Origin: Naegleria gruberi
Lineage: Eukaryota
NCBI GenBank assembly: GCA_000004985.1
Contig: GG738899.1
Direction: 5' to 3' (one strand)
Length of the DNA stretch: 64,000 nucleotides
Shown: positions 1 through 64,000 of the stretch, in pieces
Layout of the letters: each line of letters opens with the position of its first letter
Numbering within the stretch: the stretch's first letter is position 1
Notes under the pieces: generated by a model
What the model was told of the DNA's origin: nothing
The model's database searches: none
Seen by the model: only the letters and a program-made list of their open reading frames with translations
Made by a program: the position numbers and the translations under genes

Positions 1-369
1 CGAACCCAAACCCAAACCCAAACCCAAACCCAAACCCAAACCCAAACCCAAACCCAAACCCAAACCCAAACCCAAACCCAAACCCAAACCCAAACCCAAA
101 CCCAAACCCAAACCCAAACCCAAACCCAAACCCAAACCCAAACCCAAACCCAAACCCAACCCAAACCCAAACCCAAACCCAAACCCAAACCCAAACCCAA
201 ACCCAAACCCAAACCCAAACCCAAACCCAAACCCAAACCCAAACCCAAACCCAAACCCAAACCCAAACCCAAACCCAAACCCAAACCCAAACCCAAACCC
301 AAACCCAAACCCAAACCCAAACCCAAACCCAAACCCAAACCCAAACCCAAACCCAAACCCAAACCCAAA
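1..369. repeat. Terminal telomeric repeat array (CCCAAA)n, about 61 units; C-strand on top means a left chromosome end, G-strand TTTGGG
   Basis: Direct reading: near-perfect hexamer cccaaa from position 1, with one variant cccaac near position 159. The array ends at 369 in a T8 run. Confidence 0.9.
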
Positions 370-590
370 CTTTTTTTTCATCGAGTACCTATTATCTCTA
401 GAACCACTTTGAGTTTTTATTAGCATATAACAGTTTGTCGATGAAATTGTACGCTGATTAACATATATAAGATCCAAGTTTTAAATATTGGCCATTAATA
501 AAATGGTAATGGGTTTTCGCCATACCCAAACCCAAACCCAAACCCAAAACCAAGGAGTTTAGATTGGAATGACTCCAAACCCAAACCCAA
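370..590. repeat. Subtelomeric junction element (~150 bp) ending in an inverted GGGTTTT followed by a short interstitial telomere tract (cccaaa x3-4, interrupted); copy 1
   Basis: ttatctctagaaccactttgag ... aatattggccattaataaaatggtaatgggttttcgccata, then cccaaacccaaacccaaaaccaagg ... ccaaacccaaacccaaacc. A homologous copy lies at 9586-9770. Confidence 0.6.
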
Positions 591-826
591 ACCTTTGATT
601 AATTCTAACCGTTCATCCATACGAATATTTGAATAGAAGTTACACGTTCACAGTGAACAGAATTTTATCATTTTTACAATCCAAACGGTTTTTATTGGCG
701 GGAAAAGGGAGCATTCTATTGTTTGAGGGAGCATTGCAAAAAAGCGGCGTGAACTTTTCAACAGATATCTAGATAGAAAGTATATAGTTTTTTTAAAACT
801 TTACTGAAAAACCTTTCCAAAAGCCC

Positions 827-3517
827 NNNNNNNNNNNNNNNNNNNNNNNNNNNNNNNNNNNNNNNNNNNNNNNNNNNNNNNNNNNNNNNNNNNNNNNNNN
901 NNNNNNNNNNNNNNNNNNNNNNNNNNNNNNNNNNNNNNNNNNNNNNNNNNNNNNNNNNNNNNNNNNNNNNNNNNNNNNNNNNNNNNNNNNNNNNNNNNNN
1001 NNNNNNNNNNNNNNNNNNNNNNNNNNNNNNNNNNNNNNNNNNNNNNNNNNNNNNNNNNNNNNNNNNNNNNNNNNNNNNNNNNNNNNNNNNNNNNNNNNNN
1101 NNNNNNNNNNNNNNNNNNNNNNNNNNNNNNNNNNNNNNNNNNNNNNNNNNNNNNNNNNNNNNNNNNNNNNNNNNNNNNNNNNNNNNNNNNNNNNNNNNNN
1201 NNNNNNNNNNNNNNNNNNNNNNNNNNNNNNNNNNNNNNNNNNNNNNNNNNNNNNNNNNNNNNNNNNNNNNNNNNNNNNNNNNNNNNNNNNNNNNNNNNNN
1301 NNNNNNNNNNNNNNNNNNNNNNNNNNNNNNNNNNNNNNNNNNNNNNNNNNNNNNNNNNNNNNNNNNNNNNNNNNNNNNNNNNNNNNNNNNNNNNNNNNNN
1401 NNNNNNNNNNNNNNNNNNNNNNNNNNNNNNNNNNNNNNNNNNNNNNNNNNNNNNNNNNNNNNNNNNNNNNNNNNNNNNNNNNNNNNNNNNNNNNNNNNNN
1501 NNNNNNNNNNNNNNNNNNNNNNNNNNNNNNNNNNNNNNNNNNNNNNNNNNNNNNNNNNNNNNNNNNNNNNNNNNNNNNNNNNNNNNNNNNNNNNNNNNNN
1601 NNNNNNNNNNNNNNNNNNNNNNNNNNNNNNNNNNNNNNNNNNNNNNNNNNNNNNNNNNNNNNNNNNNNNNNNNNNNNNNNNNNNNNNNNNNNNNNNNNNN
1701 NNNNNNNNNNNNNNNNNNNNNNNNNNNNNNNNNNNNNNNNNNNNNNNNNNNNNNNNNNNNNNNNNNNNNNNNNNNNNNNNNNNNNNNNNNNNNNNNNNNN
1801 NNNNNNNNNNNNNNNNNNNNNNNNNNNNNNNNNNNNNNNNNNNNNNNNNNNNNNNNNNNNNNNNNNNNNNNNNNNNNNNNNNNNNNNNNNNNNNNNNNNN
1901 NNNNNNNNNNNNNNNNNNNNNNNNNNNNNNNNNNNNNNNNNNNNNNNNNNNNNNNNNNNNNNNNNNNNNNNNNNNNNNNNNNNNNNNNNNNNNNNNNNNN
2001 NNNNNNNNNNNNNNNNNNNNNNNNNNNNNNNNNNNNNNNNNNNNNNNNNNNNNNNNNNNNNNNNNNNNNNNNNNNNNNNNNNNNNNNNNNNNNNNNNNNN
2101 NNNNNNNNNNNNNNNNNNNNNNNNNNNNNNNNNNNNNNNNNNNNNNNNNNNNNNNNNNNNNNNNNNNNNNNNNNNNNNNNNNNNNNNNNNNNNNNNNNNN
2201 NNNNNNNNNNNNNNNNNNNNNNNNNNNNNNNNNNNNNNNNNNNNNNNNNNNNNNNNNNNNNNNNNNNNNNNNNNNNNNNNNNNNNNNNNNNNNNNNNNNN
2301 NNNNNNNNNNNNNNNNNNNNNNNNNNNNNNNNNNNNNNNNNNNNNNNNNNNNNNNNNNNNNNNNNNNNNNNNNNNNNNNNNNNNNNNNNNNNNNNNNNNN
2401 NNNNNNNNNNNNNNNNNNNNNNNNNNNNNNNNNNNNNNNNNNNNNNNNNNNNNNNNNNNNNNNNNNNNNNNNNNNNNNNNNNNNNNNNNNNNNNNNNNNN
2501 NNNNNNNNNNNNNNNNNNNNNNNNNNNNNNNNNNNNNNNNNNNNNNNNNNNNNNNNNNNNNNNNNNNNNNNNNNNNNNNNNNNNNNNNNNNNNNNNNNNN
2601 NNNNNNNNNNNNNNNNNNNNNNNNNNNNNNNNNNNNNNNNNNNNNNNNNNNNNNNNNNNNNNNNNNNNNNNNNNNNNNNNNNNNNNNNNNNNNNNNNNNN
2701 NNNNNNNNNNNNNNNNNNNNNNNNNNNNNNNNNNNNNNNNNNNNNNNNNNNNNNNNNNNNNNNNNNNNNNNNNNNNNNNNNNNNNNNNNNNNNNNNNNNN
2801 NNNNNNNNNNNNNNNNNNNNNNNNNNNNNNNNNNNNNNNNNNNNNNNNNNNNNNNNNNNNNNNNNNNNNNNNNNNNNNNNNNNNNNNNNNNNNNNNNNNN
2901 NNNNNNNNNNNNNNNNNNNNNNNNNNNNNNNNNNNNNNNNNNNNNNNNNNNNNNNNNNNNNNNNNNNNNNNNNNNNNNNNNNNNNNNNNNNNNNNNNNNN
3001 NNNNNNNNNNNNNNNNNNNNNNNNNNNNNNNNNNNNNNNNNNNNNNNNNNNNNNNNNNNNNNNNNNNNNNNNNNNNNNNNNNNNNNNNNNNNNNNNNNNN
3101 NNNNNNNNNNNNNNNNNNNNNNNNNNNNNNNNNNNNNNNNNNNNNNNNNNNNNNNNNNNNNNNNNNNNNNNNNNNNNNNNNNNNNNNNNNNNNNNNNNNN
3201 NNNNNNNNNNNNNNNNNNNNNNNNNNNNNNNNNNNNNNNNNNNNNNNNNNNNNNNNNNNNNNNNNNNNNNNNNNNNNNNNNNNNNNNNNNNNNNNNNNNN
3301 NNNNNNNNNNNNNNNNNNNNNNNNNNNNNNNNNNNNNNNNNNNNNNNNNNNNNNNNNNNNNNNNNNNNNNNNNNNNNNNNNNNNNNNNNNNNNNNNNNNN
3401 NNNNNNNNNNNNNNNNNNNNNNNNNNNNNNNNNNNNNNNNNNNNNNNNNNNNNNNNNNNNNNNNNNNNNNNNNNNNNNNNNNNNNNNNNNNNNNNNNNNN
3501 NNNNNNNNNNNNNNNNN
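827..3517. other. Assembly gap (run of N, ~2.7 kb)
   Basis: Contiguous n characters. ORF 793..3933 is an artefact of translating the N run and the telomere repeats. Confidence 0.99.
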
Positions 3518-3897
3518 AAACCCAAACCCATTCCCAAACCCAAACCCAAACCCAAACCCAAACGCGAACCCAAACCCAAACCCAAACCCAAACCCAAACC
3601 CAAACCCAAACCCAAACCCAAACCCAAACCCAAACCCAAACCCAAACCCAAACCCAAACCCAAACCCAAACCCAAACCCAAACCCAAACCCAAACCCAAA
3701 CCCAAACCCAAACCCAAACCCAAACCCAAACCCAAACCCAAACCCAAACCCAAACCCAAACCCAAACCCAAACCCAAACCCAAACCCAAACCCAAACCCA
3801 AACCCAAACCCAAACCCAAACCCAAACCCAAACCCAAACCCAAACCCAAACCCAAACCCAAACCCAAACCCAAACCCAAACCCAAACCCAAACCCAG
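3518..3897. repeat. Second (CCCAAA)n telomeric block (~63 units with a few variant units), followed at 3898-3950 by degenerate telomere-like units (aaacccaacc, aaaccctagccc)
   Basis: Direct reading. Variant units: cccattccc at ~3530 and aaacgcgaaccc at ~3563. Same orientation as the terminal array. Confidence 0.85.
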
Positions 3898-3959
3898 AAC
3901 TAAAAATAGAATTCTTCTAAACCCAACCTTCAAACCCTAGCCCAAAATTATAAACTTAT

Positions 3960-4790
3960 TCAAATATCATTAAATTTTATATCATTCGATTGTAAATGAT
4001 GAGTAGAACAACGTGTTATATTTAGTTTTTCAATTTATAAAATATTAACTTTGTAAATAATATCAGATTAAAAATTTGTAAAAAGAAACCATAGGAAGAA
4101 TGATAATTTCAAAATCCTTTAATGAGATTATATAGTCTATATCATCATTAACAACATTTATAATCACTTCCATATCAAATTTCAAAAGTTCAAGTCTGTA
4201 GATATAAAAGTATCAAGTGAAAAGGGAAGTTGTGAGGTAAAAGAGGTCGACTATAACTTTTGAGTTTCTCATCAAAACATATTGAATCCTGACATGAAAA
4301 TGTTCCATTTGATGAGTAAACATCGAATATCAAATTTATTTTAACTTTCATATTTAAAGATTTCTTCCCTCAACCATCATGGTCAACTAGGGATGAAAAG
4401 GATGAAATCTTGAAAAAGGACCACCTATTGAAACTTTACCAAAATGATGTACATGATCTATAATGATATAGAATTCAATTTCATATCATAAAAATCAGAA
4501 ATGGTATCATGGGAAGGTAAATGTTGATATTTTATGGTTGACTTTAGAGAAAGACAAGTCAGACCAAGTCAATCAAATACATCACTTCAATCAACAAAAT
4601 ATACATGAAAATGCTCCATTCGATGAGTAGAGATAGATTATAAAGTTTATTTTAACTTTCATATTCATGATTTCAACTCTGACATACCATTCAGTCAACT
4701 GAGGGACATGAATGAAAATCTGGAAAATGACCACTCTATGAAACCTTACCATCATGATCTATATCACAAATAATGTTGTAGAGTTCAATT
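3960..4790. repeat. Subtelomeric repeat R750 copy 1, with internal ~230-bp subrepeats carrying the motif atgagta[ag]...atcgaatatcaaatttattttaactttcata
   Basis: ~90% identical to 11925-12700. Shared strings include aactttgtaaataat[ag]tcagattaaaaatt, ataaaagtatcaagtgaaaagggaag and gtgaggtaaaagaggtc[ga]actataacttttgagtttctcatcaaaacatattgaatcct. The internal subrepeat 4290-4440 resembles 4600-4760. Confidence 0.8.
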
Positions 4791-4924
4791 TGAGATGTTT
4801 ATAAGGTAATTTGTCTTTATAGGAAGGTAAATGTCTATATTCAAGGTCGGCCAAGTTCCTACCAGTACAGAAACCAAAAATTAAATAAGGCAAGAATTTA
4901 ATAAAGCCGAAGACCATCAAAAAA

Positions 4925-7070
4925 ATGAAAAGAAATCCCAAAGGGTTCTTGTCATCTGATGATGATGACGAACTTGTGGTGCGTTTGTCTGAAGAGCCTG
5001 TAGAAAATGACGATGACATTGAGTTGCCAAGAGATGATGAAAGTGATTCCGATGATGAACTAGACAGTGCCTTCACATCTATAATGTATGGAAATGATGA
5101 TGATGGTGAAAATATCATTGTGGAAAATCATNNNNNNNNNNNNNNNNNNNNNNNNNNNNNNNNNNNNNNNNNNNNNNNNNNNNNNNNNNNNNNNNNNNNN
5201 NNNNNNNNNNNNNNNNNNNNNNNNNNNNNNNNNNNNNNNNNNNNNNNNNNNNNNNNNNNNNNNNNNNNNNNNNNNNNNNNNNNNNNNNNNNNNNNNNNNN
5301 NNNNNNNNNNNNNNNNNNNNNNNNNNNNNNNNNNNNNNNNNNNNNNNNNNNNNNNNNNNNNNNNNNNNNNNNNNNNNNNNNNNNNNNNNNNNNNNNNNNN
5401 NNNNNNNNNNNNNNNNNNNNNNNNNNNNNNNNNNNNNNNNNNNNNNNNNNNNNNNNNNNNNNNNNNNNNNNNNNNNNNNNNNNNNNNNNNNNNNNNNNNN
5501 NNNNNNNNNNNNNNNNNNNNNNNNNNNNNNNNNNNNNNNNNNNNNNNNNNNNNNNNNNNNNNNNNNNNNNNNNNNNNNNNNNNNNNNNNNNNNNNNNNNN
5601 NNNNNNNNNNNNNNNNNNNNNNNNNNNNNNNNNNNNNNNNNNNNNNNNNNNNNNNNNNNNNNNNNNNNNNNNNNNNNNNNNNNNNNNNNNNNNNNNNNNN
5701 NNNNNNNNNNNNNNNNNNNNNNNNNNNNNNNNNNNNNNNNNNNNNNNNNNNNNNNNNNNNNNNNNNNNNNNNNNNNNNNNNNNNNNNNNNNNNNNNNNNN
5801 NNNNNNNNNNNNNNNNNNNNNNNNNNNNNNTCTGAGGATCCCATTGAGAGGAGATTCGATTTCATTCATTAGATTGAGAGACATTTCTTTCGAAATTGTA
5901 ACAGATGATGAATTAGATGATGGTACATTCACCATTAATTGTAATATGATCATCAGAAAGGAAAAACATATTGGGGAAGATAATGATCGTGAATTCAGAT
6001 TGTATGGTAAGAAGGATCAGAAATACTGTCCTGTATTCAATTTAATTAATTACCTATTTAGAAGAACTCCTAATCCATTTGAAGAATATCAGAAAGGAAT
6101 GAGTTTCAAATCTTTCTTATGCAAGCGAAACTTCAACCTGAATTCAAGTTTGAGTGAACAACCCCTTTTTACTCAAAAAGAATCAAGTAATCCAGCCACC
6201 TCCAAAGATCTTTCAAATTGGTTGAAGAATTCTTCCAGAGACAAATTGGGAATTACTTACTCCATGAGATCATTGAGATCCGGTTGTATAATCTTACTAT
6301 ATGCTACATTATGCATTATCAAAGGAACTCCAACTCTTGAAACAGGAGCATCCATTCCAATTAGAGCAATAGTTGGTCATATGAGAGACGAATCTATCAA
6401 ATTTTATATCAGAAAAGCTGTCACTCTCTGCCATAATTTTACTGACCTACAAGATGGTATCTCCGCAAAGAAATTGGATATTAATGATGTTGAACTTAAT
6501 TATTGTTTGACTATTCAGAAGTGTTGCTCTCATTCTGAATACTTAAAATGTCCTGAGTTTATTTCAAATTATATTAAGAACAATAAGGTTGATAGAAGAA
6601 CTTGGATTCCAAGAGGTAGGCCTCATTCTAATCCAAATTTAAAGAACCAACGCCACAGAGCTGCCACTGATATGAAAAAGTACATAATTGCAAATTATCC
6701 AATGCTAAATCTTGGAGATCCAGCTTTAAAAAGGAAAGATGTAGCATGGGAATCATTCTTTGCAGCATGTGGAACATTCATTACTGAAAATGAATTAGAT
6801 ATTGACCCGTATGCCGATTTATCCAAAGCTCAAAAACGAGATAGAAGAAACAAAATGTCTGCTTTGAAAAAGTGCCTTAATATTCTTTATGATGAAAGAG
6901 ATGATGATTTAAAGACCAAAAGTCAATCTAGATTGGATGAAATCATCGTTGGAGCTGAAGCTAATTGGGAGATTCCACAGAGTGCATATAATCCAAAATC
7001 CAAGAAGAGAAAGGTTGTTGCGGAATCTGAATCTGAATCTGAATCTGAATCTGAATCTGAATCTGAATGA
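4925..7070 (+). mobile_element. Crypton-like tyrosine recombinase gene, interrupted by an N-gap at 5132-5830. Acidic N-terminus, a tyrosine-recombinase catalytic domain, a KKRK nuclear-localisation signal, and an (ES)n tail encoded by (gaatct)8
   Basis: After the gap the ORF reads ...SMRSLRSGCIILLYATLCIIKGTPTLETGASIPIRAIVGHMRDESIKFYIRKA. This aligns motif-by-motif to the Cre/integrase box II region (HxxR...GxSIPxI...G[HW]...Y catalytic tyrosine). Upstream is a candidate box I / beta-hairpin Lys (REFRLYGKKDQKYCPVFNL). No reverse transcriptase or RNase H lies nearby, which argues against a DIRS element. Confidence 0.55.
5132..5830. other. Assembly gap (N run)
   Basis: n characters. All ORFs spanning it (5060..5953, 5128..5865 and the central part of 5088..7070) are artefactual in the X region. 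Confidence 0.99.
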
Positions 7071-7074
7071 CTAA

Positions 7075-7683
7075 NNNNNNNNNNNNNNNNNNNNNNNNNN
7101 NNNNNNNNNNNNNNNNNNNNNNNNNNNNNNNNNNNNNNNNNNNNNNNNNNNNNNNNNNNNNNNNNNNNNNNNNNNNNNNNNNNNNNNNNNNNNNNNNNNN
7201 NNNNNNNNNNNNNNNNNNNNNNNNNNNNNNNNNNNNNNNNNNNNNNNNNNNNNNNNNNNNNNNNNNNNNNNNNNNNNNNNNNNNNNNNNNNNNNNNNNNN
7301 NNNNNNNNNNNNNNNNNNNNNNNNNNNNNNNNNNNNNNNNNNNNNNNNNNNNNNNNNNNNNNNNNNNNNNNNNNNNNNNNNNNNNNNNNNNNNNNNNNNN
7401 NNNNNNNNNNNNNNNNNNNNNNNNNNNNNNNNNNNNNNNNNNNNNNNNNNNNNNNNNNNNNNNNNNNNNNNNNNNNNNNNNNNNNNNNNNNNNNNNNNNN
7501 NNNNNNNNNNNNNNNNNNNNNNNNNNNNNNNNNNNNNNNNNNNNNNNNNNNNNNNNNNNNNNNNNNNNNNNNNNNNNNNNNNNNNNNNNNNNNNNNNNNN
7601 NNNNNNNNNNNNNNNNNNNNNNNNNNNNNNNNNNNNNNNNNNNNNNNNNNNNNNNNNNNNNNNNNNNNNNNNNNNNNNNNNNN
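7075..7683. other. Assembly gap (N run)
   Basis: n characters. ORFs 6923..7690, 7067..7774 and 7071..7787 are artefacts. Confidence 0.99.
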
Positions 7684-8820
7684 ATACCAATTTGCATATT
7701 CTGTATCAATTTTACAGTGGTTGGCCAGTTTCCAAGGTCACTTATTAAGAAATGGTCAATTAACTTGCAAGTGACCCTTCCGGACACTTACAGTCACCAA
7801 AAACTATACCAATCAACTCTACTCATCGTCAACTACATTTTGATATATAATTTATTGACTGGTATGATACTTTCATATATGGTCATCTCAGCCCTCTAAC
7901 CTCCCATAGTAACTAAGGTATATACAGATCTCAATTTCCAGTGAGTGAATTTTAATTCTTTCAACTGTACCATGTTCCTGACATCAATTAGTGTATTCTA
8001 TATCAATTACATATGAATTGGTGATGTTTCCATTGACTTGAGTATACCTTGATTTGGTACCTTACCAAATATGGAAATGATGATATCTCTACTTCTACTG
8101 AATAGATTTGAATTGTTTCAACTCCAATACATTGCAAATATCATATAATATATTATGTATCATTTTCACTGTGGTCGGCAAGGTTTCAAGGGTAGGTCAT
8201 TAAGGATGGCCAATTGACTAACAAGTGACACTTCTAGACATTAACAGTCACAAATATCAATATCAATCACCTCCACTCACTGTCAGCAACATTTTGATAT
8301 ATAATTTATTGACTGGTATGATACTTTCATATATGGTAATTTCAGCCCTCAATCCATCCCATAGTACCTTAGGTATATACAGATCTCAACAAGTACTCAT
8401 CGAAATTAAATTCTGTCAACGCCAATCGATTTCTAACATCTAATTATGTATCGTGTATCAATTTCATATGAATTGGTGATGTTTCCATTGACTTTATTAT
8501 ACCTTGATTTGGTACCTTACCAAATATGGAAATGATGATATCTCCATTTCTACTGAGTAGATTTGAAATATTACAACTTCAATATGTTTAAAATATCGTC
8601 AGCAACATTTTGATATATAATTTATTGAGTGAAGTGATACTTTCATATATGGTAATTTCAGCCCTCAATCCATCCCATAGTACCTTAGGTTTATACATAT
8701 CTCAACAACTACTGAATAGATTTGAATTCTTTCAACACCAATCGACTTCTAACCTCAAATTATGTATCGTGTATCAATTTCATATGAATTGGTGATGTTT
8801 CCATTGACTTCAGTATTCCA
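7684..8820. repeat. Tandem satellite with a ~450-bp period (about 2.5 units)
   Basis: Three recurrences of the block: a first unit spanning about 7690-8140 that closes with ...aaatatggaaatgatgatatctc[tc]a[ct]ttctactga[ag]tagatttgaa; a core acattttgatatataatttattgactggtatgatactttcatatatggt[ac]at[ct]tcagccctc found at 7836, 8289 and 8607; and gtatcaatt[at]catatgaattggtgatgtttccattgactt found at ~8005, ~8455 and ~8770. Confidence 0.8.
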
Positions 8821-9585
8821 TTACATTCCCACAGCAGGATTTGAAGGATTCACCCTAATTGATTATATCCCTATGTACATGATTAATTTCAATTATTTCA
8901 ATTAGATATTATAAATCATGATGGTTAGACATGCAGGAATGAGTGGAATCAAGTCAAGTAAGACATTCATCCTTCAATTACCAATATTGTCAATTTCACA
9001 CAAGTTGACTTCCAAAAGTCTGCATATGGATCCAAACATGGTTTTTTCAATTATATATGATTATCATTGATATTAACTACAATTTCTAGGAGTTTAATAA
9101 ATTAGTATAGTGTTTCCATAGTATGGCTCAATATCTTGGTCAATTAAGGTAGAATGAGTACATTATACTAAGGATATAATATATTATACTCCCAACACTT
9201 CTACAAGGTAGATATCATCATTATACATCATATATATGAGATTGGTGATGATTCTAATAACATTCATATAATAGTACAATAAATGTTGAAAAGTTAATTT
9301 TAAGACATGTTGTAACTTATTAAATACACCGATTCAACATGATTAATTCATAATATCATATATTCATACATATATCTACAATATATTAAAATTTACATTT
9401 CAACCCAACTTTGAAATTTTAGACCTACTAGGGTAAAAACCTTAATATTTCAGGCAGTGCCTTATTATTTTTGAACGCAATGATATTTTTCAAATTTATT
9501 TGCGAATATAGTCAACTCATATTTATATCTACTACATATATTTAATCCAGACCGGCGATCTCCATATTCATAGAGTAATACCGGG

Positions 9586-9770
9586 AAAACCTAACTTTTA
9601 TTTTATCAGAGTTGATTATCTCTATAACTACTTTGAGATATGACTGCTTCGTTACAATATAAGCTTTTTATTTATATTTGAATGACATATATGAAATTCA
9701 GATACTCAATATTGGCCGTTCGTTAGTCGTCGATGGGTTTTCGTCTAACCCAAACCCAAACCCAAACCCA
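9586..9770. repeat. Junction element copy 2 plus a short interstitial telomere tract (taacccaaacccaaacccaaacccaatc)
   Basis: ttatctctataactactttgag ... aatattggccgttcgttagtcgtcgatgggttttcgtctaacccaaacccaaaccc matches 370-545, including the inverted gggtttt immediately before the cccaaa units. Confidence 0.6.
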
Positions 9771-11850
9771 ATCTTGAATATAGAAAACCACATCCTCAAT
9801 CAACAAAATACATATCAATCGATTGGAAATCATTAGTACATCTCGAAAATATCATTTATTTTATGTTTTGAAATCTCTCCTTTACCTCTTTTGGTCAATT
9901 AAGACAATTAAGGATGAGACTATAGGAAAAGTTACCAATCTCAAAATAAATGATAATATCGTGTTCCGCATCTCAAATAAAGTGGACTTTCTTCAAATTA
10001 TATATTTTCATTTCAATAAATGCATCCGTTAGATAGTACATGGTGATATTTCAATGGAATGGATGGAAATCTGAAGGATATAGAAACAACTCCATTTTCA
10101 CTGAAATTGATTTCATGACATGTAGACACTCTAATTAGTATATGGTATCAATTTTATGAATATTGGTTCAGTAGATGTCGACTTGTCAACTCTATCAATT
10201 TACTATAGACATTTGACATGATGTCATAGATTACACTCCAACTCACTCACTTTACATACAGTCAATCTAGAATTGATACCACATAGAGTATACATAAGTT
10301 AAATACACTGTATATAGTTTGGAAACAATTCGTATTACTTACAATTAGTCAGTCAGTTAATGTTCAATGTCAAAAGTGATTATATCCAAGTGTACACTCT
10401 ATCTCAATGAATGTACATCCTATCATCATGTAACTTTACCAGATACGTTTAATCATACTATTATACATATGGTATCAATTTAAGTCTATTAGAGTTGAAT
10501 TCAGTATGATAATAATAACAATCTGCCAAATTGTCAGATTTCAACATATAGAATATACTCCATCTCATTCATTTTACAAAATATCATACAAGTATCAAAT
10601 ATGAATACACTCTTCTTGGTGAGGAGAACAATCTGTGAGAGTTTCATATTGATGGCTCAATATCTTCAACTCAAGAACATCTAAGGTAATAAATAGGGAA
10701 GAATCTTAATTCCAAAATTAAATTTTACTATCATATCAAAATCATTGAATAATGAATTATTTATACAAGAATAATATATTCAATTGTTATACTCATGTCA
10801 GTAATCAGTGAAGGTGATACTTCTTCAACAGTAGTTTTCACATCTCAATATGTAGACAGTCAATTCCACTGAAACTTGAAATATTACCTATCTAGATGAT
10901 ATCATGATGACTCTCCATTGTAACATGCATGTGAAATTGAATGTTGACAGTTTACATCTTGTTATATTTATAGAGATGGTATCCAACAGAGTCAGTTCAT
11001 AATATTAAATATTGAAACTCATTCTGTATGACATGTTTGATGTATAGAACGGTTTTTTATTGAATATAATCAGTTTGAAATAATTTGATGAAATTGACAC
11101 TGTCTAGTCACCATTACATAACAAATAGACCATAGTTTACATTCCATCTCAGTCATTTCAACGAGTTATTGATTAATTCCACCACCATTATGTTTCTCAT
11201 ACATTGTAGTTCAGTTTGTATTTCAAGAGTGATTTCTGTGTAGATTATTATAATCGTAATACCTTGCAATACCAATAAAACTCAATAGAAGAGTTAATTC
11301 TTCTGATTTTCAAATAGATTATTCAATATAGAACACATCTAGATAGTTTCCATATCATAAAAGTCAAGATACTATATATGGTCTTTGATTAAATTTAAAA
11401 ATAGACTGCCGTTAATTACTGGAATATTAATTCAAAGCTTGTTGATCAAGCTATTGATTGAAATCAAACCGATTATTGAATATTGATCATTGAATTGGTG
11501 AATAATCACTCTTGATAATGTTACTTATTCATATTGCATGCAAATCAACCTGATTCAATCTACAAAGGTTGGTAGTTGCACCACTTCGTGGCGAAACTAC
11601 CATTCCACGATGAATCAACATAAGAATCACTTCCATTCAACTCAATTTGACCGTTATAATCAATAAATCAATGAAATGTTCCTTTATTAGCAATACCTAT
11701 TCAATCTAACGAGTAGATTCACGTCCCAAACATTTGACTTCTCAACGTCCATAATTCAAAAGTTAGTACTGACCTGACCTTTAAATATCTATCAACACAA
11801 GAAATGAAACCATCAAATTTACATCATTAATAGATCATAAGAATTATAAT
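9770..11850. repeat. Subtelomeric segmental repeat R2k, copy A
   Basis: Long collinear identity with 13055-15500. For example, atcttgaatatagaaaaccacatcctcaatcaacaaaatacatatcaatcgattggaaatcattagtacatctcgaaaatatcatttattttatgtt corresponds to 13055ff. Further anchors are at ~11220 (ttcaagagtgatttctgtgtagattattataatcg), ~11560 (gttggtagttgcaccacttcgtggcgaaactacc) and ~11700. Confidence 0.8.
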
Positions 11851-11899
11851 CAATGATATGAATCTTCACTAAGTAATCTCTTAAATAACCCAAATAAAT

Positions 11900-12700
11900 C
11901 AACTCTGAATCCTAACCAAACCCAACCATTAACTTTGTAAATAATGTCAGATTAAAAATTATAAAATGAAACCATAGGAAGAATGATAATTTCAAAATCC
12001 TTTAATGAGATTATATAGTATATATCTTCACTAACAACATTCATAATCACTCTCATATGAAATTTCTAAACTTCATGTCGGTAGGTATAAAAGTATCAAG
12101 TGAAAAGGGAAGATGTGAGGTAAAAGAGGTCAACTATAACTTTTGAGTTTCTCATCAAAACATATTGAATCCTAATATGAAAATGTTCCATTTGATTATT
12201 AAACATCGAATATCAAATTTATTTTAACTTTCATATTTAAAGATTTCTTCCCTCAACCACACATGGTCAACTATGATGAAAAGGTGGAAATCTTGATAAA
12301 GGACCACCTATTGAAACTTTACCAAAATGATTTATATGATCTATAGTGATATAGAATTCAATTTCATATCATAAGAATTAGAAATGGTACCATGGGAATG
12401 TAAATGTTGATTTTACAAAGTTGACTGAAAGGAAAGACAAGTCAGATCAAGTCTATCAAATATATCACTTCAATCAACAAATTACACATGTACATGCTCC
12501 ATTAGATGTGTAGAGATAGAATATCAAGTTTATTTTAACTTTCATAATCAAGATTTCATCCCTTTCATACCATCTAGTCAACTATGGACATGGATGAAAA
12601 TCTGGAAAATGACCTCTCTATGAAACACTTCCATCATGTTTAACAACTCAAATAATGTAATAGAATTCAATTTTAGAGTTTTAAAATGTAATTTGACAAT
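11900..12700. repeat. R750 copy 2, preceded by a degenerate telomere-like remnant (cctaaccaaacccaacca). A relic chromosome-end structure now lying internally
   Basis: Matches 3898-4790, including the degenerate tel-like leader and the aactttgtaaataatgtcagattaaaaatt...gtgaggtaaaagaggtcaactataacttttgag stretch. Confidence 0.75.
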
Positions 12701-13054
12701 ATAGTAAGGTAAAGGTTGATATTTTAAGGTTGACTTTAAGGATTGAAAGGTGAAAATCAAGATATCAAAAACATCACTCCAGTCAATAAAACACATATCA
12801 AAATGTTGCAAACGATGAGTAGTCATCGAAAATATCATTCATTCTAATTGGAAATATCTCTAATATCTAAATGGTGGTAAACTCTCCCTCAAATGAACAA
12901 ATGAATCAGCCAAGTTACCAATCTCAAATTAAATCATATAATCATGTTCCATATCTCGTATAATGTATATAATTCAGTTTTTAGACATTTTGGTAAATAT
13001 TCCATAATTCAGTAAGGTAAAGAGTGATTTATCAAGGTTGACTTGGGAGGATCA

Positions 13055-15500
13055 GGAGGAAATCTTGAATATAGAGAACCAAATCCTCAATCAACAAAAT
13101 ACATATCAATCGATTGGAAATCAATAGTACATCTCGAAAATATCATTTATTTTATGTTTTGAATTATCTCCTTGACCTAATTTGGTCAATTAAGACAATT
13201 AAGGATGATACTATAGGGAAAGTTACCAATCTCAAAATAAATGATACTATCATGTTTAACATCTCAAATAAAGTGGACTTTATTCAAATTATATATTTTC
13301 ATTTCAAGAAATACATCCGGTAGATAGTACATGGTGATATTTCAAGTGAATGGATGGAAATCTGAAAGATACAGAAACAACTCCATTTTCACTGAAATTG
13401 ATATCATGGTATGTAGACACTCTAATTAGCATATTGTATCAATTTTATGAATATTGGTTCAGTAAATGTCGTGTTGTCAACTCTATCACTTTATTATGGA
13501 CTTTTGACATGATATCATAGATTATACTCCAAATCACTCAATTTACATGCAATAAATCTAAAATTGATATCACACAATCTAGACATCATTTAAGTATATA
13601 TAAACAAGTTTAGAAACAATTCATGATACTTTCATTCAACCAATCGGTTCATGTTCAATGTCAACAGTATTTATATCCTAGTGAACTCTCTATCTCAATG
13701 AAAGCAGGTTCAATCATTATATAACTTTACCATATATATTAAATCACTTTATTAATTATATGGTATCATTTACAGTCTGTTAGAATTATATTCAGTATGA
13801 TAATAATATCATTCTTCCAAAAAGTCAGCTTTCATCACAAAGATCACACTCCATCCCATTCATTTTGCAAAATATCATATTAGTGTAAAATATGAATACA
13901 CTCCTCTTTATGTGGATAACAATCTGGAACAGTTTCATATTCATAGATCAATATCTTAAAGTTGCAACCAATCCATATAATAATTGAACACAATATTTTA
14001 ACGTAGATAAAATCGATTTACTTTGAAAAGTAATTTTAAAAATTATACGCCAAAATAGAGCAGCTTTCTTACTGGTCTTTCTTGTAGTGTTGAATTTATT
14101 TGTCCGAAAACCCAAGAATCTAAACCTAAAAACCTAAGCTAATTGAATATTCAATCTCATACCGGAAAAGATTCTTATTTGCGGAAAAAGATTCGAATCT
14201 TAGCGAATCTTCAATCAATTTCGAATGGAAACTGAATCTAATATCGAAATCTTTACCACTTTCCAAATAACAACGCAAACAACAAATACACCAAATCTCG
14301 ATATCTAGATAGAAAGTATATACTTTTTTTAAAACTTTACTGAAAAACCTTTCCAAAAGCCCAAGATTCACTTAAAGACTCTATATTAGATCATAAAGAC
14401 CATGGTGCCACCGAAGTAACAAATCAAAACAACTCTAATCCAAAACCTTATTTCCAAAATTAAATTTTACCATCATATCTAAATCATTGAATAATGAATT
14501 ATTTATACAGGAATCATATGTTTAGTTGTTATATTCATGTCAGTAATCAGTGAAGGTGACACTTCTCAAACCTAAGTATAGTAACATGCATGTGAAAACA
14601 TATATTGACACTTTTCATCTTGTTATATTTATAGAGATGGTATCTTACAGAGTCATCTCACAATATTAAATATTGAAGCTAGTTCTATATGATATATATG
14701 ATGTATAGAACTGTATTTGACGATGTCAATCCAGTATGAAATACTTTAGTGGAACTGACACTGTCTAGTCACAATTACATGACAAAGTAAACAATAGTAT
14801 ACATTCCATCTCAGTCATTTCAACGATTTATTGATTAATTCCACCACCATTATGTTTCTCATACATTGTAGCACAGTTTATATTTCAAGAGTGATTTCTG
14901 TGTAGATTATTATAATCGAAATATCATTCAATACCAATAAAACTCAATAGAAGAGTTAATTCTTCTCATTTTCAAATAGATTATTCAATATAGAACACAT
15001 CTAGATAGTTTCCAGATCACAAAAGTCAAGATGCTATATATGGTCTTTGATTAAATTTAAAAATAGACTGCCGTTGATTACTGGAATATTAATCCATAGC
15101 TTGATGATAAAGCTATTGATTGAAATCAAACCGATTATTGAATATTGATCATTGAATTGGTGAATAATCACTCTTGATAATGTTACTTATTCATATTGCA
15201 TGCAAATCAACATGATTCAATCTACAAAGGTTGGTAGTTGCACCACTTCGTGGCGAAACTACCCATCCACAATCAACATAAGAATCACTTCCATTCAACT
15301 CAATTTGACCGTTATAATCAATAAATCAATGAAATTTTCCTTTAATAGCAATACCAATACAATCCAATAAGTAGATTCACGTCCCAAACATTTGACTTCT
15401 CAAAGTCCATATTTCAAAAGTTGATACTGACCTGACCTTTAAATATCTATCAATACAAGAAATGAAACCATCAAATTTACATCATTAATAGATGATAAGA
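13055..15500. repeat. Subtelomeric segmental repeat R2k, copy B. It contains a ~480-bp insertion (about 13940-14420) absent from copy A; the insertion shares ...atctagatagaaagtatata[gc]tttttttaaaactttactgaaaaacctttccaaaagccc with 765-826
   Basis: Direct comparison with 9770-11850 and with 760-826. Confidence 0.75.
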
Positions 15501-16407
15501 ATATATTCAGTAACAAAAAAAGAAGGAGATGTTGAAACCCCAAAAAGAGTGCAAATAAATCAACCTCACCAAAGAAGAGAAAGACTAGTTCAGATTCAAA
15601 TCCATCCAAGAGAAAGAAGTCTAATCATCAAGAATCTGATGGATAAATTGAGGAAGATGGCAATGGAGAGCAGCATTATGAGGAAGAAGATTCACAAAAT
15701 TAATTCTAACAGTTAAAATTGTAACATAATAAAGGTTAAATCATATATTCGAATGAATTGAATATACCCAAGTCTACCTTAATTGAACTGGAAAAAAAAT
15801 TTCAAGTCGGGCTGCCTCCTAGTTAGCACCTTACTTTTACACCTAACCATTTTGTCCAAAATTAAGGATACAAGTTGAGGCTTAAAGTTGGTGGCTCACT
15901 TTTGATGTCATCTTTTCAAAAGTGAGAGTAATACATGGAGGCTAAAATGTTTGGTGCTGACTTTAACACTCTCACTTTCAAAAACTCCAGAGCATTTTAG
16001 TTTATTCGGGTAGATTATTGTTCATTTATTACTGGTAGCCACGAAGGGGAGATTCACTTCATTAAAAGTTTGATTTCAAAGGAATTTAAATAAAATTGTC
16101 ATCAAGGAGATATTAATGGCGCTTGAATCTCGTAATATTATGTAATATATCGTATTGAATAGTAAGCAATTAAAAAGGAGACTATAAGGCACATTTTGGT
16201 CTGATATACGAGCCGTAGTGATTATATTATTTTTAAGGCCGACATCCGCAATTAGATGTGTGTTTCTAAAGCAGGATGCTAACACTCGGGGGAACATGGG
16301 ATAGTGGAAATACCAGTTACGATTAACTCCAAAATGTGAAATTAACGAATTGTGCAGTAAAATTAAGCAGGATTACACCTCACTCAACAGAAAAACAGGG
16401 ATGAGAG

Positions 16408-17490
16408 ATGCTTAATCCCAGTATTTATACATCAGTTAAAAAAATGTTAAAACTCGATAACACTTTGGTAAAATGGTTCTTGATAGTGATGGTAGTTTCC
16501 TTTGCTTTCATTTTACAGCACGCTAGTGTGAGTGCATCCACATCTTCTACTACTGGTAGCTCTCTGCGAGATTGGTTAACATCCTTACAAAGTGAAGCAT
16601 CTTCTTTGCAAGTTAAAGTAAATCAATTGGAAAAGGTGATTGCCTTATTGACTGATTCCAATTCCACCATTTCCATTGTACAGGTTAGAGCAGCACAACT
16701 TGCCAAGATTAAGAAATCGCTCGACATGCTTAATCTTGAAATTCAAACAATCAATCAAGCATGTTCAACAAAGAGTGGGCCAAACTGCGATATATCATTA
16801 TGCGATTCTAAATGCTTGAATTGTACATCAGCAGGGCAATGTATGATGTGTTCTGGAAATTGGACTGGACCTACTTGTTCAACTTGTAAGGTTGGATGGA
16901 CAGGTCCAAATTGTAGCACTATTGATAATGTTGGTGATCTAGCAACTTCTTCGATTTTAAATTATACAATGGCAACAAGATTTGTGCAAGATTTGATATT
17001 AGGAGTTAAAAAGAATGACATTAAATTGTTATTCAGATCATCAAGAGATGGTTTCTCGTGTGTTGCCAGTGTCCTTGCCAATTTCCAAACACGAGTTTCC
17101 AATAAGGGACCAACATTTGTAATTTTCCAAGCAACATCTGGTGCCATCTTTGGTGCTTATACGAGTCAAAGTTTAACCACTGCTTGTACGCAGGTCACCG
17201 ATACAGCTACATTCTTATTCAGCATTCAATCTAATACTGGAGAACAAAGGTTTACAAAATTGCTCCCTCAGGTCACCACTAATAGCGTTCTACCATGCTC
17301 AAACCAGTATTTAGCTTTTGGTAGAGGTTATGATCTTTTTTATGGTTGTTGGGTGGGTGTAGTTGTTGGAAGAACAGTTCCTAATACATTCCCCAACATG
17401 GGTCAATATTATTTAAGTGGTTCTGGTGTTGCATATTCAACAACTGGTAGCGCCTTTGATGTTACTGACTTTGAAGTGTATTCATTGTAA
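16408..17490 (+). CDS. Membrane-anchored coiled-coil protein with a Cys-rich EGF/laminin-like module and a C-terminal TLDc domain
   Basis: N-terminal transmembrane helix (WFLIVMVVSFAFIL) and a heptad coiled coil. The Cys cluster reads CDISLCDSKCLNCTSAGQCMMCSGNWTGPTCSTCKVGWTGPNC. The TLDc signature is LLFRSSRDGFSCVASVLANFQTRVSNKGPTFVIFQATSGAIFGAYTS...FLFSI...FEVYSL. Intronless ORF. Confidence 0.6.
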   Translation: MLNPSIYTSVKKMLKLDNTLVKWFLIVMVVSFAFILQHASVSASTSSTTGSSLRDWLTSLQSEASSLQVKVNQLEKVIALLTDSNSTISIVQVRAAQLAKIKKSLDMLNLEIQTINQACSTKSGPNCDISLCDSKCLNCTSAGQCMMCSGNWTGPTCSTCKVGWTGPNCSTIDNVGDLATSSILNYTMATRFVQDLILGVKKNDIKLLFRSSRDGFSCVASVLANFQTRVSNKGPTFVIFQATSGAIFGAYTSQSLTTACTQVTDTATFLFSIQSNTGEQRFTKLLPQVTTNSVLPCSNQYLAFGRGYDLFYGCWVGVVVGRTVPNTFPNMGQYYLSGSGVAYSTTGSAFDVTDFEVYSL

Positions 17491-17675
17491 TGGATTATTA
17501 CTTCCTTCTTAATCTCCCATATCTTCCAAACAACCAAAGAAAGGCTTTAAATCATATAAAATAATGAATCCAAAATATCACATTGTATTGAATAAAAACA
17601 TCATATATAGAATTATATAATATTATGATTTTGTGGTGTACAGAACATCATCTGATTTTGTGGTGTACAGTGATA

Positions 17676-19391
17676 TTATTGTACGCATGAAATATGAATA
17701 ATTGAGGAATAATCAAATAAATCCATAATTTCATCTTCTCCCCAAGATGATACCTCAGAATCATAAGGCAACTCCAATTGTTCAAGAGATGATTCAGCAA
17801 GAAGTGGAATGGATTTTGCATCTGAAAGTACATATCGAAGATATTTCAATTTGTGTTGCTCTTTTAAGGTTGTTAAAGCTTTGTATGACGCACCAAAAAT
17901 TGTGACTTTACATAGAAGGTTTAGTTTGATTAATTCTGCAATACTTTCATCCGAACCACTCAAATCTTCAATTTCAATTTGTAAATTTGGTCGATTCATA
18001 GCTATTGATTTCCAATTAATGTTTTCTGCAGTAATGTAGCATAAACTTAAATAATTGAGATTAGGGAAACATTCAGAGGATGGTTGTGCTAGTAATTTGA
18101 GTATTTCTGAAGAAATTTCCCCTTGTAGAGTCAATCTTTCAATAAAGCTGTTACTCAAATCTCCCATTATTGTTTGGTGTCTGGTGTAAAATGATAGAGA
18201 TTTGATACAAGGTGTGTGTAGTAATGTATCTATTGAACCACCTCTATAACCAGTGATTCCTATATGCTCAATTTGTAACTTGTTTGGATTATCAATAATT
18301 TCAAAATTTTCATGTTCATTTCCTCCTTCAATATCAAGCTTTTTGATCGTACTATTACTTTGAAGGAATACTTTCAACTCTTCTCCAATATGTTCATCAA
18401 TTTGAACCCTAAGACTAGTGAGTTTTGGCAGGAGTGACGATTTTTCGTGTAATGCTTTGAAAAATCCATTCTTTACATTTTCAATATCTAACGTCCTTAG
18501 TGGAATTGGCTTTTTCATCTCTGAGAATAAATCAGCTCCTACAATTTCATTTGTTGAAACCTTAAGCTCTTTAATTTTTTCCAGAGAGAAAAGTTTCCTT
18601 ATGCTAAACTCTGTTATCAAATTATTCGAAACATCTAATTTTTCAATATTAGGTAAAATAGAGATAATTTCCAACAATCCCTTATCATTAATTCCACAAT
18701 AATGTGCCGTAATTGATGTAATTCCAGAGAATGTTCCAAAGAATTCGGTAAAATTTCCATTGTATATCATTGGTGTCCCTTCTTCATTTTCATCAGAGTG
18801 TTCAAATTCTACAGATTTCAAATTTAAACCACATTTCAAAAACCTTTCATAATTATCCTTTGTTGAAACATCCAAAAACTTGAGATTTTCAAGACCAGGA
18901 CAAAAATCCCAGTACGGGAAATCAACAATAGTGCATTGTCCAATAAAATAAGTTGGCCAAATTAAAGACTTGATTCCGTTCAACCTCATAGTTGAAACCA
19001 ATTGAGAGTGTTGATATGGACAATTCACAAAATCAAAATCTAAATGTTTAAACAAGAGTTGTACCTTTCTAAATGGATCATTTGAAAAGTATCCAAATAT
19101 TAAATTTTGTAATTTAGAAAATCCTATTTTCTCTCTAATTTCCCAATTACGAAAGCTAGCATTAAAATCAACATCTTCATACTTTTCCATATCCGATCTG
19201 GAGATGTAGTAGTACCTATTGAGAGGAAATAATACAAAATCGAAAATATTTAAAATCAAGTGGTGTGGAATTGGATGAAAAATTGACATGTTTTGATCAT
19301 GATCATCTTTACGCTTTTTTGCAGAGGGAAGTGCTTCCGATGATGCTGATGAGGTTGAATTGATATTGTCATCAAGCAAACGTTTTGACAT
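17676..19391 (-). CDS. F-box / leucine-rich-repeat protein with a basic N-terminal nuclear-localisation signal
   Basis: F-box-like HHLILNIFDFVLFPLNRY near the N-terminus, then repeated LxxLxLxxN/C LRR units (LENLKFLDVS, IEKLDVSNNLITEF, LTSLRVQ, IKKLDIEG, LNYLSLCY). KKRK nuclear-localisation signal. Intronless 571-aa ORF. Confidence 0.55.
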   Translation of the reverse strand: MSKRLLDDNINSTSSASSEALPSAKKRKDDHDQNMSIFHPIPHHLILNIFDFVLFPLNRYYYISRSDMEKYEDVDFNASFRNWEIREKIGFSKLQNLIFGYFSNDPFRKVQLLFKHLDFDFVNCPYQHSQLVSTMRLNGIKSLIWPTYFIGQCTIVDFPYWDFCPGLENLKFLDVSTKDNYERFLKCGLNLKSVEFEHSDENEEGTPMIYNGNFTEFFGTFSGITSITAHYCGINDKGLLEIISILPNIEKLDVSNNLITEFSIRKLFSLEKIKELKVSTNEIVGADLFSEMKKPIPLRTLDIENVKNGFFKALHEKSSLLPKLTSLRVQIDEHIGEELKVFLQSNSTIKKLDIEGGNEHENFEIIDNPNKLQIEHIGITGYRGGSIDTLLHTPCIKSLSFYTRHQTIMGDLSNSFIERLTLQGEISSEILKLLAQPSSECFPNLNYLSLCYITAENINWKSIAMNRPNLQIEIEDLSGSDESIAELIKLNLLCKVTIFGASYKALTTLKEQHKLKYLRYVLSDAKSIPLLAESSLEQLELPYDSEVSSWGEDEIMDLFDYSSIIHISCVQ

Positions 19392-19617
19392 TTTTTTTAA
19401 TGGTGTTTTTGAATTTACAATTACTTTCTAATAACTTTACAACAACAATCAGAGTAAATAATGAATCAAATTATTAATATTAACTGTAAAGTTATTGTAA
19501 ACAAACAGTTGCGATCGCATTTTAGAAAGATCCTTTTGTTGATTTGTGATTGGTCTAGTGTTTAATAGTTCTGCTTACTTTCAGGGTTTTCGAGCAGTTA
19601 CGAGAACACACTAAAAA

Positions 19618-20427
19618 ATGTCACAACTTAATCAACACCTGATTGACCAACTGTATAAAACTCCAGAAGAGATCGCCAAGCTTGATCAAACAGAACAAAA
19701 GATTGGTGATATTATTAATTGGTGCAGTCACAATTATCAAAACAGTGACAAGGAGCAAACCTATGAAAAAACCAAGGAGTATCTGGCTGCAGTTCTAACT
19801 GTATGTTTTTAAATATTTGATCAATATTATTGATCAATTTATTTTGATGAAATATTTGATGAAATATTTTGTTAGAATGTTGTGTTTTTTATTGACTCAT
19901 CAAGCCGTGAATTGGAAACATTGATCGAGTTTGAAACACAGGAAGTCAATCGTATTGGAGCCGAATTAACAATAATTTACGATCGTTTAAAATCTGCACG
20001 TTCAATGACTGGTCGTGAAGAATTATCCAAAATGCATGCTGTTAAGCCAACATCACGCACAGGTATGAAGAAGAGAGTAATTGAATTATCAAATTCAAAC
20101 TTTAAGAATAATATTGTTTCAATTGAAGATCTGGAAAATATCTCAACCCTTTCCTATCATACACCCAAGTCAACCAGCCAGACTGATTTCACAACTGTTG
20201 GTAGAGGTGGTTCATCGGCTGGAATGATGGATTCTCCAGTTAGTTTGGATATTGATGATGACAATAGTGGTTATTTGGAGAGGCAATCATCATTCTCATC
20301 CACTTCTTCAACTCAACAAGGTTTTAGCAGACCTCCTCCACCTCCACTCAAGAGTAGCAATCAACCTCCACCTCCACCTAGCAGGAGTGGTCCTCCACCT
20401 CCACCAAATCCAAGAAGATTTAATTAA
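19618..20427 (+). CDS. ABI (Abl-interactor)-like N-terminal WAVE-complex module with a proline-rich C-terminus. Two exons, intron 19801-19875 (gtatgt...gttag, phase 0)
   Basis: WCSHNYQNSDKEQTYEKTKEYLAAVLT | NVVFFIDSSSRELETLIEFETQEVNRIG follows the ABI pattern (yCEnNY..a.dK...leeTKaYt.qsLAsVayqI...LD.q...L...E..in.i...V.....K.aRrEIG). The C-terminus reads RPPPPPLKSSNQPPPPPSRSGPPPPPNPRRFN. Confidence 0.4.
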
Positions 20428-20853
20428 ATTGATTTAATCAAATAAATTCATGATCTGTGTCGATCCGAGAAATTAAAATATGTTGTCGTTCTTCCGAGAA
20501 TTAAATCAACAACTAAAAACATTTCTTTTAATATCCAGTGTGAAACATAAATCTACTGATGATGGTTATTGTGTTGATGTATTGATAATTATTTGCATGT
20601 TGAAAATATAATTGTATTCCATTAAAATTCATTCTTACTATTAAAATCTCCAACACCTAACATTTTATCAACTAGCCTATTCCAACCCATCCAATATTTT
20701 CCAAAATGAATTGTAAAACCCTAAACTGATTGTTTAAATATTTTTTCCTTCAAGTTCGATCCAGCACTGGAAGCCATCACAAAATTTGGTTTCATTGTGT
20801 TTGATGAAAATATCGCGCTTCCAGCTGGTAAGTTCTAAACAGTTCAAAAAAAA

Positions 20854-23280
20854 ATGAGCGCCAACACTTCTTCCACAAAACCTCCTTGCAAATGTGCTGC
20901 TCGTCCTGCTTCGGTGCTGAGAACAGTCGTAAAGGAAGGTCCAAACAAGGGCAGACAATTCTACACGTGCGCTAAATCTAGTTGTAAATTCTTTGAATGG
21001 GTGAATACTAATGCTACTAATACTTTACTATTGCCTTCATCAAGTCCATCAAGTCAACCATCAGTTTCTATTGAAACCATCAAGAATAATATTTTCGCTG
21101 ATGCTCTAAAGAAAAGTGTTAATAACAGCTCTAACAAATCATCAAGTGGCAGCACCTCTTCCGAAACTGATAGTAATTTAAATATTCCTTGCTGTACGAA
21201 TCATCAAACAACCAAGTGTAAACTGTTACAAGTTTCCAAAGAGGGACCAAACAAAGGAAAATTATTCTGGGCTTGTGGAAATACTAATCAGAGTGAAAAA
21301 TGCAACTTTTTCAAGTGGTTTGATGGAATAGTGGATCAGTACAAACATTTGGTACCAAATTACAATAGTGGAGCTCAACCATCACCAAAGAAAGAGACTC
21401 CTAAATTTATAGCACCTATGATTAAGGAAGAAACAGTTCCAATATTCATGTCAACAAGCAATTCTCAAAATAACTGGGTTGCAAACCTCCCAGTCGAAAC
21501 TTTTTCTGAGATTTTGAAATATTTACAAATTGCTCCAGATTGTGTAAAAATTCAAAGAGTTTGTGTTGAATGGAAGAGAATGAGTGATATTTATATTGGA
21601 AACGCAGTGAAAGATCATCAAGTTGATCTGAGTTTGGGATTTTTGAAGAATGATACACCATTTTCACAATGTTGTGAAATTTTCAAGAAATTCTATAGAG
21701 TGAAACAAGTTACATTTTGTAACTTTACAATTTATAGTGAATTGATGAGATTATTGGAGTGGGTTCAAGTAGAAACAATGATTTTCTATAATTGCAAATC
21801 AACCATGTCATGTGATCAGAATGAGTCAGTCGCTGAGCATGTCCCATCTTATCATGATTATGAAGAAGTTGATTGGGAGTATGTAAGATCAAATCCAGGA
21901 AGCTTATTTTCCAAGAGGGATATTGCATCGTACAAAACCAAGTTTGCTTTCCGCAGAAATGTTACTCAAATGCTATTCTCAGGACTAGAAGAAGATCGAG
22001 ACGTTCTCGTTGCAGATGCAAAGCCAAAGTTTATTGATGACATGCTACAATTTGCAACTTTGAATTATTACAAGAAATTCGTAACTTTTATAAAACAGAA
22101 ATTGGGAACTAATTATGTGCAAGGAAAGAGATTTGGAAATCTAAAGAGGATTATTTCCATCGACTCTTATGAATTGAATTTTGCATGGGTCAACAAGGAT
22201 CGTAATGTTTATTACAAAGTTGGTAATGGAATATGTGAAGCTGATTTCACAAAATTTATGTTGGCAACCCAAGAAAAGGCAACAATTAAAGAAGAAGATG
22301 AAACAACGGCAGTCCATATTGATTGGCGATACAAGAATTTCATGGTTCAAGATAGATCCATAGCTATTATTTCAATACCTTTCTCTTCTACACTCCTTTG
22401 TAAAGTTCAAATTTACAATAGCATTTCTTGCTCCTCTAAAACAGTAGTAGAAAGAACACCAACTCTCGCACCCAAATCCATCACAGGTGTATTGGAAAAA
22501 TGTAACATTGTTCAATATGTTAAGAAGGATGTTTTCAAACCAAAGAATCTCTTTCTTGCTAAATATGGATTGATACTTGGCACTTTGAATTTGCAAAGTC
22601 CTTACCCTCGTAAGACTATTTTGGAAATGTATTTGGAATCTGCCTTGGCTTCCTCTAGAAAGATGGTGAGTGGTGACTTGGATGAATTGAAAAAATTTTG
22701 TTACAAAGATCCAATTCAAAAGGCCATCAAGTTACTTTTATTTTTGCATAGGGAAACAAAGTTAATGGATAGTTATGAAATAAGTTCCAAGGTGAAGTAT
22801 CTCATTAAATCAATAGATGCCTTATGGTCTCACAAGGAGGAATTTATTAATGATGATGATGAGTACAGTGACACACCATCAATCAATACAATCACTGAAT
22901 TGGTTTCTGTAGATGGAGAATCATTGAGAGTTCCATTTTCTTGGTATCATTTCATTAAGACTGGTAACATTAAGCATATTTTCGAATTGAAACCAGAAGA
23001 AGCTAGAAATGAATTACCAAGTGGAGATTATGAAGAGGAAGATGAAGAGGATGAGGATGACAGTGAAGAGGAGAATGATAATTTTTTTAATTTTCAAAAT
23101 AATAATTCTGATCTCAGCTCTGAGGATGGAAATGAACCAGAAGAGGACGATGATTACCAAGAGAGTAATGAAGAAGAAGAAGAGGAGGAGGAAGAATCTG
23201 ACTACTCTGATGATTCAGACAGTGGAAAAAAGAGAAAGAAGAAAACTAGAGCAACCCGTTCTAAAAAGAGAAAGTATTGA
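20854..23280 (+). CDS. Protein with two N-terminal GRF-type zinc fingers, an F-box-like motif, a long alpha-rich body, and an acidic (D/E) tail ending in a basic KKRKKK nuclear-localisation signal
   Basis: GRF finger 1: CKCAARPASVLRTVVKEGPNKGRQFYTCAKSSCKFFEWV. GRF finger 2: CCTNHQTTKCKLLQVSKEGPNKGKLFWACGNTNQSEKCNFFKWFD. F-box-like: LPVETFSEILKYLQIAPDCVKIQRVCVEWKRM. Intronless 808-aa ORF. Confidence 0.6.
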   Translation: MSANTSSTKPPCKCAARPASVLRTVVKEGPNKGRQFYTCAKSSCKFFEWVNTNATNTLLLPSSSPSSQPSVSIETIKNNIFADALKKSVNNSSNKSSSGSTSSETDSNLNIPCCTNHQTTKCKLLQVSKEGPNKGKLFWACGNTNQSEKCNFFKWFDGIVDQYKHLVPNYNSGAQPSPKKETPKFIAPMIKEETVPIFMSTSNSQNNWVANLPVETFSEILKYLQIAPDCVKIQRVCVEWKRMSDIYIGNAVKDHQVDLSLGFLKNDTPFSQCCEIFKKFYRVKQVTFCNFTIYSELMRLLEWVQVETMIFYNCKSTMSCDQNESVAEHVPSYHDYEEVDWEYVRSNPGSLFSKRDIASYKTKFAFRRNVTQMLFSGLEEDRDVLVADAKPKFIDDMLQFATLNYYKKFVTFIKQKLGTNYVQGKRFGNLKRIISIDSYELNFAWVNKDRNVYYKVGNGICEADFTKFMLATQEKATIKEEDETTAVHIDWRYKNFMVQDRSIAIISIPFSSTLLCKVQIYNSISCSSKTVVERTPTLAPKSITGVLEKCNIVQYVKKDVFKPKNLFLAKYGLILGTLNLQSPYPRKTILEMYLESALASSRKMVSGDLDELKKFCYKDPIQKAIKLLLFLHRETKLMDSYEISSKVKYLIKSIDALWSHKEEFINDDDEYSDTPSINTITELVSVDGESLRVPFSWYHFIKTGNIKHIFELKPEEARNELPSGDYEEEDEEDEDDSEEENDNFFNFQNNNSDLSSEDGNEPEEDDDYQESNEEEEEEEEESDYSDDSDSGKKRKKKTRATRSKKRKY

Positions 23281-23287
23281 TAATTTA

Positions 23288-24486
23288 TCAAGATAATTTC
23301 AATTCCACGACAATTGGTTTTTTGATTCTCGGATCCGTATGATTCAAAACGGATGAAGCATTCGAATAGAGTAATGACTTAAGACTATGTTGTGTGATTG
23401 CCTCAAATGTTGTTCCATGATAGTCATGGACATGACCGAAGAAATGAGCTCTCAAATTACCTTGTTGATTGAGCTGTATAGTCTTGTTTCGCAAACTGGA
23501 ACATCCCCAGTGTCTCTTGTATTTATGCTCCTTTCCACAATATTCGCAATAATAATCAGGTCCACTACATGTTGCTAAATCCATGATACCAAATGGAGGT
23601 GAATGAGTAACAAGAAGATCAGTATCTCTGGGTATTTGTTCCCATTTTTCTTCAACTTTATCCTTTTTGAGAGTAAATCCCATACCACTAGAATGCGAAT
23701 TGGGTACAGTCCAAGGTGATCCAAATATCCTTAAAAAGTCAACATCCTTATATTTTACAACTAATTGTTGATCTTGCAAATAGATGGCATTTGTAATTAC
23801 ATGTTGCTGGATATAGTCAGCTCCTAAATCTTCGAATCCCATATCATGATTGCCAAATACTACAATTTTGATTGGGTGAGGTAATTTTCCAAGCCACTCA
23901 TTGAAAGATACAATACTTGGCACAATGATTGGATCATGAGGTTCCTCTTCGGAATTGTTGCTGTGATGTGGATGATCCTTAGTTATTTCACGCCACTCTG
24001 ACTTGTGTGAAATATCTCCACTGTGAATGAAAACATCACCCTCTGGAATGTTTTTAAGGAATTGATGTGACTTGTGTGAATCACTCATATGTACAATGGT
24101 TAATTTATGCTCGGGATGACTTTCGTACATTGGTAAGGAGCTAACAACCAATTCTTTAATTTCTATCGGTTGAGGTTTCTTCTCATAGAAAATATAGGGT
24201 GCTTCATGATGGCTATACTCTCCTCCTCCTTCCTTTGAACTATTCATACTATGTGTATCATCAGTGATATGATGACTGTGATGATCATCTAGAAGCGGAA
24301 CAGAACATCTTCTTCCTTGCGAGCTCTTCTTAACCTTAACAAAAACAACGTCCTCAGCCTCTCTATCATGCTCTGGAAAACTTGTTGCACTCACCAGCAA
24401 TTTATCCAATTTGATATCAAAATCATCTGAGTCTAGCTTACTATCGGAAGCAACAGAGAGAGAATCCCTTAGACGACCAAACATTT
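23288..24486 (-). CDS. Calcineurin-like metallophosphoesterase (MPP superfamily)
   Basis: Ordered MPP motifs: IVHMSDSH (GDxH), FIHSGD (GDxxD), VVFGNHD (GNHD/E), LLVTHSPP and AHFFGHVHDYH (GHxH). The most likely start is the internal Met MFGRLRD (24486); the ORF track extends to a non-ATG start at 24589. Confidence 0.7.
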
Positions 24487-24714
24487 TTTTTCGCTTAATA
24501 TTTTTATTAAGGAGTGCGAGTTCATTCTTCTTATTGTTGGTTTGTAGATTCTTAGGACAAATACCAAATAGGTACCTTCTATTCCACACCAGAAAGATTT
24601 CAAAGTCGCTCCTGGTTCCGCTCTTAAATGGAAGGGAATTATTATCATGTTGGTAACAATTCTAATTCGACTAAGGAATATAATGTTTTGATTTTAATTT
24701 TTGAATTTATTAAA

Positions 24715-25842
24715 CTATTGTTGAGCAGCAGCAGCGGCTTCTTTGGCAAGTCTAAGTTTTTCTTCTTTTTCTTGTTGTTTTTTGGCCTTACGACGTTCTT
24801 CCTTGTCTTTCATTTCCATAATGAGAGATTTCATTTCTTCGTCAGCAAAGCTTTGAACTTGAGCATCTGATTCTCTGTACATACAAGCAGTGATACCAGC
24901 AATCTTTTGAACACGCAAAGCGTGCAAGCACAAACGAGAGGCAATGTGTGAACTCTTAGCAATTTGTACAGCAATTTCAAATGAACGATGTCTGCAAGCA
25001 GTAGCACCTTCCATAACATCCAAAACAACTCCATATTCCTTAGCTTTTTGAGCAGTAATCAAGTCACCAGTCAAGAGCATGTATGAAGCAACTTGGTGAC
25101 CAACCAAGTATGGCAATAAAAGTGATGAACCCATACCAGGTGACAAACCAATTTTTACAAAGTTGAATGACATTTTAGCAGTAGCTTCCATAACTCTAAT
25201 ATCAGTGGCACAAGCAATACCGAGACCAGCACCAACAGCATGACCAGACATACAGGCAATGGTTGGAACAGGACAAATTCTAAGCAATGGTGACAAGAAG
25301 CTGTCATAGAATTGACTCATTCTGTTGGCATTATTGAATGGAGTATCATCAATTCTTTCTAAAAGGAAATCATAATCACCTCCAGCAGAGAATGCAGGAT
25401 GATTCATTTTACCTTCGGAATCAGGAGCTGGTGGAGCACCTGTCAAAATAATAGCTGCCAATCTGTTATTATTTGTAATTCTTGAACTTTCCATCAATGC
25501 TTTGAATTGAACAGCAGTTTCAGGACAAAGAGAATTCATCTTTTCTGGTCTATTGATTGTAATGACACCAATGGTCTTGTGAGTCATTGGTGTGAATCCA
25601 CTCTTTTCTTCCGAAAGTTTCAAATCCATTTCGTGAATATCTGAAGGATTAAAGTTTGAATTACTAGCCAACATTTTGATGCAATCAGTAACATCCAATT
25701 CATCAAATTGAACATATTGATTTGGATCAGTTTGTCTACTCATCATGGATGAATGAAATCCTCTCTTTGCTCCGAGGAACATGACAGAAGCAACCTTTCT
25801 AGTATTCAAGAGTGTACTCTTTCGGATCAATGAATTCATCAT
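24715..25842 (-). CDS. Enoyl-CoA hydratase/isomerase (crotonase-fold) family protein with a mitochondrial-type presequence
   Basis: IGVITINRPEKMNSL...AAIILTG...FSAGGDYDF...IACMSGHAVGAGLGIACATDIRV...LLTGDLITAQKAKEYGVV matches the ECH signatures. N-terminus MMNSLIRKSTLLNTRKVASVMFLGAKRGFHSS is Arg/Lys-rich and lacks acidic residues. The C-terminus is a K/E-rich coil. Confidence 0.75.
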   Translation of the reverse strand: MMNSLIRKSTLLNTRKVASVMFLGAKRGFHSSMMSRQTDPNQYVQFDELDVTDCIKMLASNSNFNPSDIHEMDLKLSEEKSGFTPMTHKTIGVITINRPEKMNSLCPETAVQFKALMESSRITNNNRLAAIILTGAPPAPDSEGKMNHPAFSAGGDYDFLLERIDDTPFNNANRMSQFYDSFLSPLLRICPVPTIACMSGHAVGAGLGIACATDIRVMEATAKMSFNFVKIGLSPGMGSSLLLPYLVGHQVASYMLLTGDLITAQKAKEYGVVLDVMEGATACRHRSFEIAVQIAKSSHIASRLCLHALRVQKIAGITACMYRESDAQVQSFADEEMKSLIMEMKDKEERRKAKKQQEKEEKLRLAKEAAAAAQQ

Positions 25843-26378
25843 TTTCTATATTATTATTGTTGTTGTATAATTTTTTAAATTACTACTATATTTTGTATTA
25901 AAAGGTCTTCCGTAGATTAATTGTTGTTGTATCAACAGAAGAGTTTAGAGTTTGTTGTTTTTTTTTGTTTGTTGTTTTTCGGTGTTTCAGCCCAATTTAA
26001 AAGAAGTTTAAAAACCATTTACGGGACTGGATTAGGTATTTTGGCTTAATTCAAATTTGTAGGTCCAAATAAGGAGCAAATCACTACAGATTCCTAAGGA
26101 ATATTCAGTTAATTATCCATTTTCAATAGGTGATGAAAGATGGCGAAAGTTATTAAAATTAACAAGATGAGTAATGGATGATGAATATTTGAATTACATT
26201 TTTCATTATTTTACATTAATTTTCACAAAAATTGTGAACTGTTTTCCACTAAAATACAACAAAATTTAAAGTTTACAATTTTTTTCATCACCAGAATTTT
26301 GAATTTCCTAAAAAGCATTTCAGATAAGATGCCAAATAAGAGGAATTACTGTCTGATGTTACAATTTTAAAAATTTCC

Positions 26379-27485
26379 TTAATGAAATCCAAAATAGGAT
26401 TTAATGCTCTTTACGGATGAAGCAAGAGCTGAGGCAAATTGAGAGTTTTCGAATGGAATTGAATGTGCTGCGCAGGTGATTGGGAAATTTGCTGATTGTT
26501 GAACTCTTTCAAAAGCTTGTAATCGTTGGAGAGGGGAGGAATAGCTAGATTTGGCATTTGACATTTGTAAATGCCAATGGCAGACAGTGAGAATGGAAAA
26601 TGCATTGGGAGAATTAGATTTTTCTTGAGAATTGAAGGGAACTGATTCAAAATCTTTCAGATAGGATTTGGATAATTCTCTAAAGGAATATTGGAATAAT
26701 TTGGCATTGATTTGGCATGTGAATTGTAAACGACACATTGCAAGGTTTACAAAATCAGAATTTGGTTTTTTCATCTTTTTGATTTGATCTTGTGTGAAAT
26801 CAATTTTCTTTTTTGGTAAATTTTCAAAAAATCCTTCATTTAGAATTTGATCCAAAACTGAATTCCAAAAATTCATATCTGAATTGAACGATTCCACTTT
26901 TTCTGAGAATAATTCATTCGAAACTTGACTAATTAAAATTCTCCATTGATGATCAGGATCAATATTTGATGTGTTTTCATCCAATTCTTCATCGGATCCA
27001 CCACTTTCGAAAGCATCAGCTAGTAAAGTATGCAATTGCTCTTGTAAATGAGAATCCATTTGAGATTCCGAGTTTCCAATATTTTCACTAAGTTTCGAAT
27101 AGAAAAATTGTTCATCTCCACCTGAGGATTGATCAATCAGAGGTGAGGAAGTTACCTTAGCATCGAAAGCAAGTGGGGATTTTCCAAACGAAATTTCCCT
27201 CTCTACACACTTTCGTAAAACAACTTTTATCAGAAAGTGAGCAGTTAGAAACGTTTCATCTCGATCCGAAACTCGATCATAACAAATATAATCACAAATA
27301 AATTCAGCAATCCAATGTATTTGCATTTCTATCGGAACCTTGTAGAATGTTTTACTTTCAATCGAGTTTCCAATAACATTTTTAAGTTTCTTACAAGCTT
27401 CATTTCCACAGAATTGATCCCACTCTTCAAAGATTGTGTGTCCTAACCGAACCAACAGCTGAGACAAGGATCGGTTTGATGACAT
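26379..27485 (-). CDS. Hypothetical protein (368 aa), no recognised domain
   Basis: Long intronless ORF with ordinary composition for this locus. An acidic stretch GGSDEELDE is present. No motif recognised. Confidence 0.4.
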   Translation of the reverse strand: MSSNRSLSQLLVRLGHTIFEEWDQFCGNEACKKLKNVIGNSIESKTFYKVPIEMQIHWIAEFICDYICYDRVSDRDETFLTAHFLIKVVLRKCVEREISFGKSPLAFDAKVTSSPLIDQSSGGDEQFFYSKLSENIGNSESQMDSHLQEQLHTLLADAFESGGSDEELDENTSNIDPDHQWRILISQVSNELFSEKVESFNSDMNFWNSVLDQILNEGFFENLPKKKIDFTQDQIKKMKKPNSDFVNLAMCRLQFTCQINAKLFQYSFRELSKSYLKDFESVPFNSQEKSNSPNAFSILTVCHWHLQMSNAKSSYSSPLQRLQAFERVQQSANFPITCAAHSIPFENSQFASALASSVKSIKSYFGFH

Positions 27486-27724
27486 TTTTTATTGTGAAAG
27501 AAGTGTTGATCATGTGATTTGCGACGTCACTTGTCAGTAATTGGACAAGTCACAAAACAAGTCAAAATATTCTATTTAGAAATTGTCTTTGTAAAACAAC
27601 AGTAGCTGCACTTACAGTATTGCTTACCAAGCTTATTTGTCACAATATTAGGTTCCACAAACAATACTCACTAATCAGTACTTAATTAAGGACTTGGAAA
27701 AATTTTTGTAAACTGTTAACAATA

Positions 27725-27922
27725 TTACAAAAAATTGTAAACGTGCATTCTTACATACACATCTTCAATGCCATTCACTCCACAAGGTAATAAACCAAGT
27801 TCCATTTCCTTTTCCAATCTTTGAGACAATTCCAATTGTTCATCATGATTCAAACTCTTGTTTTCAAAGCATGATAATCTTCCATCCACTCTTTTGACCA
27901 TTTTCCACAAATTTAAAAGCAA
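27725..27922 (-). CDS. Possible small exon or gene fragment (65 aa), unassigned
   Basis: ORF MLLNLWKMVKRVDGRLSCFENKSLNHDEQLELSQRLEKEMELGLLPCGVNGIEDVYV. No partner exons could be joined with confidence. Confidence 0.15.
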   Translation of the reverse strand: MLLNLWKMVKRVDGRLSCFENKSLNHDEQLELSQRLEKEMELGLLPCGVNGIEDVYVRMHVYNFL

Positions 27923-29010
27923 ACACCAAGGATATTAAACCATCTTTAGAAAATTAACATATCGAGTAATTGTGGGCCAAGAATTAATGGTCAATATGGC
28001 CCAATCATCACCAATTTACACAACCAACAATCAATTCAACAACCAAAGTAAATTTGTGGAAAATGGTCAAAAGCTTATCTTCCATATTTTCATTGGCTGA
28101 TTTTTCGATGTTCCATGAGAGGATACACGAAAGAGTCTGCTCCCTTAGTCAGACACAACACAATGTCAATTTCTTCAGGATTCGAATTGTGAATATTTGA
28201 AGTGGCTGATTGAATAATTGGATAGTCGTTGAGGAAATCTTTTGGAATTGAAGAGAACTGACATTCTCTTTCTATCTGGTGTAAACTCCTATTCTGCCCA
28301 TCGTTAGAGTGTAGGTTTTTGGGAGAGAAAAAATATTGTGGATCAACATCAGGTACATCATGCCTCTGTTGATTCTTGGAGTGATTTCACATCTATTAAC
28401 TCCCAGAATTTCACCACATCATCTCATCATGATTTAAATAATAGTATTAATAGTAATTGTTGGAATTTAATCCTTCATCATGATTTGGAAATAATTTTAT
28501 TATTTGGAAAAATTCGAGTGGGTATTTCATCATCGGAACAACTACCATCATAATTTTTATTTATCATCATTATAATTGTAATATTTAGTGAAATAAATCA
28601 TCATCAGGTATTTGGAAAACTTTCAACACTTCCGAACATTTTCCTATTGATTATGAGTGAATGTTAACATTAGAGATTCATGCATTTGGAGAAGCATATC
28701 CTAATCACTTCAACTTTTCAATAGTAAGGTGAACTATTTTCAGACGATACATATTTGAAATCGTTTTGATTTCTTACAAAATTATCTTTTATTATTAATA
28801 GTATTTAACTTGAAATACTTGGCTAAACTATTTGGATTTTACATTTGTGGCGTTTTGTCTGCTAATTAACATTAGATTGCCCGTTGATTTCGTATCACAA
28901 CTCCACGGATTTTTGTAATCTCTTTCCATTTAACAAGATTCACAGCTCAAATTGAGGATTTATTTCTCGATTTTGGAAATTCACCTCAATGATAGTCTTG
29001 GATATTGCTA

Positions 29011-31347
29011 ATGAATCGACATGTGCTCACACCACAAACGAGGAAACCTACTCGATTCGTTTGGAAAATGAACCGCCTCTGTGCTACTCTTTCAACAAAA
29101 AAAAACATGGAGGTTTCGAATAATGTACCACCCCAACAACAAGTGGAACACAATGCAGATAGTACATTGCATCCTAAACGGTTATCTGGTACTGTGACCT
29201 TCGAGGAACCATCAACCACAGTTCCAATCACTGAGCAAGACTCCAAATCTAATATAACTTCTCAATCCATAATGAACAAATCCTTGTTTAATAGTTTCTT
29301 TCTAATAAGAATCTTGGAGAAAATACCTCTCATCATTAAATTGGCCCTCATTATTGCCTTTTGCTTGATTCCTATGGCAGTATTTGGTGCCTTACTGATC
29401 AATTCTGCTGCTGTCAACTTGAGCCATGCGAATGAGATTAAAAAACTATCAAAAGTAACAGTGCACCTCTCAGAAATTGTTAATTCTTTGCAGAATGAAA
29501 GAGGAACCACAGCTCTTTATCTAGGTTCTCACAAGAGACAGTATATTATTCAATTAGCTAAAGCAAGAAATCAAACTGACATTGCTATAGAAAGATTCTT
29601 GGCACTTTCAGTAAGCCCTAACGATATTTTGATTAATGAAAAGTGGAAGAGGACGTGGTATTTGTTTGAGGATTATTTGGGAAAGGTTACAAATTATTCG
29701 AAAGGTATTGGAGAGTGGAGAATGAAAGTGGAGGATGTTACTAACGAAACCTTTTTACCAACATTCCAAATCGTCAGTGATTGGAATTCCCTGACCAATG
29801 ATTTGATTAGAGTTATAACAAGTCAAAGCTTGGATCCAACTTTTGCAATAATTCACAATTCATTCAACTTGCTTACCTCAACTAAGGAATATCGAGGAAT
29901 TAGAAGATTTTTAGGAACTTTTGGATTTTTAAATGGAAGTTTGTCTCAAAGTTCGATTAATTCATTTAAAGAGGCTGCCATTAGAGTAAGTAATTTATTA
30001 GAAGAATATTTTGTAATAATTGAAAATTTAACTACTTTACAAAAATCTGTTAAATCGTTTTTTAGGGAAGATTGCTTAGACACTTATTTTCACTTCAAGC
30101 ATCCAACGATATTTACGAAGAATTCCATTCAAATGTTCTCAGTAATGATCAGCAAAATGTCTGTCAGAGAATGGAAGACTATGTCTTGGCAAATTATCAA
30201 AATTTAACAAAGTATACAGTTCAAGAATGGTATGATAACATGACTCTATGCATGGATTCATTTAGGAATGTGGAAGATGGAATGAGAGCTTTCTTATTAG
30301 ACTATTCGAATCAAATTGGTTCGAATGCTACCGATTCATTAATTGCATTTACCATAGTTATAGTAATGGTGGTTCTTGTGGCAGCATTAGTGGCATTACT
30401 ATTTTCGAAAACTATTCTAGGACCTTGGAAGAAAATGTTGCGTCTCCAAGAGGACATGGTTTACAAATTCGTGCCACGAGAATTCATGTCCATTATTAAT
30501 AAGGAGAAGGTTACAGATTTGCATCATGGTGATTTCTTTGAGAAGGAGTTGGACATTATGTTTGTCGATATTCGAAACTATACTTCAATGAGTGAGAGAC
30601 TACCAACTGATCAAATGTTCAAATTCTTGAATCGATATTTGGCTTTGGTTGGTCCGATTGTGAGGAGAAATTGCGGATATATTGATAAATATATGGGTAT
30701 GTTCATTCTAGAATGATTATAAACTTTATTAAGGTGATGGATTTATTGCCCTATTTACAGAGCCAGGCCATGCACTGAAAGCATCTATTGAAATTCAAAA
30801 TTGTGTTCTGGTGTTTAATGAGAGCGTGTCACCAATCATTGGTCCTATTTCAATAGGATGTGGAATTGTCAGAGGTCGATGTGCAGTTGGTTTGATAGGT
30901 GAATCAAAGAGAATGGATCCAACTATAGTTGGGGATGCCGTCAATTTATCTGCTCGATTAGAATCTCTGACGAAATATTACAATGCCAAGATTCTAGTTT
31001 CGAAAAGTGTAACCGATTCTTGTTCACCTATTTGGCTGGGAGATGGAGGGACTTGGCGATCCATTGGAAAAATATGTGTAGTGGGTAAGAGAAATTATGT
31101 AGAAATTATGGAAATTATTCCTTTTAATAATTGTAAGAAACGGTCAACTAAGGAAATGTTTGAGAAGGCCATTACACACCTATTTTGCAGAGATAAATTT
31201 GATCCCATTACTGCTGAGCAACTATTAGAACAAGTTTCTATCATTGATCCAGACGATAGGATTTGTAAAATGAGATTATTATTGGCACAGTCGTTGGTTG
31301 TGGATTGTTCACACTGGGATTTTGTTGATACTCCAAATACCAAATAA
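29011..31347 (+). CDS. Receptor-type class III nucleotidyl (adenylyl/guanylyl) cyclase with an extracytoplasmic NIT (nitrate/nitrite-sensing) domain flanked by two transmembrane helices. Three exons: 29011-29985 (or -30012), 30066-30696, 30734-31347
   Basis: TM1 IIKLALIIAFCLIPMAVFGALLI. NIT signature VHLSEIVNSLQNERGTTALYLGSHKR. TM2 LIAFTIVIVMVVLVAALVALLFS. Cyclase motifs: ELDIMFVDIRNYTSMSERLPTDQMFKFLNRYLALVGPIVRRNCGYIDKYMG|DGFIALFTEPGH...GCGIVRGRCAVGLIG...IVGDAVNLSARLES. Intron 2 (30697-30733, gtatgt...ttaag, phase 1) rebuilds the canonical KYMGDGF. Intron 1 runs either 29986-30065 (gtaagt donor) or 30013-30065 (gtaata donor); both are in frame. Confidence 0.7.
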
Positions 31348-31608
31348 TGGATCGAACATTCCAAAGTGTTTGTAATTATCATTTCAAATGAATTTCAACT
31401 ATATGACCTAAACAATATTACAAAAAAATTAGAATCTTTGAACAACATGAGTACGAAACATACTACCAATCCGATTGGAATCATGATTGATGTATGAACG
31501 AGACGTTTGACACCAAGCAATCAAAATAGAAGAGAACTCTCAAAAATGTGAATCACGTTTTGCATTACAATACATTTTTTGCACTGAACTTATTGTATCT
31601 AAAAAAAA

Positions 31609-34467
31609 ATGTGTTTCGTCCAATTCTCTATTATTTGTCTTGTTATAGGATTGTTATTGATAACAAAAACAAATACCTTAGCTAATGAGCAACCAAAGCT
31701 GACCTATGAAATGATCACTCAAATCAAGGGTTGTCCTTGTCAAGAAGAAACTGGTGGAAACCCACACCTCATTTACGATTTTGGTGGAGGTGACATGAAG
31801 AACGTAGCATACTTTTCAGGCCTAGTTTATTTCCTTGATCAATGTAACAACAAGATATACTCATATGAATCCCAAGAAAACCAACAAATCTCAAAAAGTA
31901 ATCAAGTTTATGTGAACTTGGTGGCAGGTGGCGGTGACGATTCGTATTTTAATGGCACACATGCTTGTAGAAGATTTGGATTTGCAGGTGATGGTGGGAT
32001 GGCTATCAAAGCTCTGTTTAATAGACCTGTTCATATTGCGATAGATCATTCAAATGGTGATCTGTATGTCACTGATCAGGGAAATCATGCTATCCGAAAG
32101 ATTACTTGGGATAAGACCATCAGTACTGTTGCAGGCATAGGCAGATTTGGTACAGATTCCTTTATTGATGGAGTTCCTGCTACAAAGGTCAGTTTGGATA
32201 CACCCATCAAGTGTGTGATCGTGGCAGGTGAACTGTACATTCAAGAAAATAGAGGAATTCTTAGAGTTGGTAAAGATGGTACCATTTCTATAGTTATTGA
32301 CATCAAGAAGCACTTTTACTATGCAAAGCAATTCGAATTGTTGACATTCGACATTTCCCAAGATGGATCCATTGTTTACGTTGCCATGAGCTTTGATAAT
32401 TCAGTTTTTATCAAGCAGTATCATGAAAGTAATGAAACTTGGACTCATGTAATGGGTACAGAAAATTCTGAAAGCAGTTGTCTCTCTCTTCCCAATTGGG
32501 AAGAAGGTTATTATTTGAATCCTTCCAATTATACACTCTGCCATGTTACAGATATGATATTTACAAAAGATGGAGCGATGATTCTCATAGACACTTATTC
32601 CAAAAATTATACTGAGATTACTAATTCTGATGTTCCAATGGATATTCAACCAATGTCTGCAATTCATCGTTTAGAACAAGATGGAACGCTTTCTGTATTA
32701 ATGACCTCAACTAGAGGCTATACATTCGGTGGACTGGGGGTTTATCCAAATGGAGATTCAATAATTTATACTGTCCAAGAAGAAAATGTGAAGAAAATTA
32801 TTGAAACTCATATTACTTGTAGAGAATATTTGAAACTGTCCAGTGAAAGAAGGAACTGTGTACCAGTATGTGACACCAGACCAGCTGATGATCCAAAGGT
32901 CTGTGGTGGACATGGCACTTGTCAAGATACTAATAAGTGTGTATGTAATGATGGTTTCAATCCTGAAACATTTTGTAAATCTCCAATGTGTTTTGGAGAT
33001 TTTTCAGAAACTGGAGGATGTTCTGGTCATGGCAAATGCGTTGATTATGATAAATGTTCATGCAATTATGGCTATTGGGGGGACAATTGTCAATATCCAT
33101 GGAGTTTTACAATTATCATTATTGGTTGTATCATTTTGGTTGTAGCTTTAATGTGTGAGTTCAGTACTATCTTTGGTTGTTACATTTACTTGGACAACAA
33201 GAGGAAACATAAAGTGTTGGAGGGTGAACATTCAGACATGCTGGACGACTACAAGAGTGCTCAACAAGATGTTGCCGATATGAGGGGAATAGTTAAAGTG
33301 GTAGAATTTACAAATGCCATTTCCAGTAATCAAAGGTCCACCTTCAATATTAATGGAGAAAGCTATCCATGTTCGTTTGAGGCAAGAAAAAGGTACTTAC
33401 ATATTGAACCCAATGATTTTGGTGTTAAAACTGTGCTATGCAACAATTTAAGGCCATTACTAGTTTACAGCAAAATCTGGCAATTTACAATAGAGAGAAA
33501 TGATCAGATTGCAAGTATTCGTAATGTTGCTTACTTTGTAAATAGTTTAAAATCCAAACCATCCGAGTCCAAATCATCTGAGTATGAAGCTTATCCATAC
33601 CTATTTGTGACATTGAAACACTATCCACTTAGTAACCTTTCCATAAGGACTGAAAAAAGAATTTTACAAAAACTGTTTACAAAAGAAGGAATGAGAAAGG
33701 CATGTCTTAGTATGGCAAAAGCAATAGCTCGATTCCACAATACTTTGGGCTTAATCCATTGCGATATTGCTCTCAAAAATTTCGTAATTGAAGAACTTGG
33801 AAATGGAGAATTAGTTTTCATTTTGATAGATTTTGATGCAGCAAGATTCATCAAGCCAGAAGATGCCACAAAAATGTTACAGAACAATAAGCGAGTATCA
33901 GTGGATAGTTCACAAGGAATCCAACCGCTCTCAGACAATTCCCTAGATGAATATACTATTTCACATTTAACAGGAAACGAGGATTACCAAAATACGACAC
34001 AGAGGGATCTTTATGCCTATGGGGCAACCATTGAAGAACTTTACGATATTTTCCTTTTTCAAATTACAAACATAATTAATGAACTCACTGATATGATTTC
34101 TAATTCCAAGTTTACTGAAGAAAAAGAACGTTTAACAATGGAGATTAAGGCATTTGAAGAAGTAATTCCAAATCACTCTGAAATGTTGAACTATTTCGAA
34201 AGCAATGTGAAGCCAATTGTTGCAAAATTGAAAAATCATGAGTATCAAACAGACTACAAATCAGAAATGTATCTCATTGAACTATTTTCAGATGAAACAT
34301 TTTCTCAAACTCTAAAGAATGAACAACAAGTTTCACCTTTGTCTCACAATACAGCATCAGTCATAACTCCACATCAAAATCCAACACAAACAACAACAAC
34401 TTTAAGCTCAAATCAACCAGAAGAGATTGATGATGAACAAAGTATTCTTTTGCGCAATAGAAGATAA
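31609..34467 (+). CDS. Type-I receptor: signal peptide, NHL beta-propeller repeats, EGF-like modules, TM helix, and a cytoplasmic divergent protein-kinase-like (probable pseudokinase) domain
   Basis: Signal peptide MCFVQFSIICLVIGLLLITKTNTLA. NHL units such as FNRPVHIAIDHSNGDLYVTDQGNHAIRKIT...ISTVAGIG. EGF-like CVPVCDTRPADDPKVCGGHGTCQDTNKCVCNDGF...CSGHGKCVDYDKCSCNYGYWGDNCQ. TM IIIIGCIILVVALMC. Kinase-like core LIHCDIALKNFVIEELGNGELVFILIDFDAARF; no GxGxxG/VAIK recognised. Intronless 952-aa ORF. Confidence 0.6.
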   Translation: MCFVQFSIICLVIGLLLITKTNTLANEQPKLTYEMITQIKGCPCQEETGGNPHLIYDFGGGDMKNVAYFSGLVYFLDQCNNKIYSYESQENQQISKSNQVYVNLVAGGGDDSYFNGTHACRRFGFAGDGGMAIKALFNRPVHIAIDHSNGDLYVTDQGNHAIRKITWDKTISTVAGIGRFGTDSFIDGVPATKVSLDTPIKCVIVAGELYIQENRGILRVGKDGTISIVIDIKKHFYYAKQFELLTFDISQDGSIVYVAMSFDNSVFIKQYHESNETWTHVMGTENSESSCLSLPNWEEGYYLNPSNYTLCHVTDMIFTKDGAMILIDTYSKNYTEITNSDVPMDIQPMSAIHRLEQDGTLSVLMTSTRGYTFGGLGVYPNGDSIIYTVQEENVKKIIETHITCREYLKLSSERRNCVPVCDTRPADDPKVCGGHGTCQDTNKCVCNDGFNPETFCKSPMCFGDFSETGGCSGHGKCVDYDKCSCNYGYWGDNCQYPWSFTIIIIGCIILVVALMCEFSTIFGCYIYLDNKRKHKVLEGEHSDMLDDYKSAQQDVADMRGIVKVVEFTNAISSNQRSTFNINGESYPCSFEARKRYLHIEPNDFGVKTVLCNNLRPLLVYSKIWQFTIERNDQIASIRNVAYFVNSLKSKPSESKSSEYEAYPYLFVTLKHYPLSNLSIRTEKRILQKLFTKEGMRKACLSMAKAIARFHNTLGLIHCDIALKNFVIEELGNGELVFILIDFDAARFIKPEDATKMLQNNKRVSVDSSQGIQPLSDNSLDEYTISHLTGNEDYQNTTQRDLYAYGATIEELYDIFLFQITNIINELTDMISNSKFTEEKERLTMEIKAFEEVIPNHSEMLNYFESNVKPIVAKLKNHEYQTDYKSEMYLIELFSDETFSQTLKNEQQVSPLSHNTASVITPHQNPTQTTTTLSSNQPEEIDDEQSILLRNRR

Positions 34468-34650
34468 TCAGTTATTAGTTTAAAATCGTTTGATTTCTTA
34501 CAAAATTATCTTGCATAAAATTCAATTATACAAATTGAAATTACAATATTTTGATGTTAGCACAATCTTGTTGACTAACTCAAAGAATATTCAACCTTCC
34601 TTATTGTAATCCAACTCTTCCCAATTTGTAAATATTCATTAATAAGTACG

Positions 34651-36451
34651 ATGATGGAGCAAATAAGAAACACATCCTTCCAAAACTTGCCTATTTCTCT
34701 CTCACTACTGCCGAATTTCAAAAAAATCAACACCTTTCGATTCAAAAAACCATTCGAAACCTTTGGTCCCATCATATCTCTAAACTTTAAAAAAACTAAA
34801 CCAGCATGTCTTCACTGCCCACAACTCATAATCAACACCACACAAAATACTACAATAGAAAGTCTTCCACCGAGTCCAACTAATTCGTCCAACTCTAAAC
34901 GAAAGAGTTTCGAATTAAAATTCAATCCACATGATTACGTTCTAGTTTTCGAACACGTCATGAATGATAAAGAATGTAAAGATCTTTTCCATGAATATTT
35001 GACGAAACATGCAAAATCTGCTGAATTGTTGGATTTTCTTAATGATTATCGTGAATATGTGGTTTATTACTTTAGTTTGAATTTGAGGGCGAAACCTTCG
35101 TGTTTGATAAAGGACGTTTGGAAGAAAGTGCCAGAGAGAAAGACTGAACCTGAGAAGGAAAGCGAAGAAGTGTTGGTTATTCGAAAGAATAAGAAATTAG
35201 ACGATTTTCATGCAATGGCAAGGAATTTAATGGAAAAATATATTATCGAGGGTTCACAACATGAAATTAATATTAGTTCTTGTAGGAAAGATATCATACA
35301 GAGATGGAATAACATTAATAACTTTTTGATATCTGACAGTATTAGGACGACAGTTCAAGGATTGACACAAGTTATTGATTTGTTGAATCCTGAAACCTTG
35401 TTCAGAAGTTCAAGTAATTTAGTTCGAGTTGATTTGGAATATGATCAATTTCCTCGTTTTGTTAGAAGTGATTTAGTTTATCAATTCCTAAAAAGGAAAG
35501 GTGAAGGATTTACTCGATCTGTGGCTTTGAATGTTTCACAGGGATACAGATTAGATATTAGATTTAAACCTCACGAGTTGGTTTCCAAGAAAATTGACGA
35601 CAAGATGATTTATTTCGGTAAGTTGTTGAATATTCGAAATGTTTAATGATTTTGTGAAATAATTAATAGGTTACACCCTCCTACAAGATACACCTGACTG
35701 GGAATGTATTCATGACAAGAATGAATCTCAAGTTTTCATCTCCAAAACCAATTACACATTCGGTCTGAATTCGAATAATTTGAAACTAAAGAAACTTACC
35801 TTCTCAATTCCTTACAGTTTAGAGAACTTTTGGGCAATCTACGTAGATACAGAACTATACACGAAATACAAAATATTCCAAACGAAAAACTACAAATTTC
35901 GTCAATATATTGAACCAAATTCAGGTAAAACCGATCAGTCAACTGGAGAATTATTGGATAATCAACTGGCAATGGCTCAAGTTCAATCCTCACTTCGTCT
36001 CGTTCCATTTACCAAATCTAGACAATATTCAGTGATTACTACAGTGATTTATGAACCTCTTCTTGATTGTATCGTTCAAATTTCACCAACTTATAGAGAT
36101 CCAAATGTTGGAAATGAAAATGTGTTGGTTATTGGACTTTCGTACAGTTTTTTCTTTAGAATGAGAGATGGCTCGACTAGAGTAGTTTTGATTACGTATT
36201 CTGATATGAATTTTAATATTCCTTCCTTTGTAGAATCTCGAGCTCTGGTATTTAGTGTCAAAAATTTCAAAAAGGGAATTGTCAAAGCTTTGGATGAATT
36301 GACAGGAAAAGACAAGTCAAAAGTAATTGAATACAAGGATGATCAAGAACGTCCTTGGAATATCATCATGGAGGTCAATAAGAACATGTTCCCAAATCGA
36401 TCTTGGTTTAAGGAATGGAATGAACAAATGGAAGAAAAAGAAGAGCAATAA
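34651..36451 (+). CDS. RGS-domain protein fused to a C-terminal START-like lipid-binding domain. Two exons, intron 35618-35669 (gtaagt...taatag, phase 1)
   Basis: RGS helix signatures FEHVMNDKECKDLFHEYLTKHAKSAELLDFLNDYREY ... FVRSDLVYQFLKRKG. After splicing: ...MIYFG|YTLLQDTPDWECIHDKNESQVFISK... ...RVVLITYSDMNFNIPSFVESRALVFSVKNFKKGIVKALDEL, a START-like beta-grip. Confidence 0.5.
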
Positions 36452-36813
36452 GGAGTTGTTTATAAATGGAATTTTTACTTATTCTATAACATCAACAACA
36501 AAAGTTCGCCTCTCTCTCACCTGATTGAATCTTCTCCTGGGTGTTGAGGGGAAATTTGGAGTTGTATTCAATTTTTGGGTTCCTTATTCGAGATATGAAA
36601 ATCCTTCACCACCTGCATTCTCAATTTCGATGGGAACTGATCTAATCTTGTCTCAATACGAGGAGGTAGTGACAAGACTCATTTACACTTTCAATGTTCA
36701 AGAAATTAAATTTACCAGAGAGTAGGTAAACCATAAAATTCATTAGTAAATATAACATTCAGTTCACTTTCTAATAATTAATTGGTCACCAATTCTAACT
36801 TAGTAAAATAAAA

Positions 36814-36886
36814 AGCCCTAGAGATGTTTCGATCATCTGACCTCAACCTTATGAGGGTTATGCTCTCCCACTGAGCTACGAGGGCT
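36814..36886 (-). tRNA. tRNA-Met (anticodon CAU) gene with an initiator-like T-loop (AUCGAAA: A54, A60), followed by a T5 Pol III terminator
   Basis: Reverse complement: GCCCTCG-TA-GCTC-AGTGGGA-GAGC-A-TAACC-CTCATAA-GGTTG-AGGTC-AGATG-ATCGAAA-CATCT-CTAGGGC-T, then TTTTT. D, anticodon and T stems are fully paired. The acceptor has a G1:C72 pair and one C6:U67 mismatch. Confidence 0.75.
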
Positions 36887-37366
36887 TTGATCAACAAAAC
36901 CAAAAAATATCAAAATTATCGTAAACGAAAAAGATTTTAAATTCCAAAAATTCATTTAAATTAAACTTTAAAGTTTGTTAAAATTGGTTTTTACAATGTC
37001 ACCGTAGTGTGAACACCAAACTGTAAAGTGTTGAACTCGTCAATTAGAAATATTTGAACTTTACAATAAAAAATTCTTGCCTGAATTAATTGACAATTGT
37101 AGCCATGCACTTCCACTCCTGTTTTAAAGAACCATTACAATGAACATTTTTCCGTACAAAGATAAAATGTGCTAAGTGATAATTCCTTGTTAATAACCAG
37201 CTTAGATGTTTGGGTTTCCAAATTCTGTTTCTGGCCATAACAAGCTGTCATTCTACTTTATTGATCACTGACAGCTACCAAATGATTGGATTGAACAAAA
37301 ATAAACACTTCAAAAACCTCTTCATTGTTCTTTTTAAAAATAATAAATTTAAAAAAAACCAAACAA

Positions 37367-38461
37367 ATGAAATCACTATTGCTACTTTTCACACTCTTGG
37401 CAACTGCAATTCTCATTGCTGGCCACAAAGTCACAGAAAAGACAATCATCAGCTCTGAAAAGATAGGTTACGGTGTGTTGAAGGGTCCAGAATCTATTGT
37501 GTGGGATCCAGTCCATGCTGATGTATTATATACTGGTATTAATGATGGTAGTATCATGAGAGTAAATGTCACGTCAGGTGTCAGTACTGTTTACGCTTAT
37601 TCTGTCCCAGCTTTGAATGCCACACAAAGAGCTGTCTGTGGTACAAGCGTGTTATATGAAGGTACCTGTGGTAGAGTTTTGGGAATGGTATTTGATAAGA
37701 ATAACAATTTAATTGTCGCTGATGCTTACAAGGGATTGTTGAGAATTTCCAGAGCTAATCCAAGTCAAGTTGAAGTTTTGGTCAATTCATACAATGGAGT
37801 CCCATTCAAGATGACAAACTCAGTTGTCTTGTTGAAGGATGGTAAGACTGTCTATTTCACTGATTCTTCCCTTCTCTATTCAAGACTTTACTTTGTGTCC
37901 ATCGTTGTGGCCAACAATCCAGATGGAAGATTATTCAAATTCGATTTGGAAACCAAGCAATTGCAAGTTGTCATTTCTGATTTGAAATTTGCCAATGGTA
38001 TTGCTGTTTCCAAAGATGAATCCTTCCTCGTTATCAATGAATGTTCATCTGGCTCATTAAGAAGATTCTACTTAAAGGGAAGAAAGGCCGGAACTAATGA
38101 TGTTTTCGTTCAAGATATTGGTGGATATGCTGATAATATCAAGACTGATGATGATGGCAATTTCCTAGTTGGTTTATTCTCAAATACCACTCAAGAAGTT
38201 ACTGCCATTCATGATTCTGCCAAGTTGAAGAATATTTTCCTGACCATTGTGCCAGCAACTACCACTTTGGGAATGATTGTTCCACAAGGATTGGTTAAGA
38301 AGGTCAATCAAAAGGGAAAGATTACAACTGTTTATTCTGATAAGACTGCTACTTTTGCTTTGCAAGTTTCTGAAGCTGATGTCAGAGGTGGATATTTGTA
38401 TTTGTGTTCAGTTTTGAACCCTTGGTTGACCAGAGTTAACTTGTCAACTGGTTTGCAATAA
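37367..38461 (+). CDS. Secreted strictosidine-synthase-like / APMAP-type six-bladed beta-propeller protein
   Basis: Signal peptide MKSLLLLFTLLATAILIAG. GPESIVWDP...LYTGINDGSIMRV...GRVLGMVFDKNNNLIVADAYKGLLRI...DGRLFKFDLETKQLQVVISDLKFANGIAVSKDESFLVINE...RRFYLKGRKAG matches the Str_synth family consensus. Confidence 0.65.
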   Translation: MKSLLLLFTLLATAILIAGHKVTEKTIISSEKIGYGVLKGPESIVWDPVHADVLYTGINDGSIMRVNVTSGVSTVYAYSVPALNATQRAVCGTSVLYEGTCGRVLGMVFDKNNNLIVADAYKGLLRISRANPSQVEVLVNSYNGVPFKMTNSVVLLKDGKTVYFTDSSLLYSRLYFVSIVVANNPDGRLFKFDLETKQLQVVISDLKFANGIAVSKDESFLVINECSSGSLRRFYLKGRKAGTNDVFVQDIGGYADNIKTDDDGNFLVGLFSNTTQEVTAIHDSAKLKNIFLTIVPATTTLGMIVPQGLVKKVNQKGKITTVYSDKTATFALQVSEADVRGGYLYLCSVLNPWLTRVNLSTGLQ

Positions 38462-39021
38462 GTGTATTATATTGAATGTGTTGATATTTTCACATTTGTA
38501 AATAAAATTGTAAATTAAAGTTTCAACACAAATAATCAAATTTTCAATTTTTTAGAAATAATTAAAAAAAAATTAAAATCATGATTTCTGTTGCTCTTTC
38601 TTGATATCGATTATTATTCGAGATGCTTGATTTTTGTGATTAGATTAACAACAACAAGCACTGGAAAGTCCTCGTCTTCGGAACGACACTTCCAATTTTC
38701 TTCTTCTCAATTAATATTAATCAACTTTACCTGATGACTGATGTAATATTGTCATCATGAATGATGAACAAAAGTACTTTGTTTTCACCAGATCACACAA
38801 TTAGATTAATAACAAACAACTCGAACAAACAACTGAAACAAGCCTTACAATATCACCACAACAGAAAACTTCCATAATAATACCTCACGCAACAACACAG
38901 AGAACAAGAGAACAGGTTCACATCACCGTAAAACACTACCCAAAGAACAAAATTGCTGCAACAACAACAAATTGTGCAATGCTGCTCTCTCTGAAACGTT
39001 CACTTTGCACTGCGCATCTAG

Positions 39022-41331
39022 ATGCCTTCTTTGGCTCTGAAACTACTCTTGGTAGGAGTAAAGAAAATGTCTCTACAGCATCAGCAGCAACAGAAAGAAC
39101 AAGTACTGCAGTCAAATGCAAATAATGGACAAATTGTGGATGTTAGTACAGGTAGTGATGATGATAATAATGGATTGGAAGATGAAGGAAAAGGAGTGAA
39201 TTTGCATCATGTTCATAACATGTATGGACAAGTTAATAATGATGAAAATAATGGAGTAGTAACAACAACAATTGAAAGGACAATAGTAATGGATAATGAT
39301 GAGGATTCGGGTAGTAGAATAGCACTGGAATTGAATGCCATTCCACAGGAAGCTACACTGAATGGAAATGTAAAGACAACAACTTTGAATGATGTAATTG
39401 TTAAATCTACTTCACAGATCAAGTTGGAATTTCATGATGATCCCCTAGTTGAGGAACATGAGAGATGTTTCATGGAGTGGAGAAATGTGTGCTATCCAGT
39501 GGGAGGTAATAATTTAATTGTGAGAAATGTGAGTGGATTTGTTGCTCCTGGAAAGATTACAGCCATTATCGGTTCAGCGTTGAGTGGAAAAACAACTCTA
39601 TTGTCCATTCTATCACAAAGAGGAAATTACAAGGATTTTGGAGGATTAATTCTAATTAATGGAAAAGTTGTAAGGACATGTAAGGAAGGACCATGTGCTA
39701 AAATCTCATCAACTCAATACAAATCACTGATAGCTCATGTCCCAAAGCATTTTACAGCCTCTCATCCATTTCTTACTGTGAGGGAGATTTTGAATTTCAC
39801 AGTCAAACTGAAATTGACCAGTGTTAAAAGTGCACTCACCAAATGCAGAGAAGAACGATTAGAATACCTATTGACCAAGTATGAGCTGAAAGAAAAGGAG
39901 GATGAATTGTATTCAAAACTAGGAGTAGCAGAGAAGAGAAGATTGCACATTGCTGTACAGAATGTTCTCAAACATAGAGTTTTGCTACTGGAATATCCAA
40001 CTGATGGTTTGGAATTTGGAGAGGCATCCAGAATTATTAGAATTATGAAATCAATTGCCAAGATGGGAGTTGGTGTTGTTCTTACTTCACACAAACCAAG
40101 TTTATTAGAATTGGAATTATTCGACTACATTTCAATACTCAATAGAGGTAATCAATTATATTTTGGTCCTCCTGGTGAATTAATTCAATACTTTTCGAGA
40201 ATTGGTGTCAAACTTCACAACACCAACCATAATGAAGTGGGATTCTTGTTCCAAGTCATTTCTCTGCTTCAGGCAGAATCATTCCATCCAATGTACACCG
40301 ACACTTATGATACAAAGGAAAATACAGAGAGATTTTCCATAGAGTACGTAAGGCAAACAGAAGAGTTTTACATTCCAATGAAAAACAAGGAAGAAGCACC
40401 ATATTTGACCAATGACCTGACTCGTTTTCATTTTGAACCTTATTATGCCAACTTTTTCTATTCAGTATTCTTTCTGATGGCTAGAAATTACTTGAGCCGA
40501 ATTAGGAATTGGAAGGTTGAATTTCTAATTCCACTATTGGAAAAATTGGCTGTTTCAATATTTATTGGACTGCTTTATTTCCAAATTGATGAGGGAAATA
40601 TGTCGCTGAGAGGAAAGATTTTCACCTTTCTCAATCTTAATATCTCCCTTACTTTTACTGCGAGCTTGAAGAATCTTATCAATCAAATACCAATGTTAAC
40701 TCAGGAGAGAAACAGCTCTATCTACAGAACCAGTGTATTTTTCATTTCAAAAACCATTGAGGATTTGATAGAAACTTCGATTTTATCTCTATTATTTGGT
40801 TGGATTGTTTACTTTATGACTAACTTGAGATTGGAATATGACAGAGTATTAACGTTTGGACTGATTTTTGCAACCTACCATTGGACTTGTGTCAGTTTTG
40901 CGCAAATGCTGGTTTCTCTGATTCCTGTCCCACCATTGCTAAATTTAATTACACCAGTAATTAATATCATGTTCATATTAACGAGTGGGGTGTACGGTTT
41001 TCCGAACACTGATTGGTTGTCGTGGTTTAAATATTTGAACTATCTCTTTTATGGTTTCAAAGCAATGTCTCTCAATGAATTTGATATTCAATTGGAAATT
41101 CCAACAAATACTACCTGGCCTGCTAATTATTATACCAATGGAACCTATTTCCTCTACAAAAATTATGGATATTCAGATCCTCATTACATGATGTGGGTCT
41201 ATTTTGGAATTCTCACTTCTTTTTGGATTGTTTGTAAGATTCTGAGCTATGTTGGATTAAGATTAGTGTATGGAAAGAAGAGTTATATTCGACTTGCCAA
41301 GAAACTACTACGTTCATGGAAGAATACTTGA
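39022..41331 (+). CDS. ABCG-type half transporter (NBD then a 6-TM ABC2 domain) with non-canonical Walker B and signature motifs
   Basis: Walker A GKITAIIGSALSGKTTLLSIL. Signature region SKLGVAEKRRLHIAVQ, compared with the canonical VSGGERKRVSIA. Walker B VLLLEYPTDGLE, compared with LLFLDEPTSGLD (Asp to Glu and catalytic Glu to Tyr). H-loop VVLTSHKPS. Six hydrophobic segments lie in 40480-41290. The N-terminus is Q-rich. Confidence 0.6.
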   Translation: MPSLALKLLLVGVKKMSLQHQQQQKEQVLQSNANNGQIVDVSTGSDDDNNGLEDEGKGVNLHHVHNMYGQVNNDENNGVVTTTIERTIVMDNDEDSGSRIALELNAIPQEATLNGNVKTTTLNDVIVKSTSQIKLEFHDDPLVEEHERCFMEWRNVCYPVGGNNLIVRNVSGFVAPGKITAIIGSALSGKTTLLSILSQRGNYKDFGGLILINGKVVRTCKEGPCAKISSTQYKSLIAHVPKHFTASHPFLTVREILNFTVKLKLTSVKSALTKCREERLEYLLTKYELKEKEDELYSKLGVAEKRRLHIAVQNVLKHRVLLLEYPTDGLEFGEASRIIRIMKSIAKMGVGVVLTSHKPSLLELELFDYISILNRGNQLYFGPPGELIQYFSRIGVKLHNTNHNEVGFLFQVISLLQAESFHPMYTDTYDTKENTERFSIEYVRQTEEFYIPMKNKEEAPYLTNDLTRFHFEPYYANFFYSVFFLMARNYLSRIRNWKVEFLIPLLEKLAVSIFIGLLYFQIDEGNMSLRGKIFTFLNLNISLTFTASLKNLINQIPMLTQERNSSIYRTSVFFISKTIEDLIETSILSLLFGWIVYFMTNLRLEYDRVLTFGLIFATYHWTCVSFAQMLVSLIPVPPLLNLITPVINIMFILTSGVYGFPNTDWLSWFKYLNYLFYGFKAMSLNEFDIQLEIPTNTTWPANYYTNGTYFLYKNYGYSDPHYMMWVYFGILTSFWIVCKILSYVGLRLVYGKKSYIRLAKKLLRSWKNT

Positions 41332-42018
41332 ATGCATTCGTCCTTCCTCAATAAAGATAAAGATCATATACAATCAAACAACTACAGCAGGGTAAAGATA
41401 ATATATCCTCAACAACACTGTTTTAACATGTCCATAAGTAAATAATTTTACATGACTAAACAAGTCTTCTACATCCAAACTAGAACATCAAACCAATTGG
41501 CCATCAAATCATCATTCCACTACATCCTCCTTTCCATTTCATGATTGTATTCATTTCTACTCTGGCCCGAAATATCACACTACGTTACATTCCAGCATAC
41601 TTTCACCCATCATGTACTTGCTTATCACAAGAGATCTTTCAAACAACAACATTTAATCATTCATATTATAAGCAGCAAATAATTACCTTCCTTTCCCCTC
41701 ATCTCATCCATCACCAAATGCTTGCTGTGCTGCTTGACGAGGACACAATTTTTTCATCATTAAAAAAAATCACTAAAATTTTAAGCGGGAACCTTCAAAG
41801 CCTTTGTTCTTCCTCCTTTCCTTCACTGCACACGGCAAGAAACAACAACAACATCATCAGATTATATTGTTGTAGTAATAGTATTTGAAAAGGATACCTT
41901 AGTTATAACTAATTGTTATATTTCCGCTAACGAACGATTATTAAAATTATATATTTCTAGAAGAAGTATTATCATCATTGTCATCATCATTGTACTATAT
42001 TATTATTATTATTAAAAT

Positions 42019-43490
42019 ATGAGAGTATTTAAACAACGTATTAAAGTTAAACTTGGAAAGGCTGAATCTACTCAAGACCCAGAAGGATACAATGACTTAC
42101 GTGATCAAGTGAAAAAGACTGAAAATTATGCTAAAGGAGCTTTAAAGATTGTGAGAGGATATTGTCAAAAATCCGAAGCAATTACAAAGGTTCAAAATGA
42201 AGTTGGTCAATACTTGGTAGAAAGTGGTATGCAAACAAATGATGAAGGTAAGTTAATTTCTAGAGGATTCGGCTCAGTTAATAATTTTATGATGTTTGAT
42301 TGATGAAAATGACGAATTGACACAGTTGGTGAATCTTTGATGAAAATTGGAGAAGGATTAAAATCACTTGCTACTATTCACCATGCCATGTTGGTTAACA
42401 TTGTTGAAAAGTTTATTCAACCAGCTACAGAATTCAAGAAGGAAGTCAAGGATTCTGAAGTTTCTCATAAAAAGTATGACAAGAAGCGTTTGGAATTTGA
42501 TGCCCAAGTAGATCTTGTCAATTCATTAAAGCAAAAGGGTGAAAAGGTAGATCCACAAAAAGTTCAAACAGAAGAAGAAAAACAAACACAATTTGACAAT
42601 GAAAAGGATGAAGCTTTTGAAGAAACATTGGAAGAAACTTGTGATGTTTTGGTAAAGAGACAAACCAAGCACTTGGCACAACTCAATGAATTACTTTTGA
42701 GTTTCCACCACTTTTTTGCTGAAGGTTATACTCTTACACACGATTTGAAGGAACCATTGGAAAAATTAATGGAAAAATCCAACAAGAAAGCTTCCACATT
42801 CAAACAACAAACAGTGGAAAGTGTTTTGGGTGGAGGAGGATCTATCAGATCAACACCATCACAATCTTCATTCACACCTTCAACTAAATCAAACACTGAA
42901 ACATCAACTTCAACAGTCACAACAACCTCAACAGCCAAGTCATCAACTAATACTACTTCAACTAGTGCTGTTGGTGGTATGGGAGCTGCCTTCTCAGCTG
43001 CCAAAAAGACAGAAAGTGCTGCAGCAACAGTTTTGTGTAAATGTAAGGCCATGTATACTTATGATGCTCAGGATAGCACAGAAATTTCATTCACTGAAGG
43101 TGAAACTATTTTGGTTTATGAAAAGGAAGAAGGTGGATGGTGGAGAGGTGCTAGAGAAGCTACTCCAACCAAGTCTGGTATCTTCCCATCTAATTTCGTT
43201 GTAGATTCTAGTGCTTCTTCAGGTAGTGGAAAAACAACAACTGCATTGTATGATGTAAGTATTATTTGTTTTATTGGAATTGATTTATTAATTATTTTAT
43301 CATTTAAAATTATTTTGTTAAATTATTTAAATAGTATGAAGCTCAAGAATCAAACGAATTAACTTTCAAAGCAGGAGAAGTTATTGAAGTCATTGAGGAA
43401 GCAGATGGAGGGTGGTTTATGGGCAAGAATTTGTCAACAAACAAGGTTGGTCTTTTCCCTTCAAACTTTACAGAACTAGGAGCACAATAA
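42019..43490 (+). CDS. BAR-domain adaptor with an S/T-rich linker and two C-terminal SH3 domains. Three exons; introns 42248-42325 and 43255-43334
   Basis: BAR-like coiled N-terminus (...NDEG|VGESLMKIGEGLKSLATIHHAMLVNIVEKFIQPATEFKKEVKD...). SH3-1: KAMYTYDAQDSTEISFTEGETILVYEKEEGGWWRGAREATPTKSGIFPSNFV. SH3-2 is reconstituted across intron 2: ALYD|YEAQESNELTFKAGEVIEVIEEADGGWFMGKNLSTNKVGLFPSNFTEL. Both introns have a gtaagt donor. Confidence 0.6.
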
Positions 43491-43609
43491 ATATAAATAA
43501 AAATATTAGAAATTAATTTATTAAATTTAAATGTTATTATAATTCCAATAATTCCTAATTATTTAATTGATATTTATTTAATTAATAAATAAAATATTTC
43601 AAAAATAAT

Positions 43610-44344
43610 TTAATTACTCTTAATAATTCCATCAATCATTGAAATCCAATCAGCAGCAGTGAAATCATATCCATTGAAAACATTAACACCATTAACAAAG
43701 AAGAATGGAGTTCCATACAATCCTCTTGAAGTAGCATAACCAAACATTGAAGCAGCTTGAGCAAATGATGATTGACTATTCATTTCACTCAAATATTGTT
43801 CATAACTAATCAATCCCAATGGTTGAACATAGGTAGCATAGATCAAGTTGAAAATTTGAGCTTGATTCATATTCTTCAAATTAGCATTTGAAGCAGGTGA
43901 TTGATTACTAAAGAATAAATCCAAAAACTTCCAACAAACATTTCTATCAGCCTTTGAAAACTTGGAAACAATCGAATAGGTTTGAGCAGAATAAAATCCA
44001 GCAATATGCATTGGCAATGGCATCAAATGAAGACTAAAAACAACCTTATCTTGATTTCCAGAAGTTCCATTATTAAAATAATATTGAACAAGAGGCTTGG
44101 TAATACTTTGGAAATGTGTAGCACAATCAGGACAAGTCAAATCCAAGAACATTTCAAATTCAACAAGTGTATTCGGAGAGGAATTTCCAATAGTCCATGA
44201 ATTTTTCAAATTACTAATTCTTGGTCCGACTGGTGTAATGGCGAGTGATGATTGAGTAGAAAGGAATAAAATCATCATTACCATCATCACGATGGAAGCA
44301 AAAAGAGCGCGTGATGAGCGGGTGCTGCTGAGATGTTGAGACAT
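43610..44344 (-). CDS. Secreted DsbA-like thioredoxin-fold thiol:disulfide oxidoreductase (bacterial-type)
   Basis: Signal/anchor segment ALFASIVMMVMMILFLSTQSSLA. CxxC active site in FEMFLDLTCPDCATHFQS. DsbA C-terminal cis-Pro region GLYGTPFFFVNGVNV. Intronless. Confidence 0.55.
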   Translation of the reverse strand: MSQHLSSTRSSRALFASIVMMVMMILFLSTQSSLAITPVGPRISNLKNSWTIGNSSPNTLVEFEMFLDLTCPDCATHFQSITKPLVQYYFNNGTSGNQDKVVFSLHLMPLPMHIAGFYSAQTYSIVSKFSKADRNVCWKFLDLFFSNQSPASNANLKNMNQAQIFNLIYATYVQPLGLISYEQYLSEMNSQSSFAQAASMFGYATSRGLYGTPFFFVNGVNVFNGYDFTAADWISMIDGIIKSN

Positions 44345-44799
44345 TTTTTTTTGATGATTCTTCTCCGAACGGAGTTAAAACGGATCAGTTCAAATAGATT
44401 AATCTTTCAGAAAGAAGGAGATTCTGTCTTAATCTTTGACAATATTCGAATATGAACTGTTTCGATTAATTTTTATGAGAAATCTGAATATTAAATCATA
44501 CAAGAAATTGAGATTAATTGGATGAGTCAAACCCTTACTGTTCAACTATTCATAACCTTGAAACTGTCATTGTAACAAAAAACTGTAAGACTTTACAATA
44601 AGAGTGTTGTAAAGGAAACATTTCACATCACATCTGACATCAAACAATTTATTTGTGATTTTTGGCAAGTGTTTGCCATCCTCCTAATTAATAGGCATAC
44701 CCTATTTGTTGGTGCACTTCCGTATTCACATCAGTTCGATAATATTTATTTAAACTACCGCTTCTTTTATTAGAATCTCACAAAAAACAGAAAAAAAAT

Positions 44800-45475
44800 A
44801 TGCAAACTAAATCTTCCCTCCTCGTTTTATATTTCACACTAGTTGCAACTGTTTTGTGTGTTTTGACTTGTTCGGCTCAAGCTTCTATCAACTTGAACGT
44901 TCCAATGAAAACTCAAACTTTTCAGTCAACTTTCAAGTATCCTAGCGCTCAAGCTGCTTATCAAGTTTTGAAGACAACTGAAGTTATGTTCAGTTTGCAA
45001 CCTTATGTGTAGGTATTTGTTGTTAAATTGTTGTTTTTCTTATCAATTTATTCCGTAAATTAACAATTATTAATTTGACATTTTGACATTTAACAGATAT
45101 TATGTTCAAATTATTTCTCAAACTGATACCTCTCGTGAATTAGATTTTGCTGAGAAAATCCCAGTCTTCTTTGGTGTTTTCAATTATGATACTGGTAAAT
45201 TGAGAGCTGTCCAAGCTTTTGACAATTCTCAAAGATCCATCGTGTCAAATGTCCCATTCCCAGGTGGTTTAGGAACTTTGGTTGCTAATCTTTCATTCAC
45301 TGAATCTGCAGATGTCGACGAAAATGGCTTAAAGACAATTACTTGTAATGAAATTGTCAATGGTCAAGTTTTCTTGCTTGCTAAATTATTTGTTGAAGAT
45401 AGTGTTAAGAGTGCTCATACTCAATTGGTTGCTGATATTGCAAATTATTTCACTACTCATCCAGCTAGTGCTTAA
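44800..45475 (+). CDS. Small secreted protein of unknown function. Two exons, intron 45009-45096 (gtaggt...taacag)
   Basis: Signal peptide MQTKSSLLVLYFTLVATVLCVLTCSAQA. Exon 2 continues the frame (…LQPYV|YYVQIISQTD…). No motif recognised. Confidence 0.45.
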
Positions 45476-45756
45476 ATAAAAAGTTAACATTTTCCCGCCA
45501 ATTTACTAATTAGGACATTATTTCTCTTCATAGCAAGACTGGAAAATTGTTTTTTGGCTACCTGAAATCTGCGAAGTCAGTTTTTACCAGCTGATTATTT
45601 TTAGTCGCGAGTTTTTGATATGGTCTAGCTGGTTTTGACCATCCCAGCGCTGGGATGGTAAGCTTAAAAATTCTCCACCAGCTAGTCTTGCTATGTCTTT
45701 AACTAAACAATGAGAATTTGCTAGTGGAATATGAAAATATTTAATGTAGTTTAAAC

Positions 45757-48700
45757 TTATTTAAAATATGGATATTTGAGTAATTGTCTAGCTTGTGGTC
45801 TTGTTGCGCTATCTTTACCAACCATTTCAATAACGAGTTCAATAAGCTCAGTTGAGTAAATATTTGGTTTTTGCATATTTTCTGTAAGGATTTGTTTAAC
45901 TTGAGAACTGTCTTTAGAAAAATGGAGATGACTGATGGCAGTTGTAGTGTCATGTGTCATTAATTGATAAATAGTTACACCCAAACTGTAAACATCTGTG
46001 TTAAAACCATAACTTGCTCCCAAACCTAGTTCTGGACTCTGTGAAAATTGTTAACTTTCGAATAGCAATATACTAAACTTACCAAAAACATTGGAGTTCC
46101 ACAATAACTGTTATTTGCAGAAAGTGAATTATCCCTCGCCAATCCGAAATCTGCCAAAACTACCTGAATGTAATCTTGAGTCAATTCCTTAATAAAAATA
46201 TTCGATTCCTTAACATCTCTGTGAATCAGTTTCTTCTCTTCATGAATATATTCTAAAGCATTCAACATTTGGAACAATACACTTTTCAACAAGGTTTCGG
46301 ATATTTGAACTTTAAGTAAACTTGTCAAATCTCCCTTGTCATAATATTCCATCTCAATAACCAATAATTCATTCTTATCAACGAACATGTCATTCACCTT
46401 AATAATATTTGGATGTGCCATGTTCAATAATTGTAAACCTTCTTTCATGAATTGGTTTAGTTCAGAATAGGATTGGAATTTGATAGCTTTTAGAGCTTTG
46501 AAAGAATTGGTTTTGACATCGAAAGCTCTAAAGACAGATCCGAAACCTCCACTTCCAATCTTTACCATGTCCTTGAAACGACTCAATGGATCAAAAGAAG
46601 AAGAACTTGAGCTAGTTCCATTTGTGGAAGACGAAACTGATTGGAATTCCATGGTTGGTCGGAAGAATATGGAAGCTTCAGATTCGGGAAAATCGGTTGC
46701 TGTTATATCATTCTTGGATTCTATCATTTCCAAGTTGAGGTTTTCATTTGATTTCTTTTTTTTCCTAAAATAGAAAATTAGAATGATAATCAAAATTACA
46801 ATAATGACAATTAATAGAAAGACTGAAAGGATGGGAACTAGAGTTGCTATCAGAACTACTTGAGTTTCTTGTTGCTTTGAACTTTCTGGTGAGATTCGTA
46901 ATTGAGAACATTCGTTTCCAGAATAGTTTAAAGTACAGTTACATTGATTAGGAGAAACACATTGTCCTCTTTCTATGCCATTACATGCATCACTTGAATT
47001 CTTACCATAACAAATTGGAAGGCAATTCTCAAAATTTGAAATGAAATATCCAGTTGGACAGTTGACTGAAATTTTGTAAACAGTTCTAGCATTTGCAAAA
47101 AATATTTCACCAGTAGATTCACTAACAACAATCGAATTAGGATTACTATAAAAAACCATAATAATATCAACCTTTCCTTCCTTGTTTAGTTTCTTCAATC
47201 TTCCATTCTCAGCAAAATAAACTATTCCATTAATATTCGAAACATAAAGTGTACTAACAGCCTGTTGAGGGATATAAACAGTCGTTACAATTCCATTGCT
47301 ATCAATTTTCCTTATACCAACCGTATCTACATAATAGATTGAATCGGATAAACTATCGTAGCTTAATGAAACAGCACTTGAAATGATAAAATCAGTTGCT
47401 AGGGATCCGTCTGAGGAACGAGTGCCTCCACCAGCTACTTTTGAAATGGTATTATTTGAGGCCAATCTTATCAAGATATTATCTGAAAAGAATAAATAAC
47501 CACCTTCCTTATATGGTACAATTAATTTTGGACGTGGAATGTCTGTTAATCGATTGTTGACAACAGAACTTCCAGATCCAAACAAATCAAACGTTATCGT
47601 ATCAGTGAATGCTCGTACAATACAACGACACTGGTAGAAATTCTTGAGAAAAGGTTTTCAGGCATAATTGAGTCAACTACCACAACACTGCCTTGGAGTT
47701 TGGCTAATTTTAAAAATGCATGGGGCAATCCGGAGTGCCCTGTCTGTAGGGTATTGTCATTGTATTGTTCTGTGATTTCCATAATCTGCAAAGATATATT
47801 GGTTTGCAACTTTAGTAATTCCTGAAATTCCAGAAAGTTTTGTTTTCCTATTGTCAAACTCTGAGTTGTAATAACCTCCCAAACAAGGACCAATCAGATT
47901 TTTAACTCCCTTGCTTTGTAGATTGTATTGGAGTACTAGATTTTCACTTTGACTATATAAAATTAAATTATTTCCTGACATGGCTAAATTGGCCGAAAGG
48001 TCAACAAATTGTGGATCTTCACCATTGTATTCTCTGTAAACAGCTCCATAACCAGCTATTGTACTTAGTTTAGATGTTGTGTCGTTATACTTTCTTATTA
48101 ATTGATTTCCAGAATCGCAAATAATAAGTGTTCCATTTTGGTCAACTGTAAACGCAGTTGGATATCTTAATTTGTTATCATCAAAACCTGGTACGGTTCC
48201 AATCTGCGTGTTGCCGGCATTAGTAAGGTATCCATCTTCTGAATTGGTGTAAAACGACATTCCCTTATAGCGTCCCATATTTGTTACCTTGTATGGAAAA
48301 GTTGTAAGATATTGGAAAATATTTTCTATTATGATTGCAACAGAATTACCATCTGTAACAAATATACTTGTTTGTGATTGAATAGTTTCTACATAGATTG
48401 AGGTTGGTGCCTTAAAAAGATAATCAATATTCGAAACTATTCCATTCGAAACTATTCTAATTCTTCTATTTCCAGTATCTGAAATATAGAGAATACCATT
48501 ATTGTAGAATAAACCATTTGGATTGTTAAGCTGACAATTTATGGCCAAACCTTCTCCATTATATCCAGCAGTTCCATTTCCAGCTACTCTATAAACAGTA
48601 TCTGAGCTAATATTATAACGAATTACTCTATGATTATTCGAATCTGATATATACAATGATTGATAACTACTATCCATTACCAATGATTGAGGAAAATTCA

Positions 48701-50141
48701 GTAAAGTCTTGGTTCCTGCCATTCCATCAATGTCCGATAAAAACCCCGCTAATCCGGAATCTGCCCCAACCACTATTTTCAAAGTTTTGGTAGAAATGTC
48801 CAATTTCAATACTCGATTTGCATAACTTTCACTCATATAAATATTTCCCTCCAAATCTACAGCAATTCCTCTACATGCTGTCAATAGTTGAGTTTCGGCC
48901 ATGTAGACGAAACCTTGTCCTAAAGATTGAATTCTTTCAGTATTTGGGGAGAAACCAGCAAAGTTGTGCACATAGTTTTGTTCAATCACTCTAATTTTTT
49001 GATTATTTTTTTCTAAAAAGTAAACATTTCCATCAGACGAAACTTCAATACTTGTTGGATTGTAAAGAAAAAATTCAGTATCAAAGTGTTGCATTCCATT
49101 TCCTGCAATTGTTGTGATAGAACCATCTGTTGTTATCTTTCTAATACGATTATTTGCAGAATCTGCAAAGTAAACTTCATTATTCGAAACTCTAATGGCC
49201 TGTGGATAGTTTAGTTTAGTTTCAGTAGCACGTTTTCCATCTACATCAAACCCACATCCATTGTATCCTGCAATTGTTTCCATTTGTCCATTAAAAACTC
49301 TTCTCAATTTGCAATTGAACGTGTCAGCAATATAAATTTCACCTGTAGTATTCGAAACATGGACAGAATGTGGATAATTCAACATGGATAATGTTGCCAC
49401 ACCATCCGAATAACCAGCAGTTCCATTTCCAGCAATTGTCGTAATATTATTCGTAACAAACGAAAGCTTTCGAATAATATGATTTTCTTCTTCAACAAAA
49501 TACAATTCTCCACCATTTCTCTCAACTACAAATAAACCTCTTGGATTTTTCAAATTTGTTACCAATGCATTTCCATCTCCATTCCAAGAATCAACAAAAG
49601 TTCCAGCAACAATTGTTACCTTACTCAACAGATCGGAAGTAAAATTAAAAATTTGCTTTCCAGTCGAAACATAGATCGTATCCAGGGAGCTGCCACTCAT
49701 TCGTATTGAAGTAATTGCACGGTAGTCATTTCCGTTTCTTGTTGAAATGACAGTTTGACTAGTGACATTTATGGCGGTCAATTGGGAATCGTGAAGAACA
49801 TAAAGTGTGTCAATGCCATTGAAGGACATGTCAAGGGGTTGATAGAGTTTCAAGTTTCTGGCATGTTGGGATTGTCCAATAAATTTGGAGAGTTTATATT
49901 CGAGGGGAAGATTTTGGCCTTGTGTAAAAATTGGCAGCAATAATAAAAATGTCAAAGTCACTACACAAAATATCAGATAATTTGGCAAGTGACAGATGGC
50001 GTGTAACATGCTGAATTTTTTTTTGTTGGTTTGGAGTGTGACTCCGCCCTTTCCAGACTGAAATCTTTCAAAGGTTCCAACAAGACACTTCAATCTCTTT
50101 AAGCTTCTAAAAAGAGAAATTAATCGAATTTGTAATTTCAC
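45757..50141 (-). CDS. Large receptor Ser/Thr kinase: signal peptide, ~18 NHL repeats, EGF-like Cys module, TM helix, and a complete protein kinase domain. Multi-exon; the 47586-47760 junction is unresolved
   Basis: Upstream ORF 47757..50141 begins with a signal peptide (MLHAICHLPNYLIFCVVTLTFLLLLPIFTQG). It carries many NHL units (e.g. YIADTFNCKLRRV, YFADSANNRIRKIT, YISDSNNHRVIRY, YISDTGNRRIRIV) and stops mid-repeat (…ADYGNHRTIQ*). ORF 46026..47585 continues with NHL units, CNCTLNYSGNEC, TM LIATLVPILSVFLLIVIIVILIIILIF, and kinase motifs GSGGFGSV, ALKAIK, HRDVKESN, DFGLARD, GTPMFL|SPE across a 44-bp intron at 46039-46082 (gtaagttt...ttcacag), then DVYSLGV. The frame of the downstream part has no ATG for ~150 codons, so it must be spliced to upstream sequence. 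Confidence 0.6.
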
Positions 50142-50162
50142 AAAAAATTCAAAAAAAATGAA

Positions 50163-52274
50163 ATGATCGTTGGTGGCGCCTTAAAAGGTCTCGGAATGAT
50201 TTTTCCCGCCAATTTGGAGCATATCGTAAATGAGGAGAATGAAGAGGAATTTATTTTGATTCGGAAGGGATTTGATAATAGAAAACAAGTTGCTTTAATT
50301 TCTGGTTAGTAACATATTCATTTGTTGGATTTGGATATATAAATTGGTGATACTATTTAATTTTATTATTTGATGATTTGATGAATTTAATTTGATTTTA
50401 ATATTATTGATGGTGATGAACAAATATGAAAAGGAGGAGGATCTGGACATTCACCATCACATGAAGGATTTGTTGCAAAAGGAATGCTCACAGCTGCTGT
50501 TTTGGGAGCTGTTTTTACTTCTCCGAGTGTTTTGCAAATCTTCAAGGCAATCACTGCTGTTACAAGCAGGAGACGAGTTGATGAAGAAGGAAAGGGATGC
50601 TTGTTGATTGTGAAGAATTATACAGGAGATATATTGAATTTTAGATTGGCTAGAGAAATGGCCATTCAAGATGGATATAATGTGGAGATGATTATTGTGG
50701 GAGATGGTATGTTGTTTGAATATATATGTGAAGATTGTAAAGTTTTTGAATGATTAGATGTTACTCATCAGAGAGGAGTTGCTGGAACTGTTTTTATTCA
50801 TAAATTGTGTGGAGCTATGGCTGAGAGAGGTGATTCATTGAGTGAGATTTTTGAGTTTATGAAATCAAAATTAAAAATCACATCGGAACAAGTATTGAAT
50901 AATGGAAATGAATCATTTATTAGGAGTATTGGAATTGGATTGAATAGTATTTCAATGCCAGGTAATTCGGAACCACTCTATGAATTGAGTGACAGCGATC
51001 CTGTCTATGAGCTCGGCTTGGGAATTCATGGAGAGAAGGGCGTTTGCAGACTTACATTTTCTCCAACTAATCCAGTCACTGAAATTTCCAACACAATGAT
51101 TGAACATTTATTACCAAAGGAATTCAGTGCCGAGAATCTCAAATTTGCTCTCATGATTAATAATTTAGGATCTACCACCTTGTTGGAAATGTACAATATT
51201 GCAAGGGTGGTAATTACCTTATTGGAAAATCAAAACATTTCTATTGAGAGAGTGTATGTTGGAACATTCATGACTGCTCTGAATATGCATGGATTCTCTC
51301 TCAGCTTGCTTAATTTAGCTCAAAACTCTGAACAATTATTAGAACTCTTGGACACTCCAACAGAGTCAATGTTTTGGCCAACTAGTTTGAATCTCTCCAA
51401 AAAATCAAACAATTCTTCGAGAACTAGTCACTCAACTGGAGGTATTAAACTGTCCCCTCAAATAGGAATAACAGCCACAACAAAATCCATCATATCTACT
51501 GAGGAAAATTCACAAGTAGAAAAATTCCTCTCACTCACAGGGGTCGTTTGTGATTTTATCTTGACAAGAATTAAAGAATATAATTCTTTGGACAGTGAAG
51601 TTGGAGATGGGGATTGCGGGAGTGCCATTGAAAGGTATGTACAAAATATCACATTATGTAATTATATAATTTATAACTATTTTATATATTTGGAATATTT
51701 TAGAGCTTGTGAATCAATTCAACAACACATCCTCAAAAAACAAGATTTGAAAATGACACTTGCCGAATTGGTTTATCAAATTGGAATTTGTGTTCAAAAT
51801 AGTGGAGGTAGTTCAGGAGCTATTATTTCCATGTTCTTTTTAAGATATTCCAAATCATTGAAAACGAATTCATTCGATCACAAGAAGGCATTCATTGAGG
51901 GAGTGCACGGAATGATGGAATTGGGTGATTCAAAGAAGGGAGACAGAACAATGCTCGATACTCTCATTCCAGTCAGTGAATATTTACAGGAACAAGAAGA
52001 ATCTATCGATGTGGAAACCATTGTTAAAGTTGCAAATGAAGGAATGGATAGTACAAAATCAATGCTTGCCAAAAGGGGTAGATCTCGTTATCTTGGAGAC
52101 AGAGTTTTAGGATTCTTAGATCCTGGTGCACTTTGCATGTTTGATATTGTCAAAATTTGGTCATTGTGGATGTTAGATAAATCACGGGTGGCTAACTCTA
52201 GCGATTTTTTTCGTGAAGTCTCCGACCCACGAGTTTTTTTTGCCACAGTAAATATTACAAGTTGTACTATTTGA
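50163..52274 (+). CDS. Dihydroxyacetone kinase / triokinase (DhaK + DhaL domains), 4 exons. The last 30 codons and the stop codon are supplied by the inserted transposon
   Basis: Exons: 50163-50304, 50434-50706, 50758-51634, 51704-52274. Introns: gttagt...aag, gtatgt...ttag, gtatgt...ttttag. DhaK motifs: KQVALIS|[32 protein letters not shown]...[37 protein letters not shown]|[25 protein letters not shown]. DhaL motifs: [16 protein letters not shown]|ACES...[12 protein letters not shown]...GDRTMLDTL...[21 protein letters not shown]. The native end ...WMLDK is immediately followed, in the uninterrupted flank, by TGA at 57008. Confidence 0.75.
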
Positions 52275-55200
52275 ACCAATATACAATCAATAAATGTTTT
52301 GAAAATGTAAATAATCATATTTAAAGACTAGACTCTATCGTTTACCTGTTGACGAAAAATCTTGGGGTTTTATCAACCCCTAATAAAGAATTTGATGTGT
52401 GCAACAATCATAAAAATAAATATAACCATAAAAGGTATTGAAAAATGACTAACCGAGCTCAAAATCAAATATAACGAGTTTTATTCGAAATACTAATACA
52501 AAAATTGGTAAGTACCTTTCTTCTTACTTCAATAACGAAATGTAAAATTTTGAATTAAATATCTTGAGAGTTGATGATTTGAGAAGGTTGCGGTTCAATT
52601 TCAATTTCCTCAAATAAGCAATTATTGCACCATCTTTCAAATTTAACACATGAATCACAAATAAGAGATCCACAATCATGACATCTACGTACTGACTGAG
52701 TTCTGAAGTGACATGATTCACAGACAAATTGAGGGAAATGAGTGGAACAATTTTTACAAACTCCTTGAAATTCACATAAATTACAAATCTCCACTCCACA
52801 TTGATTACACTCATCAAGTGATTTTGTGTATCCTAAACAAATGTGGCATGGATAAATTGGATAGAAAAGTTCTGTAAAACAATCTATGCAATATAATTGA
52901 TGCCAACATGAATCACAAAACAACCTGAAACAATCACCACACTTATTAATTCCTCTCTCATGTCTACAATAGTTGCAACCTTGTTGTTCACAAATATCTG
53001 GATCACATTTACAAGTATTTGGAAAGCAATATCGTTCATTCTTCTTACAGGAGCATTTAAGGTTTGAGCAACTGGTTGTACAACGGCATCCTGTTACCTT
53101 AGTAAGCTTGGATTCTGAATTTGATTTCTTTCTTTTTTTCTCAATATTTGAGGTTTTAGAGAATTCTTGAATATTCGAAATGGCTGTGTTAACATCATCA
53201 AAAAATTTGTTTAAAATATTAAATAATCCAATTACATCAAAGAATGCACAATGACAATCCGCAACATTTCCCACTTGGAAATGTTCAATTAACATTTCTT
53301 CTTTGAATGCAGTTCTTCCACTACTCTCTTTTTTTGGTAATTTGTGATGTAGATCTTTGTGGCTTTTCATTAATTTCAAGGAATCTACGAAAACTATATT
53401 TTCAAACTTTGATTCTCTTTTCGGATAAAACTCTTTCTTAAATACTTTGAAATCAAGTATCTCACCATTGTGCGCAATTAAGAAAGTTTTCCCTTTAGTA
53501 TTACTAATAAAATCAATAATAAAATCAAGCTCCTTTTCAATGATTGGTTTGTCTCTTACATAATTCAAATTGATTCCAGTAATCTTTGTTGAATGATATG
53601 AAATTGATTTTGTTGGATTTACTAATCCATAAATTGATTCACCTGTTGCCATATTTAAAAAGCAATATTCTGTTATTTTTGGTGGATCATCATTTGTCCA
53701 AAATCCTGTTGTTTCAAAATCAAACAGAATATATTTGTCATCTCCAAAATCATGTTGAAATGGAAGACCCTTATTGTGTGTGTACAAATCATCATTGAAT
53801 AAAATTCTGGAAGCTCGTGGGATTGGTTCTGAAGGTCTAATTTTTTGATCTACTATTGATTTATCAACAGTATTTGTAATAAGTGTTAATAAATTATCAC
53901 TGTCCAATAGGTTGGAAGAATCTGACTGTTTGATTGATTTCAATAAAGCTTCAATCATTGACTGCTTTCCCTCTGAAAATGAATAATTATGAACGTTCAT
54001 TACATGTTTCAAAAATGATTTCAATCTCACAAAAGGTTGATTACATTCTTTACAAAGAATGTAAATATTATTCATGATGTTTTTTGAGTCAATGTTCGGT
54101 GGATTTTTACACATGAATTCTCGTATGAGCATAGTGTTTCTTTGAGGTTCAAATCCTTCTACAGCATCCAATATATAATCGAACATTTCAGTAAAACTAT
54201 TTTCTTTCTCTAATATTTGATCTTCTTCTTCCTCTGTAAGTTTTTTCTTATTCTTCTTCTTATACTTCTTTCTAGTTAATTCCTCATACTCCAATTCCAA
54301 ATCTATTTTTCCATAACAATTCGAATAACTCTCATTTCTCAAAACAAATGGTCCGTCACTTAGTTTTGCTTTTAACACTAACCAAACAGATCTATAACAG
54401 GAACAATAATCCATAAATGTTGGATATCTAATTTTGGATCTAACAATGCTGAAACAATGTTCTACCATTAATGTAGATAAGCTACAAGTACATAGCTCAA
54501 TTGTTGGAAATCTTGTCTTAAGCTCCTTTAAGGATTTTAATGTAATTATAATATGATCAAATAATTCATTATTTAAAGAAATATCGTTTGATTTTTGCCA
54601 TGGATTAATAAATTGAAAAACAGAGTCTAACAGAATCTCTTTTGCTTCCCAACAATAATCATTTTTGAAAATATAATAAATATCCTGCATTAGTTTTAAA
54701 TATTTAGAGACTGTTTGACAAGTAGTATTTTTTGATTTGGCCAAACCATCAATTAAATTAGTTTCTAATAATGCAAATACGGGATCCATAGCCATTTTGT
54801 CAGTAGGATAAATCACAGAATTAGGTAGCCAATCAGTTAAATTTGATTCAGATTTGGCAATCAATAACGTCTCAATTGAAAATGAAATGCCATCTATAGT
54901 CATGGTTTCATTTAGTAATCTATTTCGTAATCGTTTTAGTAGATGAGAGTAATCAAAGAAGTGAACAGTATTGGGAAATATTTTTTGTGTTTGGAAAAAT
55001 GTTAAATTTCCAGTCAATCCATCGCTACTGAAACCTACAACTTGGAAAGAATAATTATTTAACTGAATTCTTTCAAACTGTTCCTTAATCTTTTTTACTT
55101 GATCTTCCAAAAAATCTGCATGACTTGATTTTGTACAACCTGCAAACATTAAAGGGAAAGAAACACTTCCATCAATTGTAGTAGCAAAGAATTGGCAAAT

Positions 55201-56999
55201 GTGAGAAGCAATTTGGGAAGGTACAATTTCTTCTTTAGATTTGTATAGCTGATCAAAATCTTTTTCATTATAATCTGCAAATCCTATAACTTTTCCAGAA
55301 TCTTTAAGAACACATAACCCTCCTCTTATTTCTATTTCATCATATGAAATTATTATATTATTCGTAACTTTCTTTTTCTGTATAGATTTCAATAAAGATT
55401 GCAAATCTAAATCAGAGGTTTGCCCTGTAGATAATTTGGGAAGATAAGATTTCACTGTTGCTAGAGATGGAAGTAATAAATTCACTTCATCAAGGGCTGT
55501 TTGAGAATTCAAAGCTGAGCCATTTCCTTTCAATATTTTCCATATTTTTGATCCACCAAAATATCTTAAAATTAGACACCAATGAATAATAGATTCCTTA
55601 TACTGATATCCTCTTGACTTATTATAATTAGTGATATTTTCCAAAGTATTTTCCATTAATTGGTAGAAAAATTGTTGTTCATGCAGTTTTTCATCTTCAA
55701 TAGCAGCAATCACCAATTTTACAAGTTTGTGATGATGAATTTTGGATAGTTTTTCCTCTAATGAATCCAATTTTTCTTCCCGTCTTGTTAACATAGATTT
55801 TAATTGAGATACTTTCTTTCTTAATTTCTCTATTTGATCTTTTTGTTTGATTAATTTTTCGTCAGAGTTGTTTGATTTAGTGGTTGTCATATGTCGCAAT
55901 TTTTCATATAATTGATAACAATCTGTGCAAACTCCATTCCGATTTAAATTAATATTTCCACATTTCAATGATTTGAAAATGAAATTTCCATTATCATTAA
56001 ATGATACAATTCCTACTTCATTGTTTCGTTTGTCACAAACTTTTCCATCATAATTTAATAAATTCCATACTTTTTCCACAGCAACTCCTTTACATGTAGT
56101 ATTATTATTTTTACAGTTAGCACATGATCGTGTATCAGCATGTTTACATTTCCCCATGCCTTCTTTAATTTCCGAAAATCCTTTTTCTGAATTATATTCA
56201 ACTTTGATCGTTTCATCATTTGCCAATTTTTCAACAAATCTTATTAGCTTCTGATAATGACTGTGACATAAACGTGACGTTTTTTTGTTGATTATTATAT
56301 TATCAGGAACATTTCTTGTGCCAGGCTGTTTACAACAACAACAACTTGTACGTTGTTTTCTTCATGACATTTTTTTGTTTTTTACTCAAAAAAATGTCAT
56401 GAAGACCCAACACAGCCGGAGTTCTTTACCTAGGATGTTCAAGCCAAGTATTATTCTCAAGAAACTAGAACCAATTCATAAATTAAATATTTAATTAGAT
56501 TACTAGTAATAACCCGCCAGGTTCATACAATGAATAAACATTTAAATTTTTTTATTTTTTAACGGAATTAATTTGCTTTGATGAAAATATAATGGAGACT
56601 GTTGGTATGTTTCATGCAAAGTTCCACGTTGGTCAAATAATTATTAACATCAACAAGTAGTAGAAAACAGTAGGTTTTAAATTATTGGATTAGTTTTTTG
56701 ACCAACGTGGAACTTTACATGAACGAGGGCACACTTTGAAGATTATTTTTCTGTGGCTTTATGTTATTCTTGTAATATATCTACAGACTCGGAAAGTTGC
56801 CAAGCAATAAATAAACAATACTAGTACTCATATGTTCAAAAGAATGACAAAGATCAACTTTAGATGTATTATAAATCGATTTAAAAGTTGAAAATTATTT
56901 ATTGATGAGCAACAACAAATTCCAATTTTATTTAAAAACTCGTGGGACACAAATGCTCGATTGCCTGAGCCAAAAATGACCCATAGTTAGCCACCCGTG
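52183..56999 (-). mobile_element. Intact autonomous DNA transposon (P-element-superfamily-like), 4817 bp. Has a 15-bp perfect terminal inverted repeat, ~70-bp imperfect subterminal IRs, and an 8-bp target-site duplication AGATAAAT
   Basis: Left end 52183 reads CACGGGTGGCTAACTctagcgattttttt...CCCACGAGTTTTTTTT. Right end 56999 is the reverse complement: ...AAAAACTCGTGGGacacaaatgctcg...AGTTAGCCACCCGTG. Flanking direct repeats agataaat sit at 52175-52182 and 57000-57007. The ORF track shows a single ORF on the minus strand, 52555-56226. Confidence 0.8.
52555..56226 (-). CDS. Transposase, 1223 aa, intronless. N-terminal Cys/His zinc-binding region, coiled coil, P-element/THAP9-like transposase core, DEDDh 3'-5' exonuclease domain, and C-terminal CXC (tesmin/TSO1-like) plus B-box-like Cys-rich modules
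   Basis: P/THAP9-like core motifs: IISYDEIEIRGGLCV, VVGFSSDGLTGNLTFF, FFDYSHLLKRLRNRLLN. Exonuclease: Exo I YILFDFETTGF...KITEY, Exo II FLIAHNGEILDFKVF, Exo III YHSTKITGI...HFQVGNVADCHCAFFDV (H-x-A-x-x-D). CXC domain: CRCTTSCSNLKCSCKKNERYCFPNTCKC, followed by multiple CxxC...CxxC units (CHICLGY...CNQCGVEICNLCEF...CKNCSTHF). Confidence 0.65.
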   Translation of the reverse strand: MANDETIKVEYNSEKGFSEIKEGMGKCKHADTRSCANCKNNNTTCKGVAVEKVWNLLNYDGKVCDKRNNEVGIVSFNDNGNFIFKSLKCGNINLNRNGVCTDCYQLYEKLRHMTTTKSNNSDEKLIKQKDQIEKLRKKVSQLKSMLTRREEKLDSLEEKLSKIHHHKLVKLVIAAIEDEKLHEQQFFYQLMENTLENITNYNKSRGYQYKESIIHWCLILRYFGGSKIWKILKGNGSALNSQTALDEVNLLLPSLATVKSYLPKLSTGQTSDLDLQSLLKSIQKKKVTNNIIISYDEIEIRGGLCVLKDSGKVIGFADYNEKDFDQLYKSKEEIVPSQIASHICQFFATTIDGSVSFPLMFAGCTKSSHADFLEDQVKKIKEQFERIQLNNYSFQVVGFSSDGLTGNLTFFQTQKIFPNTVHFFDYSHLLKRLRNRLLNETMTIDGISFSIETLLIAKSESNLTDWLPNSVIYPTDKMAMDPVFALLETNLIDGLAKSKNTTCQTVSKYLKLMQDIYYIFKNDYCWEAKEILLDSVFQFINPWQKSNDISLNNELFDHIIITLKSLKELKTRFPTIELCTCSLSTLMVEHCFSIVRSKIRYPTFMDYCSCYRSVWLVLKAKLSDGPFVLRNESYSNCYGKIDLELEYEELTRKKYKKKNKKKLTEEEEDQILEKENSFTEMFDYILDAVEGFEPQRNTMLIREFMCKNPPNIDSKNIMNNIYILCKECNQPFVRLKSFLKHVMNVHNYSFSEGKQSMIEALLKSIKQSDSSNLLDSDNLLTLITNTVDKSIVDQKIRPSEPIPRASRILFNDDLYTHNKGLPFQHDFGDDKYILFDFETTGFWTNDDPPKITEYCFLNMATGESIYGLVNPTKSISYHSTKITGINLNYVRDKPIIEKELDFIIDFISNTKGKTFLIAHNGEILDFKVFKKEFYPKRESKFENIVFVDSLKLMKSHKDLHHKLPKKESSGRTAFKEEMLIEHFQVGNVADCHCAFFDVIGLFNILNKFFDDVNTAISNIQEFSKTSNIEKKRKKSNSESKLTKVTGCRCTTSCSNLKCSCKKNERYCFPNTCKCDPDICEQQGCNYCRHERGINKCGDCFRLFCDSCWHQLYCIDCFTELFYPIYPCHICLGYTKSLDECNQCGVEICNLCEFQGVCKNCSTHFPQFVCESCHFRTQSVRRCHDCGSLICDSCVKFERWCNNCLFEEIEIEPQPSQIINSQDI

Positions 57000-57194
57000 A
57001 GATAAATGATTGAGTTTTGTGAAACAGCTCATCAACGGAAATTGGTTGTATCCAATTAATTTTCAAAAAAGAAATCCATTATCTTACTGTAATCAATTAT
57101 TACAATCTAAAATTGATTACAAGTAGCATCTGATACCAACACCATTATAACCAAACTGTTGAAACTTGACGAAACTTTTTCATCTTTAAAAAAA

Positions 57195-58496
57195 ATGAAA
57201 AGATTCATTGGTGGTTTATTTCTCGTACTAATCTTTGCCACTGTTGCCATGTGTGCCAGCAGTGATGCATTCGACACCTTGAGTGATTACATCTCTCTCG
57301 CAGACTCCCTCAGAGGAGGTGGTTCTTCAGGAGGTGGAGGTGGCAGAGGAGGTGGATCCGGTGGTGGTGGCAGAGGAGGAGGTAGCTCTGGAAGTAGAGG
57401 AGGATCCAGCAGAGGAGGAAGTAGCTCTGGAAGATCAAGCACTGGAGGTAGATCAAGTACTGGTGGTAGATCAAGAAGTACTGGAGGAAGAGTTTCTGGA
57501 CCTGGTCGTTCACCAACTGGACCTTCTAGATCAATTGGTGCAACTAAAGGTGGAAGAGTTGGAGGAAGAGTTGGTGGAAGAGTTTCTGGACCAGGTAGAT
57601 CACCAACTGGACCTGCCAGATCAAGAGTTGGAAGAGTTTCTGGACCAGGACGTGCTCCAACATCTGTTTCCATTCAAAGAAATGCCATTCAAAGTAGAAT
57701 TAATGCTGCATTTGCTGGATTGAGTAAGGTTTCTACCAATCCTGCCTTGTCAGCTGCTCTTTCTAGATATGCCTCAATGAAAGCTGCTTCCTTGAAAGCT
57801 CCTTCAGTAACTAGTGCATTATTCTCCAAGACTCCATTGGGTCCAGTGAGTACTTTCTCAAAGGTCAACCCATCCTTGCCAACCAACAAGTTCACTAAAC
57901 CTGCAACTGTTGCCAATGTTCCTATTCCACAACCTCGTCCTGCCAATTTGGCCAAACCAGCAACTCAAACTGTTGCTGCTACTACCAGTGTCAAGAATCC
58001 AATTAATCCTGCTGGTGTCCAAAGAGTTGCTCGTAGTAAGCAACTTACTGGACCACAAGTAGCTCAAAAAGCAATTAAGGAATTAGCTGCTGCTGGTGTT
58101 ACTTTATCAGCCGATCCAAAACAAAGAATTGCTCAAATTGCTGACCAAATGGCCAACCCAGGATCATTACACAAATGTGCTGGTTATGTTGCTGCTGCTG
58201 TTGAAGCTGCTACAGGAGTCTCTCTCAGCAGACCTGCCTCAGCTGAAGCTAAGGATTACGGAACTACCATGGCCAAGGCTGGAATGAAGTCAATTCCAAA
58301 TAATAGCACTCCACAAATTGGTGATGTCAGAGTGATTGGACCATCTCCAACCAATGCCAAGTACAGTATTGGTCATATGGAGACCTATACTGGACCAAAG
58401 AGTGGATGGGTTTCTGATTATGCTCAAGGAGTATCTGCTGTTGATAATCCAAAGAGTGCTTATCATGGAGCTTCTGTTTCTACCTATCGTTTCTAA
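57195..58496 (+). CDS. Secreted protein: signal peptide, Gly/Ser/Arg-rich repetitive linker, and a C-terminal CHAP-like (Cys/His amidase-peptidase, NlpC/P60-type) domain
   Basis: Signal peptide MKRFIGGLFLVLIFATVAMCASS. Low-complexity GGGSSGGGGGRGGGSGGGGRGGG...GRVSGPGRSPTGPSRS repeats, with an ~100-bp tandem DNA duplication at ~57480-57660. C-terminal domain HKCAGYVAAAVEAATGVSL...AKDYGTTMAKAGMKSIPNNSTPQIGDVRVIG...YSIGHMETYTG has Cys...His spacing and surrounding hydrophobics consistent with the CHAP fold. Confidence 0.45.
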   Translation: MKRFIGGLFLVLIFATVAMCASSDAFDTLSDYISLADSLRGGGSSGGGGGRGGGSGGGGRGGGSSGSRGGSSRGGSSSGRSSTGGRSSTGGRSRSTGGRVSGPGRSPTGPSRSIGATKGGRVGGRVGGRVSGPGRSPTGPARSRVGRVSGPGRAPTSVSIQRNAIQSRINAAFAGLSKVSTNPALSAALSRYASMKAASLKAPSVTSALFSKTPLGPVSTFSKVNPSLPTNKFTKPATVANVPIPQPRPANLAKPATQTVAATTSVKNPINPAGVQRVARSKQLTGPQVAQKAIKELAAAGVTLSADPKQRIAQIADQMANPGSLHKCAGYVAAAVEAATGVSLSRPASAEAKDYGTTMAKAGMKSIPNNSTPQIGDVRVIGPSPTNAKYSIGHMETYTGPKSGWVSDYAQGVSAVDNPKSAYHGASVSTYRF

Positions 58497-58694
58497 TTTT
58501 TATTTGATAATAAATATATTGATTTAGGTAAATAATAACTTGCTTATTCACACAATTCTTTTCAATCCAATTTGGAATATTTCAATTTCACTGGTTGCTC
58601 AAGTCATACCTCTTTTGATTCCTAATTGGAGAGTGATACGTAATATTAATATTGAAAACTTTTACAACGACATCATCAAAATAATTCAAAAAAA

Positions 58695-60386
58695 ATGTCT
58701 TCACTGCTAACAAGCAAACAAATTTCTCAACTTGTTTCTCTCCCAGGCAACAATAAATGTGCCGATTGCCAAGCACCAAATCCCCGATTTGCCGATATTA
58801 AACAATTCACACTTTCGTGTATTTCATGTGCAGGAATTAAACGAACCAAGATTGGAACACATGTTTGTCAGTTGAGAGTTGTTGGACTGGATACTTGGAA
58901 AGAAGAACACTTTAATGCAATGATTGAACAAGGAGGAAATGATGCAGTGAATCGAATTTTGGAAGCCGAATTGAAAGATCAAGATAGGAAGGAAGAAATG
59001 AAGGATATGACACGTTTTATTCGTGCAAAGTATGAAGAGATGCGATGGAAGGGATGTAAAGCATTGAATGAGGTGTTTATGAAGAGCTACTGGTGTAATT
59101 TGAAGGAATTATTGGAAAGGAATGGAGCAGTTGGTAGTATTGAAATAGTTTTGAAGAGTGTAAATTCGAATGATTGTGTGAGAGTTAAACAAGGTCAGAA
59201 AATGTATGAAATTAATTTGAGAGATTTTACAATGGAACAGATAGAGAATTCAACCGATAGCTCAATTGAATTGAGTTTAAACTCTTATCAATCAATTGAC
59301 AAACCAATCTATCAAGCAATGATTGATCAGTCAGACGAAATTTCAATATTTAGTAATGGAAGAGGATTTTTCAAACGTTCAGGGACGAGATTGTTTGATT
59401 TTAATTTAGAAAATGATTTTATTTTACAAATTATTTCTACAATTAATGGAATTTTTGTAATTGACAGGAATTTGAAAGTTTACAAATATTATTTCTTGAA
59501 AATTTGTGAAAATGAAAAGTTTACAAATGGAATTACTCTTCAAAAATGCGAGAGAGATGAAACTCCATGTGGATTGACCTATTTTAAATCATTCATTTCA
59601 AGAATTTATCCTAATTTGTATAAATTCATTGAAAATGATAATTTGTTAACAAATGAGGAAATTGGAACGCTAAATATTATATTCAACATGTTACTATATG
59701 ATAATTATGATATTAATGGCATTGATTTATTTTCATTAGCTTGTATTATTAATAATTCAACCCCAGATTTGGATTTTTTTATGGAAAAACTTGAGTTTTT
59801 AACATTTAAAGATATGAATGGAATACAAACTGTTATTGAAAAGGTTAAGAATTATATTGGTGAAAATTCTACTAGATCAGTATCATTTCTTAAATTATAT
59901 TTATTTAAATGTTTACAATTTATTTCCAATTATGGAAATGTTAATAATATCAAGATTTACTTACCATTCAATTATAGTTTGAAACCTAAATCGAAAGAAA
60001 ACTTGACATGTCTATTTAATTGTCAAAAAAGTAGTGATATTACTATAAAAATAGAAAATGAATTATTTTATTTGCATCGAACAGTATTAACAAGTAAATC
60101 TTCAGTATTTAAAATAATTTTGGACGAAAATAGTAAATTTAATGATGTGAAAAATAATATTTTGGAAATTGATTGTGAAATATTTAAAAATTCCAAAAAT
60201 GGAAATGTTCCAAATTTAATGGTTAAATGCTTTACAATACTATTTAACTATTTTTATGATTTTGAAATTGATTTATCAAAATTTAACTTTTATCTAATGT
60301 CTACATTATTAGAAATGTCTCAATTTTATCAACTCGATCAATTCCATGATAAAATCAACAATGAATTGAAATTTTTTCGATTTTGA
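58695..60386 (+). CDS. ArfGAP-domain protein with a C-terminal BTB/POZ-like domain
   Basis: ArfGAP zinc finger: NNKCADCQAPNPRFADIKQFTLSCISCAGIKRTKIGTHVCQLRVVGLDTWKEEHFNAMIEQGGNDAVNRIL...FIRAKYEEMRW. BTB-like: SDITIKIENELFYLHRTVLTSKSSVFKIIL. Intronless 563 aa. Confidence 0.7.
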   Translation: MSSLLTSKQISQLVSLPGNNKCADCQAPNPRFADIKQFTLSCISCAGIKRTKIGTHVCQLRVVGLDTWKEEHFNAMIEQGGNDAVNRILEAELKDQDRKEEMKDMTRFIRAKYEEMRWKGCKALNEVFMKSYWCNLKELLERNGAVGSIEIVLKSVNSNDCVRVKQGQKMYEINLRDFTMEQIENSTDSSIELSLNSYQSIDKPIYQAMIDQSDEISIFSNGRGFFKRSGTRLFDFNLENDFILQIISTINGIFVIDRNLKVYKYYFLKICENEKFTNGITLQKCERDETPCGLTYFKSFISRIYPNLYKFIENDNLLTNEEIGTLNIIFNMLLYDNYDINGIDLFSLACIINNSTPDLDFFMEKLEFLTFKDMNGIQTVIEKVKNYIGENSTRSVSFLKLYLFKCLQFISNYGNVNNIKIYLPFNYSLKPKSKENLTCLFNCQKSSDITIKIENELFYLHRTVLTSKSSVFKIILDENSKFNDVKNNILEIDCEIFKNSKNGNVPNLMVKCFTILFNYFYDFEIDLSKFNFYLMSTLLEMSQFYQLDQFHDKINNELKFFRF

Positions 60387-60665
60387 AAATAAATTTTGAA
60401 TTTCTAATAAAAATTAAAATCTTTCTAATTTTTATTTGTAAGTAGATTCGAATATTCTTCTTATTATTTTTGTTGGAATGTTCAGTTTGGTAAAATTAGT
60501 TTCTAATAGAAAGAAATTTCATTGGAAACAAAACTGATCTAATCATTCCACATTGTAAAAACCAACAATATTAAAATAAACTGTCAACTCCGTGCCAACT
60601 TTCCATTTTCCTTCAACAAGAAATAGGAGTTTTCTTTCCGAAACTCACCGAAACTTCAAAAAAAA

Positions 60666-61597
60666 ATGGCCAAACACCATCTCATCATTGGAACCCTTCT
60701 CCTGATAACCTTCTTGCTATTCGAAAGTAGCATCCTCGCCCAAACCTGTTCCATTACCCTCTCCGATGGTACTTCAATTGATGTTTCCAAATTGGATACC
60801 ACAAATGGCTATGTTTCGAATGATGACAAGGATCCAAACTATAAATTCTACTTGTATGTTGTTATTAGTTTAAATTAGACCAATTTGTGTGTTAAATAAT
60901 TTATCATGTTAATGATGAAATTGATGTTCCTTTCGAATATTGTGAAAAAAAAATCTTGAAAAAAATCTTTATTCGAAACTATAGTAATATTTGTGGAGGA
61001 TTGAAGAAACCATCTGATGTGTGTCTTGTTGATGGTCAAGCATTCCAATATTCAAATGATATCAATCTTTGCTATCCAATTTCAAAGCCAAATACTCCAA
61101 CCGTTACCTTGTTAAATCCAGCAGATGAAAAGGCAGGTGTCAAAGTTGTCCATCAACCTGTCTCAATGGATAGAACTTCCAGACAATTATCTTTGGAAAT
61201 TTCATGTGATGTTAATGGTCCAGCTGCTCCATCATTCAAATACATGAAAGAACAAATCAATGGTGGAATTATTGTCTACTCTTTCAGTGGTTCAACCAAG
61301 TCAATTTGTCCAGGTGTCAAACCAGATCCAAATAATCCAACCAATGACAGTGATTTACCATTGGGTCAATATGGTATTGGAGGTTTAATAATGACCTTGG
61401 CATTGGTCGCCTTGATTTTATATTTCATTATTGGATTTGCAATTTTAAAGTTCAAAATGCAAAAGACTGGAACTGAAGTTATTCCACAATTTACATTCTG
61501 GAAGGATTTGCCATTCCTTTTCATTGATGGTATCATGTTACCTGTTGATTTAATTAAGGGATGTATGGGAAAGAAGAATTATCAAGAAATGGCTTAG
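60666..61597 (+). CDS. Type-I membrane protein with a mannose-6-phosphate-receptor-homology (MRH)-like luminal domain (Atg27/CI-MPR-like). Two exons, intron 60854-60984 (gtatgt...ctatag, phase 2)
   Basis: Signal peptide MAKHHLIIGTLLLITFLLFESSILA. Six-Cys MRH pattern: CSITLSDGTSIDVSKL...YKFYF|NICGGL...DVCLVDG...SLEISCD...FSGSTKSICPG. TM GIGGLIMTLALVALILYFIIGFAIL. Short cytoplasmic tail. Confidence 0.5.
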
Positions 61598-61740
61598 TTT
61601 TTTTCATCATTAAAAAAGAATAAATGTAATTCTATCTAAATACTTGATTGACTGACATCTGTACTGGAGTGAGTTTTGAGAAGATAACGTTTTTACATTC
61701 TGAAATTGCAATTTTTATTGTAAACTATTTTTCAAAAAAA

Positions 61741-62373
61741 ATGAAACCACAGAAGGAAGCGATTTGGTCGCTCAAACTCGATGAAATTTTTAGTTGCTAC
61801 TCGCCACGTGATCTTCCCGATGCCATTCGTAATTATTTCGAAGAGGATTGTGATGAAATTTATTTGGAAATTGGAAATTCTTCTGCTGGATTGAAGCACA
61901 TCATGGAAAGACATGAAAATCAATTTATAATTCCAAAATTGAGGAAATTGAATGATGAGAAGGGAGGTGATGATGATGATATTGAGAGGAGTATGAGTTC
62001 TTGTTCATCATCCGAAGGTTTGGAAATTGATTTTACAAATAATATTAATGATGATCGGAATGAAAATATTGAAAATAAAGAAATGGAAAATATGAAAAAT
62101 TGTAATGAGAATGATACTGATTCAATACCATCATTGGAAAGGAATTATCAACTAGTTTCTGAATACATCTACAATATTATGAAAAGAGCAGATTATTACT
62201 ATTATGGATATAAAATTCTGCCAGGAAAGAAAATTCCAGAACGTGTAACTCTTGCCTTGCTATATCAATTGGATTTTAATAAGTTTTTGAGGGTTTCAAT
62301 GGGAACGAATGGTTTCATTGTGACTGCAGTGCCTCAAAGTATCAATAATTATGTTCACACTTCATTGTGTTGA
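61741..62373 (+). CDS. Hypothetical protein with an acidic, Asn-rich central low-complexity region
   Basis: ORF from the ATG at 61741 (MKPQKEAIWSLKLDE...). No motif recognised. The upstream part of the tracked ORF (from 61648) starts at a non-ATG codon. Confidence 0.35.
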   Translation: MKPQKEAIWSLKLDEIFSCYSPRDLPDAIRNYFEEDCDEIYLEIGNSSAGLKHIMERHENQFIIPKLRKLNDEKGGDDDDIERSMSSCSSSEGLEIDFTNNINDDRNENIENKEMENMKNCNENDTDSIPSLERNYQLVSEYIYNIMKRADYYYYGYKILPGKKIPERVTLALLYQLDFNKFLRVSMGTNGFIVTAVPQSINNYVHTSLC

Positions 62374-62562
62374 AAAAGTATTTCACAATTTCATCTTTAG
62401 AGAACTATATGAAATGCAAGACTAAGGACTCACTATTTAACCAACTAGATTTGACAAGATTATGAAATATATCATTTGTAACATTATCAATAATCAAGAT
62501 GATACAATAATTTTGAAACCATTTTCACACACTCTTCTTTGATTAGGAAATCAAAAAAAAAA

Positions 62563-64000
62563 ATGACTAGAAAACAAAGCAAAAGTCATCATCAAACTCT
62601 CAGCAACAACACCAACATACAACAACATCAAAGGCTTCTGGTTCTTCTCCTGCTTTGGAAGGAAAGGAAAAGAAGAGAAATTCGGATCCGCCTCCTCCGA
62701 ATGATCAAGTTGTTGCTCAGCAAATTGTTGTTGAACAATCATCATCGGATGAGAAAGAAAAGAAGAAGAATTTGGAAGAAGAAATTCCAGAAGTTGTCTA
62801 TCAAGATGGAGAACAGGATGCTCTTGATCGATCACAGGAAATTGAAGTTTTACAATCAATTTATGGAGAAGATTTTGCTATGATTGATGCAGAACAATGT
62901 TTTGAAATTACAATTAGAGGAAAATTAAATTTTGAATTACCAAGTGATTCGGATATTGCTAATAATCACTTTTCAATTTCGGAAATTCCTTTCAAATTGA
63001 GTCATGTTGGTTTGAAGCTTTGGGTCAAGTATGTGAATGGTTATCCATCTCAAACTCTTCCCAAGTTTAAATGTATTCCCTTGATAGATTTGAATAGAAT
63101 TATGAGTTTGGTAAGAAGTGCTTCTCAAGTTCATGCTCAATTGTCTTTGAAAAGTCAAATGCAAGAGGAGGAAATTGAAAGCATTTATGCAAAAATTAGA
63201 GCCAAATCAAGTGAATTATTAGGATATGCGATGGTGTATTCTTTCATTCAGGAAATTGAGGAATATTTGGAGAGTAATAATGTATCTGTCTCTCTTGCTG
63301 AGGAACAATTCCAATTCCAACAGAAGGAAAAGAAGATTATCAAAACATCTGTCGTATTGACAATGATTGGAGATGCTGCTCTCACATCAGACAATGTTCT
63401 CAACGTGGAAACAAGTGCCAAGTACAAAAACAAGGAGAATCACGAGGAGGAAGATAGGAAGAAGAAAGGCTGCACTAAAAATAATGCCGTATGGGAAAAT
63501 ATTCAATACTTTAAGGCAAAGAATAGAATTTCCATCGAGAGTTATGTCAAGGTTGAGGCCTCGTATAGCAAGAATAGCATTAGTTCAAACTTTTGGCTAA
63601 ATAGATATGGCCATGCTGTGGCTAGTAACGGTAATCACTTGTGGTTTAGTTTTGGTGGTATTCATGAAGGAAGGGTGACTGCTGATTTGATTTCGTTCAA
63701 TGATTCAGGAATAGCCAAACCTGCCCTTCTTAAGGAAACCATTAATCCAAGAATTTTCCACACATTCACCTACATTGTTACTGCAGAAATATTTGTTATC
63801 TTGGGGGGCATGTCTGAGAATCGTGACTATTATTCGGATGCATATCTCATTGACTGCCAATTCAATCATCCTAACGTACAAAGATTGCCCGTATTTCCAT
63901 CCAAGATTGCTGGACATTCAGCAACCAATTTTGAAGACAAGCTCTACGTGTTTGGCGGATTTTCTGGAGATACTTATTCTAACCACCTGTACAGTTTAAC
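62563..64000 (+). CDS. RWD-domain protein with C-terminal Kelch-type beta-propeller repeats. 3'-partial (runs off the window); the 5' end is uncertain
   Basis: A stop-free frame from ~62572 to 64000 encodes ...EKEKKKNLEEEIPEVVYQDGEQDALDRSQEIEVLQSIYGEDFAMIDAEQCFEITIRGKLNFELPSDSDI...LWVKYVNGYPSQTLPKF (RWD fold). Later it encodes YGHAVASNGNHLWFSFGG, IFVILGG and GHSATNFEDKLYVFGGFSGD (Kelch blades). It is absent from the ORF track, presumably because the frame contains no stop codon before the window end. The only upstream ATG (62563) is in a different frame. Confidence 0.5.

Follow-up and report, generated by a model that had tools for sequence, protein, structure and literature searches.

The 64-kb stretch of DNA analysed here (the window) starts at the left end of a 331,038-bp scaffold of Naegleria gruberi, and one of its ORFs is 100% identical to the enoyl-CoA hydratase of N. 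gruberi. Its outer part contains two arrays of the hexamer CCCAAA (G strand TTTGGG), several shorter telomere-like tracts, a series of duplicated blocks and a gene that resembles those for tyrosine recombinases, which are arranged as follows.

1-370, + strand (C-rich): apparent terminal telomere array (CCCAAA)n, block 1; the G strand (TTTGGG)n runs 5' to 3' towards the end
371-524, + strand: block a'', unique DNA beside the telomere, with 68-75% identity to 9590-9746
520-553, + strand: short interstitial telomere tract inside contig 1, about 4.7 copies of (CCCAAA)
575-594, + strand: second short interstitial tract, (CCAAAC)3
764-826, + strand: block x'', 98.4% identical to 14300-14362 and reaching the end of contig 1
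827-3517: scaffold gap of 2691 N
3518-3896, + strand: second (CCCAAA)n array, block 2, in the same orientation as block 1
3897-3946, + strand: degenerate telomere-like junction (TAAACCCAACC, CAAACCCTAGCCCAAA), partly kept in the paralogous copy L001 at 1201-1218
4044-4841, + strand: block e'', with internal repeats of about 310 bp, 88.5% identical to 11928-12723
4925-7070, + strand: putative tyrosine-recombinase-like gene, interrupted by an N gap at 5132-5830; its family adjoins telomeres in related species
7696-8819, + strand: subtelomeric tandem repeat of about 455 bp
9590-9746, + strand: block a, internal copy
9747-9771, + strand: interstitial telomere tract (CCCAAA)4, verified within a single contiguous contig, exactly at the junction of blocks a and b
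9770-15509, + strand: duplicated subtelomeric unit
9770-10669, + strand: block b, 85% identical to b' at 13061-13960
10702-10824, + strand: block c, 91% identical to c' at 14444-14566
10917-11852, + strand: block d, 91% identical to d' at 14578-15509
11928-12723, + strand: block e, internal copy
About 11905-11925 and 14104-14140: weak telomere-like remnants

Tandem Repeats Finder assigned block 1 a period of 6 and 61.5 copies with 99% matches (3-370). It consists of two perfect runs, 5-154 and 160-369, with one A lost between them, and the array is at least this long, the read or contig ending there. The 18-mer (CCCAAA)3, with one mismatch at most, has 118 matches in the window, all on the + strand, against 0.00 expected from 100 shuffles. 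Moreover, all telomere-like tracts of at least 15 nt are C-rich on the + strand and lie within the first 9.8 kb, with none in the remaining 54 kb and none on the - strand of the 64-kb window. Both arrays are pure TTTGGG, with no runs of TTGGGG or CCCCAA.

The same repeat is found at contig ends of the relatives, with the G strand outward at all of them. Two nanopore contigs of N. fowleri (accession numbers VFQX01000033.1 and VFQX01000003.1) carry terminal arrays of 424 and 275 TTTGGG units, at least 2.5 and 1.65 kb long, respectively; the genome paper of this species makes no mention of telomeres. N. lovaniensis has a terminal array of 72 units (PYSW02000027.1), and Willaertia magna has about 8 terminal units (JBEGDK010000040.1). 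In addition, a 5.5-kb contig of an uncultured relative, present in two metagenome records (ENA and JGI), bears terminal TTTGGG units, at least 18 of them in the contig L002. The terminal arrays in the assemblies of three related species make TTTGGG a reliable marker of completeness for Naegleria assemblies.

These observations indicate that the window begins at a genuine N. gruberi chromosome end capped by (TTTGGG)n, and this bears out the original prediction of a left chromosome end, since the + strand is C-rich at 1-370 and the contigs of the relatives end alike. (TTTGGG)n appears to be the telomerase-type repeat of Naegleria and Willaertia, presumably synthesised by telomerase. The array at 1-370 would be the inner stretch of a terminal array of kb length, truncated by the limit of reads or assembly. 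That TTTGGG is the telomere repeat of N. gruberi has been known since 2013, and this main finding adds little to it: Fulneckova et al. (2013, Genome Biol Evol, PMC3622300) found TTTGGG at scaffold ends of the same assembly and proposed it as the candidate telomere. The motif had been predicted to be an uncommon one; it is indeed unusual, but it was already published for N. gruberi (PMC3622300) and is also a hexamer of Paramecium.

It is very improbable that the CCCAAA arrays are an internal satellite in which the scaffold merely starts. The terminal location in N. gruberi rests on sequence, and Fulneckova et al. (PMC3622300) themselves stated that experimental tests were still required. However, six records of five different taxa have the array at their terminus, the G strand facing outward each time, and in N. 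fowleri such arrays terminate contigs of 723 and 516 kb assembled from nanopore reads. Furthermore, the unit has the TxGy form of telomerase repeats, and within the 64 kb the array is confined to the subtelomere in a single orientation, all of which argues against a satellite.

Neither a TERT gene nor a telomerase RNA was found in the 64-kb window, and no telomerase RNA family of Rfam matched it. One template-like 10-mer, AAACCCAAAC, at 37208 on the - strand was rejected as a telomerase RNA template: its occurrence is at chance level, the fold z-score is -1.8, the 10-mer is predicted to be paired, and it is not conserved in the syntenic loci, with no conservation upstream of the strictosidine-synthase-like genes, orthologous or paralogous, in a close relative or in N. 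lovaniensis.

Short interstitial tracts at the junctions of duplicated blocks are real. The islands at 520-553, 575-594 and 9747-9771, which are 20-36 bp long, lie in contiguous sequence with non-telomeric DNA on both flanks; they were not part of the original prediction. The homology of a'' to its internal copy begins at the telomere junction and ends at the next telomere island, where the homology of a'' and a stops and that of b starts directly after. Homology between ends likewise starts exactly at a short telomere tract, at 525-548 versus 9747-9771 in the window, and has its edge at such a tract at 7000 of L006 versus 8897 of L007, both of them N. fowleri sequences, where the internal telomere tract is 15 bp long. 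W. magna has a degenerate telomere-like patch of about 95 bp. A metagenome scan with block e yielded one contig, L001, whose positions 1218-2039 are 92.7% identical to 3966-4791 of the window; the metagenome scan gave no further copies of block a, nor was block a found to be homologous to the DNA beside the telomeres of N. fowleri and the uncultured relative (L002). The blocks a to e and x contain no long ORF, and the only gene is the recombinase-like one. Interstitial telomere tracts are common in subtelomeres. Irrespective of the nature of block 2, the subtelomere from 3.9 to 15.5 kb is a patchwork of duplicated blocks with short telomere tracts of the same orientation at the junctions. We propose that the short tracts are relics of eroded or broken ends on which some telomere repeats were left; such ends would then have gained DNA copied from the distal part of a different end, through telomere-primed recombination or break-induced replication.

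Block 2 comprises 63.2 copies with 97% matches (Tandem Repeats Finder), among them 54 perfect units at 3569-3892, while its variants 'cccattccc' (3527-3535) and 'aaacgcgaaccc' (3561-3572) occur only in the 55 bases beside the gap. The predicted second block of the same orientation with point variants is thus confirmed at 3518-3896, and so are the degenerate units behind it, including 'aaaccctagccc' at 3932-3943. The DNA of about 2.7 kb between the blocks had been taken as unsequenced, which is correct for 827-3517, but 371-826 is sequenced and non-telomeric; because of this, a correct scaffold rules out a single array comprising both blocks, contrary to what had been considered. That the two arrays might both be terminal, each on a different molecule, had not been considered at that time. 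The distal side of block 2 opens directly onto the gap of 2691 N, and the distal 7.7 kb contains three gaps and contigs of 826, 1614 and 1244 bp. With at least 379 bp and 54 perfect units, block 2 is neither short nor degenerate in comparison with the terminal array. Moreover, the verified internal tracts of the window and the relatives measure 15-36 bp, each of which block 2 exceeds more than 10-fold in length, and both blocks, of about 370-380 bp, have the length that is reached by reads anchored in unique DNA.

Considering these features, we assume, with a probability of roughly 55-60%, that block 2 is a live terminal array belonging to the homologue or a paralogous end, or brought in by a telomeric mate-pair join, which makes this likelier than an interstitial position. 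Block 2 would be the inner edge of a long, homogeneous array maintained by telomerase, that is, a real terminal telomere seated directly on block e''; that its degenerate units lie only at the proximal junction counts for its terminal nature. The contig 1-826 most probably comes from another molecule, either the homologous chromosome or a paralogous end with an extra subtelomeric unit, or it could have been attached through mate reads lying wholly inside telomere repeats. Since the arrays of N. fowleri are at least 1.65-2.5 kb long, a 3-kb clone could have one mate that is purely telomeric. One scaffold would then present two alternative ends placed in series.

It is possible, though short of even odds, that the scaffold is correct and block 2 is a young, truly interstitial telomere block of large size. 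The order from the end would be the telomere, a distal unit some 3 kb long (a'', x'' and probably c and d), an internal (TTTGGG)n of at least 0.4 kb, and e''; the still-long telomere of this chromosome would very recently have invaded the telomere tract of another subtelomere and copied its distal part. In yeast, Y' elements are amplified in a similar way by means of internal TG1-3 tracts. The scaffolder did connect contigs 1 and 2 and gave the gap a defined size, perhaps on the basis of real clones, and the order from x'' to e'' is collinear with the internal x'-c'-d' and with d, the telomere-like remnant and e. The absent c and d (about 1.2 kb) would fit into the gap, as for a real extra distal unit on one molecule, and x'' is 98% identical to x' of the same scaffold. 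Furthermore, both the internal copy and L001 have telomere-like remnants immediately upstream of e, so telomere tracts have been internalised here before, and such internalisation at block junctions is repeated in the window and in N. fowleri. On the other hand, the array is crossed by no read, and its 54 perfect units contrast with every verified internal tract in length. The paralogous e blocks are 7-12% diverged and the telomere remnants are decayed, so that only a very recent event would be compatible with them. In addition, no large perfect internal block is present within 10-17 kb of four contig ends of the relatives, and the orientation and spacing are exactly those that a mis-join of telomeric mates would give. 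Hence we favour a terminal origin of block 2, and citing the internal block of this scaffold as an interstitial telomere would require proof at the level of reads; for strain NEG-M (assembly ACER00000000), nanopore runs exist (PMC12695648).

The ORF at 4925-7070 appears to be tyrosine-recombinase-like. It shows the fold of the recombinase catalytic domain, and the residues R-K-(H/R)-R-(H/W)-Y are present as well; the family was found by exhaustive HMMER search and its likeness to recombinases by fold comparison alone. The ORF has no Pfam match at the cut-off, its relatives have sub-threshold Pfam matches only (NDC10_II, Phage_integrase and Phage_int_SAM_4), and a word-index homology search with the subtelomeric ORF gave no matches. 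A profile search of the PDB sequences detected no solved recombinase, the sole match being at chance level (NUG1, E 1.3). The family adjoins the telomere at every end examined. In N. fowleri and L002 the gene faces the telomere, and in the window it faces away from it. In N. fowleri, an ORF for reverse transcriptase/RNase H lies beside the recombinase copy on the opposite strand.

This gene bears on another origin of the DNA between the arrays, namely a telomere-attached mobile element, either a retroelement primed on the overhang or a tyrosine-recombinase element, whose proximal terminus abuts telomere repeats and to which a new telomere was added distally. The Penelope-like Athena elements are retroelements primed on the G-strand overhang. 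The proximal side of block a abuts (CCCAAA)4 in two unrelated contexts, and a segment of about 4.9 kb (about 4856-9771), which holds the recombinase-like gene and ends in block a and (CCCAAA)4, lies between e'' and b in the window, while L001 and the region 12723-13061 run from e straight into b. Moreover, the RT/RNase H ORF of N. fowleri is located between the 15-bp tract and the telomere in an orientation that fits overhang-primed reverse transcription. Nevertheless, we regard such an element as improbable. No reverse transcriptase is encoded in the sequenced portions of the window, homology of block a to the block of N. fowleri or to L002 is undetectable, and the orientation of the recombinase gene is opposite in the window as compared with N. 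fowleri and L002. Neither termini nor target duplications nor a copy number can be defined, and plain recombination accounts for the junctions too. The reading of 'CCCAAAC-TTTTTTTT' as a poly(A)-tailed LINE was rejected, as the A8 run has only 8 nt and is situated distally on the G strand, a position that does not suit overhang-primed retrotransposition. A broader view, which is rather doubtful, would be that the ends of the Vahlkampfiidae (Naegleria and Willaertia) are renewed by stepwise addition of telomere-primed terminal units, with block 2 as a full-length telomere freshly internalised by such an addition and the recombinase family acting in this turnover as an end-specific mobile or domesticated element.

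In comparison with known systems, the work of Fulneckova et al. (2013) shares the organism, the assembly, the repeat and the reasoning, i.e. a minisatellite rich in T and G that lies at scaffold ends and is correctly oriented; the difference is that the motif alone was given there, whereas here the contig termini of relatives and the anatomy of one subtelomere are added. The macronuclear telomeres of Paramecium are a mixture of TTGGGG and TTTGGG, so that TTTGGG is one of two hexamers there and results from misincorporation or stuttering when a TTGGGG-type template is copied, whereas the N. gruberi arrays are pure TTTGGG. An origin of the window from a ciliate with Paramecium-type telomeres was ruled out by the long ORFs in the standard code, the pure TTTGGG arrays and the 100% identity to the N. 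gruberi protein. Telomeric mis-joins in Sanger shotgun assemblies show the pattern seen here, with a tiny telomere-bearing contig, an N gap of clone length and a contig starting inside an array of the same orientation; the low contiguity of the distal region of the window fits a possible mis-join of this kind. As compared with Cryptons and DIRS/Ngaro elements, the ORF of the window has no Pfam family at the cut-off, no defined element termini and no RT, and to our knowledge a consistent telomere-adjacent position has not been described as a property of Cryptons or DIRS elements. The telomere-adjacent recombinase-like family is a concrete lead for studying subtelomere dynamics and mobile elements in Heterolobosea. 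The units of the window differ from yeast Y' in that they carry no Y'-type helicase ORF, consist largely of non-coding DNA and have no sequence relationship with the yeast and human elements, and the tracts between the units are weak remnants only, block 2 aside. The likeness to Y' lies in a kb-sized unit (b-c-d-e) repeated in tandem near the end. Human subtelomeres and the X-Y' and Y'-Y' junctions of yeast have short tracts in the terminal orientation at the boundaries of duplications, just as the window does.

The window starts with a genuine Naegleria telomere, followed by an ordinary, duplication-rich subtelomere. The telomeric features are as follows.

Telomeric arrays and tracts at the left end of the window (all plus strand)
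1-370: block 1, 'cg' then (AACCCA)n; 61.5 copies, 99% matches, one A absent near 155-159
371-826: sequenced non-telomeric DNA containing two short islands with the repeat and orientation of block 1
520-553: island, about 4.7 copies
575-594: island, 3 copies
827-3517: gap, 2691 N
3518-3896: block 2, (AAACCC)n from the first base of its contig; 63.2 copies, 97% matches
3921-3946: degenerate telomere-like units, proximal to block 2
9747-9771: (CCCAAA)4

Searching with an 18-mer of the repeat at no more than one mismatch gave 118 matches, all on the plus strand, versus 0 expected in shuffles, and a looser scan of the window found telomere-like tracts only in the first 9.8 kb and in a single orientation. 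This bears out the original prediction of equally oriented CCCAAA blocks at the window start and 3.5 kb inward, as well as of point variants in block 2 with degenerate units behind it. The variants ('cccattccc', 'aaacgcgaaccc') are all confined to the 55 bases bordering the gap, a position at which low-quality read tails would be expected, and the proximal 324 bp consist of 54 perfect units. The stretch between the blocks, described earlier as unsequenced, is so only at 827-3517; the sequenced, non-telomeric DNA at 371-826 excludes the suggestion that both blocks form one array, unless the first contig (1-826) is misplaced.

A TTTGGG telomere in N. gruberi is already published: Fulneckova et al. 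2013 (PMC3622300) searched the scaffold ends of the same assembly, reported TTTGGG as an 'unexpected candidate telomeric repeat' and regarded its terminal position as still in need of experimental proof. Independent support comes from contig ends of relatives, which were reached via homologues of a gene in the window's subtelomere. In the nanopore assembly of N. fowleri ATCC 30894, whose describing paper does not mention telomeres, 424 TTTGGG units (2.5 kb) terminate the 723-kb VFQX01000033.1 and 275 units (1.65 kb) the 516-kb VFQX01000003.1. The repeat is also terminal in N. lovaniensis (591-kb PYSW02000027.1, 72 units), in Willaertia magna (410-kb JBEGDK010000040.1, about 8 units) and in a 5.5-kb contig of an uncultured relative (at least 18 units), which appears with the same junction in two metagenome records (ENA and JGI). 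In all these ends the G-rich strand runs 5' to 3' towards the terminus, and on these sequences TTTGGG is almost certainly the telomere repeat. Directly proximal to the N. lovaniensis array lies a 9-nt variant repeat, TTATTGGGT, in 16 copies (17594-17732 of L012, that contig end), and the same contig end carries a pogo-like DDE transposase ORF at 12023-13285.

Self-comparison of the window revealed the following duplications.

Duplicated subtelomeric blocks (window coordinates)
371-524 (a'') and 9590-9746 (a): 68-75% identity
764-826 (x'') and 14300-14362 (x'): 98%
4044-4841 (e'') and 11928-12723 (e): 88.5%
9770-10669 (b) and 13061-13960 (b'): 85%
10702-10824 (c) and 14444-14566 (c'): 91%
10917-11852 (d) and 14578-15509 (d'): 91%

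In addition, a tandem repeat of about 455 bp occupies 7696-8819 (2.5 copies, 80-90% identity). A further copy lies on the metagenome contig L001 (VFQN01031297.1), where the b end is followed by some different DNA (about 1 kb), short remnants of telomere, e and b, its e being 92.7% identical to window 3966-4791. The subtelomere is thus a patchwork of blocks with real short INTERSTITIAL tracts, and in the window these tracts coincide with block edges. Both copies of block a are followed by (CCCAAA)4, where their homology ends, and block b starts directly after the tract ending at 9771, while its other copies extend upstream into e-type repeats. This signature recurs in N. fowleri, where a GGGTTTGGGTTTGGG tract of 15 bp marks the exact start of the homology between two chromosome ends (L006 7000-11660 and L007 8897-11660); the homology continues to the telomere, with a 700-bp block at 93% and the terminal 2.06 kb common at 99.7%; the DNA proximal to the tract is unrelated. 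L006 is longer by a 1.9-kb piece, which includes an RT/RNase H ORF on the minus strand (7722-9554). In W. magna, a degenerate telomere-like patch of roughly 95 bp (L013 12970-13065) lies in the same orientation about 0.8 kb inside the terminal array. The simplest mechanism we infer is that an eroded or broken end would keep a few telomere repeats, which could prime copying of another end's distal portion, and a short telomere tract would stay behind as a relic. The verified tracts of this kind are uniformly short, the W. magna patch included.

Block 2, which abuts the gap on its distal side, is unproven as an interstitial array, and we consider it more likely, with a probability of roughly 0.55-0.6, that blocks 1 and 2 are two terminal arrays presented in series by the assembly. 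A true, young interstitial array, a possible but less favoured reading, would agree with the definite gap estimate with which the scaffolder joined the contigs, and with the order x'' ... e'', matched further in by the collinear arrangements x'-c'-d' and d-(telomere-like remnant)-e; c and d (about 1.2 kb) are absent distally but could fit in the gap. However, block 2, with its 54 perfect units, exceeds every verified internal tract (the window has tracts of 20-36 bp, N. fowleri one of 15 bp) more than tenfold in length, and its degenerate units occur at the proximal edge only. Given the 7-12% divergence between paralogous e blocks and the decay of their telomere remnants, any internal array at this position would have to be very young. 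Moreover, the outermost 10-17 kb of the four relatives' contig ends are free of large internal blocks. Both arrays reach about 375 bp, the limit of reads anchored in unique DNA, and assembly is poor across the distal 7.7 kb, where contigs are 0.8-1.6 kb long and three gaps occur. Since genuine arrays measure at least 1.65-2.5 kb, one mate read of a 3-kb clone with its anchor in e'' could consist entirely of telomere repeats; it would merge into the array of the first contig with exactly the orientation, and roughly the distance, seen in the scaffold. In a variant of this reading, one of two homologues, or of two paralogous ends whose e'' regions the assembler collapsed, may carry one distal unit more than the other; in either case both arrays would be terminal, on different molecules. 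This variant reconciles all the evidence on block 2.

In L001 (2039-2120) and at window 12723-13061, block e runs directly into block b. In the distal unit of the window, a 4.9-kb segment (4856-9771) stands between e'' and b in place of about 25 bp; it holds a recombinase-like gene, the 455-bp tandem repeats, unique DNA and, at its end, block a with (CCCAAA)4, and looks like a putative insertion. Wherever a member of the recombinase-like family has a contig terminus in its context, a TTTGGG terminus is 0.08-5.7 kb away. The copy in N. fowleri breaks off 81 bp before the array and is without the C-terminal catalytic motifs. This family beside the telomere is the sole lead of the locus deserving pursuit.

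The proposed search for a telomerase RNA template, run on the window, left no candidate, and Rfam telomerase RNA families gave no match there. One stretch was considered and rejected.

Rejected stretch and its neighbour
37066-37300, minus: intergenic, 8-bp hairpin (AGCTGTCA/TGACAGCT), AAACCCAAAC, T run downstream
36814-36885, minus: adjoining tRNA

The 10-mer AAACCCAAAC at 37208, the only template-like one outside the arrays, occurs as often as chance predicts; the fold has z = -1.8 with the 'template' predicted paired, and neither a close relative nor N. lovaniensis conserves it next to the orthologous or paralogous genes.

Among other genes, a 1223-aa ORF (52555-56226, minus) that combines an N-terminal TNP-like RNase H domain (Pfam E 1.5e-5) with numerous Cys-rich repeats is probably transposase-derived, and several large NHL/beta-propeller repeat proteins (46026-50141, minus; 31609-34467, plus), two with fused protein-kinase-like C-termini, look like a local receptor-kinase-like family. 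The ORF at 24715-25842 (minus) is identical over its full length to an N. gruberi enoyl-CoA hydratase from a 331,038-bp scaffold, and a second ORF matches a strictosidine synthase of the same scaffold at 100% identity. These matches identify the window as a scaffold's left end in the JGI Sanger assembly of strain NEG-M (ACER00000000), which comprises 784 scaffolds built from 1977 contigs. The G+C content is 33%, and the long ORFs follow the standard genetic code, which rules out a Paramecium-type ciliate origin; TTTGGG also occurs in Paramecium telomeres, as one of their two hexamers.

Follow-up and report, generated by a model that had tools for sequence, protein, structure and literature searches.

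A repeated junction element with fixed telomere-unit junctions beside a recombinase-like gene at a layered chromosome end of Naegleria gruberi

Chromosome-end elements in other eukaryotes

The Y' elements of yeast are terminal blocks that are parted from X by internal TG1-3 tracts of variable length, encode a helicase and spread by recombination or break-induced replication. In Leishmania braziliensis, TATE, a VIPER-like tyrosine-recombinase element, forms tandem clusters in the telomeric hexamers at GGG^TTA (PMC6681497). Athena and Coprina are endonuclease-lacking Penelope-like elements with short reverse-complement telomere repeats and a hammerhead ribozyme (PMC8557442), and the endogenous nimaviruses of crustaceans have telomere-repeat-specific tyrosine recombinases and are inserted in (TAACC)n (PMC10871703). 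Finally, Cryptons have a single tyrosine-recombinase ORF, no reverse transcriptase and no terminal inverted repeats (Goodwin 2003; Kojima and Jurka 2011, PMC3212892). For Naegleria, a 2013 survey noted that nothing was known about its telomeres (PMC3622300), and our literature search for a later description found none.

The locus described here lies in a window of N. gruberi DNA (the whole stretch analysed, 64,000 nt) and comprises a ~6-kb block that holds a recombinase-like gene, together with a ~155-bp junction element present in two copies. None of TATE, Y', Athena and Coprina or the nimaviruses can claim this element, because in each case a defining feature was not found. Like TATE, the Naegleria unit carries a gene, here a probable tyrosine-recombinase gene, in telomeric hexamer repeats, has a constant position within the hexamer and is clustered at chromosome ends, and both hosts belong to Discoba. 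Unlike TATE, which encodes reverse transcriptase and RNase H, the N. gruberi block has no reverse transcriptase, its recombinase has no significant database similarity to described families, the orientation toward the chromosome end is not fixed in Naegleria and the junction contains an inverted telomere unit. The block resembles Y' in being common to several ends, in its proposed spread by recombination and in having a short internal telomere tract between it and chromosome-specific DNA; as with Y', homology runs from the internal tract onward, for copies 1 and 2 as well as for two N. fowleri contig ends (L007 and L008), next to unrelated proximal flanks. It departs from Y' in that the tracts are fixed in length (23 nt; 15 nt in N. 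fowleri), the gene is recombinase-like and a head-to-head unit stands at the junction.

As in Athena and Coprina, telomere-type repeats, here (CCCAAA)3CCCAA, lie at the centromere-facing end of both copies on the would-be RNA sense strand, and truncated, apparently telomerase-capped copies and a nested telomere/element/telomere order are seen; unlike in those elements, neither a reverse transcriptase gene nor a hammerhead motif was found in the N. gruberi block. Telomere-specific non-LTR elements of the SART/TRAS type have a poly(A) tail next to telomere repeats as well as reverse transcriptase and endonuclease ORFs; no such ORF was found in 3.9-16.4 kb, and the minus strand has A8-G before TTTGGG at the end of copy 1 but only AAAATAAAAG, followed by TTAGGT, at that of copy 2. 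The nimaviruses offer the parallel of a recombinase-bearing insert with host telomere repeats on both sides, but theirs are 300-kb viral genomes with an unrelated recombinase family and the ~6-kb block is without viral genes. The architecture of the locus would fit a Crypton, with one recombinase-like ORF, no reverse transcriptase and no terminal inverted repeats, but the similarity of its homologues to the Crypton-derived NDC10_II is weak and falls below threshold. No Crypton is known to be bounded by telomeres; on each side of the N. gruberi block stand CCCAAA repeats.

The layered end and its two junction elements

The first 14 kb of the window form a layered end with six telomere tracts, all in the same orientation (Table 1), and no further tract was found in the remaining 50 kb. 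The window opens with 369 bases of ~61 CCCAAA units, which makes its start the end of a chromosome or scaffold and TTTGGG the telomere repeat; the first-pass annotation was right to place a long terminal array before copy 1. The subtelomere consists of segmental duplications and of 311-bp and 455-bp tandem repeats, and the window (33% G+C) is gene-dense, with long ORFs, from 16.4 kb on. The enoyl-CoA hydratase encoded there matches an NCBI protein of N. gruberi at 100% identity. An Rfam scan of the whole window at the gathering threshold returned one tRNA only, with no hammerhead and no telomerase RNA. The two block ends have no terminal direct or inverted repeats in common, and no relation was found between contig 1 and the block ends. 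A candidate homology of 592-763 with 14128-14299 was rejected on comparison.

Table 1. Features of the N. gruberi window discussed in the text (positions are those of the window).
Feature	Position	Strand	Remarks
Terminal telomere array	1..369	+	~61 CCCAAA units; C-rich strand on +; chromosome end at left
Junction element, copy 1	370..524	+	C-T8 directly after array; ends in ...ATGGGTTTTCGCCATA
Inverted telomere-type unit GGGTTTTCG, copy 1	511..519	+	Head-to-head: GGGTTTT, 7 nt, CCCAAA...
Short telomere tract after copy 1	525..548	+	
Filler between short tracts	549..573	+	~26 bp, unique in window
Third short telomere tract	574..591	+	~3 units
Rest of first contig	592..826	+	764-826 is 98% identical to 14300-14362; 2691-N gap after
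Second long telomere array	3518..3898	+	380 bp, ~63 units, same orientation; directly after 2691-N gap
Terminal-block body	3899..9594	+	311-bp repeats, recombinase-like gene, 455-bp tandem repeats, two gaps
311-bp repeats in block	4044-4841		Similar to 11928-12723
Probable Crypton-like tyrosine-recombinase gene	4925..7070	+	Frame open on both sides of 699-N gap
Assembly gaps in block	5132-5830, 7075-7683		First gap 699 N
455-bp tandem repeats in block	7696-8584		
Junction element, copy 2	9595..9748	+	Inner edge of large block; ends in ...ATGGGTTTTCGTCTAA
Short telomere tract after copy 2	9749..9772	+	Same 23 nt as after copy 1
Older subtelomere	9773..11852	+	Begins mid-way in 311-bp unit; paralogous to 13061-15509
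Segmental duplication	9770-10669 with 13061-13960		
Segmental duplication	10917-11852 with 14578-15509		
Segmental duplication	4044-4841 with 11928-12723		Direct orientation
Degenerate telomere-like tract CGAAAACCCAAGAATCTAAACCTAAAAACCTAAG	14104..14140	+	~160 bp before 63-bp repeat common to contig 1
Enoyl-CoA hydratase gene, 375 aa	24718-25842	-	

The two copies of the junction element are collinear, homologous and alignable end to end. Their identity, which had been put at ~85% over ~150 bp, is 65% (103 of 158 alignment columns) when the telomere units are left out and 68% over 196 bp by BLAST when they are included. The similarity is far above chance, since the local alignment scores 37 where 1000 shuffles reached no more than 20 and 818 subtelomeric windows from the neighbouring non-coding DNA no more than 17, so the claim of a repeated element with two copies holds and the earlier observation on it is partly confirmed, being real but overstated. 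Within the 64 kb, an nhmmer profile built on both copies matched copy 1 and copy 2 only, and no third copy of the ~155-bp element was found; an inverted candidate at 14105 was rejected, its match being only a 9-mer within the degenerate tract. Conservation is concentrated in blocks of 8-11 bases present in both copies (ATTATCTCTA, ACTTTGAG, ACATATAT, AATATTGGCC and ATGGGTTTTCG), and the middle of the element is poorly conserved.

At the centromere-facing edge, each copy has ATGGGTTTTCG, then a 7-nt spacer (CGCCATA or CGTCTAA), then a 23-nt tract and then unrelated DNA. The tract after both copies is the identical 23 nt, (CCCAAA)3CCCAA (CCCAAACCCAAACCCAAACCCAA), and GGGTTTTCG and the CCCAAA units form a head-to-head arrangement of telomere units. 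The end motifs that the first-pass annotation had described as shared and as running into CCCAAA units, AATATTGGCC[A/G]TT and ATGGGTTTTCG[C/T]C[A/T][T/A]A, are indeed present in both copies, and the DNA on the far side of the tract does differ (AACCAAGGAG... after copy 1 and TCTTGAATAT... after copy 2). Read on the G-rich strand, both N. gruberi copies join at GGG^T(T)(T), with an ambiguity of 1-2 T, and both N. fowleri ends join at GGG^; the constant hexamer position is defined by four junctions, two from each species. A predicted hairpin of 7 bp with an 11-nt loop (GGGUUU/AAACCC) is the same in both copies and the rest of the fold is not shared; no stable RNA fold was found on either strand of either copy (z-scores -1.3 to +0.7). 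The ~155-bp segment is neither a gene nor a structured RNA.

The range that had originally been marked, 370-590, also takes in the filler and the third short tract. On the minus strand, toward the chromosome end, a conserved GGCCAAT is followed ~20 nt downstream by ATATATG, a pair that by resemblance could be a candidate CCAAT/TATA-type promoter of a telomere-directed transcript.

The history of the end can be read from the paralogue of the older subtelomere. Homology between the 9.77-kb and 13.06-kb regions starts sharply at 9770/13059, at AATCTTGAATATA, directly after the short tract, and the 311-bp periodicity of the 13-kb paralogue runs on across 13061. Because this paralogue is uninterrupted, position 9773 marks a repeat unit that was broken and healed by a telomere, and copy 2 with everything distal to 9773 would have been added after the healing of that break. 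A healed break to which the element and the distal DNA were added later supports the successive capping of ends that had been proposed, as do the common orientation of the tracts, the truncated unit at the tract behind copy 2 and the long array on copy 1. The proposed order of long telomere, element and short telomere was seen in copy 1 and comes from one small contig of 826 bp, since a 2691-N gap separates that contig from the rest of the scaffold.

This gap bears on whether the arrangement arose in the laboratory, through a chimeric Sanger clone or mis-scaffolding via telomere repeats that produced the copy 1 order and the nested long arrays, with copy 2 as an ordinary interstitial tract. 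The contig with copy 1 is bounded by the gap, the next contig starts inside a telomere array and contig 1 ends in a repeat that is also found farther inward (Table 1), all of which an artefact would explain. Copy 2, however, lies in a contiguous 56-kb stretch with the same junction and tract, so the unit of element plus tract is real; the copies differ at 35% of positions, so copy 1 is not a mis-assembled copy 2; and N. fowleri and W. magna show comparable layered ends in assemblies made from long reads. We therefore regard an artefact as very unlikely, and nothing beyond copy 1 and the nested order of the long arrays could be affected by it.

The recombinase-like gene and its relatives

With telomere-repeat, N-run and antisense frames set aside, the recombinase-like gene is the only ORF of at least 90 aa in 3.9-16.4 kb. 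An exhaustive HMMER search recovered 11 homologues (best E=7e-67); a word-indexed protein search with the ORF found no homologues and one with the family profile found two only. The motifs LRGDS, KEK, RSLRSG, GH and FY.R are kept in the homologues, and in the alignment the series GR.TGLRGDS, KEK, YSMRSLRSG, GH and (F/Y)Y.R is conserved in 7-10 of them, in the order in which tyrosine recombinases have their catalytic Arg, Lys, Arg, His and Tyr. Among the homologues, weak Pfam matches below the cut-off were obtained to NDC10_II (a Crypton-derived fold), Phage_integrase and Phage_int_SAM_4, and a profile search of the family against PDB sequences found nothing. An hhalign comparison with an approximate Cre sequence paired the expected motifs at a probability of 0.5%, which is not significant, and structure models reached a pLDDT of 38 from the single sequence and 55 from 10 sequences. 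Since all Pfam matches are below curated thresholds, the assignment to Crypton-like tyrosine recombinases is probable rather than proven.

All homologues with context long enough to judge adjoin a (TTTGGG)n contig end, with distances from gene to array of 0.1-6 kb across two ends of N. fowleri, N. lovaniensis, Willaertia magna and a metagenomic relative. The gene is 5.7 kb from the array in N. lovaniensis (L001, PYSW02000027.1) and 2.0 kb from it in an organism sampled in two metagenomes (L002 and L003), and in W. magna (L005) a degenerate internal tract lies at 0.5 kb and the terminal array at 1.3 kb from it. N. fowleri is represented by two different contig ends of GCA_008403515.1 (L007 and L008) and by a Logan contig (L009). 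Four further homologues (L004, L006, L010 and L011) are on short contigs without a terminal array and are therefore uninformative on the distance of the gene to the chromosome end. In N. gruberi the gene faces away from the long array, and in the other species it faces the telomere.

The layout of the two N. gruberi copies is repeated at the two N. fowleri ends. Both have GGGTTTGGGTTTGGG-AATATCGCCCATTCAGTGATCCCAAAAA..., and their homology starts at the first G of the 15-nt tract and continues, at 93% and then 99.7% identity, to the terminal array. The DNA proximal to this point is unrelated, with a guanylate cyclase on one contig and COQ9 and a ubiquitin-conjugating enzyme on the other, and it is also unrelated to that of N. 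lovaniensis, where a homologous junction stands behind a degenerate tract beside unrelated proximal DNA. The N. fowleri gene is cut off before the RSLRSG, GH and Tyr motifs, and the array starts 76 bp past its stop codon. Since the gene at one end is the same as at the other, telomere-truncated and catalytically dead, the N. fowleri block must have moved between ends by copying; independent transposition would not yield this. L007 also contains an RT-RNase H gene, a 5'-truncated LINE flanked by a 12-bp target-site duplication (AAGTTCAAAAAT), which is a later insertion because the empty site is present in L008. The N. fowleri junction was considered as the 3' UTR of this neighbouring gene and rejected, the gene being a truncated LINE with its own duplication. 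With nhmmer, no nucleotide homology was detected between the N. gruberi element and the N. fowleri/N. lovaniensis junction, so that the parallel between species is one of architecture only, and scans of metagenomes with the junction patterns gave zero matches.

A head-to-head junction of telomere units recurs beside the recombinase-like gene family in four lineages. One of these is L011, on which GGGGTTTGGG, 8 nt and (AAACCC)3 stand immediately ahead of a 5'-truncated gene. Wherever the side in question is readable, the coding strand has C-type units upstream and G-type units downstream of the gene, which is the polarity of a small linear DNA that carries telomeres of its own. Such a polarity would account for a gene that faces the telomere in four taxa and away from the long array in N. 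gruberi.

Origin of the block and its junction

Taken as a whole, the evidence points to the ~155-bp element as the centromere-side inner edge of a telomere-bounded terminal block that was joined to healed or broken ends, with copy 1 representing a truncated and re-healed block; we give this reading a probability of about 0.5. The block at 3899-9748 is capped distally by the 380-bp telomere array and holds an apparently intact recombinase-like gene. By way of its junction, in which GGGTTTT and a 7-nt spacer are followed by 23 nt of CCCAAA repeats, it has become linked to unrelated DNA at least twice, and the recipient at 9773 was a subtelomeric 311-bp repeat array that is broken mid-unit.

In the proposed sequence of events, a chromosome end would break or erode and be healed by telomerase to a short tract, to which the terminal block would then attach, bringing its own telomere. 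The block of copy 1 would later have suffered a break 155 bp from the inner edge, which telomerase healed at ...AAAAAAAAG^TTTGGG (also written ...GATGAAAAAAAAG^TTTGGG), and blocks would spread from end to end by copying. Attachment may have come about through a recombinase, end-joining of a telomere-bearing DNA end, homology, or reverse transcription of an RNA with CCCAAA repeats at its end. That the tract is of one length (23 nt twice and 15 nt twice) beside variable DNA fits a unit that itself ends in the tract, such as an RNA 3' end, the arm of a recombination site or an opened hairpin, and it suits homology-driven copying from eroded telomeres less well.

That mismatch with homology-driven copying counts against the terminal-block reading, as does the fact that there are two copies only, at 65% identity, one of them on an 826-bp contig beside a scaffold gap. 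The lack of terminal repeats common to the two block ends, the gene orientation that differs between N. gruberi and the other species, and the missing nucleotide homology of the element to the N. fowleri/N. lovaniensis junction weigh in the same direction. So does the recombinase assignment, which stays below curated thresholds, with no PDB profile match and 0.5% in hhalign with Cre.

The fixed tract is also what would be expected if the element represented the 3' end of an Athena/Coprina- or HeT-A-type terminal retroelement, whose plus-strand RNA would end in (CCCAAA)4 and be reverse-transcribed from a free DNA 3' end, leaving an RNA-templated tract and 5'-truncated copies that are capped by telomerase. 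An identical 23-nt tract on unrelated DNA is a prediction of priming at an RNA 3' end, the order of long telomere, element and short C-strand tract on the plus strand has the right orientation, the fixed-tract pattern is found in N. fowleri as well, and endonuclease-lacking Penelope-like elements do carry short reverse-complement telomere repeats at the 3' end (PMC8557442). However, 3.9-16.4 kb contains no reverse transcriptase ORF (there are two assembly gaps in the block), tblastn with a Naegleria LINE reverse transcriptase found no match in the window, and cmscan of 340-826 and 9300-9900 gave no hammerhead ribozyme or other Rfam family at E<=10. In addition, the fold z-scores are not significant, the N. 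fowleri recombinase gene would be antisense to such an RNA, and the sole reverse transcriptase in the N. fowleri block belongs to the separate LINE insertion with its 12-bp duplication. The telomere-targeting retroelement that the first-pass annotation had offered as an example is thus left unsupported, since the analysis detected neither a reverse transcriptase nor a hammerhead ribozyme nor a stable RNA fold; we consider it improbable, and among the mechanisms considered it has the least direct support.

Equally improbable, in our estimate, is a fossil of end-to-end joining, in which a telomere-bearing end eroded to GGGTTTT would have been joined head-to-head to a critically short (CCCAAA)4, after which the far side broke, telomerase healed the break and the joined product was later duplicated. 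The joined end could have come from another chromosome, a free linear recombinase-bearing element or an opened hairpin. A G-type unit, a short spacer and C-type units are the signature of a head-to-head fusion, and the same signature is seen beside the recombinase gene family in N. fowleri, which has (GGGTTT)2.5, 20 nt and CCCAAAAA, as well as in N. lovaniensis and on L011. The order of C-type units, gene and G-type units would also be that of a free linear DNA with two telomeres, which explains either direction of the gene. Nevertheless, the same tract length together with a similar 7-nt spacer should not result from independent fusions, one fusion that was then duplicated should have retained the flank on the far side as well, and the 311-bp repeats of the block are direct, not inverted, relative to those in the older DNA.

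The terminal-block reading can be extended to a more general proposal, which we put forward tentatively and think rather unlikely to hold in full: that vahlkampfiids (Naegleria and Willaertia) harbour small telomere-bounded units that encode a Crypton-like tyrosine recombinase and attach to ends either way round through a head-to-head junction of a G-type unit, a 7-20 nt spacer and C-type units. The junction would be either the site of the recombinase or a scar left by a hairpin or linear intermediate, with the 155-bp element as the functional end of the unit, and the whole would be a DNA-level counterpart of TATE or HeT-A by which chromosome ends are rebuilt.

What had been missed about the element is that it is the edge of a much larger block with a recombinase-like gene, and that the inverted GGGTTTT junction recurs in related species. 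The main interest accordingly lies in the telomere-adjacent recombinase family and the fixed head-to-head junction, and less in the 155-bp sequence. Naegleria and Willaertia share the telomere repeat TTTGGG, their chromosome ends are layered with fossil telomeres, and the recombinase-like family is consistently the last gene before the telomere among homologues whose context can be judged. Should the block be mobile, it would represent an element that dwells at telomeres yet lacks a reverse transcriptase, and it would link Crypton-type recombinases to the maintenance of chromosome ends, in a lineage related to the TATE-bearing kinetoplastids. If it spreads only by recombination, it is nonetheless a clean case of chromosome healing followed by the acquisition of a subtelomere, which bears on the genome plasticity of the pathogen N. 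fowleri. Since the layout is common to related amoebae, it looks like a real way of rebuilding chromosome ends.

Recombinase-like genes and insertions at chromosome ends

The gene within the telomere-bounded terminal block of the window probably encodes a Crypton-like tyrosine recombinase, and its relatives were found as the last or nearly last gene ahead of (TTTGGG)n ends in N. lovaniensis (L001), N. fowleri (contig ends L007 and L008 and Logan contig L009), Willaertia magna (L005) and one metagenomic relative (L002/L003). The recombinase-like gene of N. fowleri is present at two ends, where it is cut off by the telomere. The LINE inserted at L007 is flanked by a 12-bp target-site duplication (AAGTTCAAAAAT), and the empty site for this insertion is found in L008.

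Other sequence arrangements accompany this gene family. On the short contig L011, a homologue of the recombinase gene that lacks its 5' part is immediately preceded by a head-to-head telomere junction, and the 3' half of a tRNA-like sequence comes before that junction. In the metagenomic organism, tRNA-like segments lie no more than 700 bp from the telomere, and the transition from subtelomere to canonical TTTGGG array in N. lovaniensis consists of copies of a variant 9-mer.

Features of the window and of related contigs (L numbers)
Feature	Location	Strand	Remarks
Blocks with GGCCAAT / ATATATG	484-496 / 9708-9720 and 455-470 / 9679-9694	-	conserved
Filler, ~26 bp	549-591 (with tract)		between two short telomere tracts; unique within the window
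Second telomere array, ~63 units	3518-3898	as terminal array	directly after N gap 827-3517
Tandem repeats, ~311 and ~455 bp	4044-4841, 11928-13274, 7696-8584		subtelomeric
Probable Crypton-like tyrosine-recombinase gene	4925-7070	+
Segmental duplication, ~3.3 kb	9770-11852 with 13061-15509
Degenerate telomere-like tract	14104-14140
63-bp segment	14300-14362		98% identity to contig 1 end (764-826)
tRNA gene, single	36814-36885	-	Rfam, gathering threshold
ORF, 1223 aa	52555-56226	-	TNP-like RNase H N-terminal domain, E=1.5e-5
LINE, 5'-truncated	L007 (N. fowleri VFQX01000033.1) 7701-9596		RT end, RNase H, CCHC knuckle; within terminal block
Head-to-head junction	L011 (GCA_037189345.1 JBBCKJ010052700.1) 100-170		GGGGTTTGGG-CTTAATAC-(AAACCC)3
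Variant 9-mer TTTATTGGG, ~13 copies	L001 (N. lovaniensis) 17590-17700
Several tRNA-like segments	L002 ~4800-5450, same in L003		GGTTCGAA T-loop motifs

Telomere tracts and duplications in the window

The second telomere array lies 3.5 kb internal to the scaffold and reflects either true nesting of telomeres or an artefact of scaffolding via telomere repeats. Closer to the chromosome end, the filler between two short tracts suggests another small addition or repair event. Compared with the first 3.3-kb duplicate, the second carries a 484-bp insertion, which contains both the degenerate tract and, ~160 bp beyond it, the segment matching the end of contig 1. No ORFs were found at 7.8-16.4 kb of the window. 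Farther from the telomere, the tRNA gene was the sole Rfam match in the window at the gathering threshold, and the RNase H domain of the 1223-aa ORF is of the kind found in P-element/THAP9-type transposases.

A possible promoter in the junction element

Both copies of the junction element carry, on the minus strand, GGCCAAT followed ~20 nt downstream by ATATATG. These blocks are oriented toward the chromosome end and, judging from their sequence, could be a CCAAT/TATA-type promoter of a telomere-directed transcript.

Follow-up and report, generated by a model that had tools for sequence, protein, structure and literature searches.

A divergent tyrosine recombinase family situated beside telomere repeats in Naegleria and other amoeboflagellates

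The window analyzed here, a stretch of 64,000 nucleotides, is the left end of a 331-kb scaffold of Naegleria gruberi NEG-M, an organism whose candidate telomere repeat is TTTGGG (PMC3622300). Exact protein matches to N. gruberi exclude a ciliate with a non-standard genetic code, a reading prompted initially by the telomere-like repeat. It contains a tyrosine recombinase gene on the plus strand, interrupted by a gap, which lies internal to a (CCCAAA)63 array and is followed by 455-bp satellites (Table 1). This setting between telomere repeats and satellites, proposed in an initial annotation made from the sequence alone, holds up, with the recombinase itself now backed by structure matches. The segment bearing the gene is bounded on its right by a further telomere tract, (AACCCA)4, that closes the proximal copy of a telomere-associated unit of about 150 bp; the aligned regions that contain its two copies (365-600 and 9560-9790) share 75% column identity. 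The older subtelomeric mosaic further inward carries the repeats found upstream of the gene for a second time, there without the gene, between segment A and its copy A'. No second copy or remnant of the recombinase is detectable in the window, A and A' included, by tblastn, by the family HMM against six-frame translations or by tblastx. An Rfam search returned a single tRNA that is unrelated. The interstitial tract at 518-555 is preceded by TGGGTTTTCGCCAT, giving an inverted pair of telomere hexamers, a motif occurring twice in the window. It is missing from all other loci and is not claimed as the recombination site.

Table 1. Coordinates of features at the scaffold end and within the recombinase gene (window positions)
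Feature	Position	Strand	Remarks
Terminal telomere tract, ~61 x CCCAAA	1-370	+	C-strand on top, as expected for a left chromosome end
Distal copy of ~150-bp telomere-associated unit	371-517	+	Left side cut by terminal telomere tract
Two short interstitial telomere tracts	518-555 and 571-596	+	
N run (2691 N)	827-3517		
Second telomere tract, ~63 x CCCAAA	3518-3904	+	Same contig as gene start, ATG 1.03 kb downstream
R1, 310-bp repeat, ~2.7 tandem units	4044-4855	+	Directly upstream of gene; recurs at 11928-13060
N-terminal coding fragment, 69 aa, acidic	4925-5131	+	ATG start; frame 2; runs into gap
Assembly gap, 699 N	5132-5830		Expected by homology to encode linker and N-terminal core-binding (SAM-like) domain
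C-terminal coding fragment, 412 aa + TGA	5832-7070	+	Frame 0; leaves gap
Arg I, LRGDS	5847-5849	+	Family alignment
Lys, RKEK	5958-5960 and 5964-5966	+	Family alignment
Arg and Arg II, RSLRSG	6267-6269 and 6276-6278	+	First Arg replaces His II
His III, GH	6378-6380	+	Family alignment
Nucleophile Tyr, FYIRK	6405-6407	+	Family alignment
PKSKKRKV, basic motif	6993-7016	+	Candidate nuclear localization signal
(GAATCT)7.7 microsatellite	7023-7068	+	Encodes (ES)8 tail
N run (609 N)	7075-7683		Between gene and satellite
455-bp satellite, ~2.5 units	7696-8820	+	Satellite at 7696-8584, related repeats until ~8820; downstream of gene
Proximal copy of ~150-bp unit	9607-9770	+	Ends in TGGGTTTTCGTCT plus (AACCCA)4 at 9747-9770
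Older subtelomeric mosaic	9771-15500	+	A, telomere remnant, R2, A'
Mosaic segment A	9771-11880	+	
Degenerate telomere remnant	~11885-11925	+	
R2	11928-13060	+	Copy of the gene's upstream repeats, without gene
Mosaic segment A'	13061-15500	+	Copy of A

The C-terminal coding fragment encodes most of the catalytic domain of a tyrosine recombinase together with a helical C-terminal region conserved in the family. At the local composition 412 open codons would arise by chance with a probability of about 2e-15, and the translated fragment matches a protein of N. lovaniensis with E 3e-66, so the gene is real. The acidic fragment on the other side of the gap probably belongs to the same gene, as homologues P0007 and P0012 have acidic N-termini at the equal position, with pairwise scores that are not significant. 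The two pieces are in different frames and the gap length is a multiple of three; thus, either this length is only an estimate or a frameshift or intron lies inside the gap. Moreover, some 250 residues in the window correspond to about 375 in the homologues, and the missing coding sequence may hence exceed the gap by about 0.4 kb. The earlier figure of some 700 bp of missing reading frame agrees with the run of N but is possibly too low for the gene. The acidic N-terminus, the motif resembling a nuclear localization signal and the microsatellite-encoded tail had likewise been recognized and are all present; basic clusters occupy the place of PKSKKRKV in homologues P0006, P0007 and P0009, and several homologues have an acidic or Ser-rich tail after the basic cluster. 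From its N-terminus onward the protein comprises an acidic stretch, a predicted core-binding domain that falls in the gap here, a Cre/Xer-like catalytic domain, the helical C-terminal region and, finally, a basic motif with an acidic tail behind it. All other ORFs of at least 60 aa in 1-12000 are telomere-repeat, N-run, satellite or AT-rich frames, plus one antisense frame (119 aa, 4759-5118) overlapping the gene's own acidic N-terminus, and 9000-16400 has no ORF of at least 120 aa. As the initial annotation stated, no reverse transcriptase (RT) or RNase H is nearby, at least in the visible sequence of 1-12000, with N gaps that could conceal one. These assembly gaps have left the family without annotation in the N. 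gruberi reference.

The recombinase fold is well supported by predicted structures: two independent models match tyrosine recombinases, which dominate the lists of matches, and in a viral structure library the named matches at E <= 0.001 are nearly all integrases or tyrosine recombinases, the closest being generic phage integrases. The catalytic domain is accordingly placed, on these models, in the tyrosine recombinase/type IB topoisomerase superfamily. At the sequence level the family is very divergent. Searches of Pfam and of PDB sequences with either coding piece recovered nothing relevant, family profiles had no matches among PDB sequences, and a PHROGs search returned noise only. No Pfam model reaches its threshold for the family: the window protein does not match Phage_integrase (PF00589), for which the best family member attains E 8.5e-4, below the gathering score. 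The initial annotation had looked to Phage_integrase and Crypton profiles for confirmation, and it is instead the structure matches that bear out its fold assignment. The sub-threshold Pfam matches nonetheless agree with one another, comprising NDC10_II (best E 6.3e-6, three members), Phage_integrase and Phage_int_SAM_4. The initial annotation further held that the C-terminal region aligns residue for residue with box II of Cre. The motifs that it listed, SMRSLR, GASIPIRAIVGHM and FYIRK, are all present, but the alignment does not stand, since BLASTP finds no match and 103 of 500 shuffles reach the Smith-Waterman local alignment score of the window's box II against Cre. Likewise, hhalign of the family against Cre yields a non-significant E of 0.06, with an alignment that is sensible across the core-binding domain and Arg I.

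The active-site positions, assigned by family alignment and motif order rather than by structural superposition, comprise an Arg, a Lys, an Arg-x-x-Arg, a His and the nucleophile Tyr. All family members that cover these positions retain Arg I, Lys, Arg II, His III and Tyr, while the His II of the HxxR motif is an Arg in every member (R-S-[LMF]-R); type IB topoisomerases have a Lys at this position. The proteins are predicted to be catalytic, with activity not assured given this Arg in place of His II. The lack of significant matches to Cre, Pfam or PDB sequences would be expected if the motifs were a chance resemblance in a lineage-specific protein of some other function. However, the positions conserved in the family are precisely the catalytic ones, and the structure models and sub-threshold profile matches converge on the same fold, making this explanation highly improbable.

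An exhaustive phmmer search recovered 11 homologues (best E 3e-66), from N. lovaniensis, N. fowleri (two loci), Willaertia magna, metagenome and read-archive contigs and one further NCBI assembly contig, and including an N. gruberi paralogue (P0009) that carries a chromodomain. A word-indexed protein search left the window fragment unmatched and, with alignments, returned known members only; no relatives emerged from metagenome contigs scanned with P0007 or a four-sequence alignment, nor from viral contigs. The homologues fall into several deep subfamilies, two of which occur in each of two metagenome samples. The gene, which appears to be intact, belongs to a previously undescribed and very divergent tyrosine recombinase family. 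The hosts of this family so far are amoeboflagellates of the Heterolobosea, in the genera Naegleria and Willaertia, together with uncultured organisms, one or more of which share the TTTGGG telomere repeat. Between species the neighboring regions show no nucleotide or translated similarity, and no ORF other than the recombinase gene is conserved from locus to locus. Loci L002, L005 and L007 likewise have tandem repeats (160-376 bp) upstream of the homologue, in a position comparable to that of R1, which stop about 40-270 bp short of the ATG.

Several members are damaged. The N. fowleri copy has stops and a truncation at both contig ends carrying it, these being a single duplicated terminal block with 99.4% identity; the N. 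lovaniensis copy has an in-frame TAA; and that of W. magna, which needs frameshifts, is probably damaged too. This decay, and the lack of conserved neighboring genes, speak against a host recombinase domesticated for service at chromosome ends, for instance to exchange subtelomeres or resolve telomeric circles, which would be kept next to telomeres for its regulation. Such a role would account for the retention of active-site residues across deeply diverged genera, for the few copies seen per genome and for the chromodomain of the N. gruberi paralogue, and a precedent is offered by Drosophila WOC, a domesticated Crypton protein that binds telomeres (PMC3212892). Yet, the catalytic residues kept here are gone from the known domesticated Crypton proteins, and none of the hallmarks of the domesticated Crypton genes (ZMYM, QRICH1, KCTD1, WOC), namely catalytic-residue loss, conserved synteny and the Pfam domain DUF3504, is seen in the family. 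Consequently, of the alternatives left open by the initial annotation, an active element or a domesticated recombinase, we regard the latter as improbable.

What unites the loci is their location. In the window (CCCAAA)63 lies 1.03 kb upstream of the gene and (AACCCA)4 lies 2.7 kb downstream. At two N. fowleri contig ends more than 226 copies of TTTGGG truncate the gene, with a (GGGTTT)2.5 tract exactly at the start of the shared block; in W. magna it lies 1.34 kb from a contig end bearing TTTGGG repeats; on two near-identical metagenome contigs (L002 and L003) it is 1.97 kb from (TTTGGG)n; and in N. lovaniensis the distance to the telomere is 5.7 kb. A (CCCAAA)3 tract also precedes the gene in L010. 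In total, the gene adjoins telomere repeats in five organisms on six assembled chromosome-end contigs, as the last or next-to-last gene before the repeats and 0.1-5.7 kb from them. Telomere adjacency is hence a property of the whole family, in every amoeboflagellate genome in which the surroundings can be read. For four large contigs the joint probability of such proximity is about 3e-7 under uniform placement, a null that is generous, given that transposons of many kinds accumulate in subtelomeres and that fragments of them also lie beside the homologues.

The latter point brings up an ordinary recombinase-only transposon devoid of telomere specificity, whose insertions elsewhere were purged from compact genomes and whose survivors were spread by subtelomeric recombination. 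Other transposon fragments do adjoin homologues (L005 has a pogo-type transposase gene, DDE_1, and L006 an RT/RNase H fragment), the N. fowleri pair is one duplicated block, the distal telomere junctions share no common motif and resemble healed breaks, and no telomere repeats appear on four short contigs (L004, L009, L011 and L012) whose family members are more distant. Against this, the distances in the five organisms are tighter than general subtelomeric enrichment would give, and telomere tracts lie on both sides of the gene-bearing segment in N. gruberi and N. fowleri; we therefore consider a non-specific transposon rather unlikely. Counting against a telomere-directed element, the orientation of the gene varies: its transcription leads away from the chromosome end in N. 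gruberi, but in N. fowleri, N. lovaniensis, W. magna and the metagenome contigs it points to the end. A single polar site-specific reaction does not explain both arrangements.

A further candidate is the recombinase gene of a DIRS- or TATE-like retrotransposon, the RT part of which has been lost or is hidden in the N gaps. In Leishmania, a fellow member of Discoba, the recombinase-bearing TATE retroelement is inserted at one fixed position of the telomere hexamer (PMC6681497). Uncertain traces resembling DIRS1 are on record for N. gruberi (PMC3266345), and the gap of 2691 N is roomy enough for an RT gene. However, a telomere tract of about 380 bp separates this gap from the recombinase gene. 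One N. fowleri copy (L006) does have an RT/RNase H fragment 450 bp upstream, but this fragment is on the opposite strand and is missing from the otherwise identical second end (L007). No RT adjoins the gene on the gap-free contigs L001, L002/L003 (5.5 kb), L005 and L007, and neither a conserved RT or RNase H nor a co-oriented RT is found beside any copy, as opposed to TATE of Leishmania braziliensis and other kinetoplastids, a DIRS-type retroelement with both enzymes in the same element. A retroelement origin thus appears distinctly improbable.

Taken together, the closeness to chromosome-end repeats throughout the family suggests that the gene is most likely, with somewhat more than even confidence on our part, the sole gene of a small Crypton-like mobile element, encoding only a recombinase and living at telomeres. 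Goodwin in 2003 is reportedly a further source on the Cryptons, the tyrosine-recombinase-only DNA transposons. These are known from fungi, oomycetes, diatoms and animals and are modeled to excise as circles and then reintegrate (Kojima & Jurka 2011, PMC3212892). The Naegleria-type family shares with them a single recombinase ORF of about 650-900 aa as the only element-encoded enzyme, without RT, RNase H or DDE transposase (for the window, in its visible sequence), a conserved C-terminal extension, decayed copies, and terminal inverted repeats and LTRs that are not detected. The sole sequence-level link is provided by the weak NDC10_II matches, which point to the recombinase-like region of Ndc10/Cbf2, the central part of Ndc10 resembling the CryptonF recombinases (PMC3212892). 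The family differs in lacking a match at threshold to any Crypton-derived Pfam model (DUF3504 and GCR1_C are unmatched), in the Arg replacing the His of the R-H-R-Y tetrad and in its consistent telomere-adjacent location; moreover, Cryptons carry terminal direct repeats of 4-6 bp, and none are defined here. No report of Heterolobosea as Crypton hosts was found in the literature searched. The description of the gene as Crypton-like in the initial annotation is thus consistent with its being the only conserved ORF at every locus, with no conserved RT. The search for other copies and their termini that it envisaged produced the homologues, while element termini, short terminal direct repeats, empty sites and circular junctions were not identified in them, and transposition is not demonstrated.

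The initial annotation had overlooked the family-wide telomere adjacency and two precedents for it, TATE (PMC6681497) and the endogenous nimaviruses, which carry telomere-repeat-specific recombinases (PMC10871703). In the crustacean nimaviruses (majaniviruses and pemoniviruses) a recombinase is likewise linked to integration at the telomere motif, and telomere repeats border the inserted element on either side (PMC10871703); these are, however, 300-kb viral genomes with arm-binding and zinc-finger recombinases, whereas the Naegleria-type unit spans a few kilobases and has one gene. Cre, XerH and XerA are only 12-16% identical, with no significant sequence match, and they lack the long acidic N-terminal and helical C-terminal extensions, the Arg for His II and the eukaryotic nuclear setting. 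Neither a close structural match to the telomere resolvases (the protelomerases TelK, TelA and ResT) nor the hairpin telomeres that go with them were found. The Y' elements of yeast are single-gene units immediately internal to the telomere, with short telomere tracts between them, that spread by recombination. Y' and other telomere-linked helicase elements share this architecture with the units described here, but Y' encodes a helicase, with no relation in sequence or fold.

Mechanistically, the Crypton-like element is envisaged to move as double-stranded DNA, probably via a circular intermediate, with the recombinase joining it into or beside a (TTTGGG)n array. Copies flanked by telomere tracts would follow from this joining step; terminal copies would then be eroded and re-capped by telomerase, and recombination would copy units between chromosome ends. 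More tentatively, the telomere repeat could be the actual target, such that a circular copy is integrated into (TTTGGG)n with the hexamer serving as crossover, in the manner of the 6-bp terminal repeats of Cryptons. The telomere hexamer tracts that bound the segments in N. gruberi and N. fowleri could act as terminal direct repeats. As a counterpoint, healing and break-induced replication can yield interstitial telomere tracts and end-to-end duplications without a recombinase.

Tyrosine recombinases are uncommon in the nuclear genomes of eukaryotes, and the telomere-specific elements of which we are aware are almost all retrotransposons. If the telomere repeat is indeed its target, the element would be the first telomere-specific transposon that is recombinase-only, non-viral and non-retro, with an unusual active site (R-K-R-R-H-Y), and it would build Y'-like terminal units with telomere tracts between them. 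The Crypton-like element would represent a recombinase-only family found next to telomere repeats in more than one genus of an early-diverging eukaryotic lineage, to which the pathogen N. fowleri belongs. Confirmation would add new hosts and further sequence diversity to the Crypton-type elements and offer a simple system for how site-specific recombinases recognize direct-repeat targets such as telomere arrays. Pfam does not reveal the family, which the present alignment and coordinates allow to be annotated in newer long-read assemblies. For heterolobosean chromosome ends, targeting of the telomere repeat would imply recombinase-driven turnover of subtelomeres and possibly end repair, and the element, if confirmed, would explain part of the mosaic structure of the chromosome ends of Naegleria.

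The C-terminal piece of the recombinase gene leaves an assembly gap with 412 open codons (chance probability about 2e-15 at the local base composition), and because this fragment matches the Naegleria lovaniensis protein at E 3e-66, its ORF can be taken as a real gene; neither the N. gruberi annotation nor a collection of 15 billion proteins contains it. The N-terminal piece is probably joined to the remainder of the gene, since it lies on the same strand, opens with ATG and corresponds in position to acidic N-termini in two homologues, P0007 (metagenomic) and P0012 (N. fowleri); pairwise scores of this piece against homologue N-termini were not significant. The frames of the two pieces differ although the 699-N gap is a multiple of three; therefore, either its length is only an estimate or the frame is interrupted inside it. 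From the acidic N-terminal motif to the first catalytic arginine there are ~375 residues in the homologues versus ~250 in the window, and the missing sequence may exceed what the gap length implies by ~0.4 kb. The initial annotation, which had described a Crypton-like tyrosine recombinase gene near telomere repeats, is confirmed in its observation and partly supported in its interpretation: the coordinates it gave hold, and all the motifs it quoted are present (SMRSLR, GASIPIRAIVGHM, FYIRK, PKSKKRKV and a (GAATCT)7.7 tract coding for (ES)8). Of 500 shuffles, 103 did as well as its alignment to Cre box II.

With the window protein as query, Pfam and PDB sequence searches were empty and a word-indexed protein search gave no match. 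Searching 1.84 billion representatives exhaustively with HMMER recovered 11 homologous proteins, and profiles of the family found no match among PDB sequences. Homologues come from N. lovaniensis (P0006), N. fowleri (P0012, at two loci), Willaertia magna (P0013), another scaffold of N. gruberi (the chromodomain-bearing P0009, D2VHF4), and several metagenome or read-archive contigs plus one NCBI-assembly contig (P0007, P0008, P0010, P0011, P0014-P0017); the closest full-length one is P0007 (891 aa, on two metagenome contigs). Their alignment shows a helical N-terminal domain followed by five conserved blocks, (L/M)R(G/A/S)D(S/T), x-K-x-K, R-(S/A)-x-R-(S/T)-G, G-(H/W) and Y-x-R, whose order and spacing are those of a recombinase active site. 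Sub-threshold Pfam matches of individual members, to NDC10_II (three members, best E 6.3e-6), Phage_integrase (two) and Phage_int_SAM_4 (two), all agree in direction; none reached threshold. AlphaFold models separately matched integrase N-terminal SAM-like domains and the ALOG domain, and in a viral structure library the named matches with E <= 0.001 were nearly all integrases or tyrosine recombinases. The modeled fold thus assigns the protein with confidence to the tyrosine recombinase superfamily, closest to the simple Cre/Xer-type enzymes, and this part of the initial annotation stands; its Crypton reading is plausible.

Throughout the family, Arg replaces the His of the HxxR motif. Type IB topoisomerases also deviate at this position, where they have Lys, and catalytic activity is therefore plausible, if not assured. 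The family has several deep branches; each of two metagenome samples yielded two of them, N. gruberi itself has two, and one branch has gained a chromodomain. That of P0009, a paralogue encoded in the same genome as the window gene, is C-terminal (Pfam E 4.7e-10) and suggests heterochromatin targeting.

Five long ORFs of the window (G+C 33%) are identical to annotated proteins of N. gruberi NEG-M encoded on a single scaffold of 331,038 bp. Genome data have led to the proposal of TTTGGG as the telomere repeat of N. gruberi (PMC3622300), and since the window starts with ~61 copies of CCCAAA, it forms the left end of a scaffold of chromosome scale. The window's gene segment is bounded by telomere tracts on both sides, and similar positions recur among the homologues. 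In N. fowleri, two contigs, of 723 kb and 516 kb, each have the gene at one end, where the reading frame meets a stop at residue 520, mid catalytic domain, continues as ~25 recognisable pseudogene codons and is cut by >226 TTTGGG copies; the two ends are 99.4% identical across 3.7 kb, the shared block starting exactly at a (GGGTTT)2.5 tract beyond which the chromosomes differ. In W. magna, 1.34 kb separates the end of the gene from a contig terminus bearing TTTGGG repeats, and two almost identical P0007 contigs from different samples have (TTTGGG)n ends 1.97 kb downstream of the gene. In N. lovaniensis, the distance to the telomere is 5.7 kb, with a pogo-type transposase gene between. On L010, a short contig belonging to a different assembly, a (CCCAAA)3 tract lies immediately upstream of the gene. 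Telomere repeats were absent from four contigs of only 2-5 kb that bear more distant members. At 17594-17710 of the N. lovaniensis contig, just inside the TTTGGG telomere, a 9-bp variant repeat (TTATTGGGT) is arrayed ~13 times, and the metagenome contig of the distant homologue P0008 terminates at 4400-4471 in tandem 12-bp units, (GAAGTTCTTGTA)n, that are not telomere-type.

If positions on the four large contigs are taken as uniform, the gene-end distances have a joint probability of ~3e-7, a null that overstates the case as it ignores general repeat enrichment in subtelomeres. Passive subtelomeric accumulation is a rival reading that we regard as unlikely. Two features are not explained by a telomere-associated mobile element: the gene orientations, which in N. 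gruberi and, it appears, L010 are away from the end but in the remaining four organisms face it, and distal junctions that have no common motif.

Between loci, the recombinase gene is the only thing conserved: up- and downstream regions show no similarity at the nucleotide or translated level, and this holds even for N. lovaniensis and N. fowleri, which are closely related. Several copies are damaged, with one in-frame TAA splitting the N. lovaniensis ORF, truncation and stops in N. fowleri, and two frame changes needed in W. magna, where assembly errors are possible in the 18% G+C sequence. In N. gruberi, N. fowleri, N. lovaniensis and the metagenome contigs, the gene is preceded by tandem repeats of 160-376 bp, which end ~40-270 bp before the ATG, and a second copy of this upstream repeat is present downstream in N. 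gruberi (7.9 kb) and N. lovaniensis (4.8 kb). The lack of conserved flanks, the damaged copies, the deep branches and the upstream repeats therefore indicate the habits of a transposable element and not those of a conserved host gene; a host recombinase, against which the flanks and damage argue, is decidedly improbable. Still less credible is a degraded DIRS/TATE-like retroelement, for no reverse transcriptase belongs to the element. As the initial annotation had held for the window, none is seen there in the sequence outside the N gaps; the sole one near any copy is a 5'-truncated RT/RNase H ORF of 610 aa at one N. fowleri end (VFQX01000033.1, 7700-9597, minus strand), inserted 450 bp upstream on the opposite strand and missing at the 99.4% identical other end. 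The transposase gene of N. lovaniensis, of pogo/Tc5-type DDE_1 class (12023-13285 of its contig, minus strand), directly follows the recombinase gene, and a 300-bp direct repeat (9136-9435 and 13931-14230, 86% identity) brackets both.

Features of the N. gruberi chromosome end and predicted catalytic codons of the recombinase gene
Feature	Position	Strand	Remark
Terminal telomere tract	1-370		~61 x CCCAAA
~150-bp unit, first copy	371-517
Two short telomere tracts	518-555 and 571-596
N gap	827-3517
Second telomere tract	3518-3904		(CCCAAA)63
R1	4044-4855		~2.7 units of 310-bp repeat
Recombinase gene	4925-7070	+
N-terminal piece	4925-5131	+	69 codons, strongly acidic, enters second gap
N gap within gene	5132-5830		699 N
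C-terminal piece	5832-7067	+	TGA 7068-7070
Arg I	5847-5849	+	family alignment
Lys	5958-5960 and 5964-5966	+	family alignment
Arg at His II position	6267-6269	+	family alignment
Arg II	6276-6278	+	family alignment
His III	6378-6380	+	family alignment
Tyr	6405-6407	+	family alignment
N gap	7075-7683
455-bp satellite	7696-8820
Unique sequence	8821-9606
~150-bp unit, second copy	9607-9746
Telomere-type tract	9747-9770		(AACCCA)4
Segment A	9771-11880
Decayed telomere remnant	about 11885-11925
R2	11928-13060		310-bp repeat copy without gene
A'	13061-15500		copy of A
First ordinary gene	from 16408

The interstitial telomere tracts of the window (518-555, 571-596, 9743-9775 and ~11885-11925) share the polarity of the terminal array. 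Such tracts separate stacked subtelomeric units, similar in architecture to the Y' elements of yeast. The end has the look of terminal additions stacked one after another, a tract-unit-tract pattern that healing plus break-induced replication could also yield without a recombinase. The segment with the gene (~4855-9770) looks like an insertion relative to the R2-A' junction; no recombinase remnants were found in A or A'. At the inner edge of A' (15560-15645, plus strand), a short ORF end, SPKKRKTSSDSNPSKRKKSNHQESDG followed by a stop, resembles the basic-plus-acidic tail of the family, though it is too short and too low in complexity to be called. The ~150-bp unit copies (aligned regions 365-600 and 9560-9790) are 75% identical, flanked by telomere-type repeats, and both end in TGGGTTTTCG(C/T)C(A/T)(T/A)ACCCAAACCC (510-533 and 9734-9757). 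This inverted telomere hexamer pair around a 7-9 nt spacer, present twice in the window against 0 expected and absent from all 12 related loci, looks like a recombinase core site and is left unexplained.

Elsewhere in the window, a 1223-aa ORF with cysteine-rich termini (52555-56226, minus strand) carries at its N-terminus a TNP-like RNase H domain (Pfam E 1.5e-5), of the P-element/THAP9 transposase type, and is possibly a domesticated or intact transposase. A NIT-domain cyclase-type gene (29005-31347, plus strand; Pfam NIT E 1.3e-18) belongs to a family expanded in Naegleria, and the sole Rfam match is a single tRNA gene (36814-36885, minus strand).

We give slightly better than even credence to a telomere-associated mobile element, and a Crypton-like one is the best-supported reading and a plausible one. 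The element, with one recombinase gene, would move as DNA via a circular intermediate, with site-specific recombination as its means of integration. Its target would be the telomere array or the edge of the array, as the family-wide position suggests, and copies would end up with telomere tracts on their flanks. The outermost copy would be open to erosion and re-capping, of which the N. fowleri truncation is an instance, and copies may also pass between ends through recombination in the tracts.

Movement through a circular intermediate with site-specific integration is the model proposed for Cryptons (PMC3212892), which the present family resembles in being recombinase-only, small and decaying. 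Precedents for recombinase-bearing elements in telomere repeats are the TATE retroelements, at a fixed position in the Leishmania telomere hexamer (PMC6681497), and endogenous nimaviruses, with a dedicated recombinase family (PMC10871703). Our literature search found no papers on Cryptons or a telomere-associated recombinase in Naegleria or other Heterolobosea. New here are a recombinase family invisible to Pfam, its putative R-K-R-R-H/W-Y active site, and the consistent telomere-adjacent niche that the family occupies.

Follow-up and report, generated by a model that had tools for sequence, protein, structure and literature searches.

The NIT domain is described as a nitrate/nitrite sensor (PMC7496416, PMC7400543). 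In NasR, the NIT-ANTAR nitrate/nitrite-responsive antiterminator of Klebsiella oxytoca (4AKK), the documented NIT ligand is nitrate (PMC7496416). NIT domains are also found on animal cyclases, which were reported from Placozoa, molluscs, hemichordates and others (Moroz et al. 2020, PMC7400543). By their catalytic domains these animal enzymes are placed with the ANP-receptor guanylyl cyclases, and the same paper says that NIT was previously known from bacteria only (PMC7400543). That statement overlooks the NIT proteins of heteroloboseans. The Naegleria repertoire holds at least 81 cyclases (pangenome paper, PMC9928731). Our literature search for Naegleria together with the NIT domain found no dedicated study. 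The 2010 Naegleria genome paper by Fritz-Laylin and colleagues in Cell reportedly mentions NIT-type sensor domains on Naegleria cyclases.

We analysed a window of 64,000 nt from N. gruberi NEG-M. All positions refer to this window and its + strand. As a whole, the locus is best read as a resident, annotated N. gruberi gene for a predicted single-chain receptor adenylyl cyclase that belongs to a heterolobosean family. We give this reading a probability of about 0.75.

Gene model and genomic setting

The NIT-cyclase gene occupies positions 29107 to 31347 (+) and encodes a first transmembrane helix (TM1), a NIT domain, a second helix (TM2) and a class III cyclase. When 29986-30065 and 30697-30733 were spliced out, a single ORF of 739 codons ran from 29011 to the TAA at 31345-31347. 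From Met33 (29107) onward the product is identical at every residue to EFC39436.1/XP_002672180.1 (UniProt D2VUF5_NAEGR, 707 aa), which is the same three exons spliced. Therefore, gene and introns were already in the public annotation, and the gene is not new. The public name, "membrane bound adenylate/guanylate cyclase" of N. gruberi, omits the NIT sensor. Amino acid numbers in this report (e.g. D493) count from 29011 in the 739-codon reading; Met33 is thus Met1 of the annotated protein. The gene is divided as follows.

29107..29985, + strand: exon 1, encoding the cytoplasmic N-terminal tail, TM1 and ~170 aa of NIT from its N-terminal end; matches EFC39436.1
29986..30065, + strand: intron 1, 80 nt, phase 0, GTAAGT...TTTTAG, between R325 and G326 (AAIR/GRLL)
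30066..30696, + strand: exon 2, encoding the remainder of NIT, TM2, the juxtamembrane linker and the cyclase as far as KYMG (its first half)
30697..30733, + strand: intron 2, 37 nt, phase 1, GTATGT...ATTAAG, within the Gly536 codon of KYMG/DGF
30734..31347, + strand: exon 3, encoding the second half of the cyclase and the C-terminal helical (TPR-like) tail, with the TAA stop

The public model differs from that of the first-pass annotation only in the start codon, which the latter had placed at 29011. In-frame ATGs lie upstream of 29107 at both 29011 and 29068. An independent environmental contig, L004, is 99.05% identical to the window over 3.4 kb and provides a second allele. The start at 29011 is doubtful because a 4-nt deletion abolishes this ATG in L004, because divergence between the two alleles is higher 5' of 29107 (3.8%) than in the exons (0.8-0.9%), and because the public model begins at 29107. 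A paralogue in N. gruberi, P0001, likewise begins at MEVSN. Translation probably starts at 29107.

Two short spliceosomal introns must be removed from the predicted transcript to yield the NIT-cyclase protein. Retention of intron 1 shifts the frame, and its removal gives a gapless junction against both P0001 and the N. lovaniensis homologue P0002. Intron 2 splits the Gly536 codon behind its first base. If it is retained, the product reads KYMGMFILE-stop and ends before the second metal-binding Asp; if it is removed, KYMGDGF is regained and the conserved exon 3 is back in frame. Both introns are in the public model and both are identical in L004. Zero differences over 117 nt, where ~1 is expected, makes the comparison of intron and exon divergence uninformative as an intron test. 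Splicing is thus predicted from the comparative argument and from the public gene model. The two GT..AG introns described in the first-pass annotation, and the restoration of GDGF by the 37-nt one, are both confirmed in this sense.

Both domains are bacterial in type, and for each module the nearest relatives outside heteroloboseans are bacterial or metagenomic. These features would be expected if the segment were bacterial contamination or an assembly artefact. However, the gene sits between ORFs that encode exact N. gruberi NEG-M proteins on one 331-kb scaffold, ~29 kb from the scaffold end that bears telomere repeats (subtelomeric). Its GC is 0.34-0.35, the same as that of its neighbours and uniform across the region. 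The neighbours carry eukaryotic domains (zf-GRF, ArfGAP, RGS, ABCG, NHL/EGF). L004 carries the gene with both introns intact plus the beginning of the next gene, and three other heteroloboseans have homologues on contigs of chromosome scale. Linkage and the two frame-breaking introns refute contamination, which is excluded; an artefact of either kind has a negligible probability. The first-pass view of a resident eukaryotic gene stands. A tblastn search across the 64-kb window found no second cyclase or NIT gene.

The paralogue P0001, on a 260-kb scaffold, is 78-80% identical to the gene in the NIT half, shifts frame past the NIT domain and has no cyclase; this apparent frameshift may be real, or it may be an annotation or sequencing error. 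One could suppose that the NIT-cyclase gene is likewise an unexpressed or decaying pseudogene, given the state of its paralogue, its subtelomeric location and the nature of the 18 CDS differences between L004 and the window, 9 of which are non-synonymous. Yet set against 9 synonymous differences, these amount to a deficit of replacements that we put very roughly at threefold per site, and divergence in the exons is four times lower than in the 5' flank. Both independent alleles have an intact ORF, and the catalytic and pocket residues are all kept. We consider a pseudogene quite improbable.

Sensor and catalytic domains

The protein is laid out as a cytoplasmic N-terminal tail of ~100 aa, TM1, a NIT region of ~290 aa on the opposite side of the membrane, TM2, a helical linker of ~50 aa, the cyclase and a short helical tail. 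A HAMP domain is absent from the linker between TM2 and the cyclase. The domains map as follows.

29344..29400, + strand: TM1, aa 112-130, ALIIAFCLIPMAVFGALLI, Kyte-Doolittle mean 2.77 in a 19-residue window
29476..30290, + strand: NIT domain (Pfam PF08376), aa 156-400, broken by intron 1
30348..30404, + strand: TM2, aa 420-438, FTIVIVMVVLVAALVALLF, Kyte-Doolittle mean 3.24
30549..31026, + strand: class III cyclase catalytic domain (Pfam PF00211), aa 487-633, spanning intron 2

Strongly hydrophobic 19-mers number exactly two, aa 112-130 and 420-438, one on each side of the NIT domain, as the first-pass annotation had described. TM1 is the best-conserved stretch among the Naegleria homologues. 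The NIT assignment is upheld by PF08376 with E=3.1e-27 and 96.9 bits, above the curated gathering score of 24.9, over profile positions 2-236 of 239. The motif LQNERGTTALYLGS is found at aa 160, and the predicted pocket motifs are LQNERG (R164) and KEYRGIRR (R299). When PDB sequences were searched with the NIT region by single-sequence phmmer, there was no match at E<=1; a profile built from three Naegleria NIT domains matched NasR 4AKK (E=1e-4) and no other PDB entry. In the alignment, R164 faces chain position 77 of NasR 4AKK and R299 chain position 203, so that they correspond to its pocket arginines. With a chain offset of 27, the first of these would be R50. R299 stands opposite the NasR "ER" pair, E175/R176 (numbering per PMC7496416).

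Q161, E163, R164, G165, R237, K292, E293, G296 and R299 are retained, in columns that are 98-100% conserved across 133 bacterial-type NIT domains. Two positions differ. The invariant bacterial His is Asn158 in N. gruberi, and the position of NasR Glu175, which is Glu in 95% of the bacterial domains, is taken here by Arg298 and in most heterolobosean NIT-cyclases by Lys. As the pocket differs at Asn158 and Arg298, the ligand may not be nitrate/nitrite.

The NIT domain could thus sense something else, such as another anion, or serve as a ligand-independent dimerisation or scaffold module. The two replacements in the predicted pocket, one of which adds a positive charge, point that way. So do the Pfam score of 97 bits, well under the 180-200 bits per domain of NITs in bacterial chemoreceptors, and the fast evolution of the gene, which is only 40-45% identical to its N. 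fowleri and N. lovaniensis homologues. Nitrate or nitrite is nevertheless favoured by the retention of both proposed nitrate-contact arginines together with five other near-invariant positions, by the documented nitrate ligand of NasR (PMC7496416) and by the description of NIT as a nitrate/nitrite sensor (also PMC7400543). A different ligand, or none, is possible and is the most serious of the alternatives, though the less probable choice.

The class III cyclase core proposed earlier is supported by PF00211 with E=4.1e-11 and 43.3 bits (cut-off 21.9). FVDIRNYT lies at aa 491, KYMGDGF at aa 533 and GDAVNLSARLES at aa 602. In the PDB, 36 sequences match the cyclase with E<=1e-3, down to 6.6e-19. 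OaPAC, bPAC, Cya1, CyaB and CyaC (E 7e-19 to 1e-14), all adenylyl cyclases, are the best of the solved relatives. D493, K533, D537, T599, N606 and R610 align to D156, K196, D200, T266, N273 and R277 of OaPAC. All six catalytic residues are therefore in place: metal-binding D493/D537, transition-state N606/R610 and substrate-defining K533/T599. The Lys/Thr pair, in which Thr replaces the Asp of class IIIa, marks subclass IIIb in the classification of Linder and Schultz. We predict that the catalytic domain is a class IIIb-type adenylyl cyclase. Over 80-93% of its length, the cytoplasmic module, exon 3 tail included, shares 35-38% identity with the bacterial cyclases P0004 and P0180-P0186.

The first-pass annotation had left the product as cAMP or cGMP. 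From the Lys533/Thr599 pair, conversion of ATP to cAMP is predicted rather than that of GTP to cGMP, and only the first of the two products is kept. A guanylyl cyclase would agree with the animal TM-NIT-TM-cyclases, which group with receptor guanylyl cyclases (PMC7400543), and the public name keeps adenylate/guanylate open. The substrate-defining pair, however, is that of OaPAC, bPAC and CyaC and not of the Glu/Cys guanylyl type. Moreover, the top 19 matches of known structure are either adenylyl cyclases or cyclases with no named specificity, and rhodopsin-guanylyl cyclases appear among the PDB matches only at E~1e-7. Production of cGMP is accordingly improbable.

An AlphaFold2 model from a four-sequence full-length alignment had a pLDDT of 44.9 and a pTM of 0.27. 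Over the NIT region, for which the fold of the family is a pair of four-helix bundles, it is all-helical, with a pLDDT <50 that is too low for fold comparison. Only the C-terminal tail, with three helices, reached a pLDDT of 69-85. As the model has a pLDDT of ~45, the fold and dimer geometry discussed here come from sequence homology.

By analogy with bacterial class III cyclases, the receptor would act as a homodimer with two active sites at the interface of the catalytic domains. Through R164 and R299, the extracellular NIT domain may hold a small anion between its two helical bundles; nitrate or nitrite is the first candidate, as NasR would suggest. On binding, TM2 and the linker helix would move, which would alter the packing of the catalytic dimer and thereby the rate of cAMP formation. 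The substrate would be ATP rather than GTP, from Lys533/Thr599.

Kinship and origin

Full-length relatives were found in N. fowleri, N. lovaniensis, Willaertia magna and uncultured eukaryotes, with 29-45% identity. The Naegleria and Willaertia homologues align end to end (38-45% identity over 643-708 aligned residues). The contig of one uncultured relative also carries formin, RasGEF and kinesin genes. N. lovaniensis has a tandem NIT-cyclase pair, the second copy of which is without most of its NIT domain, and Willaertia also has a NIT receptor with a PAS-RGS output. By sequence, the N. gruberi protein belongs to a heterolobosean NIT receptor family, which we define from these matches.

A word-indexed homologue search with the NIT region gave only near-identical sequences, and an exhaustive HMMER search of representatives was used. 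In a neighbour-joining tree of the 150 best NIT representatives, which carries no support values, 14 eukaryote-assigned representatives and two close relatives of one of them formed one clade against 131 bacterial-type sequences. MCPsignal was found in 89 of the 133 nearest NIT cluster representatives and a cyclase in just 5. These five comprise two from named heteroloboseans, one whose contig also has eukaryotic genes, and two without an assigned origin; no bacterial-type protein with a cyclase domain was found among the 133 scanned. A scan of bacterial and archaeal genomes with TM1-region patterns of the alignment confirmed no relative, a result that is silent on whether bacterial NIT-cyclases exist. 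The first-pass statement that this sensor-cyclase wiring is typical of bacteria does not agree with these counts, nor with the known NIT-TM-cyclases of animals (PMC7400543).

A recent transfer of the entire fused gene from a bacterium to N. gruberi could be argued from two observations. Bacterial 7TMR-DISM- and REC-linked cyclases share 35-38% identity with the cytoplasmic module, linker and tail included, and word-indexed searches surfaced no other N. gruberi cyclase. Such searches may miss other Naegleria cyclases, which limits any claim on the closest relative of the cyclase module. Against a recent transfer, the full-length homologues in N. fowleri, N. lovaniensis, Willaertia and uncultured eukaryotes have the same architecture and fall into a single clade. 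The composition of the gene is host-like, bacterial-type cyclase carriers are absent from the 133 nearest NIT representatives scanned, and introns were gained independently in separate lineages: P0002 has three, at SLQ/RERG, KEIT/GIKR and IISD/SVNL, none of them at the N. gruberi positions. A recent transfer is very unlikely.

We infer instead that the fusion is old, that it predates the split of Naegleria and Willaertia, and that lineage-specific introns were acquired since. The horizontal acquisition suggested in the first-pass annotation is a possibility only and would be old, as Willaertia, uncultured eukaryotes and three species of Naegleria all have the family. An ancient origin from bacteria is no more than plausible.

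More tentatively, heteroloboseans may own a clade of surface NIT receptors that derives from a single bacterial sensor, has an altered pocket and was rewired in eukaryotes to a class IIIb adenylyl cyclase (Naegleria and Willaertia) and, in Willaertia, to PAS-RGS as well. Provided that nitrate, nitrite or some other soil anion is their ligand and that they control cAMP or G-protein signalling, these would be the first non-animal eukaryotic surface receptors for inorganic nitrogen oxyanions. They could then tie environmental chemistry to Naegleria behaviour or differentiation. The gene is a clean case of a bacterial-style one-component sensor domesticated with introns in a eukaryotic genome, and a testable candidate for the way in which a soil amoeba might sense inorganic nitrogen chemistry and relay it as cAMP. 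It also shows that animals are not the only group in which NIT-cyclase receptors arose. As the protein and gene model are public and the architecture is already described, little is added here as discovery; the remaining value is experimental and concerns ligand, substrate and physiological role.

Comparison with known systems

The closest counterparts are the heterolobosean NIT-cyclases C9374_011351/011352 of N. lovaniensis (P0002, P0003), FDP41_005831 of N. fowleri (P0031) and ABK040_006932 of W. magna (P0035). They share with the N. gruberi protein the order N-tail, TM, NIT, TM, linker, cyclase and tail. They differ in intron positions and in retaining the NIT His that is Asn158 in N. gruberi.

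Among the bacterial proteins sampled, the nearest NIT relatives are NIT-HAMP-MCP chemoreceptors (P0034, P0036, P0045), which have the same TM-NIT-TM arrangement and 24-28% NIT identity. Unlike the N. gruberi protein, they carry a HAMP domain and a methyl-accepting output, often with two or three NIT copies and without a cyclase. NasR is soluble and cytoplasmic and has an RNA-binding output, whereas the N. gruberi NIT domain is predicted to be extracytoplasmic, between two transmembrane helices, with a cyclase output.

On the catalytic side, the bacterial class IIIb cyclases (OaPAC, bPAC, Cya1, CyaB and CyaC; P0004-P0008, P0180-P0186) have the same catalytic hexad with Lys/Thr. Homology extends to their linker helix ahead of the catalytic domain (RFVPREF...), and they too end in a helical tail; identity is 35-38%. 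In contrast to the N. gruberi gene, they are joined to other sensors (BLUF, 7TMR-DISM, REC) and have no introns.

The animal NIT-guanylyl cyclases are likewise TM-NIT-TM proteins with a C-terminal PF00211 domain, and both pocket arginines are conserved in them (PMC7400543). No animal sequence was identified among the best NIT and cyclase matches that we looked up, most of which are without an organism name. The N. gruberi cyclase differs from the animal ones in being, as predicted, of the class IIIb adenylyl type with Lys/Thr and in having bacterial nearest relatives. From its sequence, the N. gruberi protein is not a member of the animal NIT-guanylyl cyclase family, and its architecture is analogous. 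The likeness between the two is most likely convergent domain wiring, because the animal catalytic domains belong to the ANP-receptor guanylyl group and the N. gruberi one to the predicted class IIIb adenylyl type.

Gene model and genomic setting

Excising two GT..AG segments from 29011-31347 (+) gave a continuous frame of 739 codons, which is used here for residue numbering and which ends with TAA at 31345-31347.

Introns of the cyclase gene (29107-31347, +)
29986-30065, +, intron 1: 80 nt, GTAAGT...TTTTAG, phase 0, after R325
30697-30733, +, intron 2: 37 nt, GTATGT...ATTAAG, phase 1, within the Gly536 codon

On translation, keeping either intron breaks the frame. Intron 2 was claimed by the first-pass annotation to reconstitute the GDGF motif; its removal does restore KYMG/DGF (slashes mark junctions), and its retention truncates the product at KYMGMFILE-stop, upstream of the second metal-binding aspartate. 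The latter half of the catalytic domain, which is conserved, lies in exon 3 and is reached by splicing only. Alignment with an N. gruberi paralogue and with the homologues of N. lovaniensis is gap-free at either junction (intron 1, AAIR/GRLL versus AVIK/GILV and IQAQ/GILL; intron 2, KYMG/DGF versus KYLGDGF). This comparative evidence supports both introns. In the N. lovaniensis homologue P0002, three short introns interrupt the gene elsewhere (66 nt, SLQ/RERG; 57 nt, KEIT/GIKR; ∼46 nt, IISD/SVNL), and thus introns of 37-80 nt are normal for the family. Gain or loss took place separately in the lineages once these had diverged, a mark of long eukaryotic residence.

The spliced product from Met33 (29107) matches exactly the public 707-aa protein EFC39436.1/XP_002672180.1/D2VUF5, "membrane bound adenylate/guanylate cyclase"; therefore the gene with these two introns was already publicly annotated. 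An environmental metagenome allele (L004; ENA ERZ929261, run ERR1078381, project PRJEB11402) is 99.05% identical to 28842-32224 and carries the cyclase gene, both introns unchanged and the beginning of the next gene. Such identity over 3.4 kb indicates a very close relative of NEG-M in that sample. The coding sequences of the two alleles differ at 18 positions, with synonymous and non-synonymous changes in equal number (9 each), and by a rough estimate replacements per site are about threefold deficient. Divergence is 3.8% over the 265 nt upstream of 29107 versus 0.8-0.9% in the exons. Since a 4-nt deletion in L004 abolishes the ATG at 29011, that start is unlikely; the true start is probably 29107, as in the public model and in the paralogue P0001, or 29068. 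The region, frame and introns of the original gene model are thus kept, and its start is probably wrong.

Bacterial contamination was considered and rejected, and the gene is resident, as first proposed. GC content is host-like (0.34-0.35 throughout gene and flanks), genes nearby encode eukaryotic domains (NHL/EGF, RGS, ABCG, TLDc and metallophosphatase), and L004 has the same gene with the same introns. Four neighbouring single-exon ORFs are exact N. gruberi NEG-M proteins on one 331-kb scaffold: EFC39435 (zf-GRF protein), EFC39504, EFC39444 (ArfGAP) and EFC39505 (enoyl-CoA hydratase). Three ENA fragments (P0182, P0188 and P0189), 66-86% identical to exon-sized cyclase pieces, suggest other Naegleria-like organisms in metagenomes.

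Telomere-type (CCCAAA)n arrays (TTTGGG-type repeats) lie at 3-370 and 3518-3896 (∼61 and ∼63 copies), with short patches at 525-548 and 9749-9766. They place the cyclase gene ∼29 kb from the scaffold end, which appears to be a telomere, making the gene subtelomeric. The two arrays share one orientation around an N gap (827-3517) and may reflect a scaffolding artefact or an interstitial repeat; further N gaps are at 5132-5830 and 7075-7683. Within the AT-rich subtelomeric stretch, 7696-8584 holds a 455-bp unit duplicated in tandem (2 copies, 82% match).

Other ORFs observed in the window
31609-34467, +: large single-exon ORF adjoining the cyclase gene, 952 aa, teneurin-type NHL repeats, EGF-like modules and a TM segment; C-terminal HCD...DFD motif with a protein-kinase look, no Pfam kinase match; possibly a receptor-kinase-like protein
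34651-35646, +: 331-aa ORF, RGS domain (E=1.8e-9), two genes downstream of the cyclase; the nearness of two signalling genes may be coincidence
47757-50141, -: large single-exon ORF, teneurin-type NHL repeats
52555-56226, -: 1223-aa ORF, TNP-like RNase H N-terminal domain (E=1.5e-5); possibly a domesticated or active transposase-related gene

Sensor, catalytic core and predicted product

Pfam matches well over the curated cut-offs bear out the NIT sensor and class III cyclase originally proposed (NIT PF08376, aa 156-400, E=3.1e-27; Guanylate_cyc PF00211, aa 487-633, E=4.1e-11), and the four motifs named with them were located at aa 160, 491, 533 and 602. Exactly two strongly hydrophobic 19-residue stretches, aa 112-130 and 420-438, flank the NIT domain, in agreement with the two TM helices described. 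N-x-S/T sequons number 8 in the ectodomain versus 3 in the longer C-terminal cytoplasmic part, which fits an extracellular NIT but is no proof in an Asn-rich proteome. The protein has no HAMP domain. TM2 is followed by a linker of ∼50 aa (..YKFVPREFMSIINKEK..); its homologue in bPAC and in bacterial 7TMR-DISM cyclases is the pre-catalytic helix. A three-helix tail C-terminal of the catalytic core is likewise conserved in those cyclases. The AF2 model of the protein was not usable for structure reading.

In a PDB sequence search, the best solved relatives of the cytoplasmic part were adenylyl cyclases: OaPAC (6.6e-19), bPAC (∼1e-18), 2w01 (8e-18; Synechocystis Cya1), CyaB (3r5g, 3e-17) and 1wc0 (1e-14; Spirulina CyaC). 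Rhodopsin-guanylyl cyclases matched no better than ∼1e-7. Each of the six catalytic positions of homodimeric class III cyclases is occupied: D493, K533, D537, T599, N606 and R610 align with OaPAC D156, K196, D200, T266, N273 and R277. In the established classification (Linder and Schultz), a Lys/Thr substrate pair is class IIIb and specifies ATP. As K533/T599 is such a pair, the predicted product is cAMP, which narrows the earlier "cAMP or cGMP" by dropping cGMP.

With the NIT region, a single-sequence search of PDB matched nothing at E≤1 and a word-indexed homologue search found only near-identical sequences. A three-sequence Naegleria NIT profile had one PDB match, the nitrate/nitrite-responsive antiterminator NasR (4AKK, E=1e-4). 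By alignment and chain offset, R299 (KEYRGIRR) corresponds to NasR R176, and R164 (LQNERG) to R50. NasR E175 and R176 are predicted nitrate-pocket residues (PMC7496416), and the two conserved arginines have also been stressed (PMC7400543). Compared with 133 bacterial-type NITs, Q161, E163, R164, G165, R237, K292, E293, G296 and R299 are kept, in columns 98-100% conserved. Two positions are changed. The invariant NIT His, retained in other heterolobosean cyclases, is Asn158, and Arg298 stands in place of the Glu175 equivalent (95% Glu in the bacterial-type set), where most heterolobosean NIT-cyclases have Lys. The pocket is thus recognizable yet more positively charged. By analogy, nitrate or nitrite would be the default ligand; given the altered pocket, another anion is a serious alternative.

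We infer that the receptor acts as a homodimer. On ligand binding to the extracellular NIT domain, TM2 and the linker helices would move, so that the two catalytic domains would shift in register and cAMP synthesis would change, much as homologous class III cyclases are driven by BLUF, 7TMR-DISM or CHASE sensors.

Relatives and history

Searched exhaustively with HMMER, 1.84 billion cluster representatives yielded 2801 NIT proteins (E≤1e-3). After N. gruberi, the best matches were N. fowleri FDP41_005831, N. lovaniensis C9374_009006, Willaertia magna ABK040_006932, P0073, P0042 and P0046, which align end to end with the window protein at 29-45% identity. P0073 is eukaryotic, because its contig bears formin, RasGEF, MBOAT and kinesin genes; the P0042 contig has 33% GC, and P0046 is on a 2.7-kb ENA contig. 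A Pfam scan of the 133 nearest NIT representatives found 89 linked to MCP signalling, 5 to histidine kinases, 5 to cyclases and 4 to RGS. Two of the five cyclase-linked NITs are from named heteroloboseans and one is on a contig with eukaryotic genes; the others are P0042 and P0046. Three of the four RGS-linked NITs were identified, all Willaertia magna proteins of 722-761 aa with the order N-tail, NIT, PAS, RGS (P0044, P0075 and P0153; KAL9641597, KAL9643125 and KAL9656553). We know of no published description of NIT-PAS-RGS, a bacterial sensor joined to a eukaryotic G-protein regulator.

In a neighbour-joining tree without support values, the 14 eukaryote-assigned NITs, cyclase- and RGS-linked, grouped together as one clade, separate from 131 bacterial-type sequences; P0042, P0046 and P0113 were placed in the eukaryotic set by similarity only. 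The clade also includes two close relatives of one member. Outside Heterolobosea, the cyclase module comes closest (35-38% identity) to 7TMR-DISM-, REC- and HK-linked cyclases from bacteria or metagenomes.

Both modules look bacterial in type. The fused receptor is a heterolobosean family older than the Naegleria-Willaertia split, whose NIT sensor seems later to have recombined with a eukaryote-specific output, RGS. As for the horizontal acquisition first suggested, the whole gene is unlikely to have been transferred recently, the family being shared by Naegleria and Willaertia; that one or both modules were acquired by an ancient transfer is plausible.

Two further copies were observed. The N. 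gruberi paralogue P0001 (441 aa, "predicted protein", 260-kb scaffold) is 78-80% identical to the NIT half and lacks TM2 and cyclase because beyond NIT it reads on in the +1-shifted frame relative to the window gene until a stop. Either the duplicate is decaying, or the frameshift is an error of sequencing or annotation. In N. lovaniensis the homologue is a tandem pair (PYSW02000004.1, 10001-14754 of locus L001). Its second copy, P0003 (558 aa), has lost most of NIT together with both pocket motifs; only the end of NIT is left, along with TM1, TM2 and the cyclase.

Comparison with known receptors

The receptor is biologically attractive and was correctly recognized, yet it was already known as sequence annotation, the exact protein being public. 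A literature search found no functional study of any heterolobosean NIT cyclase. The large cyclase repertoire of Naegleria is documented in a passage of PMC9928731 citing the genome paper, and a figure legend in PMC6366073, for a tree including N. gruberi, lists NIT as one of the domains found in nucleotidyl-cyclase-III families. TM-NIT-TM-cyclase receptors have been described across animals; however, these belong to the ANP-receptor lineage of guanylyl cyclases (PMC7400543), a different family from that of the Naegleria gene.

Follow-up and report, generated by a model that had tools for sequence, protein, structure and literature searches.

The window, a stretch of 64,000 nucleotides analysed as a whole, represents the telomeric end of a 331,038-bp scaffold of Naegleria gruberi NEG-M, and exact matches of encoded proteins to N. 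gruberi NEG-M entries all fall on this one scaffold. A terminal telomeric array of (CCCAAA)n at positions 1-370 is followed, past a scaffold gap (N run 827-3517), by a second (CCCAAA)n array at 3518-3896 (both without strand), which places the block of genes considered here approximately 25-58 kb from the chromosome end. The adjoining subtelomere (3897-16400, likewise without strand) is non-coding and repeat-rich, with tandem units of ~310 bp and ~455 bp and segmental duplicates of ~3.7 kb (84-94% identity). Apart from the N gaps it contains no ORF reaching 100 aa, and neither transposase nor RT domains or ORFs were found between 3.9 and 16.4 kb.

Environment-facing genes are numerous in the block: besides several genes for secreted proteins, they comprise those for an ABCG transporter and for three membrane receptors, namely the NIT-cyclase and the two NHL/EGF receptor kinases. 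They are intermixed with genes of the housekeeping type (RGS, BAR-SH3, DAK, ArfGAP, tRNA). The secreted products comprise a DsbA-like oxidoreductase, a strictosidine-synthase-like/SGL beta-propeller protein (37367-38461, plus strand; exact match to XP_002672182 of N. gruberi NEG-M), a small protein of unknown family (44800-45475, plus strand; two ORF pieces, N-terminal signal peptide) and a putative peptidoglycan amidase. An ABCG-type half transporter (39022-41331, plus strand) represents an ordinary eukaryotic neighbour, and a tRNA-Met (CAT) gene lies at 36813-36886 on the minus strand. Five genes had been singled out in a sequence-only reading as bacterial in type, with eukaryotic features such as introns and signal peptides. 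All five are present, and only the amidase is clearly of bacterial origin; introns occur in two of them, the first NHL kinase, the DsbA-like gene and the amidase gene being single uninterrupted ORFs, and the NIT-cyclase has transmembrane (TM) helices, not a cleaved signal peptide.

The first of the five (29107-31347, plus strand) encodes a TM-NIT-TM class III adenylyl/guanylyl cyclase of 707 aa in three exons (29107-29985, 30066-30696 and 30734-31347), separated by two GT-AG introns of 80 nt and 37 nt, and splicing restores the cyclase motif KYMGDGFIALF. The presence of a NIT-cyclase, as originally read from the sequence, was thus borne out: Pfam NIT matches at E=1.3e-18 (68.7 bits; cutoff 24.9), Guanylate_cyc reaches 22.2 on exon 3 alone (cutoff 21.9), and the NIT and class III catalytic domains are joined in one polypeptide, as in the orthologues, which have both Pfam domains. 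Best matches were found in N. lovaniensis (45% identity, 94% coverage), N. fowleri (40%, 99%) and Willaertia (38%, 96%), and an 80% identical N. gruberi paralogue, encoded on another scaffold, was the best N. gruberi match in the public protein collection, where no entry identical to the spliced product was found. These relatives imply that the family predates the Naegleria-Willaertia split and was not delivered into this subtelomere. Outside Heterolobosea, matches are confined to the catalytic domain (30-38%); the best of them are bacterial, and one, P0016, is surrounded by genes of plainly bacterial character. In N. fowleri and N. lovaniensis the cyclase copies form a syntenic tandem pair ~300 kb inside contigs of 757-813 kb, next to Cactin, OGFOD2-like and GH39 genes, whereas the N. 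gruberi copy is subtelomeric and non-syntenic. The protein resembles the receptor-type class III cyclases of Naegleria in its layout (TM, sensor domain, TM, class III catalytic domain) and in its conservation in N. fowleri, N. lovaniensis and Willaertia. A repertoire of at least 81 cyclases and 265 kinases has been reported for Naegleria (PMC9928731).

The two NHL proteins exist as predicted, but they do not belong to a bacterial gene type. Receptor-like protein 1 (31609-34467, plus strand), a single ORF of 952 aa, consists of a signal peptide, an NHL propeller, two EGF-like modules, a TM helix and a kinase-like domain that is degenerate, with HCD and DFD motifs. Receptor kinase 2 (45757-50009, minus strand) is composed of a signal peptide, more than 700 aa of NHL repeats, an EGF-like module, a TM helix and a complete eukaryotic Pkinase. 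Removal of its 44-nt intron (46039-46082) restores GTPMFL|SPE; its two large ORFs (47757-50141 and 46026-47585) share one frame, and the 171 nt between them contain three stops but lack a consensus splice donor. The two proteins are only 25-34% identical to each other. Among solved structures, the best relatives of the NHL part are teneurin-like proteins, plant SOQ1 and animal NHLRC2 (E 1e-39 to 1e-18), ahead of the sensor domain of PknD (E=1.7e-9). Assignment to the PknD type of bacterial NHL sensor kinase was considered and rejected. Like PknD of Mycobacterium tuberculosis, the Naegleria proteins join an NHL beta-propeller and a Ser/Thr kinase across one TM helix; in PknD, however, an N-terminal cytoplasmic kinase is followed by the TM helix and a C-terminal extracellular propeller, without eukaryotic modules, whereas here this topology is inverted, the propeller being N-terminal and extracellular and the kinase C-terminal, and EGF-like modules are present. 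With EGF modules and a eukaryotic protein-kinase domain combined in a type-I membrane protein, the NHL proteins are eukaryote-style receptor assemblies, which work like a sensor kinase and stand outside the bacterial PknD family.

The DsbA-like secreted protein was likewise confirmed. The intronless gene at 43610-44344 (minus strand) encodes a thiol-disulfide oxidoreductase of 244 aa that is 100% identical to XP_002672251 (NAEGRDRAFT_72650) of N. gruberi. It matches Pfam Thioredoxin_4 (PF13462; E=4.9e-10, 40.3 bits against a cutoff of 23.2), a DsbA-like family that is mainly prokaryotic, and it shows the features of that family, with an N-terminal hydrophobic signal peptide, a CPDC motif as CXXC site and a GTP cis-Pro-type loop; the motif and the loop are invariant across the Naegleria and Willaertia sequences. 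Two Willaertia magna proteins are 68-70% identical to it by BLASTP (74% in a MAFFT alignment), and their genes, located mid-contig and adjoining Mnd1 and MOSC genes, were the only word-sharing relatives in a search of 5.8 billion clusters. As these genes are ~70% identical, the family predates the Naegleria-Willaertia split and was not delivered into this subtelomere. No PDB matches to the protein were found by sequence or profile search, and an AF2 model built from an input of three sequences only reached a pLDDT of 46.

A 4.8-kb DNA transposon occupies positions 52183-56999 on the minus strand. It is bounded by perfect 14-bp terminal inverted repeats (TIRs; CACGGGTGGCTAAC and GTTAGCCACCCGTG at 52183-52196 and 56986-56999) and flanked by a perfect 8-bp target-site duplication (TSD; AGATAAAT at 52175-52182 and 57000-57007), and carries a single intact ORF (52555-56226, 1223 codons) with a TNP/P-element-like RNase-H domain and a DEDDh exonuclease domain. 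The 8-bp TSD, the short TIRs and the TNP-like RNase-H transposase domain are shared with P-element/THAP9-like DNA transposons, from which it differs in the additional DEDDh exonuclease domain and Cys-rich C-terminal repeats. The insertion split the stop codon (TGA) of a dihydroxyacetone kinase (Dak1/Dak2) gene, whose 3' part lies at 50805-52184 on the plus strand, and lengthened its ORF by 31 codons, to 52274; it is the only evidently recent event in the block. Of the active transposon and TE-rich subtelomere proposed originally, an intact element stands, while the subtelomere consists of non-coding tandem and segmental repeats.

The last of the five genes (57195-58496, plus strand, intronless) encodes a protein of 433 aa, predicted to be secreted, that was originally described as CHAP-like and is more specifically a putative peptidoglycan amidase of the Tae3 family (dae3-like). 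A signal peptide (residues 1-23) and a short acidic segment are followed by a Gly/Ser/Arg low-complexity region (net charge +21), an Ala/Ser/Pro/Lys linker (net charge +16) and the amidase domain (residues ~301-433, window positions ~58095-58493) with the catalytic Cys and His. In a phmmer search against the PDB the single hit was 4hz9_A, Tae3 of Ralstonia pickettii (E=1.3e-10), with query residues 31-147 aligned to residues 11-117 and Cys and His matched to the CAEY and GHM motifs of Tae3; C53, H119 and D133 do not vary among the 30 aligned family members, of which the Naegleria protein is one. The AF2 model of the domain (pLDDT 91.6) shows a papain-like fold of the NlpC/P60-CHAP superfamily with Tae3 topology. 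Its three best Foldseek matches in the PDB were all Tae3 chains (TM 0.77-0.87, rmsd 1.9-2.3 A), headed by 4hzb_A (TM 0.79/0.87, rmsd 1.9 A, 36% identity; 35-36% over 4HZ9 and 4HZB), and the fourth was a generic NlpC/P60 domain (TM 0.57).

Relatives of the domain numbered 271 among 1.84 billion representatives, some fused to PAAR, RHS, M23 or SLT domains, and none was found above ~50% identity; the family motif is present in 83 bacterial species genomes. Bacterial Tae3 relatives stand alone or fused to PAAR or RHS, whereas the Naegleria protein adds ~280 aa of N-terminal polycationic low-complexity sequence. The gene lies in a eukaryotic chromosome, between exact-match N. gruberi genes on one scaffold, with host-like features (GC3 0.22, CAI 0.73, AGA/CCA/GCT/GTT codon bias). 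A bacterial T6SS effector (tae proper) was considered and rejected: a tai, T6SS, PAAR or VgrG context is absent, and the gene is flanked by a eukaryotic transposon and an ArfGAP-BTB gene. Since it lacks a T6SS context and carries a eukaryotic signal peptide, the gene is domesticated, of the dae type, and agrees with dae genes in residing in a eukaryotic genome with a signal peptide and with neither T6SS nor immunity gene. It is demonstrably a genuine acquisition by a eukaryote from a bacterium, of a domesticated type-VI-secretion toxin domain, and thus the part of the proposed foreign origin that stood; for the other genes the claim was not supported. Eukaryotic derivatives of Tae3 are named domesticated amidase effectors (dae; Chou et al. 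2015, Nature 518:98), and N. gruberi is reportedly among the dae3 carriers listed by those authors, of whom L. Fritz-Laylin is one. Several uptakes of tae genes by eukaryotes, with the peptidoglycan-degrading activity kept, have been described (PMC8713801; Hayes et al. preprint).

The sequence-only reading had proposed a subtelomeric hotspot of foreign genes, as known from some asexual or desiccation-tolerant invertebrates, and had named codon usage, synteny and placement within eukaryotic clades as checks. In such a hotspot, bacterial genes would be preferentially captured and kept near this chromosome end, possibly aided by transposons, as in bdelloid rotifers. Like bdelloid subtelomeres, the block lies close to a telomere, beside repeats and a transposon, and it contains at least one gene derived from bacteria. 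In favour of a hotspot are the location at 25-58 kb from the telomere, the presence, 200 bp from the amidase gene, of a transposon that is intact and recently inserted, the certainly bacterial derivation of that gene and two further genes with mainly prokaryote-type domains. The checks speak against it. GC3 (0.22-0.32) and CAI (0.64-0.79) of all five candidates lie within the range of the neighbours (0.22-0.35 and 0.64-0.80), so that their codon usage is host-like. Two of the genes fall within heterolobosean clades, the relatives of the NIT-cyclase and the DsbA-like protein occupying internal, non-syntenic, mid-contig positions among ordinary genes in three other heterolobosean species, and two are the eukaryotic NHL assemblies. 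Close donors were found for none of the genes, and ordinary genes are interspersed among the candidates. A bdelloid-type island of horizontally acquired genes was rejected both as a recent acquisition, no candidate having a relative outside Heterolobosea above ~50% identity, and as a region of deviant composition lacking introns, two of the five genes carrying spliceosomal introns. Moreover, N. gruberi is a protist, a different kind of organism from the asexual invertebrates invoked; its candidates are old, ameliorated and common to sister genera at internal loci, and a foreign-gene density comparable to that of bdelloid chromosome ends is absent. Since the five candidates showed neither a compositional anomaly nor shared synteny, and no recent donor turned up, we regard a subtelomeric hotspot as unsupported and improbable. 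A bias of acquired genes towards subtelomeres across the whole N. gruberi genome would be compatible with the single 64-kb window; since this is one window and the candidates, five of ~12 protein-coding genes, were chosen post hoc, an excess over chance is not establishable from it. Three of the five (NIT-cyclase, DsbA-like gene and amidase) may ultimately represent ancient transfers, a number that, if so, exceeds the expectation for a random dozen genes.

Co-location of the amidase, the disulfide oxidoreductase and the surface receptors through co-regulation, in a neighbourhood for sensing and killing bacteria, would fit the membrane or secreted products of 8 of the ~14 genes in the block and the strongly optimised codons of the amidase gene, which suggest that it may be highly expressed; yet no gene pair keeps its synteny in N. 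fowleri, N. lovaniensis or Willaertia, both strands are occupied, unrelated genes stand in between, and we consider such a neighbourhood very unlikely. Contaminating bacterial DNA fused to a Naegleria scaffold, or an artefact of assembly, might be suspected from the three N gaps and the duplicated telomere array in the first 8 kb, but is exceedingly improbable: the sequence that holds the candidates is free of gaps and bordered by genes matching N. gruberi exactly, and the candidates all show host GC3 and codon usage, together with spliceosomal introns or with a eukaryotic signal peptide and low-complexity sequence. The block is therefore, in our judgement, probably an ordinary subtelomere-proximal region of the free-living, bacterivorous amoeboflagellate N. 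gruberi. It would represent a typical set of environment-facing genes with one recently inserted P-element-like transposon, its prokaryote-like flavour would stem from old heterolobosean gene families and not from a local accumulation of foreign genes, and the Tae3-type amidase would be its sole bona fide bacterial acquisition.

The closest relative of the amidase is an environmental, eukaryote-like ORF (46-50% identity) with a Naegleria-like AGA/CCA codon bias, which encodes a signal peptide, a polycationic repeat region and an amidase in the same layout. The C-terminal segment QGVSxVxNPKSAY is common only to these two, and the domain tree joins them as sisters in only 14 of 100 bootstraps. 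Both carry, between signal peptide and catalytic domain, a ~120-aa polycationic, acid-free, Arg-periodic module of similar net charge (+21 in Naegleria, of Gly/Ser/Arg; +22 in the environmental ORF, of Pro/Thr/Arg) and wholly different composition. No public protein match to the amidase domain and no exact entry for the 433-aa product were found, and the gene may for this reason be absent from the deposited N. gruberi proteins. We tentatively put forward, as a rather unlikely proposal, that the charge-conserved module is a eukaryotic substitute for T6SS injection, in a gene perhaps missing from the deposited protein set.

In Naegleria the Tae3 toxin domain has been joined to a eukaryotic signal peptide and to a polycationic low-complexity stretch of considerable length. 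The amidase may be secreted or sent to phagosomes, and its Cys-His papain-like active site would cut peptide stems or cross-links of bacterial peptidoglycan and might thereby aid in killing or digesting prey or hostile bacteria. If the proposal on the module is true, the module would bind or permeabilise anionic bacterial envelopes and let the amidase reach the peptidoglycan of intact prey.

The five genes that the sequence-only reading had taken to be of bacterial type, and on which it had based a subtelomeric hotspot of foreign genes, are all present at their loci in the window. The proposed hotspot is nevertheless not supported. The gene originally labelled CHAP-like, which encodes an amidase of the T6SS amidase effector family 3 (Tae3), is the one clear bacterial acquisition among the five candidates.

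The amidase gene (57195-58496, plus strand) is intronless and encodes a secreted protein of 433 aa, with the amidase in the C-terminal ~130 aa. When its C-terminal 148 aa were compared by phmmer with all PDB sequences, the sole match was Ralstonia pickettii Tae3 (4hz9_A, E=1.3e-10), with which the catalytic Cys (KCAGYV/RCAEYV) and His (GHME/GHMA) align. Indeed, the best three Foldseek PDB matches of the AlphaFold model, built on six sequences and confident (pLDDT 91.6), are Tae3 chains (TM 0.77-0.87, rmsd 1.9-2.3 Å, 35-36% identity), followed by generic NlpC/P60 and Tae1/Tse1 structures with much weaker scores. The fold and the catalytic residues can be regarded as established on the model and the alignments; Cys53, His119 and Asp133 are invariant in 30 aligned family members. 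An exhaustive HMMER search of 1.84 billion representatives returned 271 relatives at E<1e-3 and none at E<1e-30. The named or typable relatives are bacterial, e.g. the Fundidesulfovibrio protein WP_459934847, and fusions occur to PAAR (P0129, P0142), RHS-repeat toxins (P0152, P0192) and M23/SLT lysins (P0146, P0149). Some relatives show sub-threshold CHAP similarity, which vindicates the original label. Moreover, the degenerate motif GHMx[MI]Y[DN]Gxx W[VI]SD[FY]xQ located loci in the genomes of 83 bacterial species, including Ralstonia, Paraburkholderia, Enterobacter, Erwinia, Pantoea, Pseudomonas, Mesorhizobium, Massilia, Acidobacteria, Myxococcota and Planctomycetota, and the Naegleria domain is 33-48% identical to these 83 loci (tblastn). 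Plasmid and phage relatives of the domain were searched for and none was found. A word-index search of a 5.8-billion-cluster protein collection with the amidase domain gave no match; since no protein of the collection matched and none is identical to the 433-aa product, the domain may be absent from the deposited N. gruberi protein set. Another Tae3-family relative, P0147, carries a signal peptide and a Gln/Ser-rich linker. Its gene (1748-2515 of L088, a compact 4267-bp contig of Logan SRR29268116 with a GC of 0.27) adjoins Tag glycosylase and Band_7 genes, and it could come from another eukaryote or from a bacterium rich in AT, perhaps an endosymbiont.

The amidase appears, from its sequence features, to be old and fully domesticated. 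Both its GC3 (0.22) and its codon adaptation (0.73) are host-like, and its codon choice follows the strongly biased Naegleria pattern (AGA 84%, CCA 66%, ACT/ACC, GCT, GTT, AAG). Its nearest relative, the environmental ORF P0124 (46% identity by phmmer, 50% over the domain), lies on a 990-bp JGI metagenome contig. In frame from its start, the contig leads from a signal peptide through a short acidic segment into ~115 aa of Arg-Pro-Thr repeats, which the amidase follows. AGA and CCA make up 96% and 91% of their respective codon families in P0124, and its GC3 is 0.19. With this layout, AGA/CCA bias and low GC3, P0124 is therefore a eukaryote-like orthologue of the same architecture. In a neighbour-joining tree of 85 amidase domains, in which most relatives are metagenome proteins, the Naegleria domain falls into an unsupported group with P0124, P0205 (which carries a signal peptide) and one further protein; Naegleria and P0124 pair as sisters in 14 of the 100 bootstraps. 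Neither of two metagenome scans for the Naegleria/P0124 subfamily gave a match. The low-complexity module in the two proteins differs in make-up, being Gly/Ser/Arg-rich in one and Pro/Thr/Arg-rich in the other, whereas in both it lacks acidic residues altogether and its net charge is +21 or +22. That this charge-conserved polycationic module is a eukaryotic substitute for T6SS delivery is conceivable, if unlikely. The founding paper on domesticated amidase effectors (dae), by Chou et al. in 2015 with L. Fritz-Laylin among the authors, is said to have covered N. gruberi; text searches of the literature linking Naegleria with dae genes gave no match. Eukaryotes acquired tae genes on several occasions; as domesticated amidase effectors, these kept peptidoglycan cleavage without the delivery machine (PMC8713801; Hayes et al., preprint). 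For the Naegleria protein we infer secretion, substrate and biological role as follows: it would be secreted co-translationally via its signal peptide and delivered to the medium or the phagosome, where its papain-like Cys-His site would hydrolyse peptide stems or cross-links of peptidoglycan.

The NIT-cyclase and the DsbA-like gene are lineage-wide and have relatives at internal loci. The NIT-cyclase gene (29107-31347, plus strand) consists of three ORF pieces joined by GT-AG introns of 80 and 37 nt. Once spliced, they restore the class III cyclase motif YIDKYMGDGFIALF, and the product contains the Pfam domains NIT (E=1.3e-18) and Guanylate_cyc. The 37-nt intron (30697-30733), which is very short, spliceosomal and needed to restore the catalytic GDGF, has a GTATGT or GTAAGT donor, as does the 44-nt intron of NHL gene 2. 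The top match of the spliced product is an 80%-identical N. gruberi paralogue, P0004 (XP_002670467), on a different, 260-kb scaffold, followed by relatives in N. lovaniensis at 45% identity and 94% coverage, in N. fowleri at 40% and 99%, and in Willaertia magna at 38% and 96%. An ENA assembly contig (P0006) also gave a partial match of 96% identity. In the public protein collection the spliced product itself is missing; it may be unannotated or differently modelled there. Outside Heterolobosea, matches are confined to the catalytic third (30-38%) and belong to HAMP- or CHASE2-cyclases, one of which (P0016) has a plainly bacterial, operon-like gene context; the catalytic domain is therefore best classified, by similarity, as the prokaryote-like class III type. 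The family itself is older than the Naegleria-Willaertia split. In both N. lovaniensis and N. fowleri its relatives lie as a syntenic tandem pair ~300 kb inside contigs of 813 kb and 757 kb, flanked by Cactin, OGFOD2-like, GH39 and HAD genes, and the surroundings of these loci showed no resemblance to those in the window.

The intronless DsbA-like gene (43610-44344, minus strand) encodes a protein with a signal peptide, a CPDC motif and a Thioredoxin_4 domain (40.3 bits, cutoff 23.2). The only relatives that share words with it are two Willaertia paralogues (68-70% identity by BLASTP, 74% in the MAFFT alignment), in which the CPDC and GTP motifs are invariant. Both are encoded on one 109-kb contig, and one of them, P0002, lies mid-contig adjoining Mnd1 and MOSC genes. 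Searches for close bacterial, viral, plasmid or phage relatives found none, PDB sequence and profile searches were empty, and the AF2 model (pLDDT 46) was too poor for use. Neither the NIT-cyclase nor the DsbA-like family is tied to this subtelomere.

The two NHL sensor kinases had been counted as a bacterial gene type, which their matches contradict. NHL gene 1 (31609-34467, plus strand) is a single ORF of 952 aa, which combines a signal peptide and NHL repeats with two EGF-like modules, a TM helix and a kinase-like domain that is degenerate (HCD, DFD motifs). NHL gene 2 (45757-50009, minus strand; NHL E=7e-30, Pkinase E=5.5e-35) encodes NHL repeats over more than 700 aa, followed by an EGF-like module, a TM helix and a Pkinase domain that is complete and in which a very short spliceosomal intron of 44 nt (46039-46082) restores the GTPMFL/SPE junction of the GTPxFxSPE kinase motif. 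This domain order is that of eukaryotic type-I receptor kinases. For the NHL region, PknD is a far weaker match (E=1.7e-9) than teneurin-like proteins (3e-39), plant SOQ1 (4e-28) and animal NHLRC2 (4e-18). With a mutual identity of only 25-34%, the two genes are no recent local duplication. The two large ORFs of NHL gene 2 share a frame and are separated by 171 nt with three stops (47586-47756, minus strand). A canonical intron joining them was rejected, since none of the candidate GT-AG pairs spanning the interruption has a consensus donor. An alternative frame across it reads NHL-repeat-like (…GSVVVVDS…), and this resemblance suggests two compensating frameshifts, by sequencing error or in an incipient pseudogene, rather than an intron.

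The telomeric end carries 61 copies of CCCAAA at 1-370 and a second array at 3518-3896, with 2.7 kb of N (827-3517) between them; two telomeric contigs may have been joined by scaffolding in the outermost 3.5 kb. Short tracts of CCCAAA also occur interstitially (520-553, 9747-9771). The region from 3.9 to 16.4 kb consists purely of non-coding tandem and segmental repeats (units of ~310 and ~455 bp, ~3.7-kb duplicates at 84-94% identity); long ORFs, transposase and RT domains were sought there and none was found. The subtelomere is thus repeat-rich and not, as had been stated, demonstrably TE-rich. From 16.4 kb on the sequence is gene-dense (~33-36% GC). Protein look-ups gave exact matches to a 331,038-bp scaffold of N. 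gruberi NEG-M, among them a strictosidine synthase-like protein (XP_002672182), an ArfGAP protein (XP_002672188), an enoyl-CoA hydratase (XP_002672249) and the DsbA-like protein (XP_002672251, NAEGRDRAFT_72650). The products of the amidase, NHL kinase 1 and ABCG ORFs have no exact entry in the protein collection, in which other window genes are present. A lone tRNA-Met (CAT) gene (36813-36886, minus strand) lies between the RGS-like and strictosidine-synthase-like genes.

The DNA transposon reported next to the candidates is real. In this 4.8-kb P-element-like element (52183-56999) the TIRs (14 bp) and the 8-bp target duplication (AGATAAAT) are perfect, and the ORF of 1223 codons (52555-56226, minus strand) is intact. 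The ORF encodes a TNP/P-element/THAP9-like RNase-H domain (residues ~277-412) and, at residues 833-1004, a DEDDh 3'-5' exonuclease domain (PADLOC DEDDh E=6.7e-17); its C-terminus is long and Cys-rich, and the fusion of RNase-H and DEDDh exonuclease is unusual among P-like elements. It is inserted exactly at the stop codon of a dihydroxyacetone kinase (DAK) gene (52175-52184, 57000-57009), which before the insertion ended in ...TTA GAT AAA TGA; in its present state the DAK ORF is extended by 31 codons into the TIR and stops at 52274. Because the target duplication is perfect and the transposase ORF intact, the insertion is suggested to be recent and is possibly polymorphic. Such a recent P-like insertion would be a sign of ongoing transposition in N. 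gruberi.

Chromosome ends are often enriched in environment-facing genes, and ~8 of the 14 genes of the stretch belong to this membrane or secreted class. It is likely, in our view, that we are dealing with a normal subtelomere-proximal N. gruberi stretch enriched in environment-facing membrane and secreted proteins, whose prokaryote-like flavour would come from old heterolobosean families and one domesticated T6SS amidase. A true subtelomeric hotspot of horizontal transfer could claim the bacterial-type domains near the telomere and the origin of the amidase; set against old, ameliorated and lineage-wide families plus a single domesticated toxin, we consider it improbable on the evidence of this one window. 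The five candidates, moreover, were picked post hoc from ~12 protein-coding genes in one window, so that no statistical excess is demonstrable. The codon-usage comparison proposed as a check did not single them out: GC3 is 0.22-0.32 in the candidates vs 0.22-0.35 in the neighbours and CAI 0.64-0.79 vs 0.64-0.80, and the five are compositionally indistinguishable from their neighbours. The eukaryotic features ascribed to all of them, introns and signal peptides, stand in part, since introns occur in just two of the five genes.

The environment-facing proteins and the predicted peptidoglycan-cleaving amidase would also fit a co-regulated gene neighbourhood for bacterivory, which is very improbable given that conserved synteny is absent. 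Contamination or mis-assembly was rejected on context, codon usage and introns, and an artefact of this kind has next to no probability. The likening to asexual or desiccation-tolerant invertebrates does not fit a host that is a free-living, bacterivorous heterolobosean protist; if the hotspot were true, Naegleria would join the bdelloid rotifers as a case of chromosome ends serving as entry ports for bacterial genes.

The gene families, the large sensory repertoire of Naegleria and eukaryotic dae genes are already documented; Naegleria genomes reportedly carry at least 81 cyclases and 265 kinases (PMC9928731). The stretch described here is a worked example that bacterial-type domains near a telomere are no evidence of local horizontal transfer where a protist has large sensory families. 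It also yields a dae3-like gene model that is well characterised and includes a conserved polycationic module, which may help to bring the amidase to bacterial cell walls.
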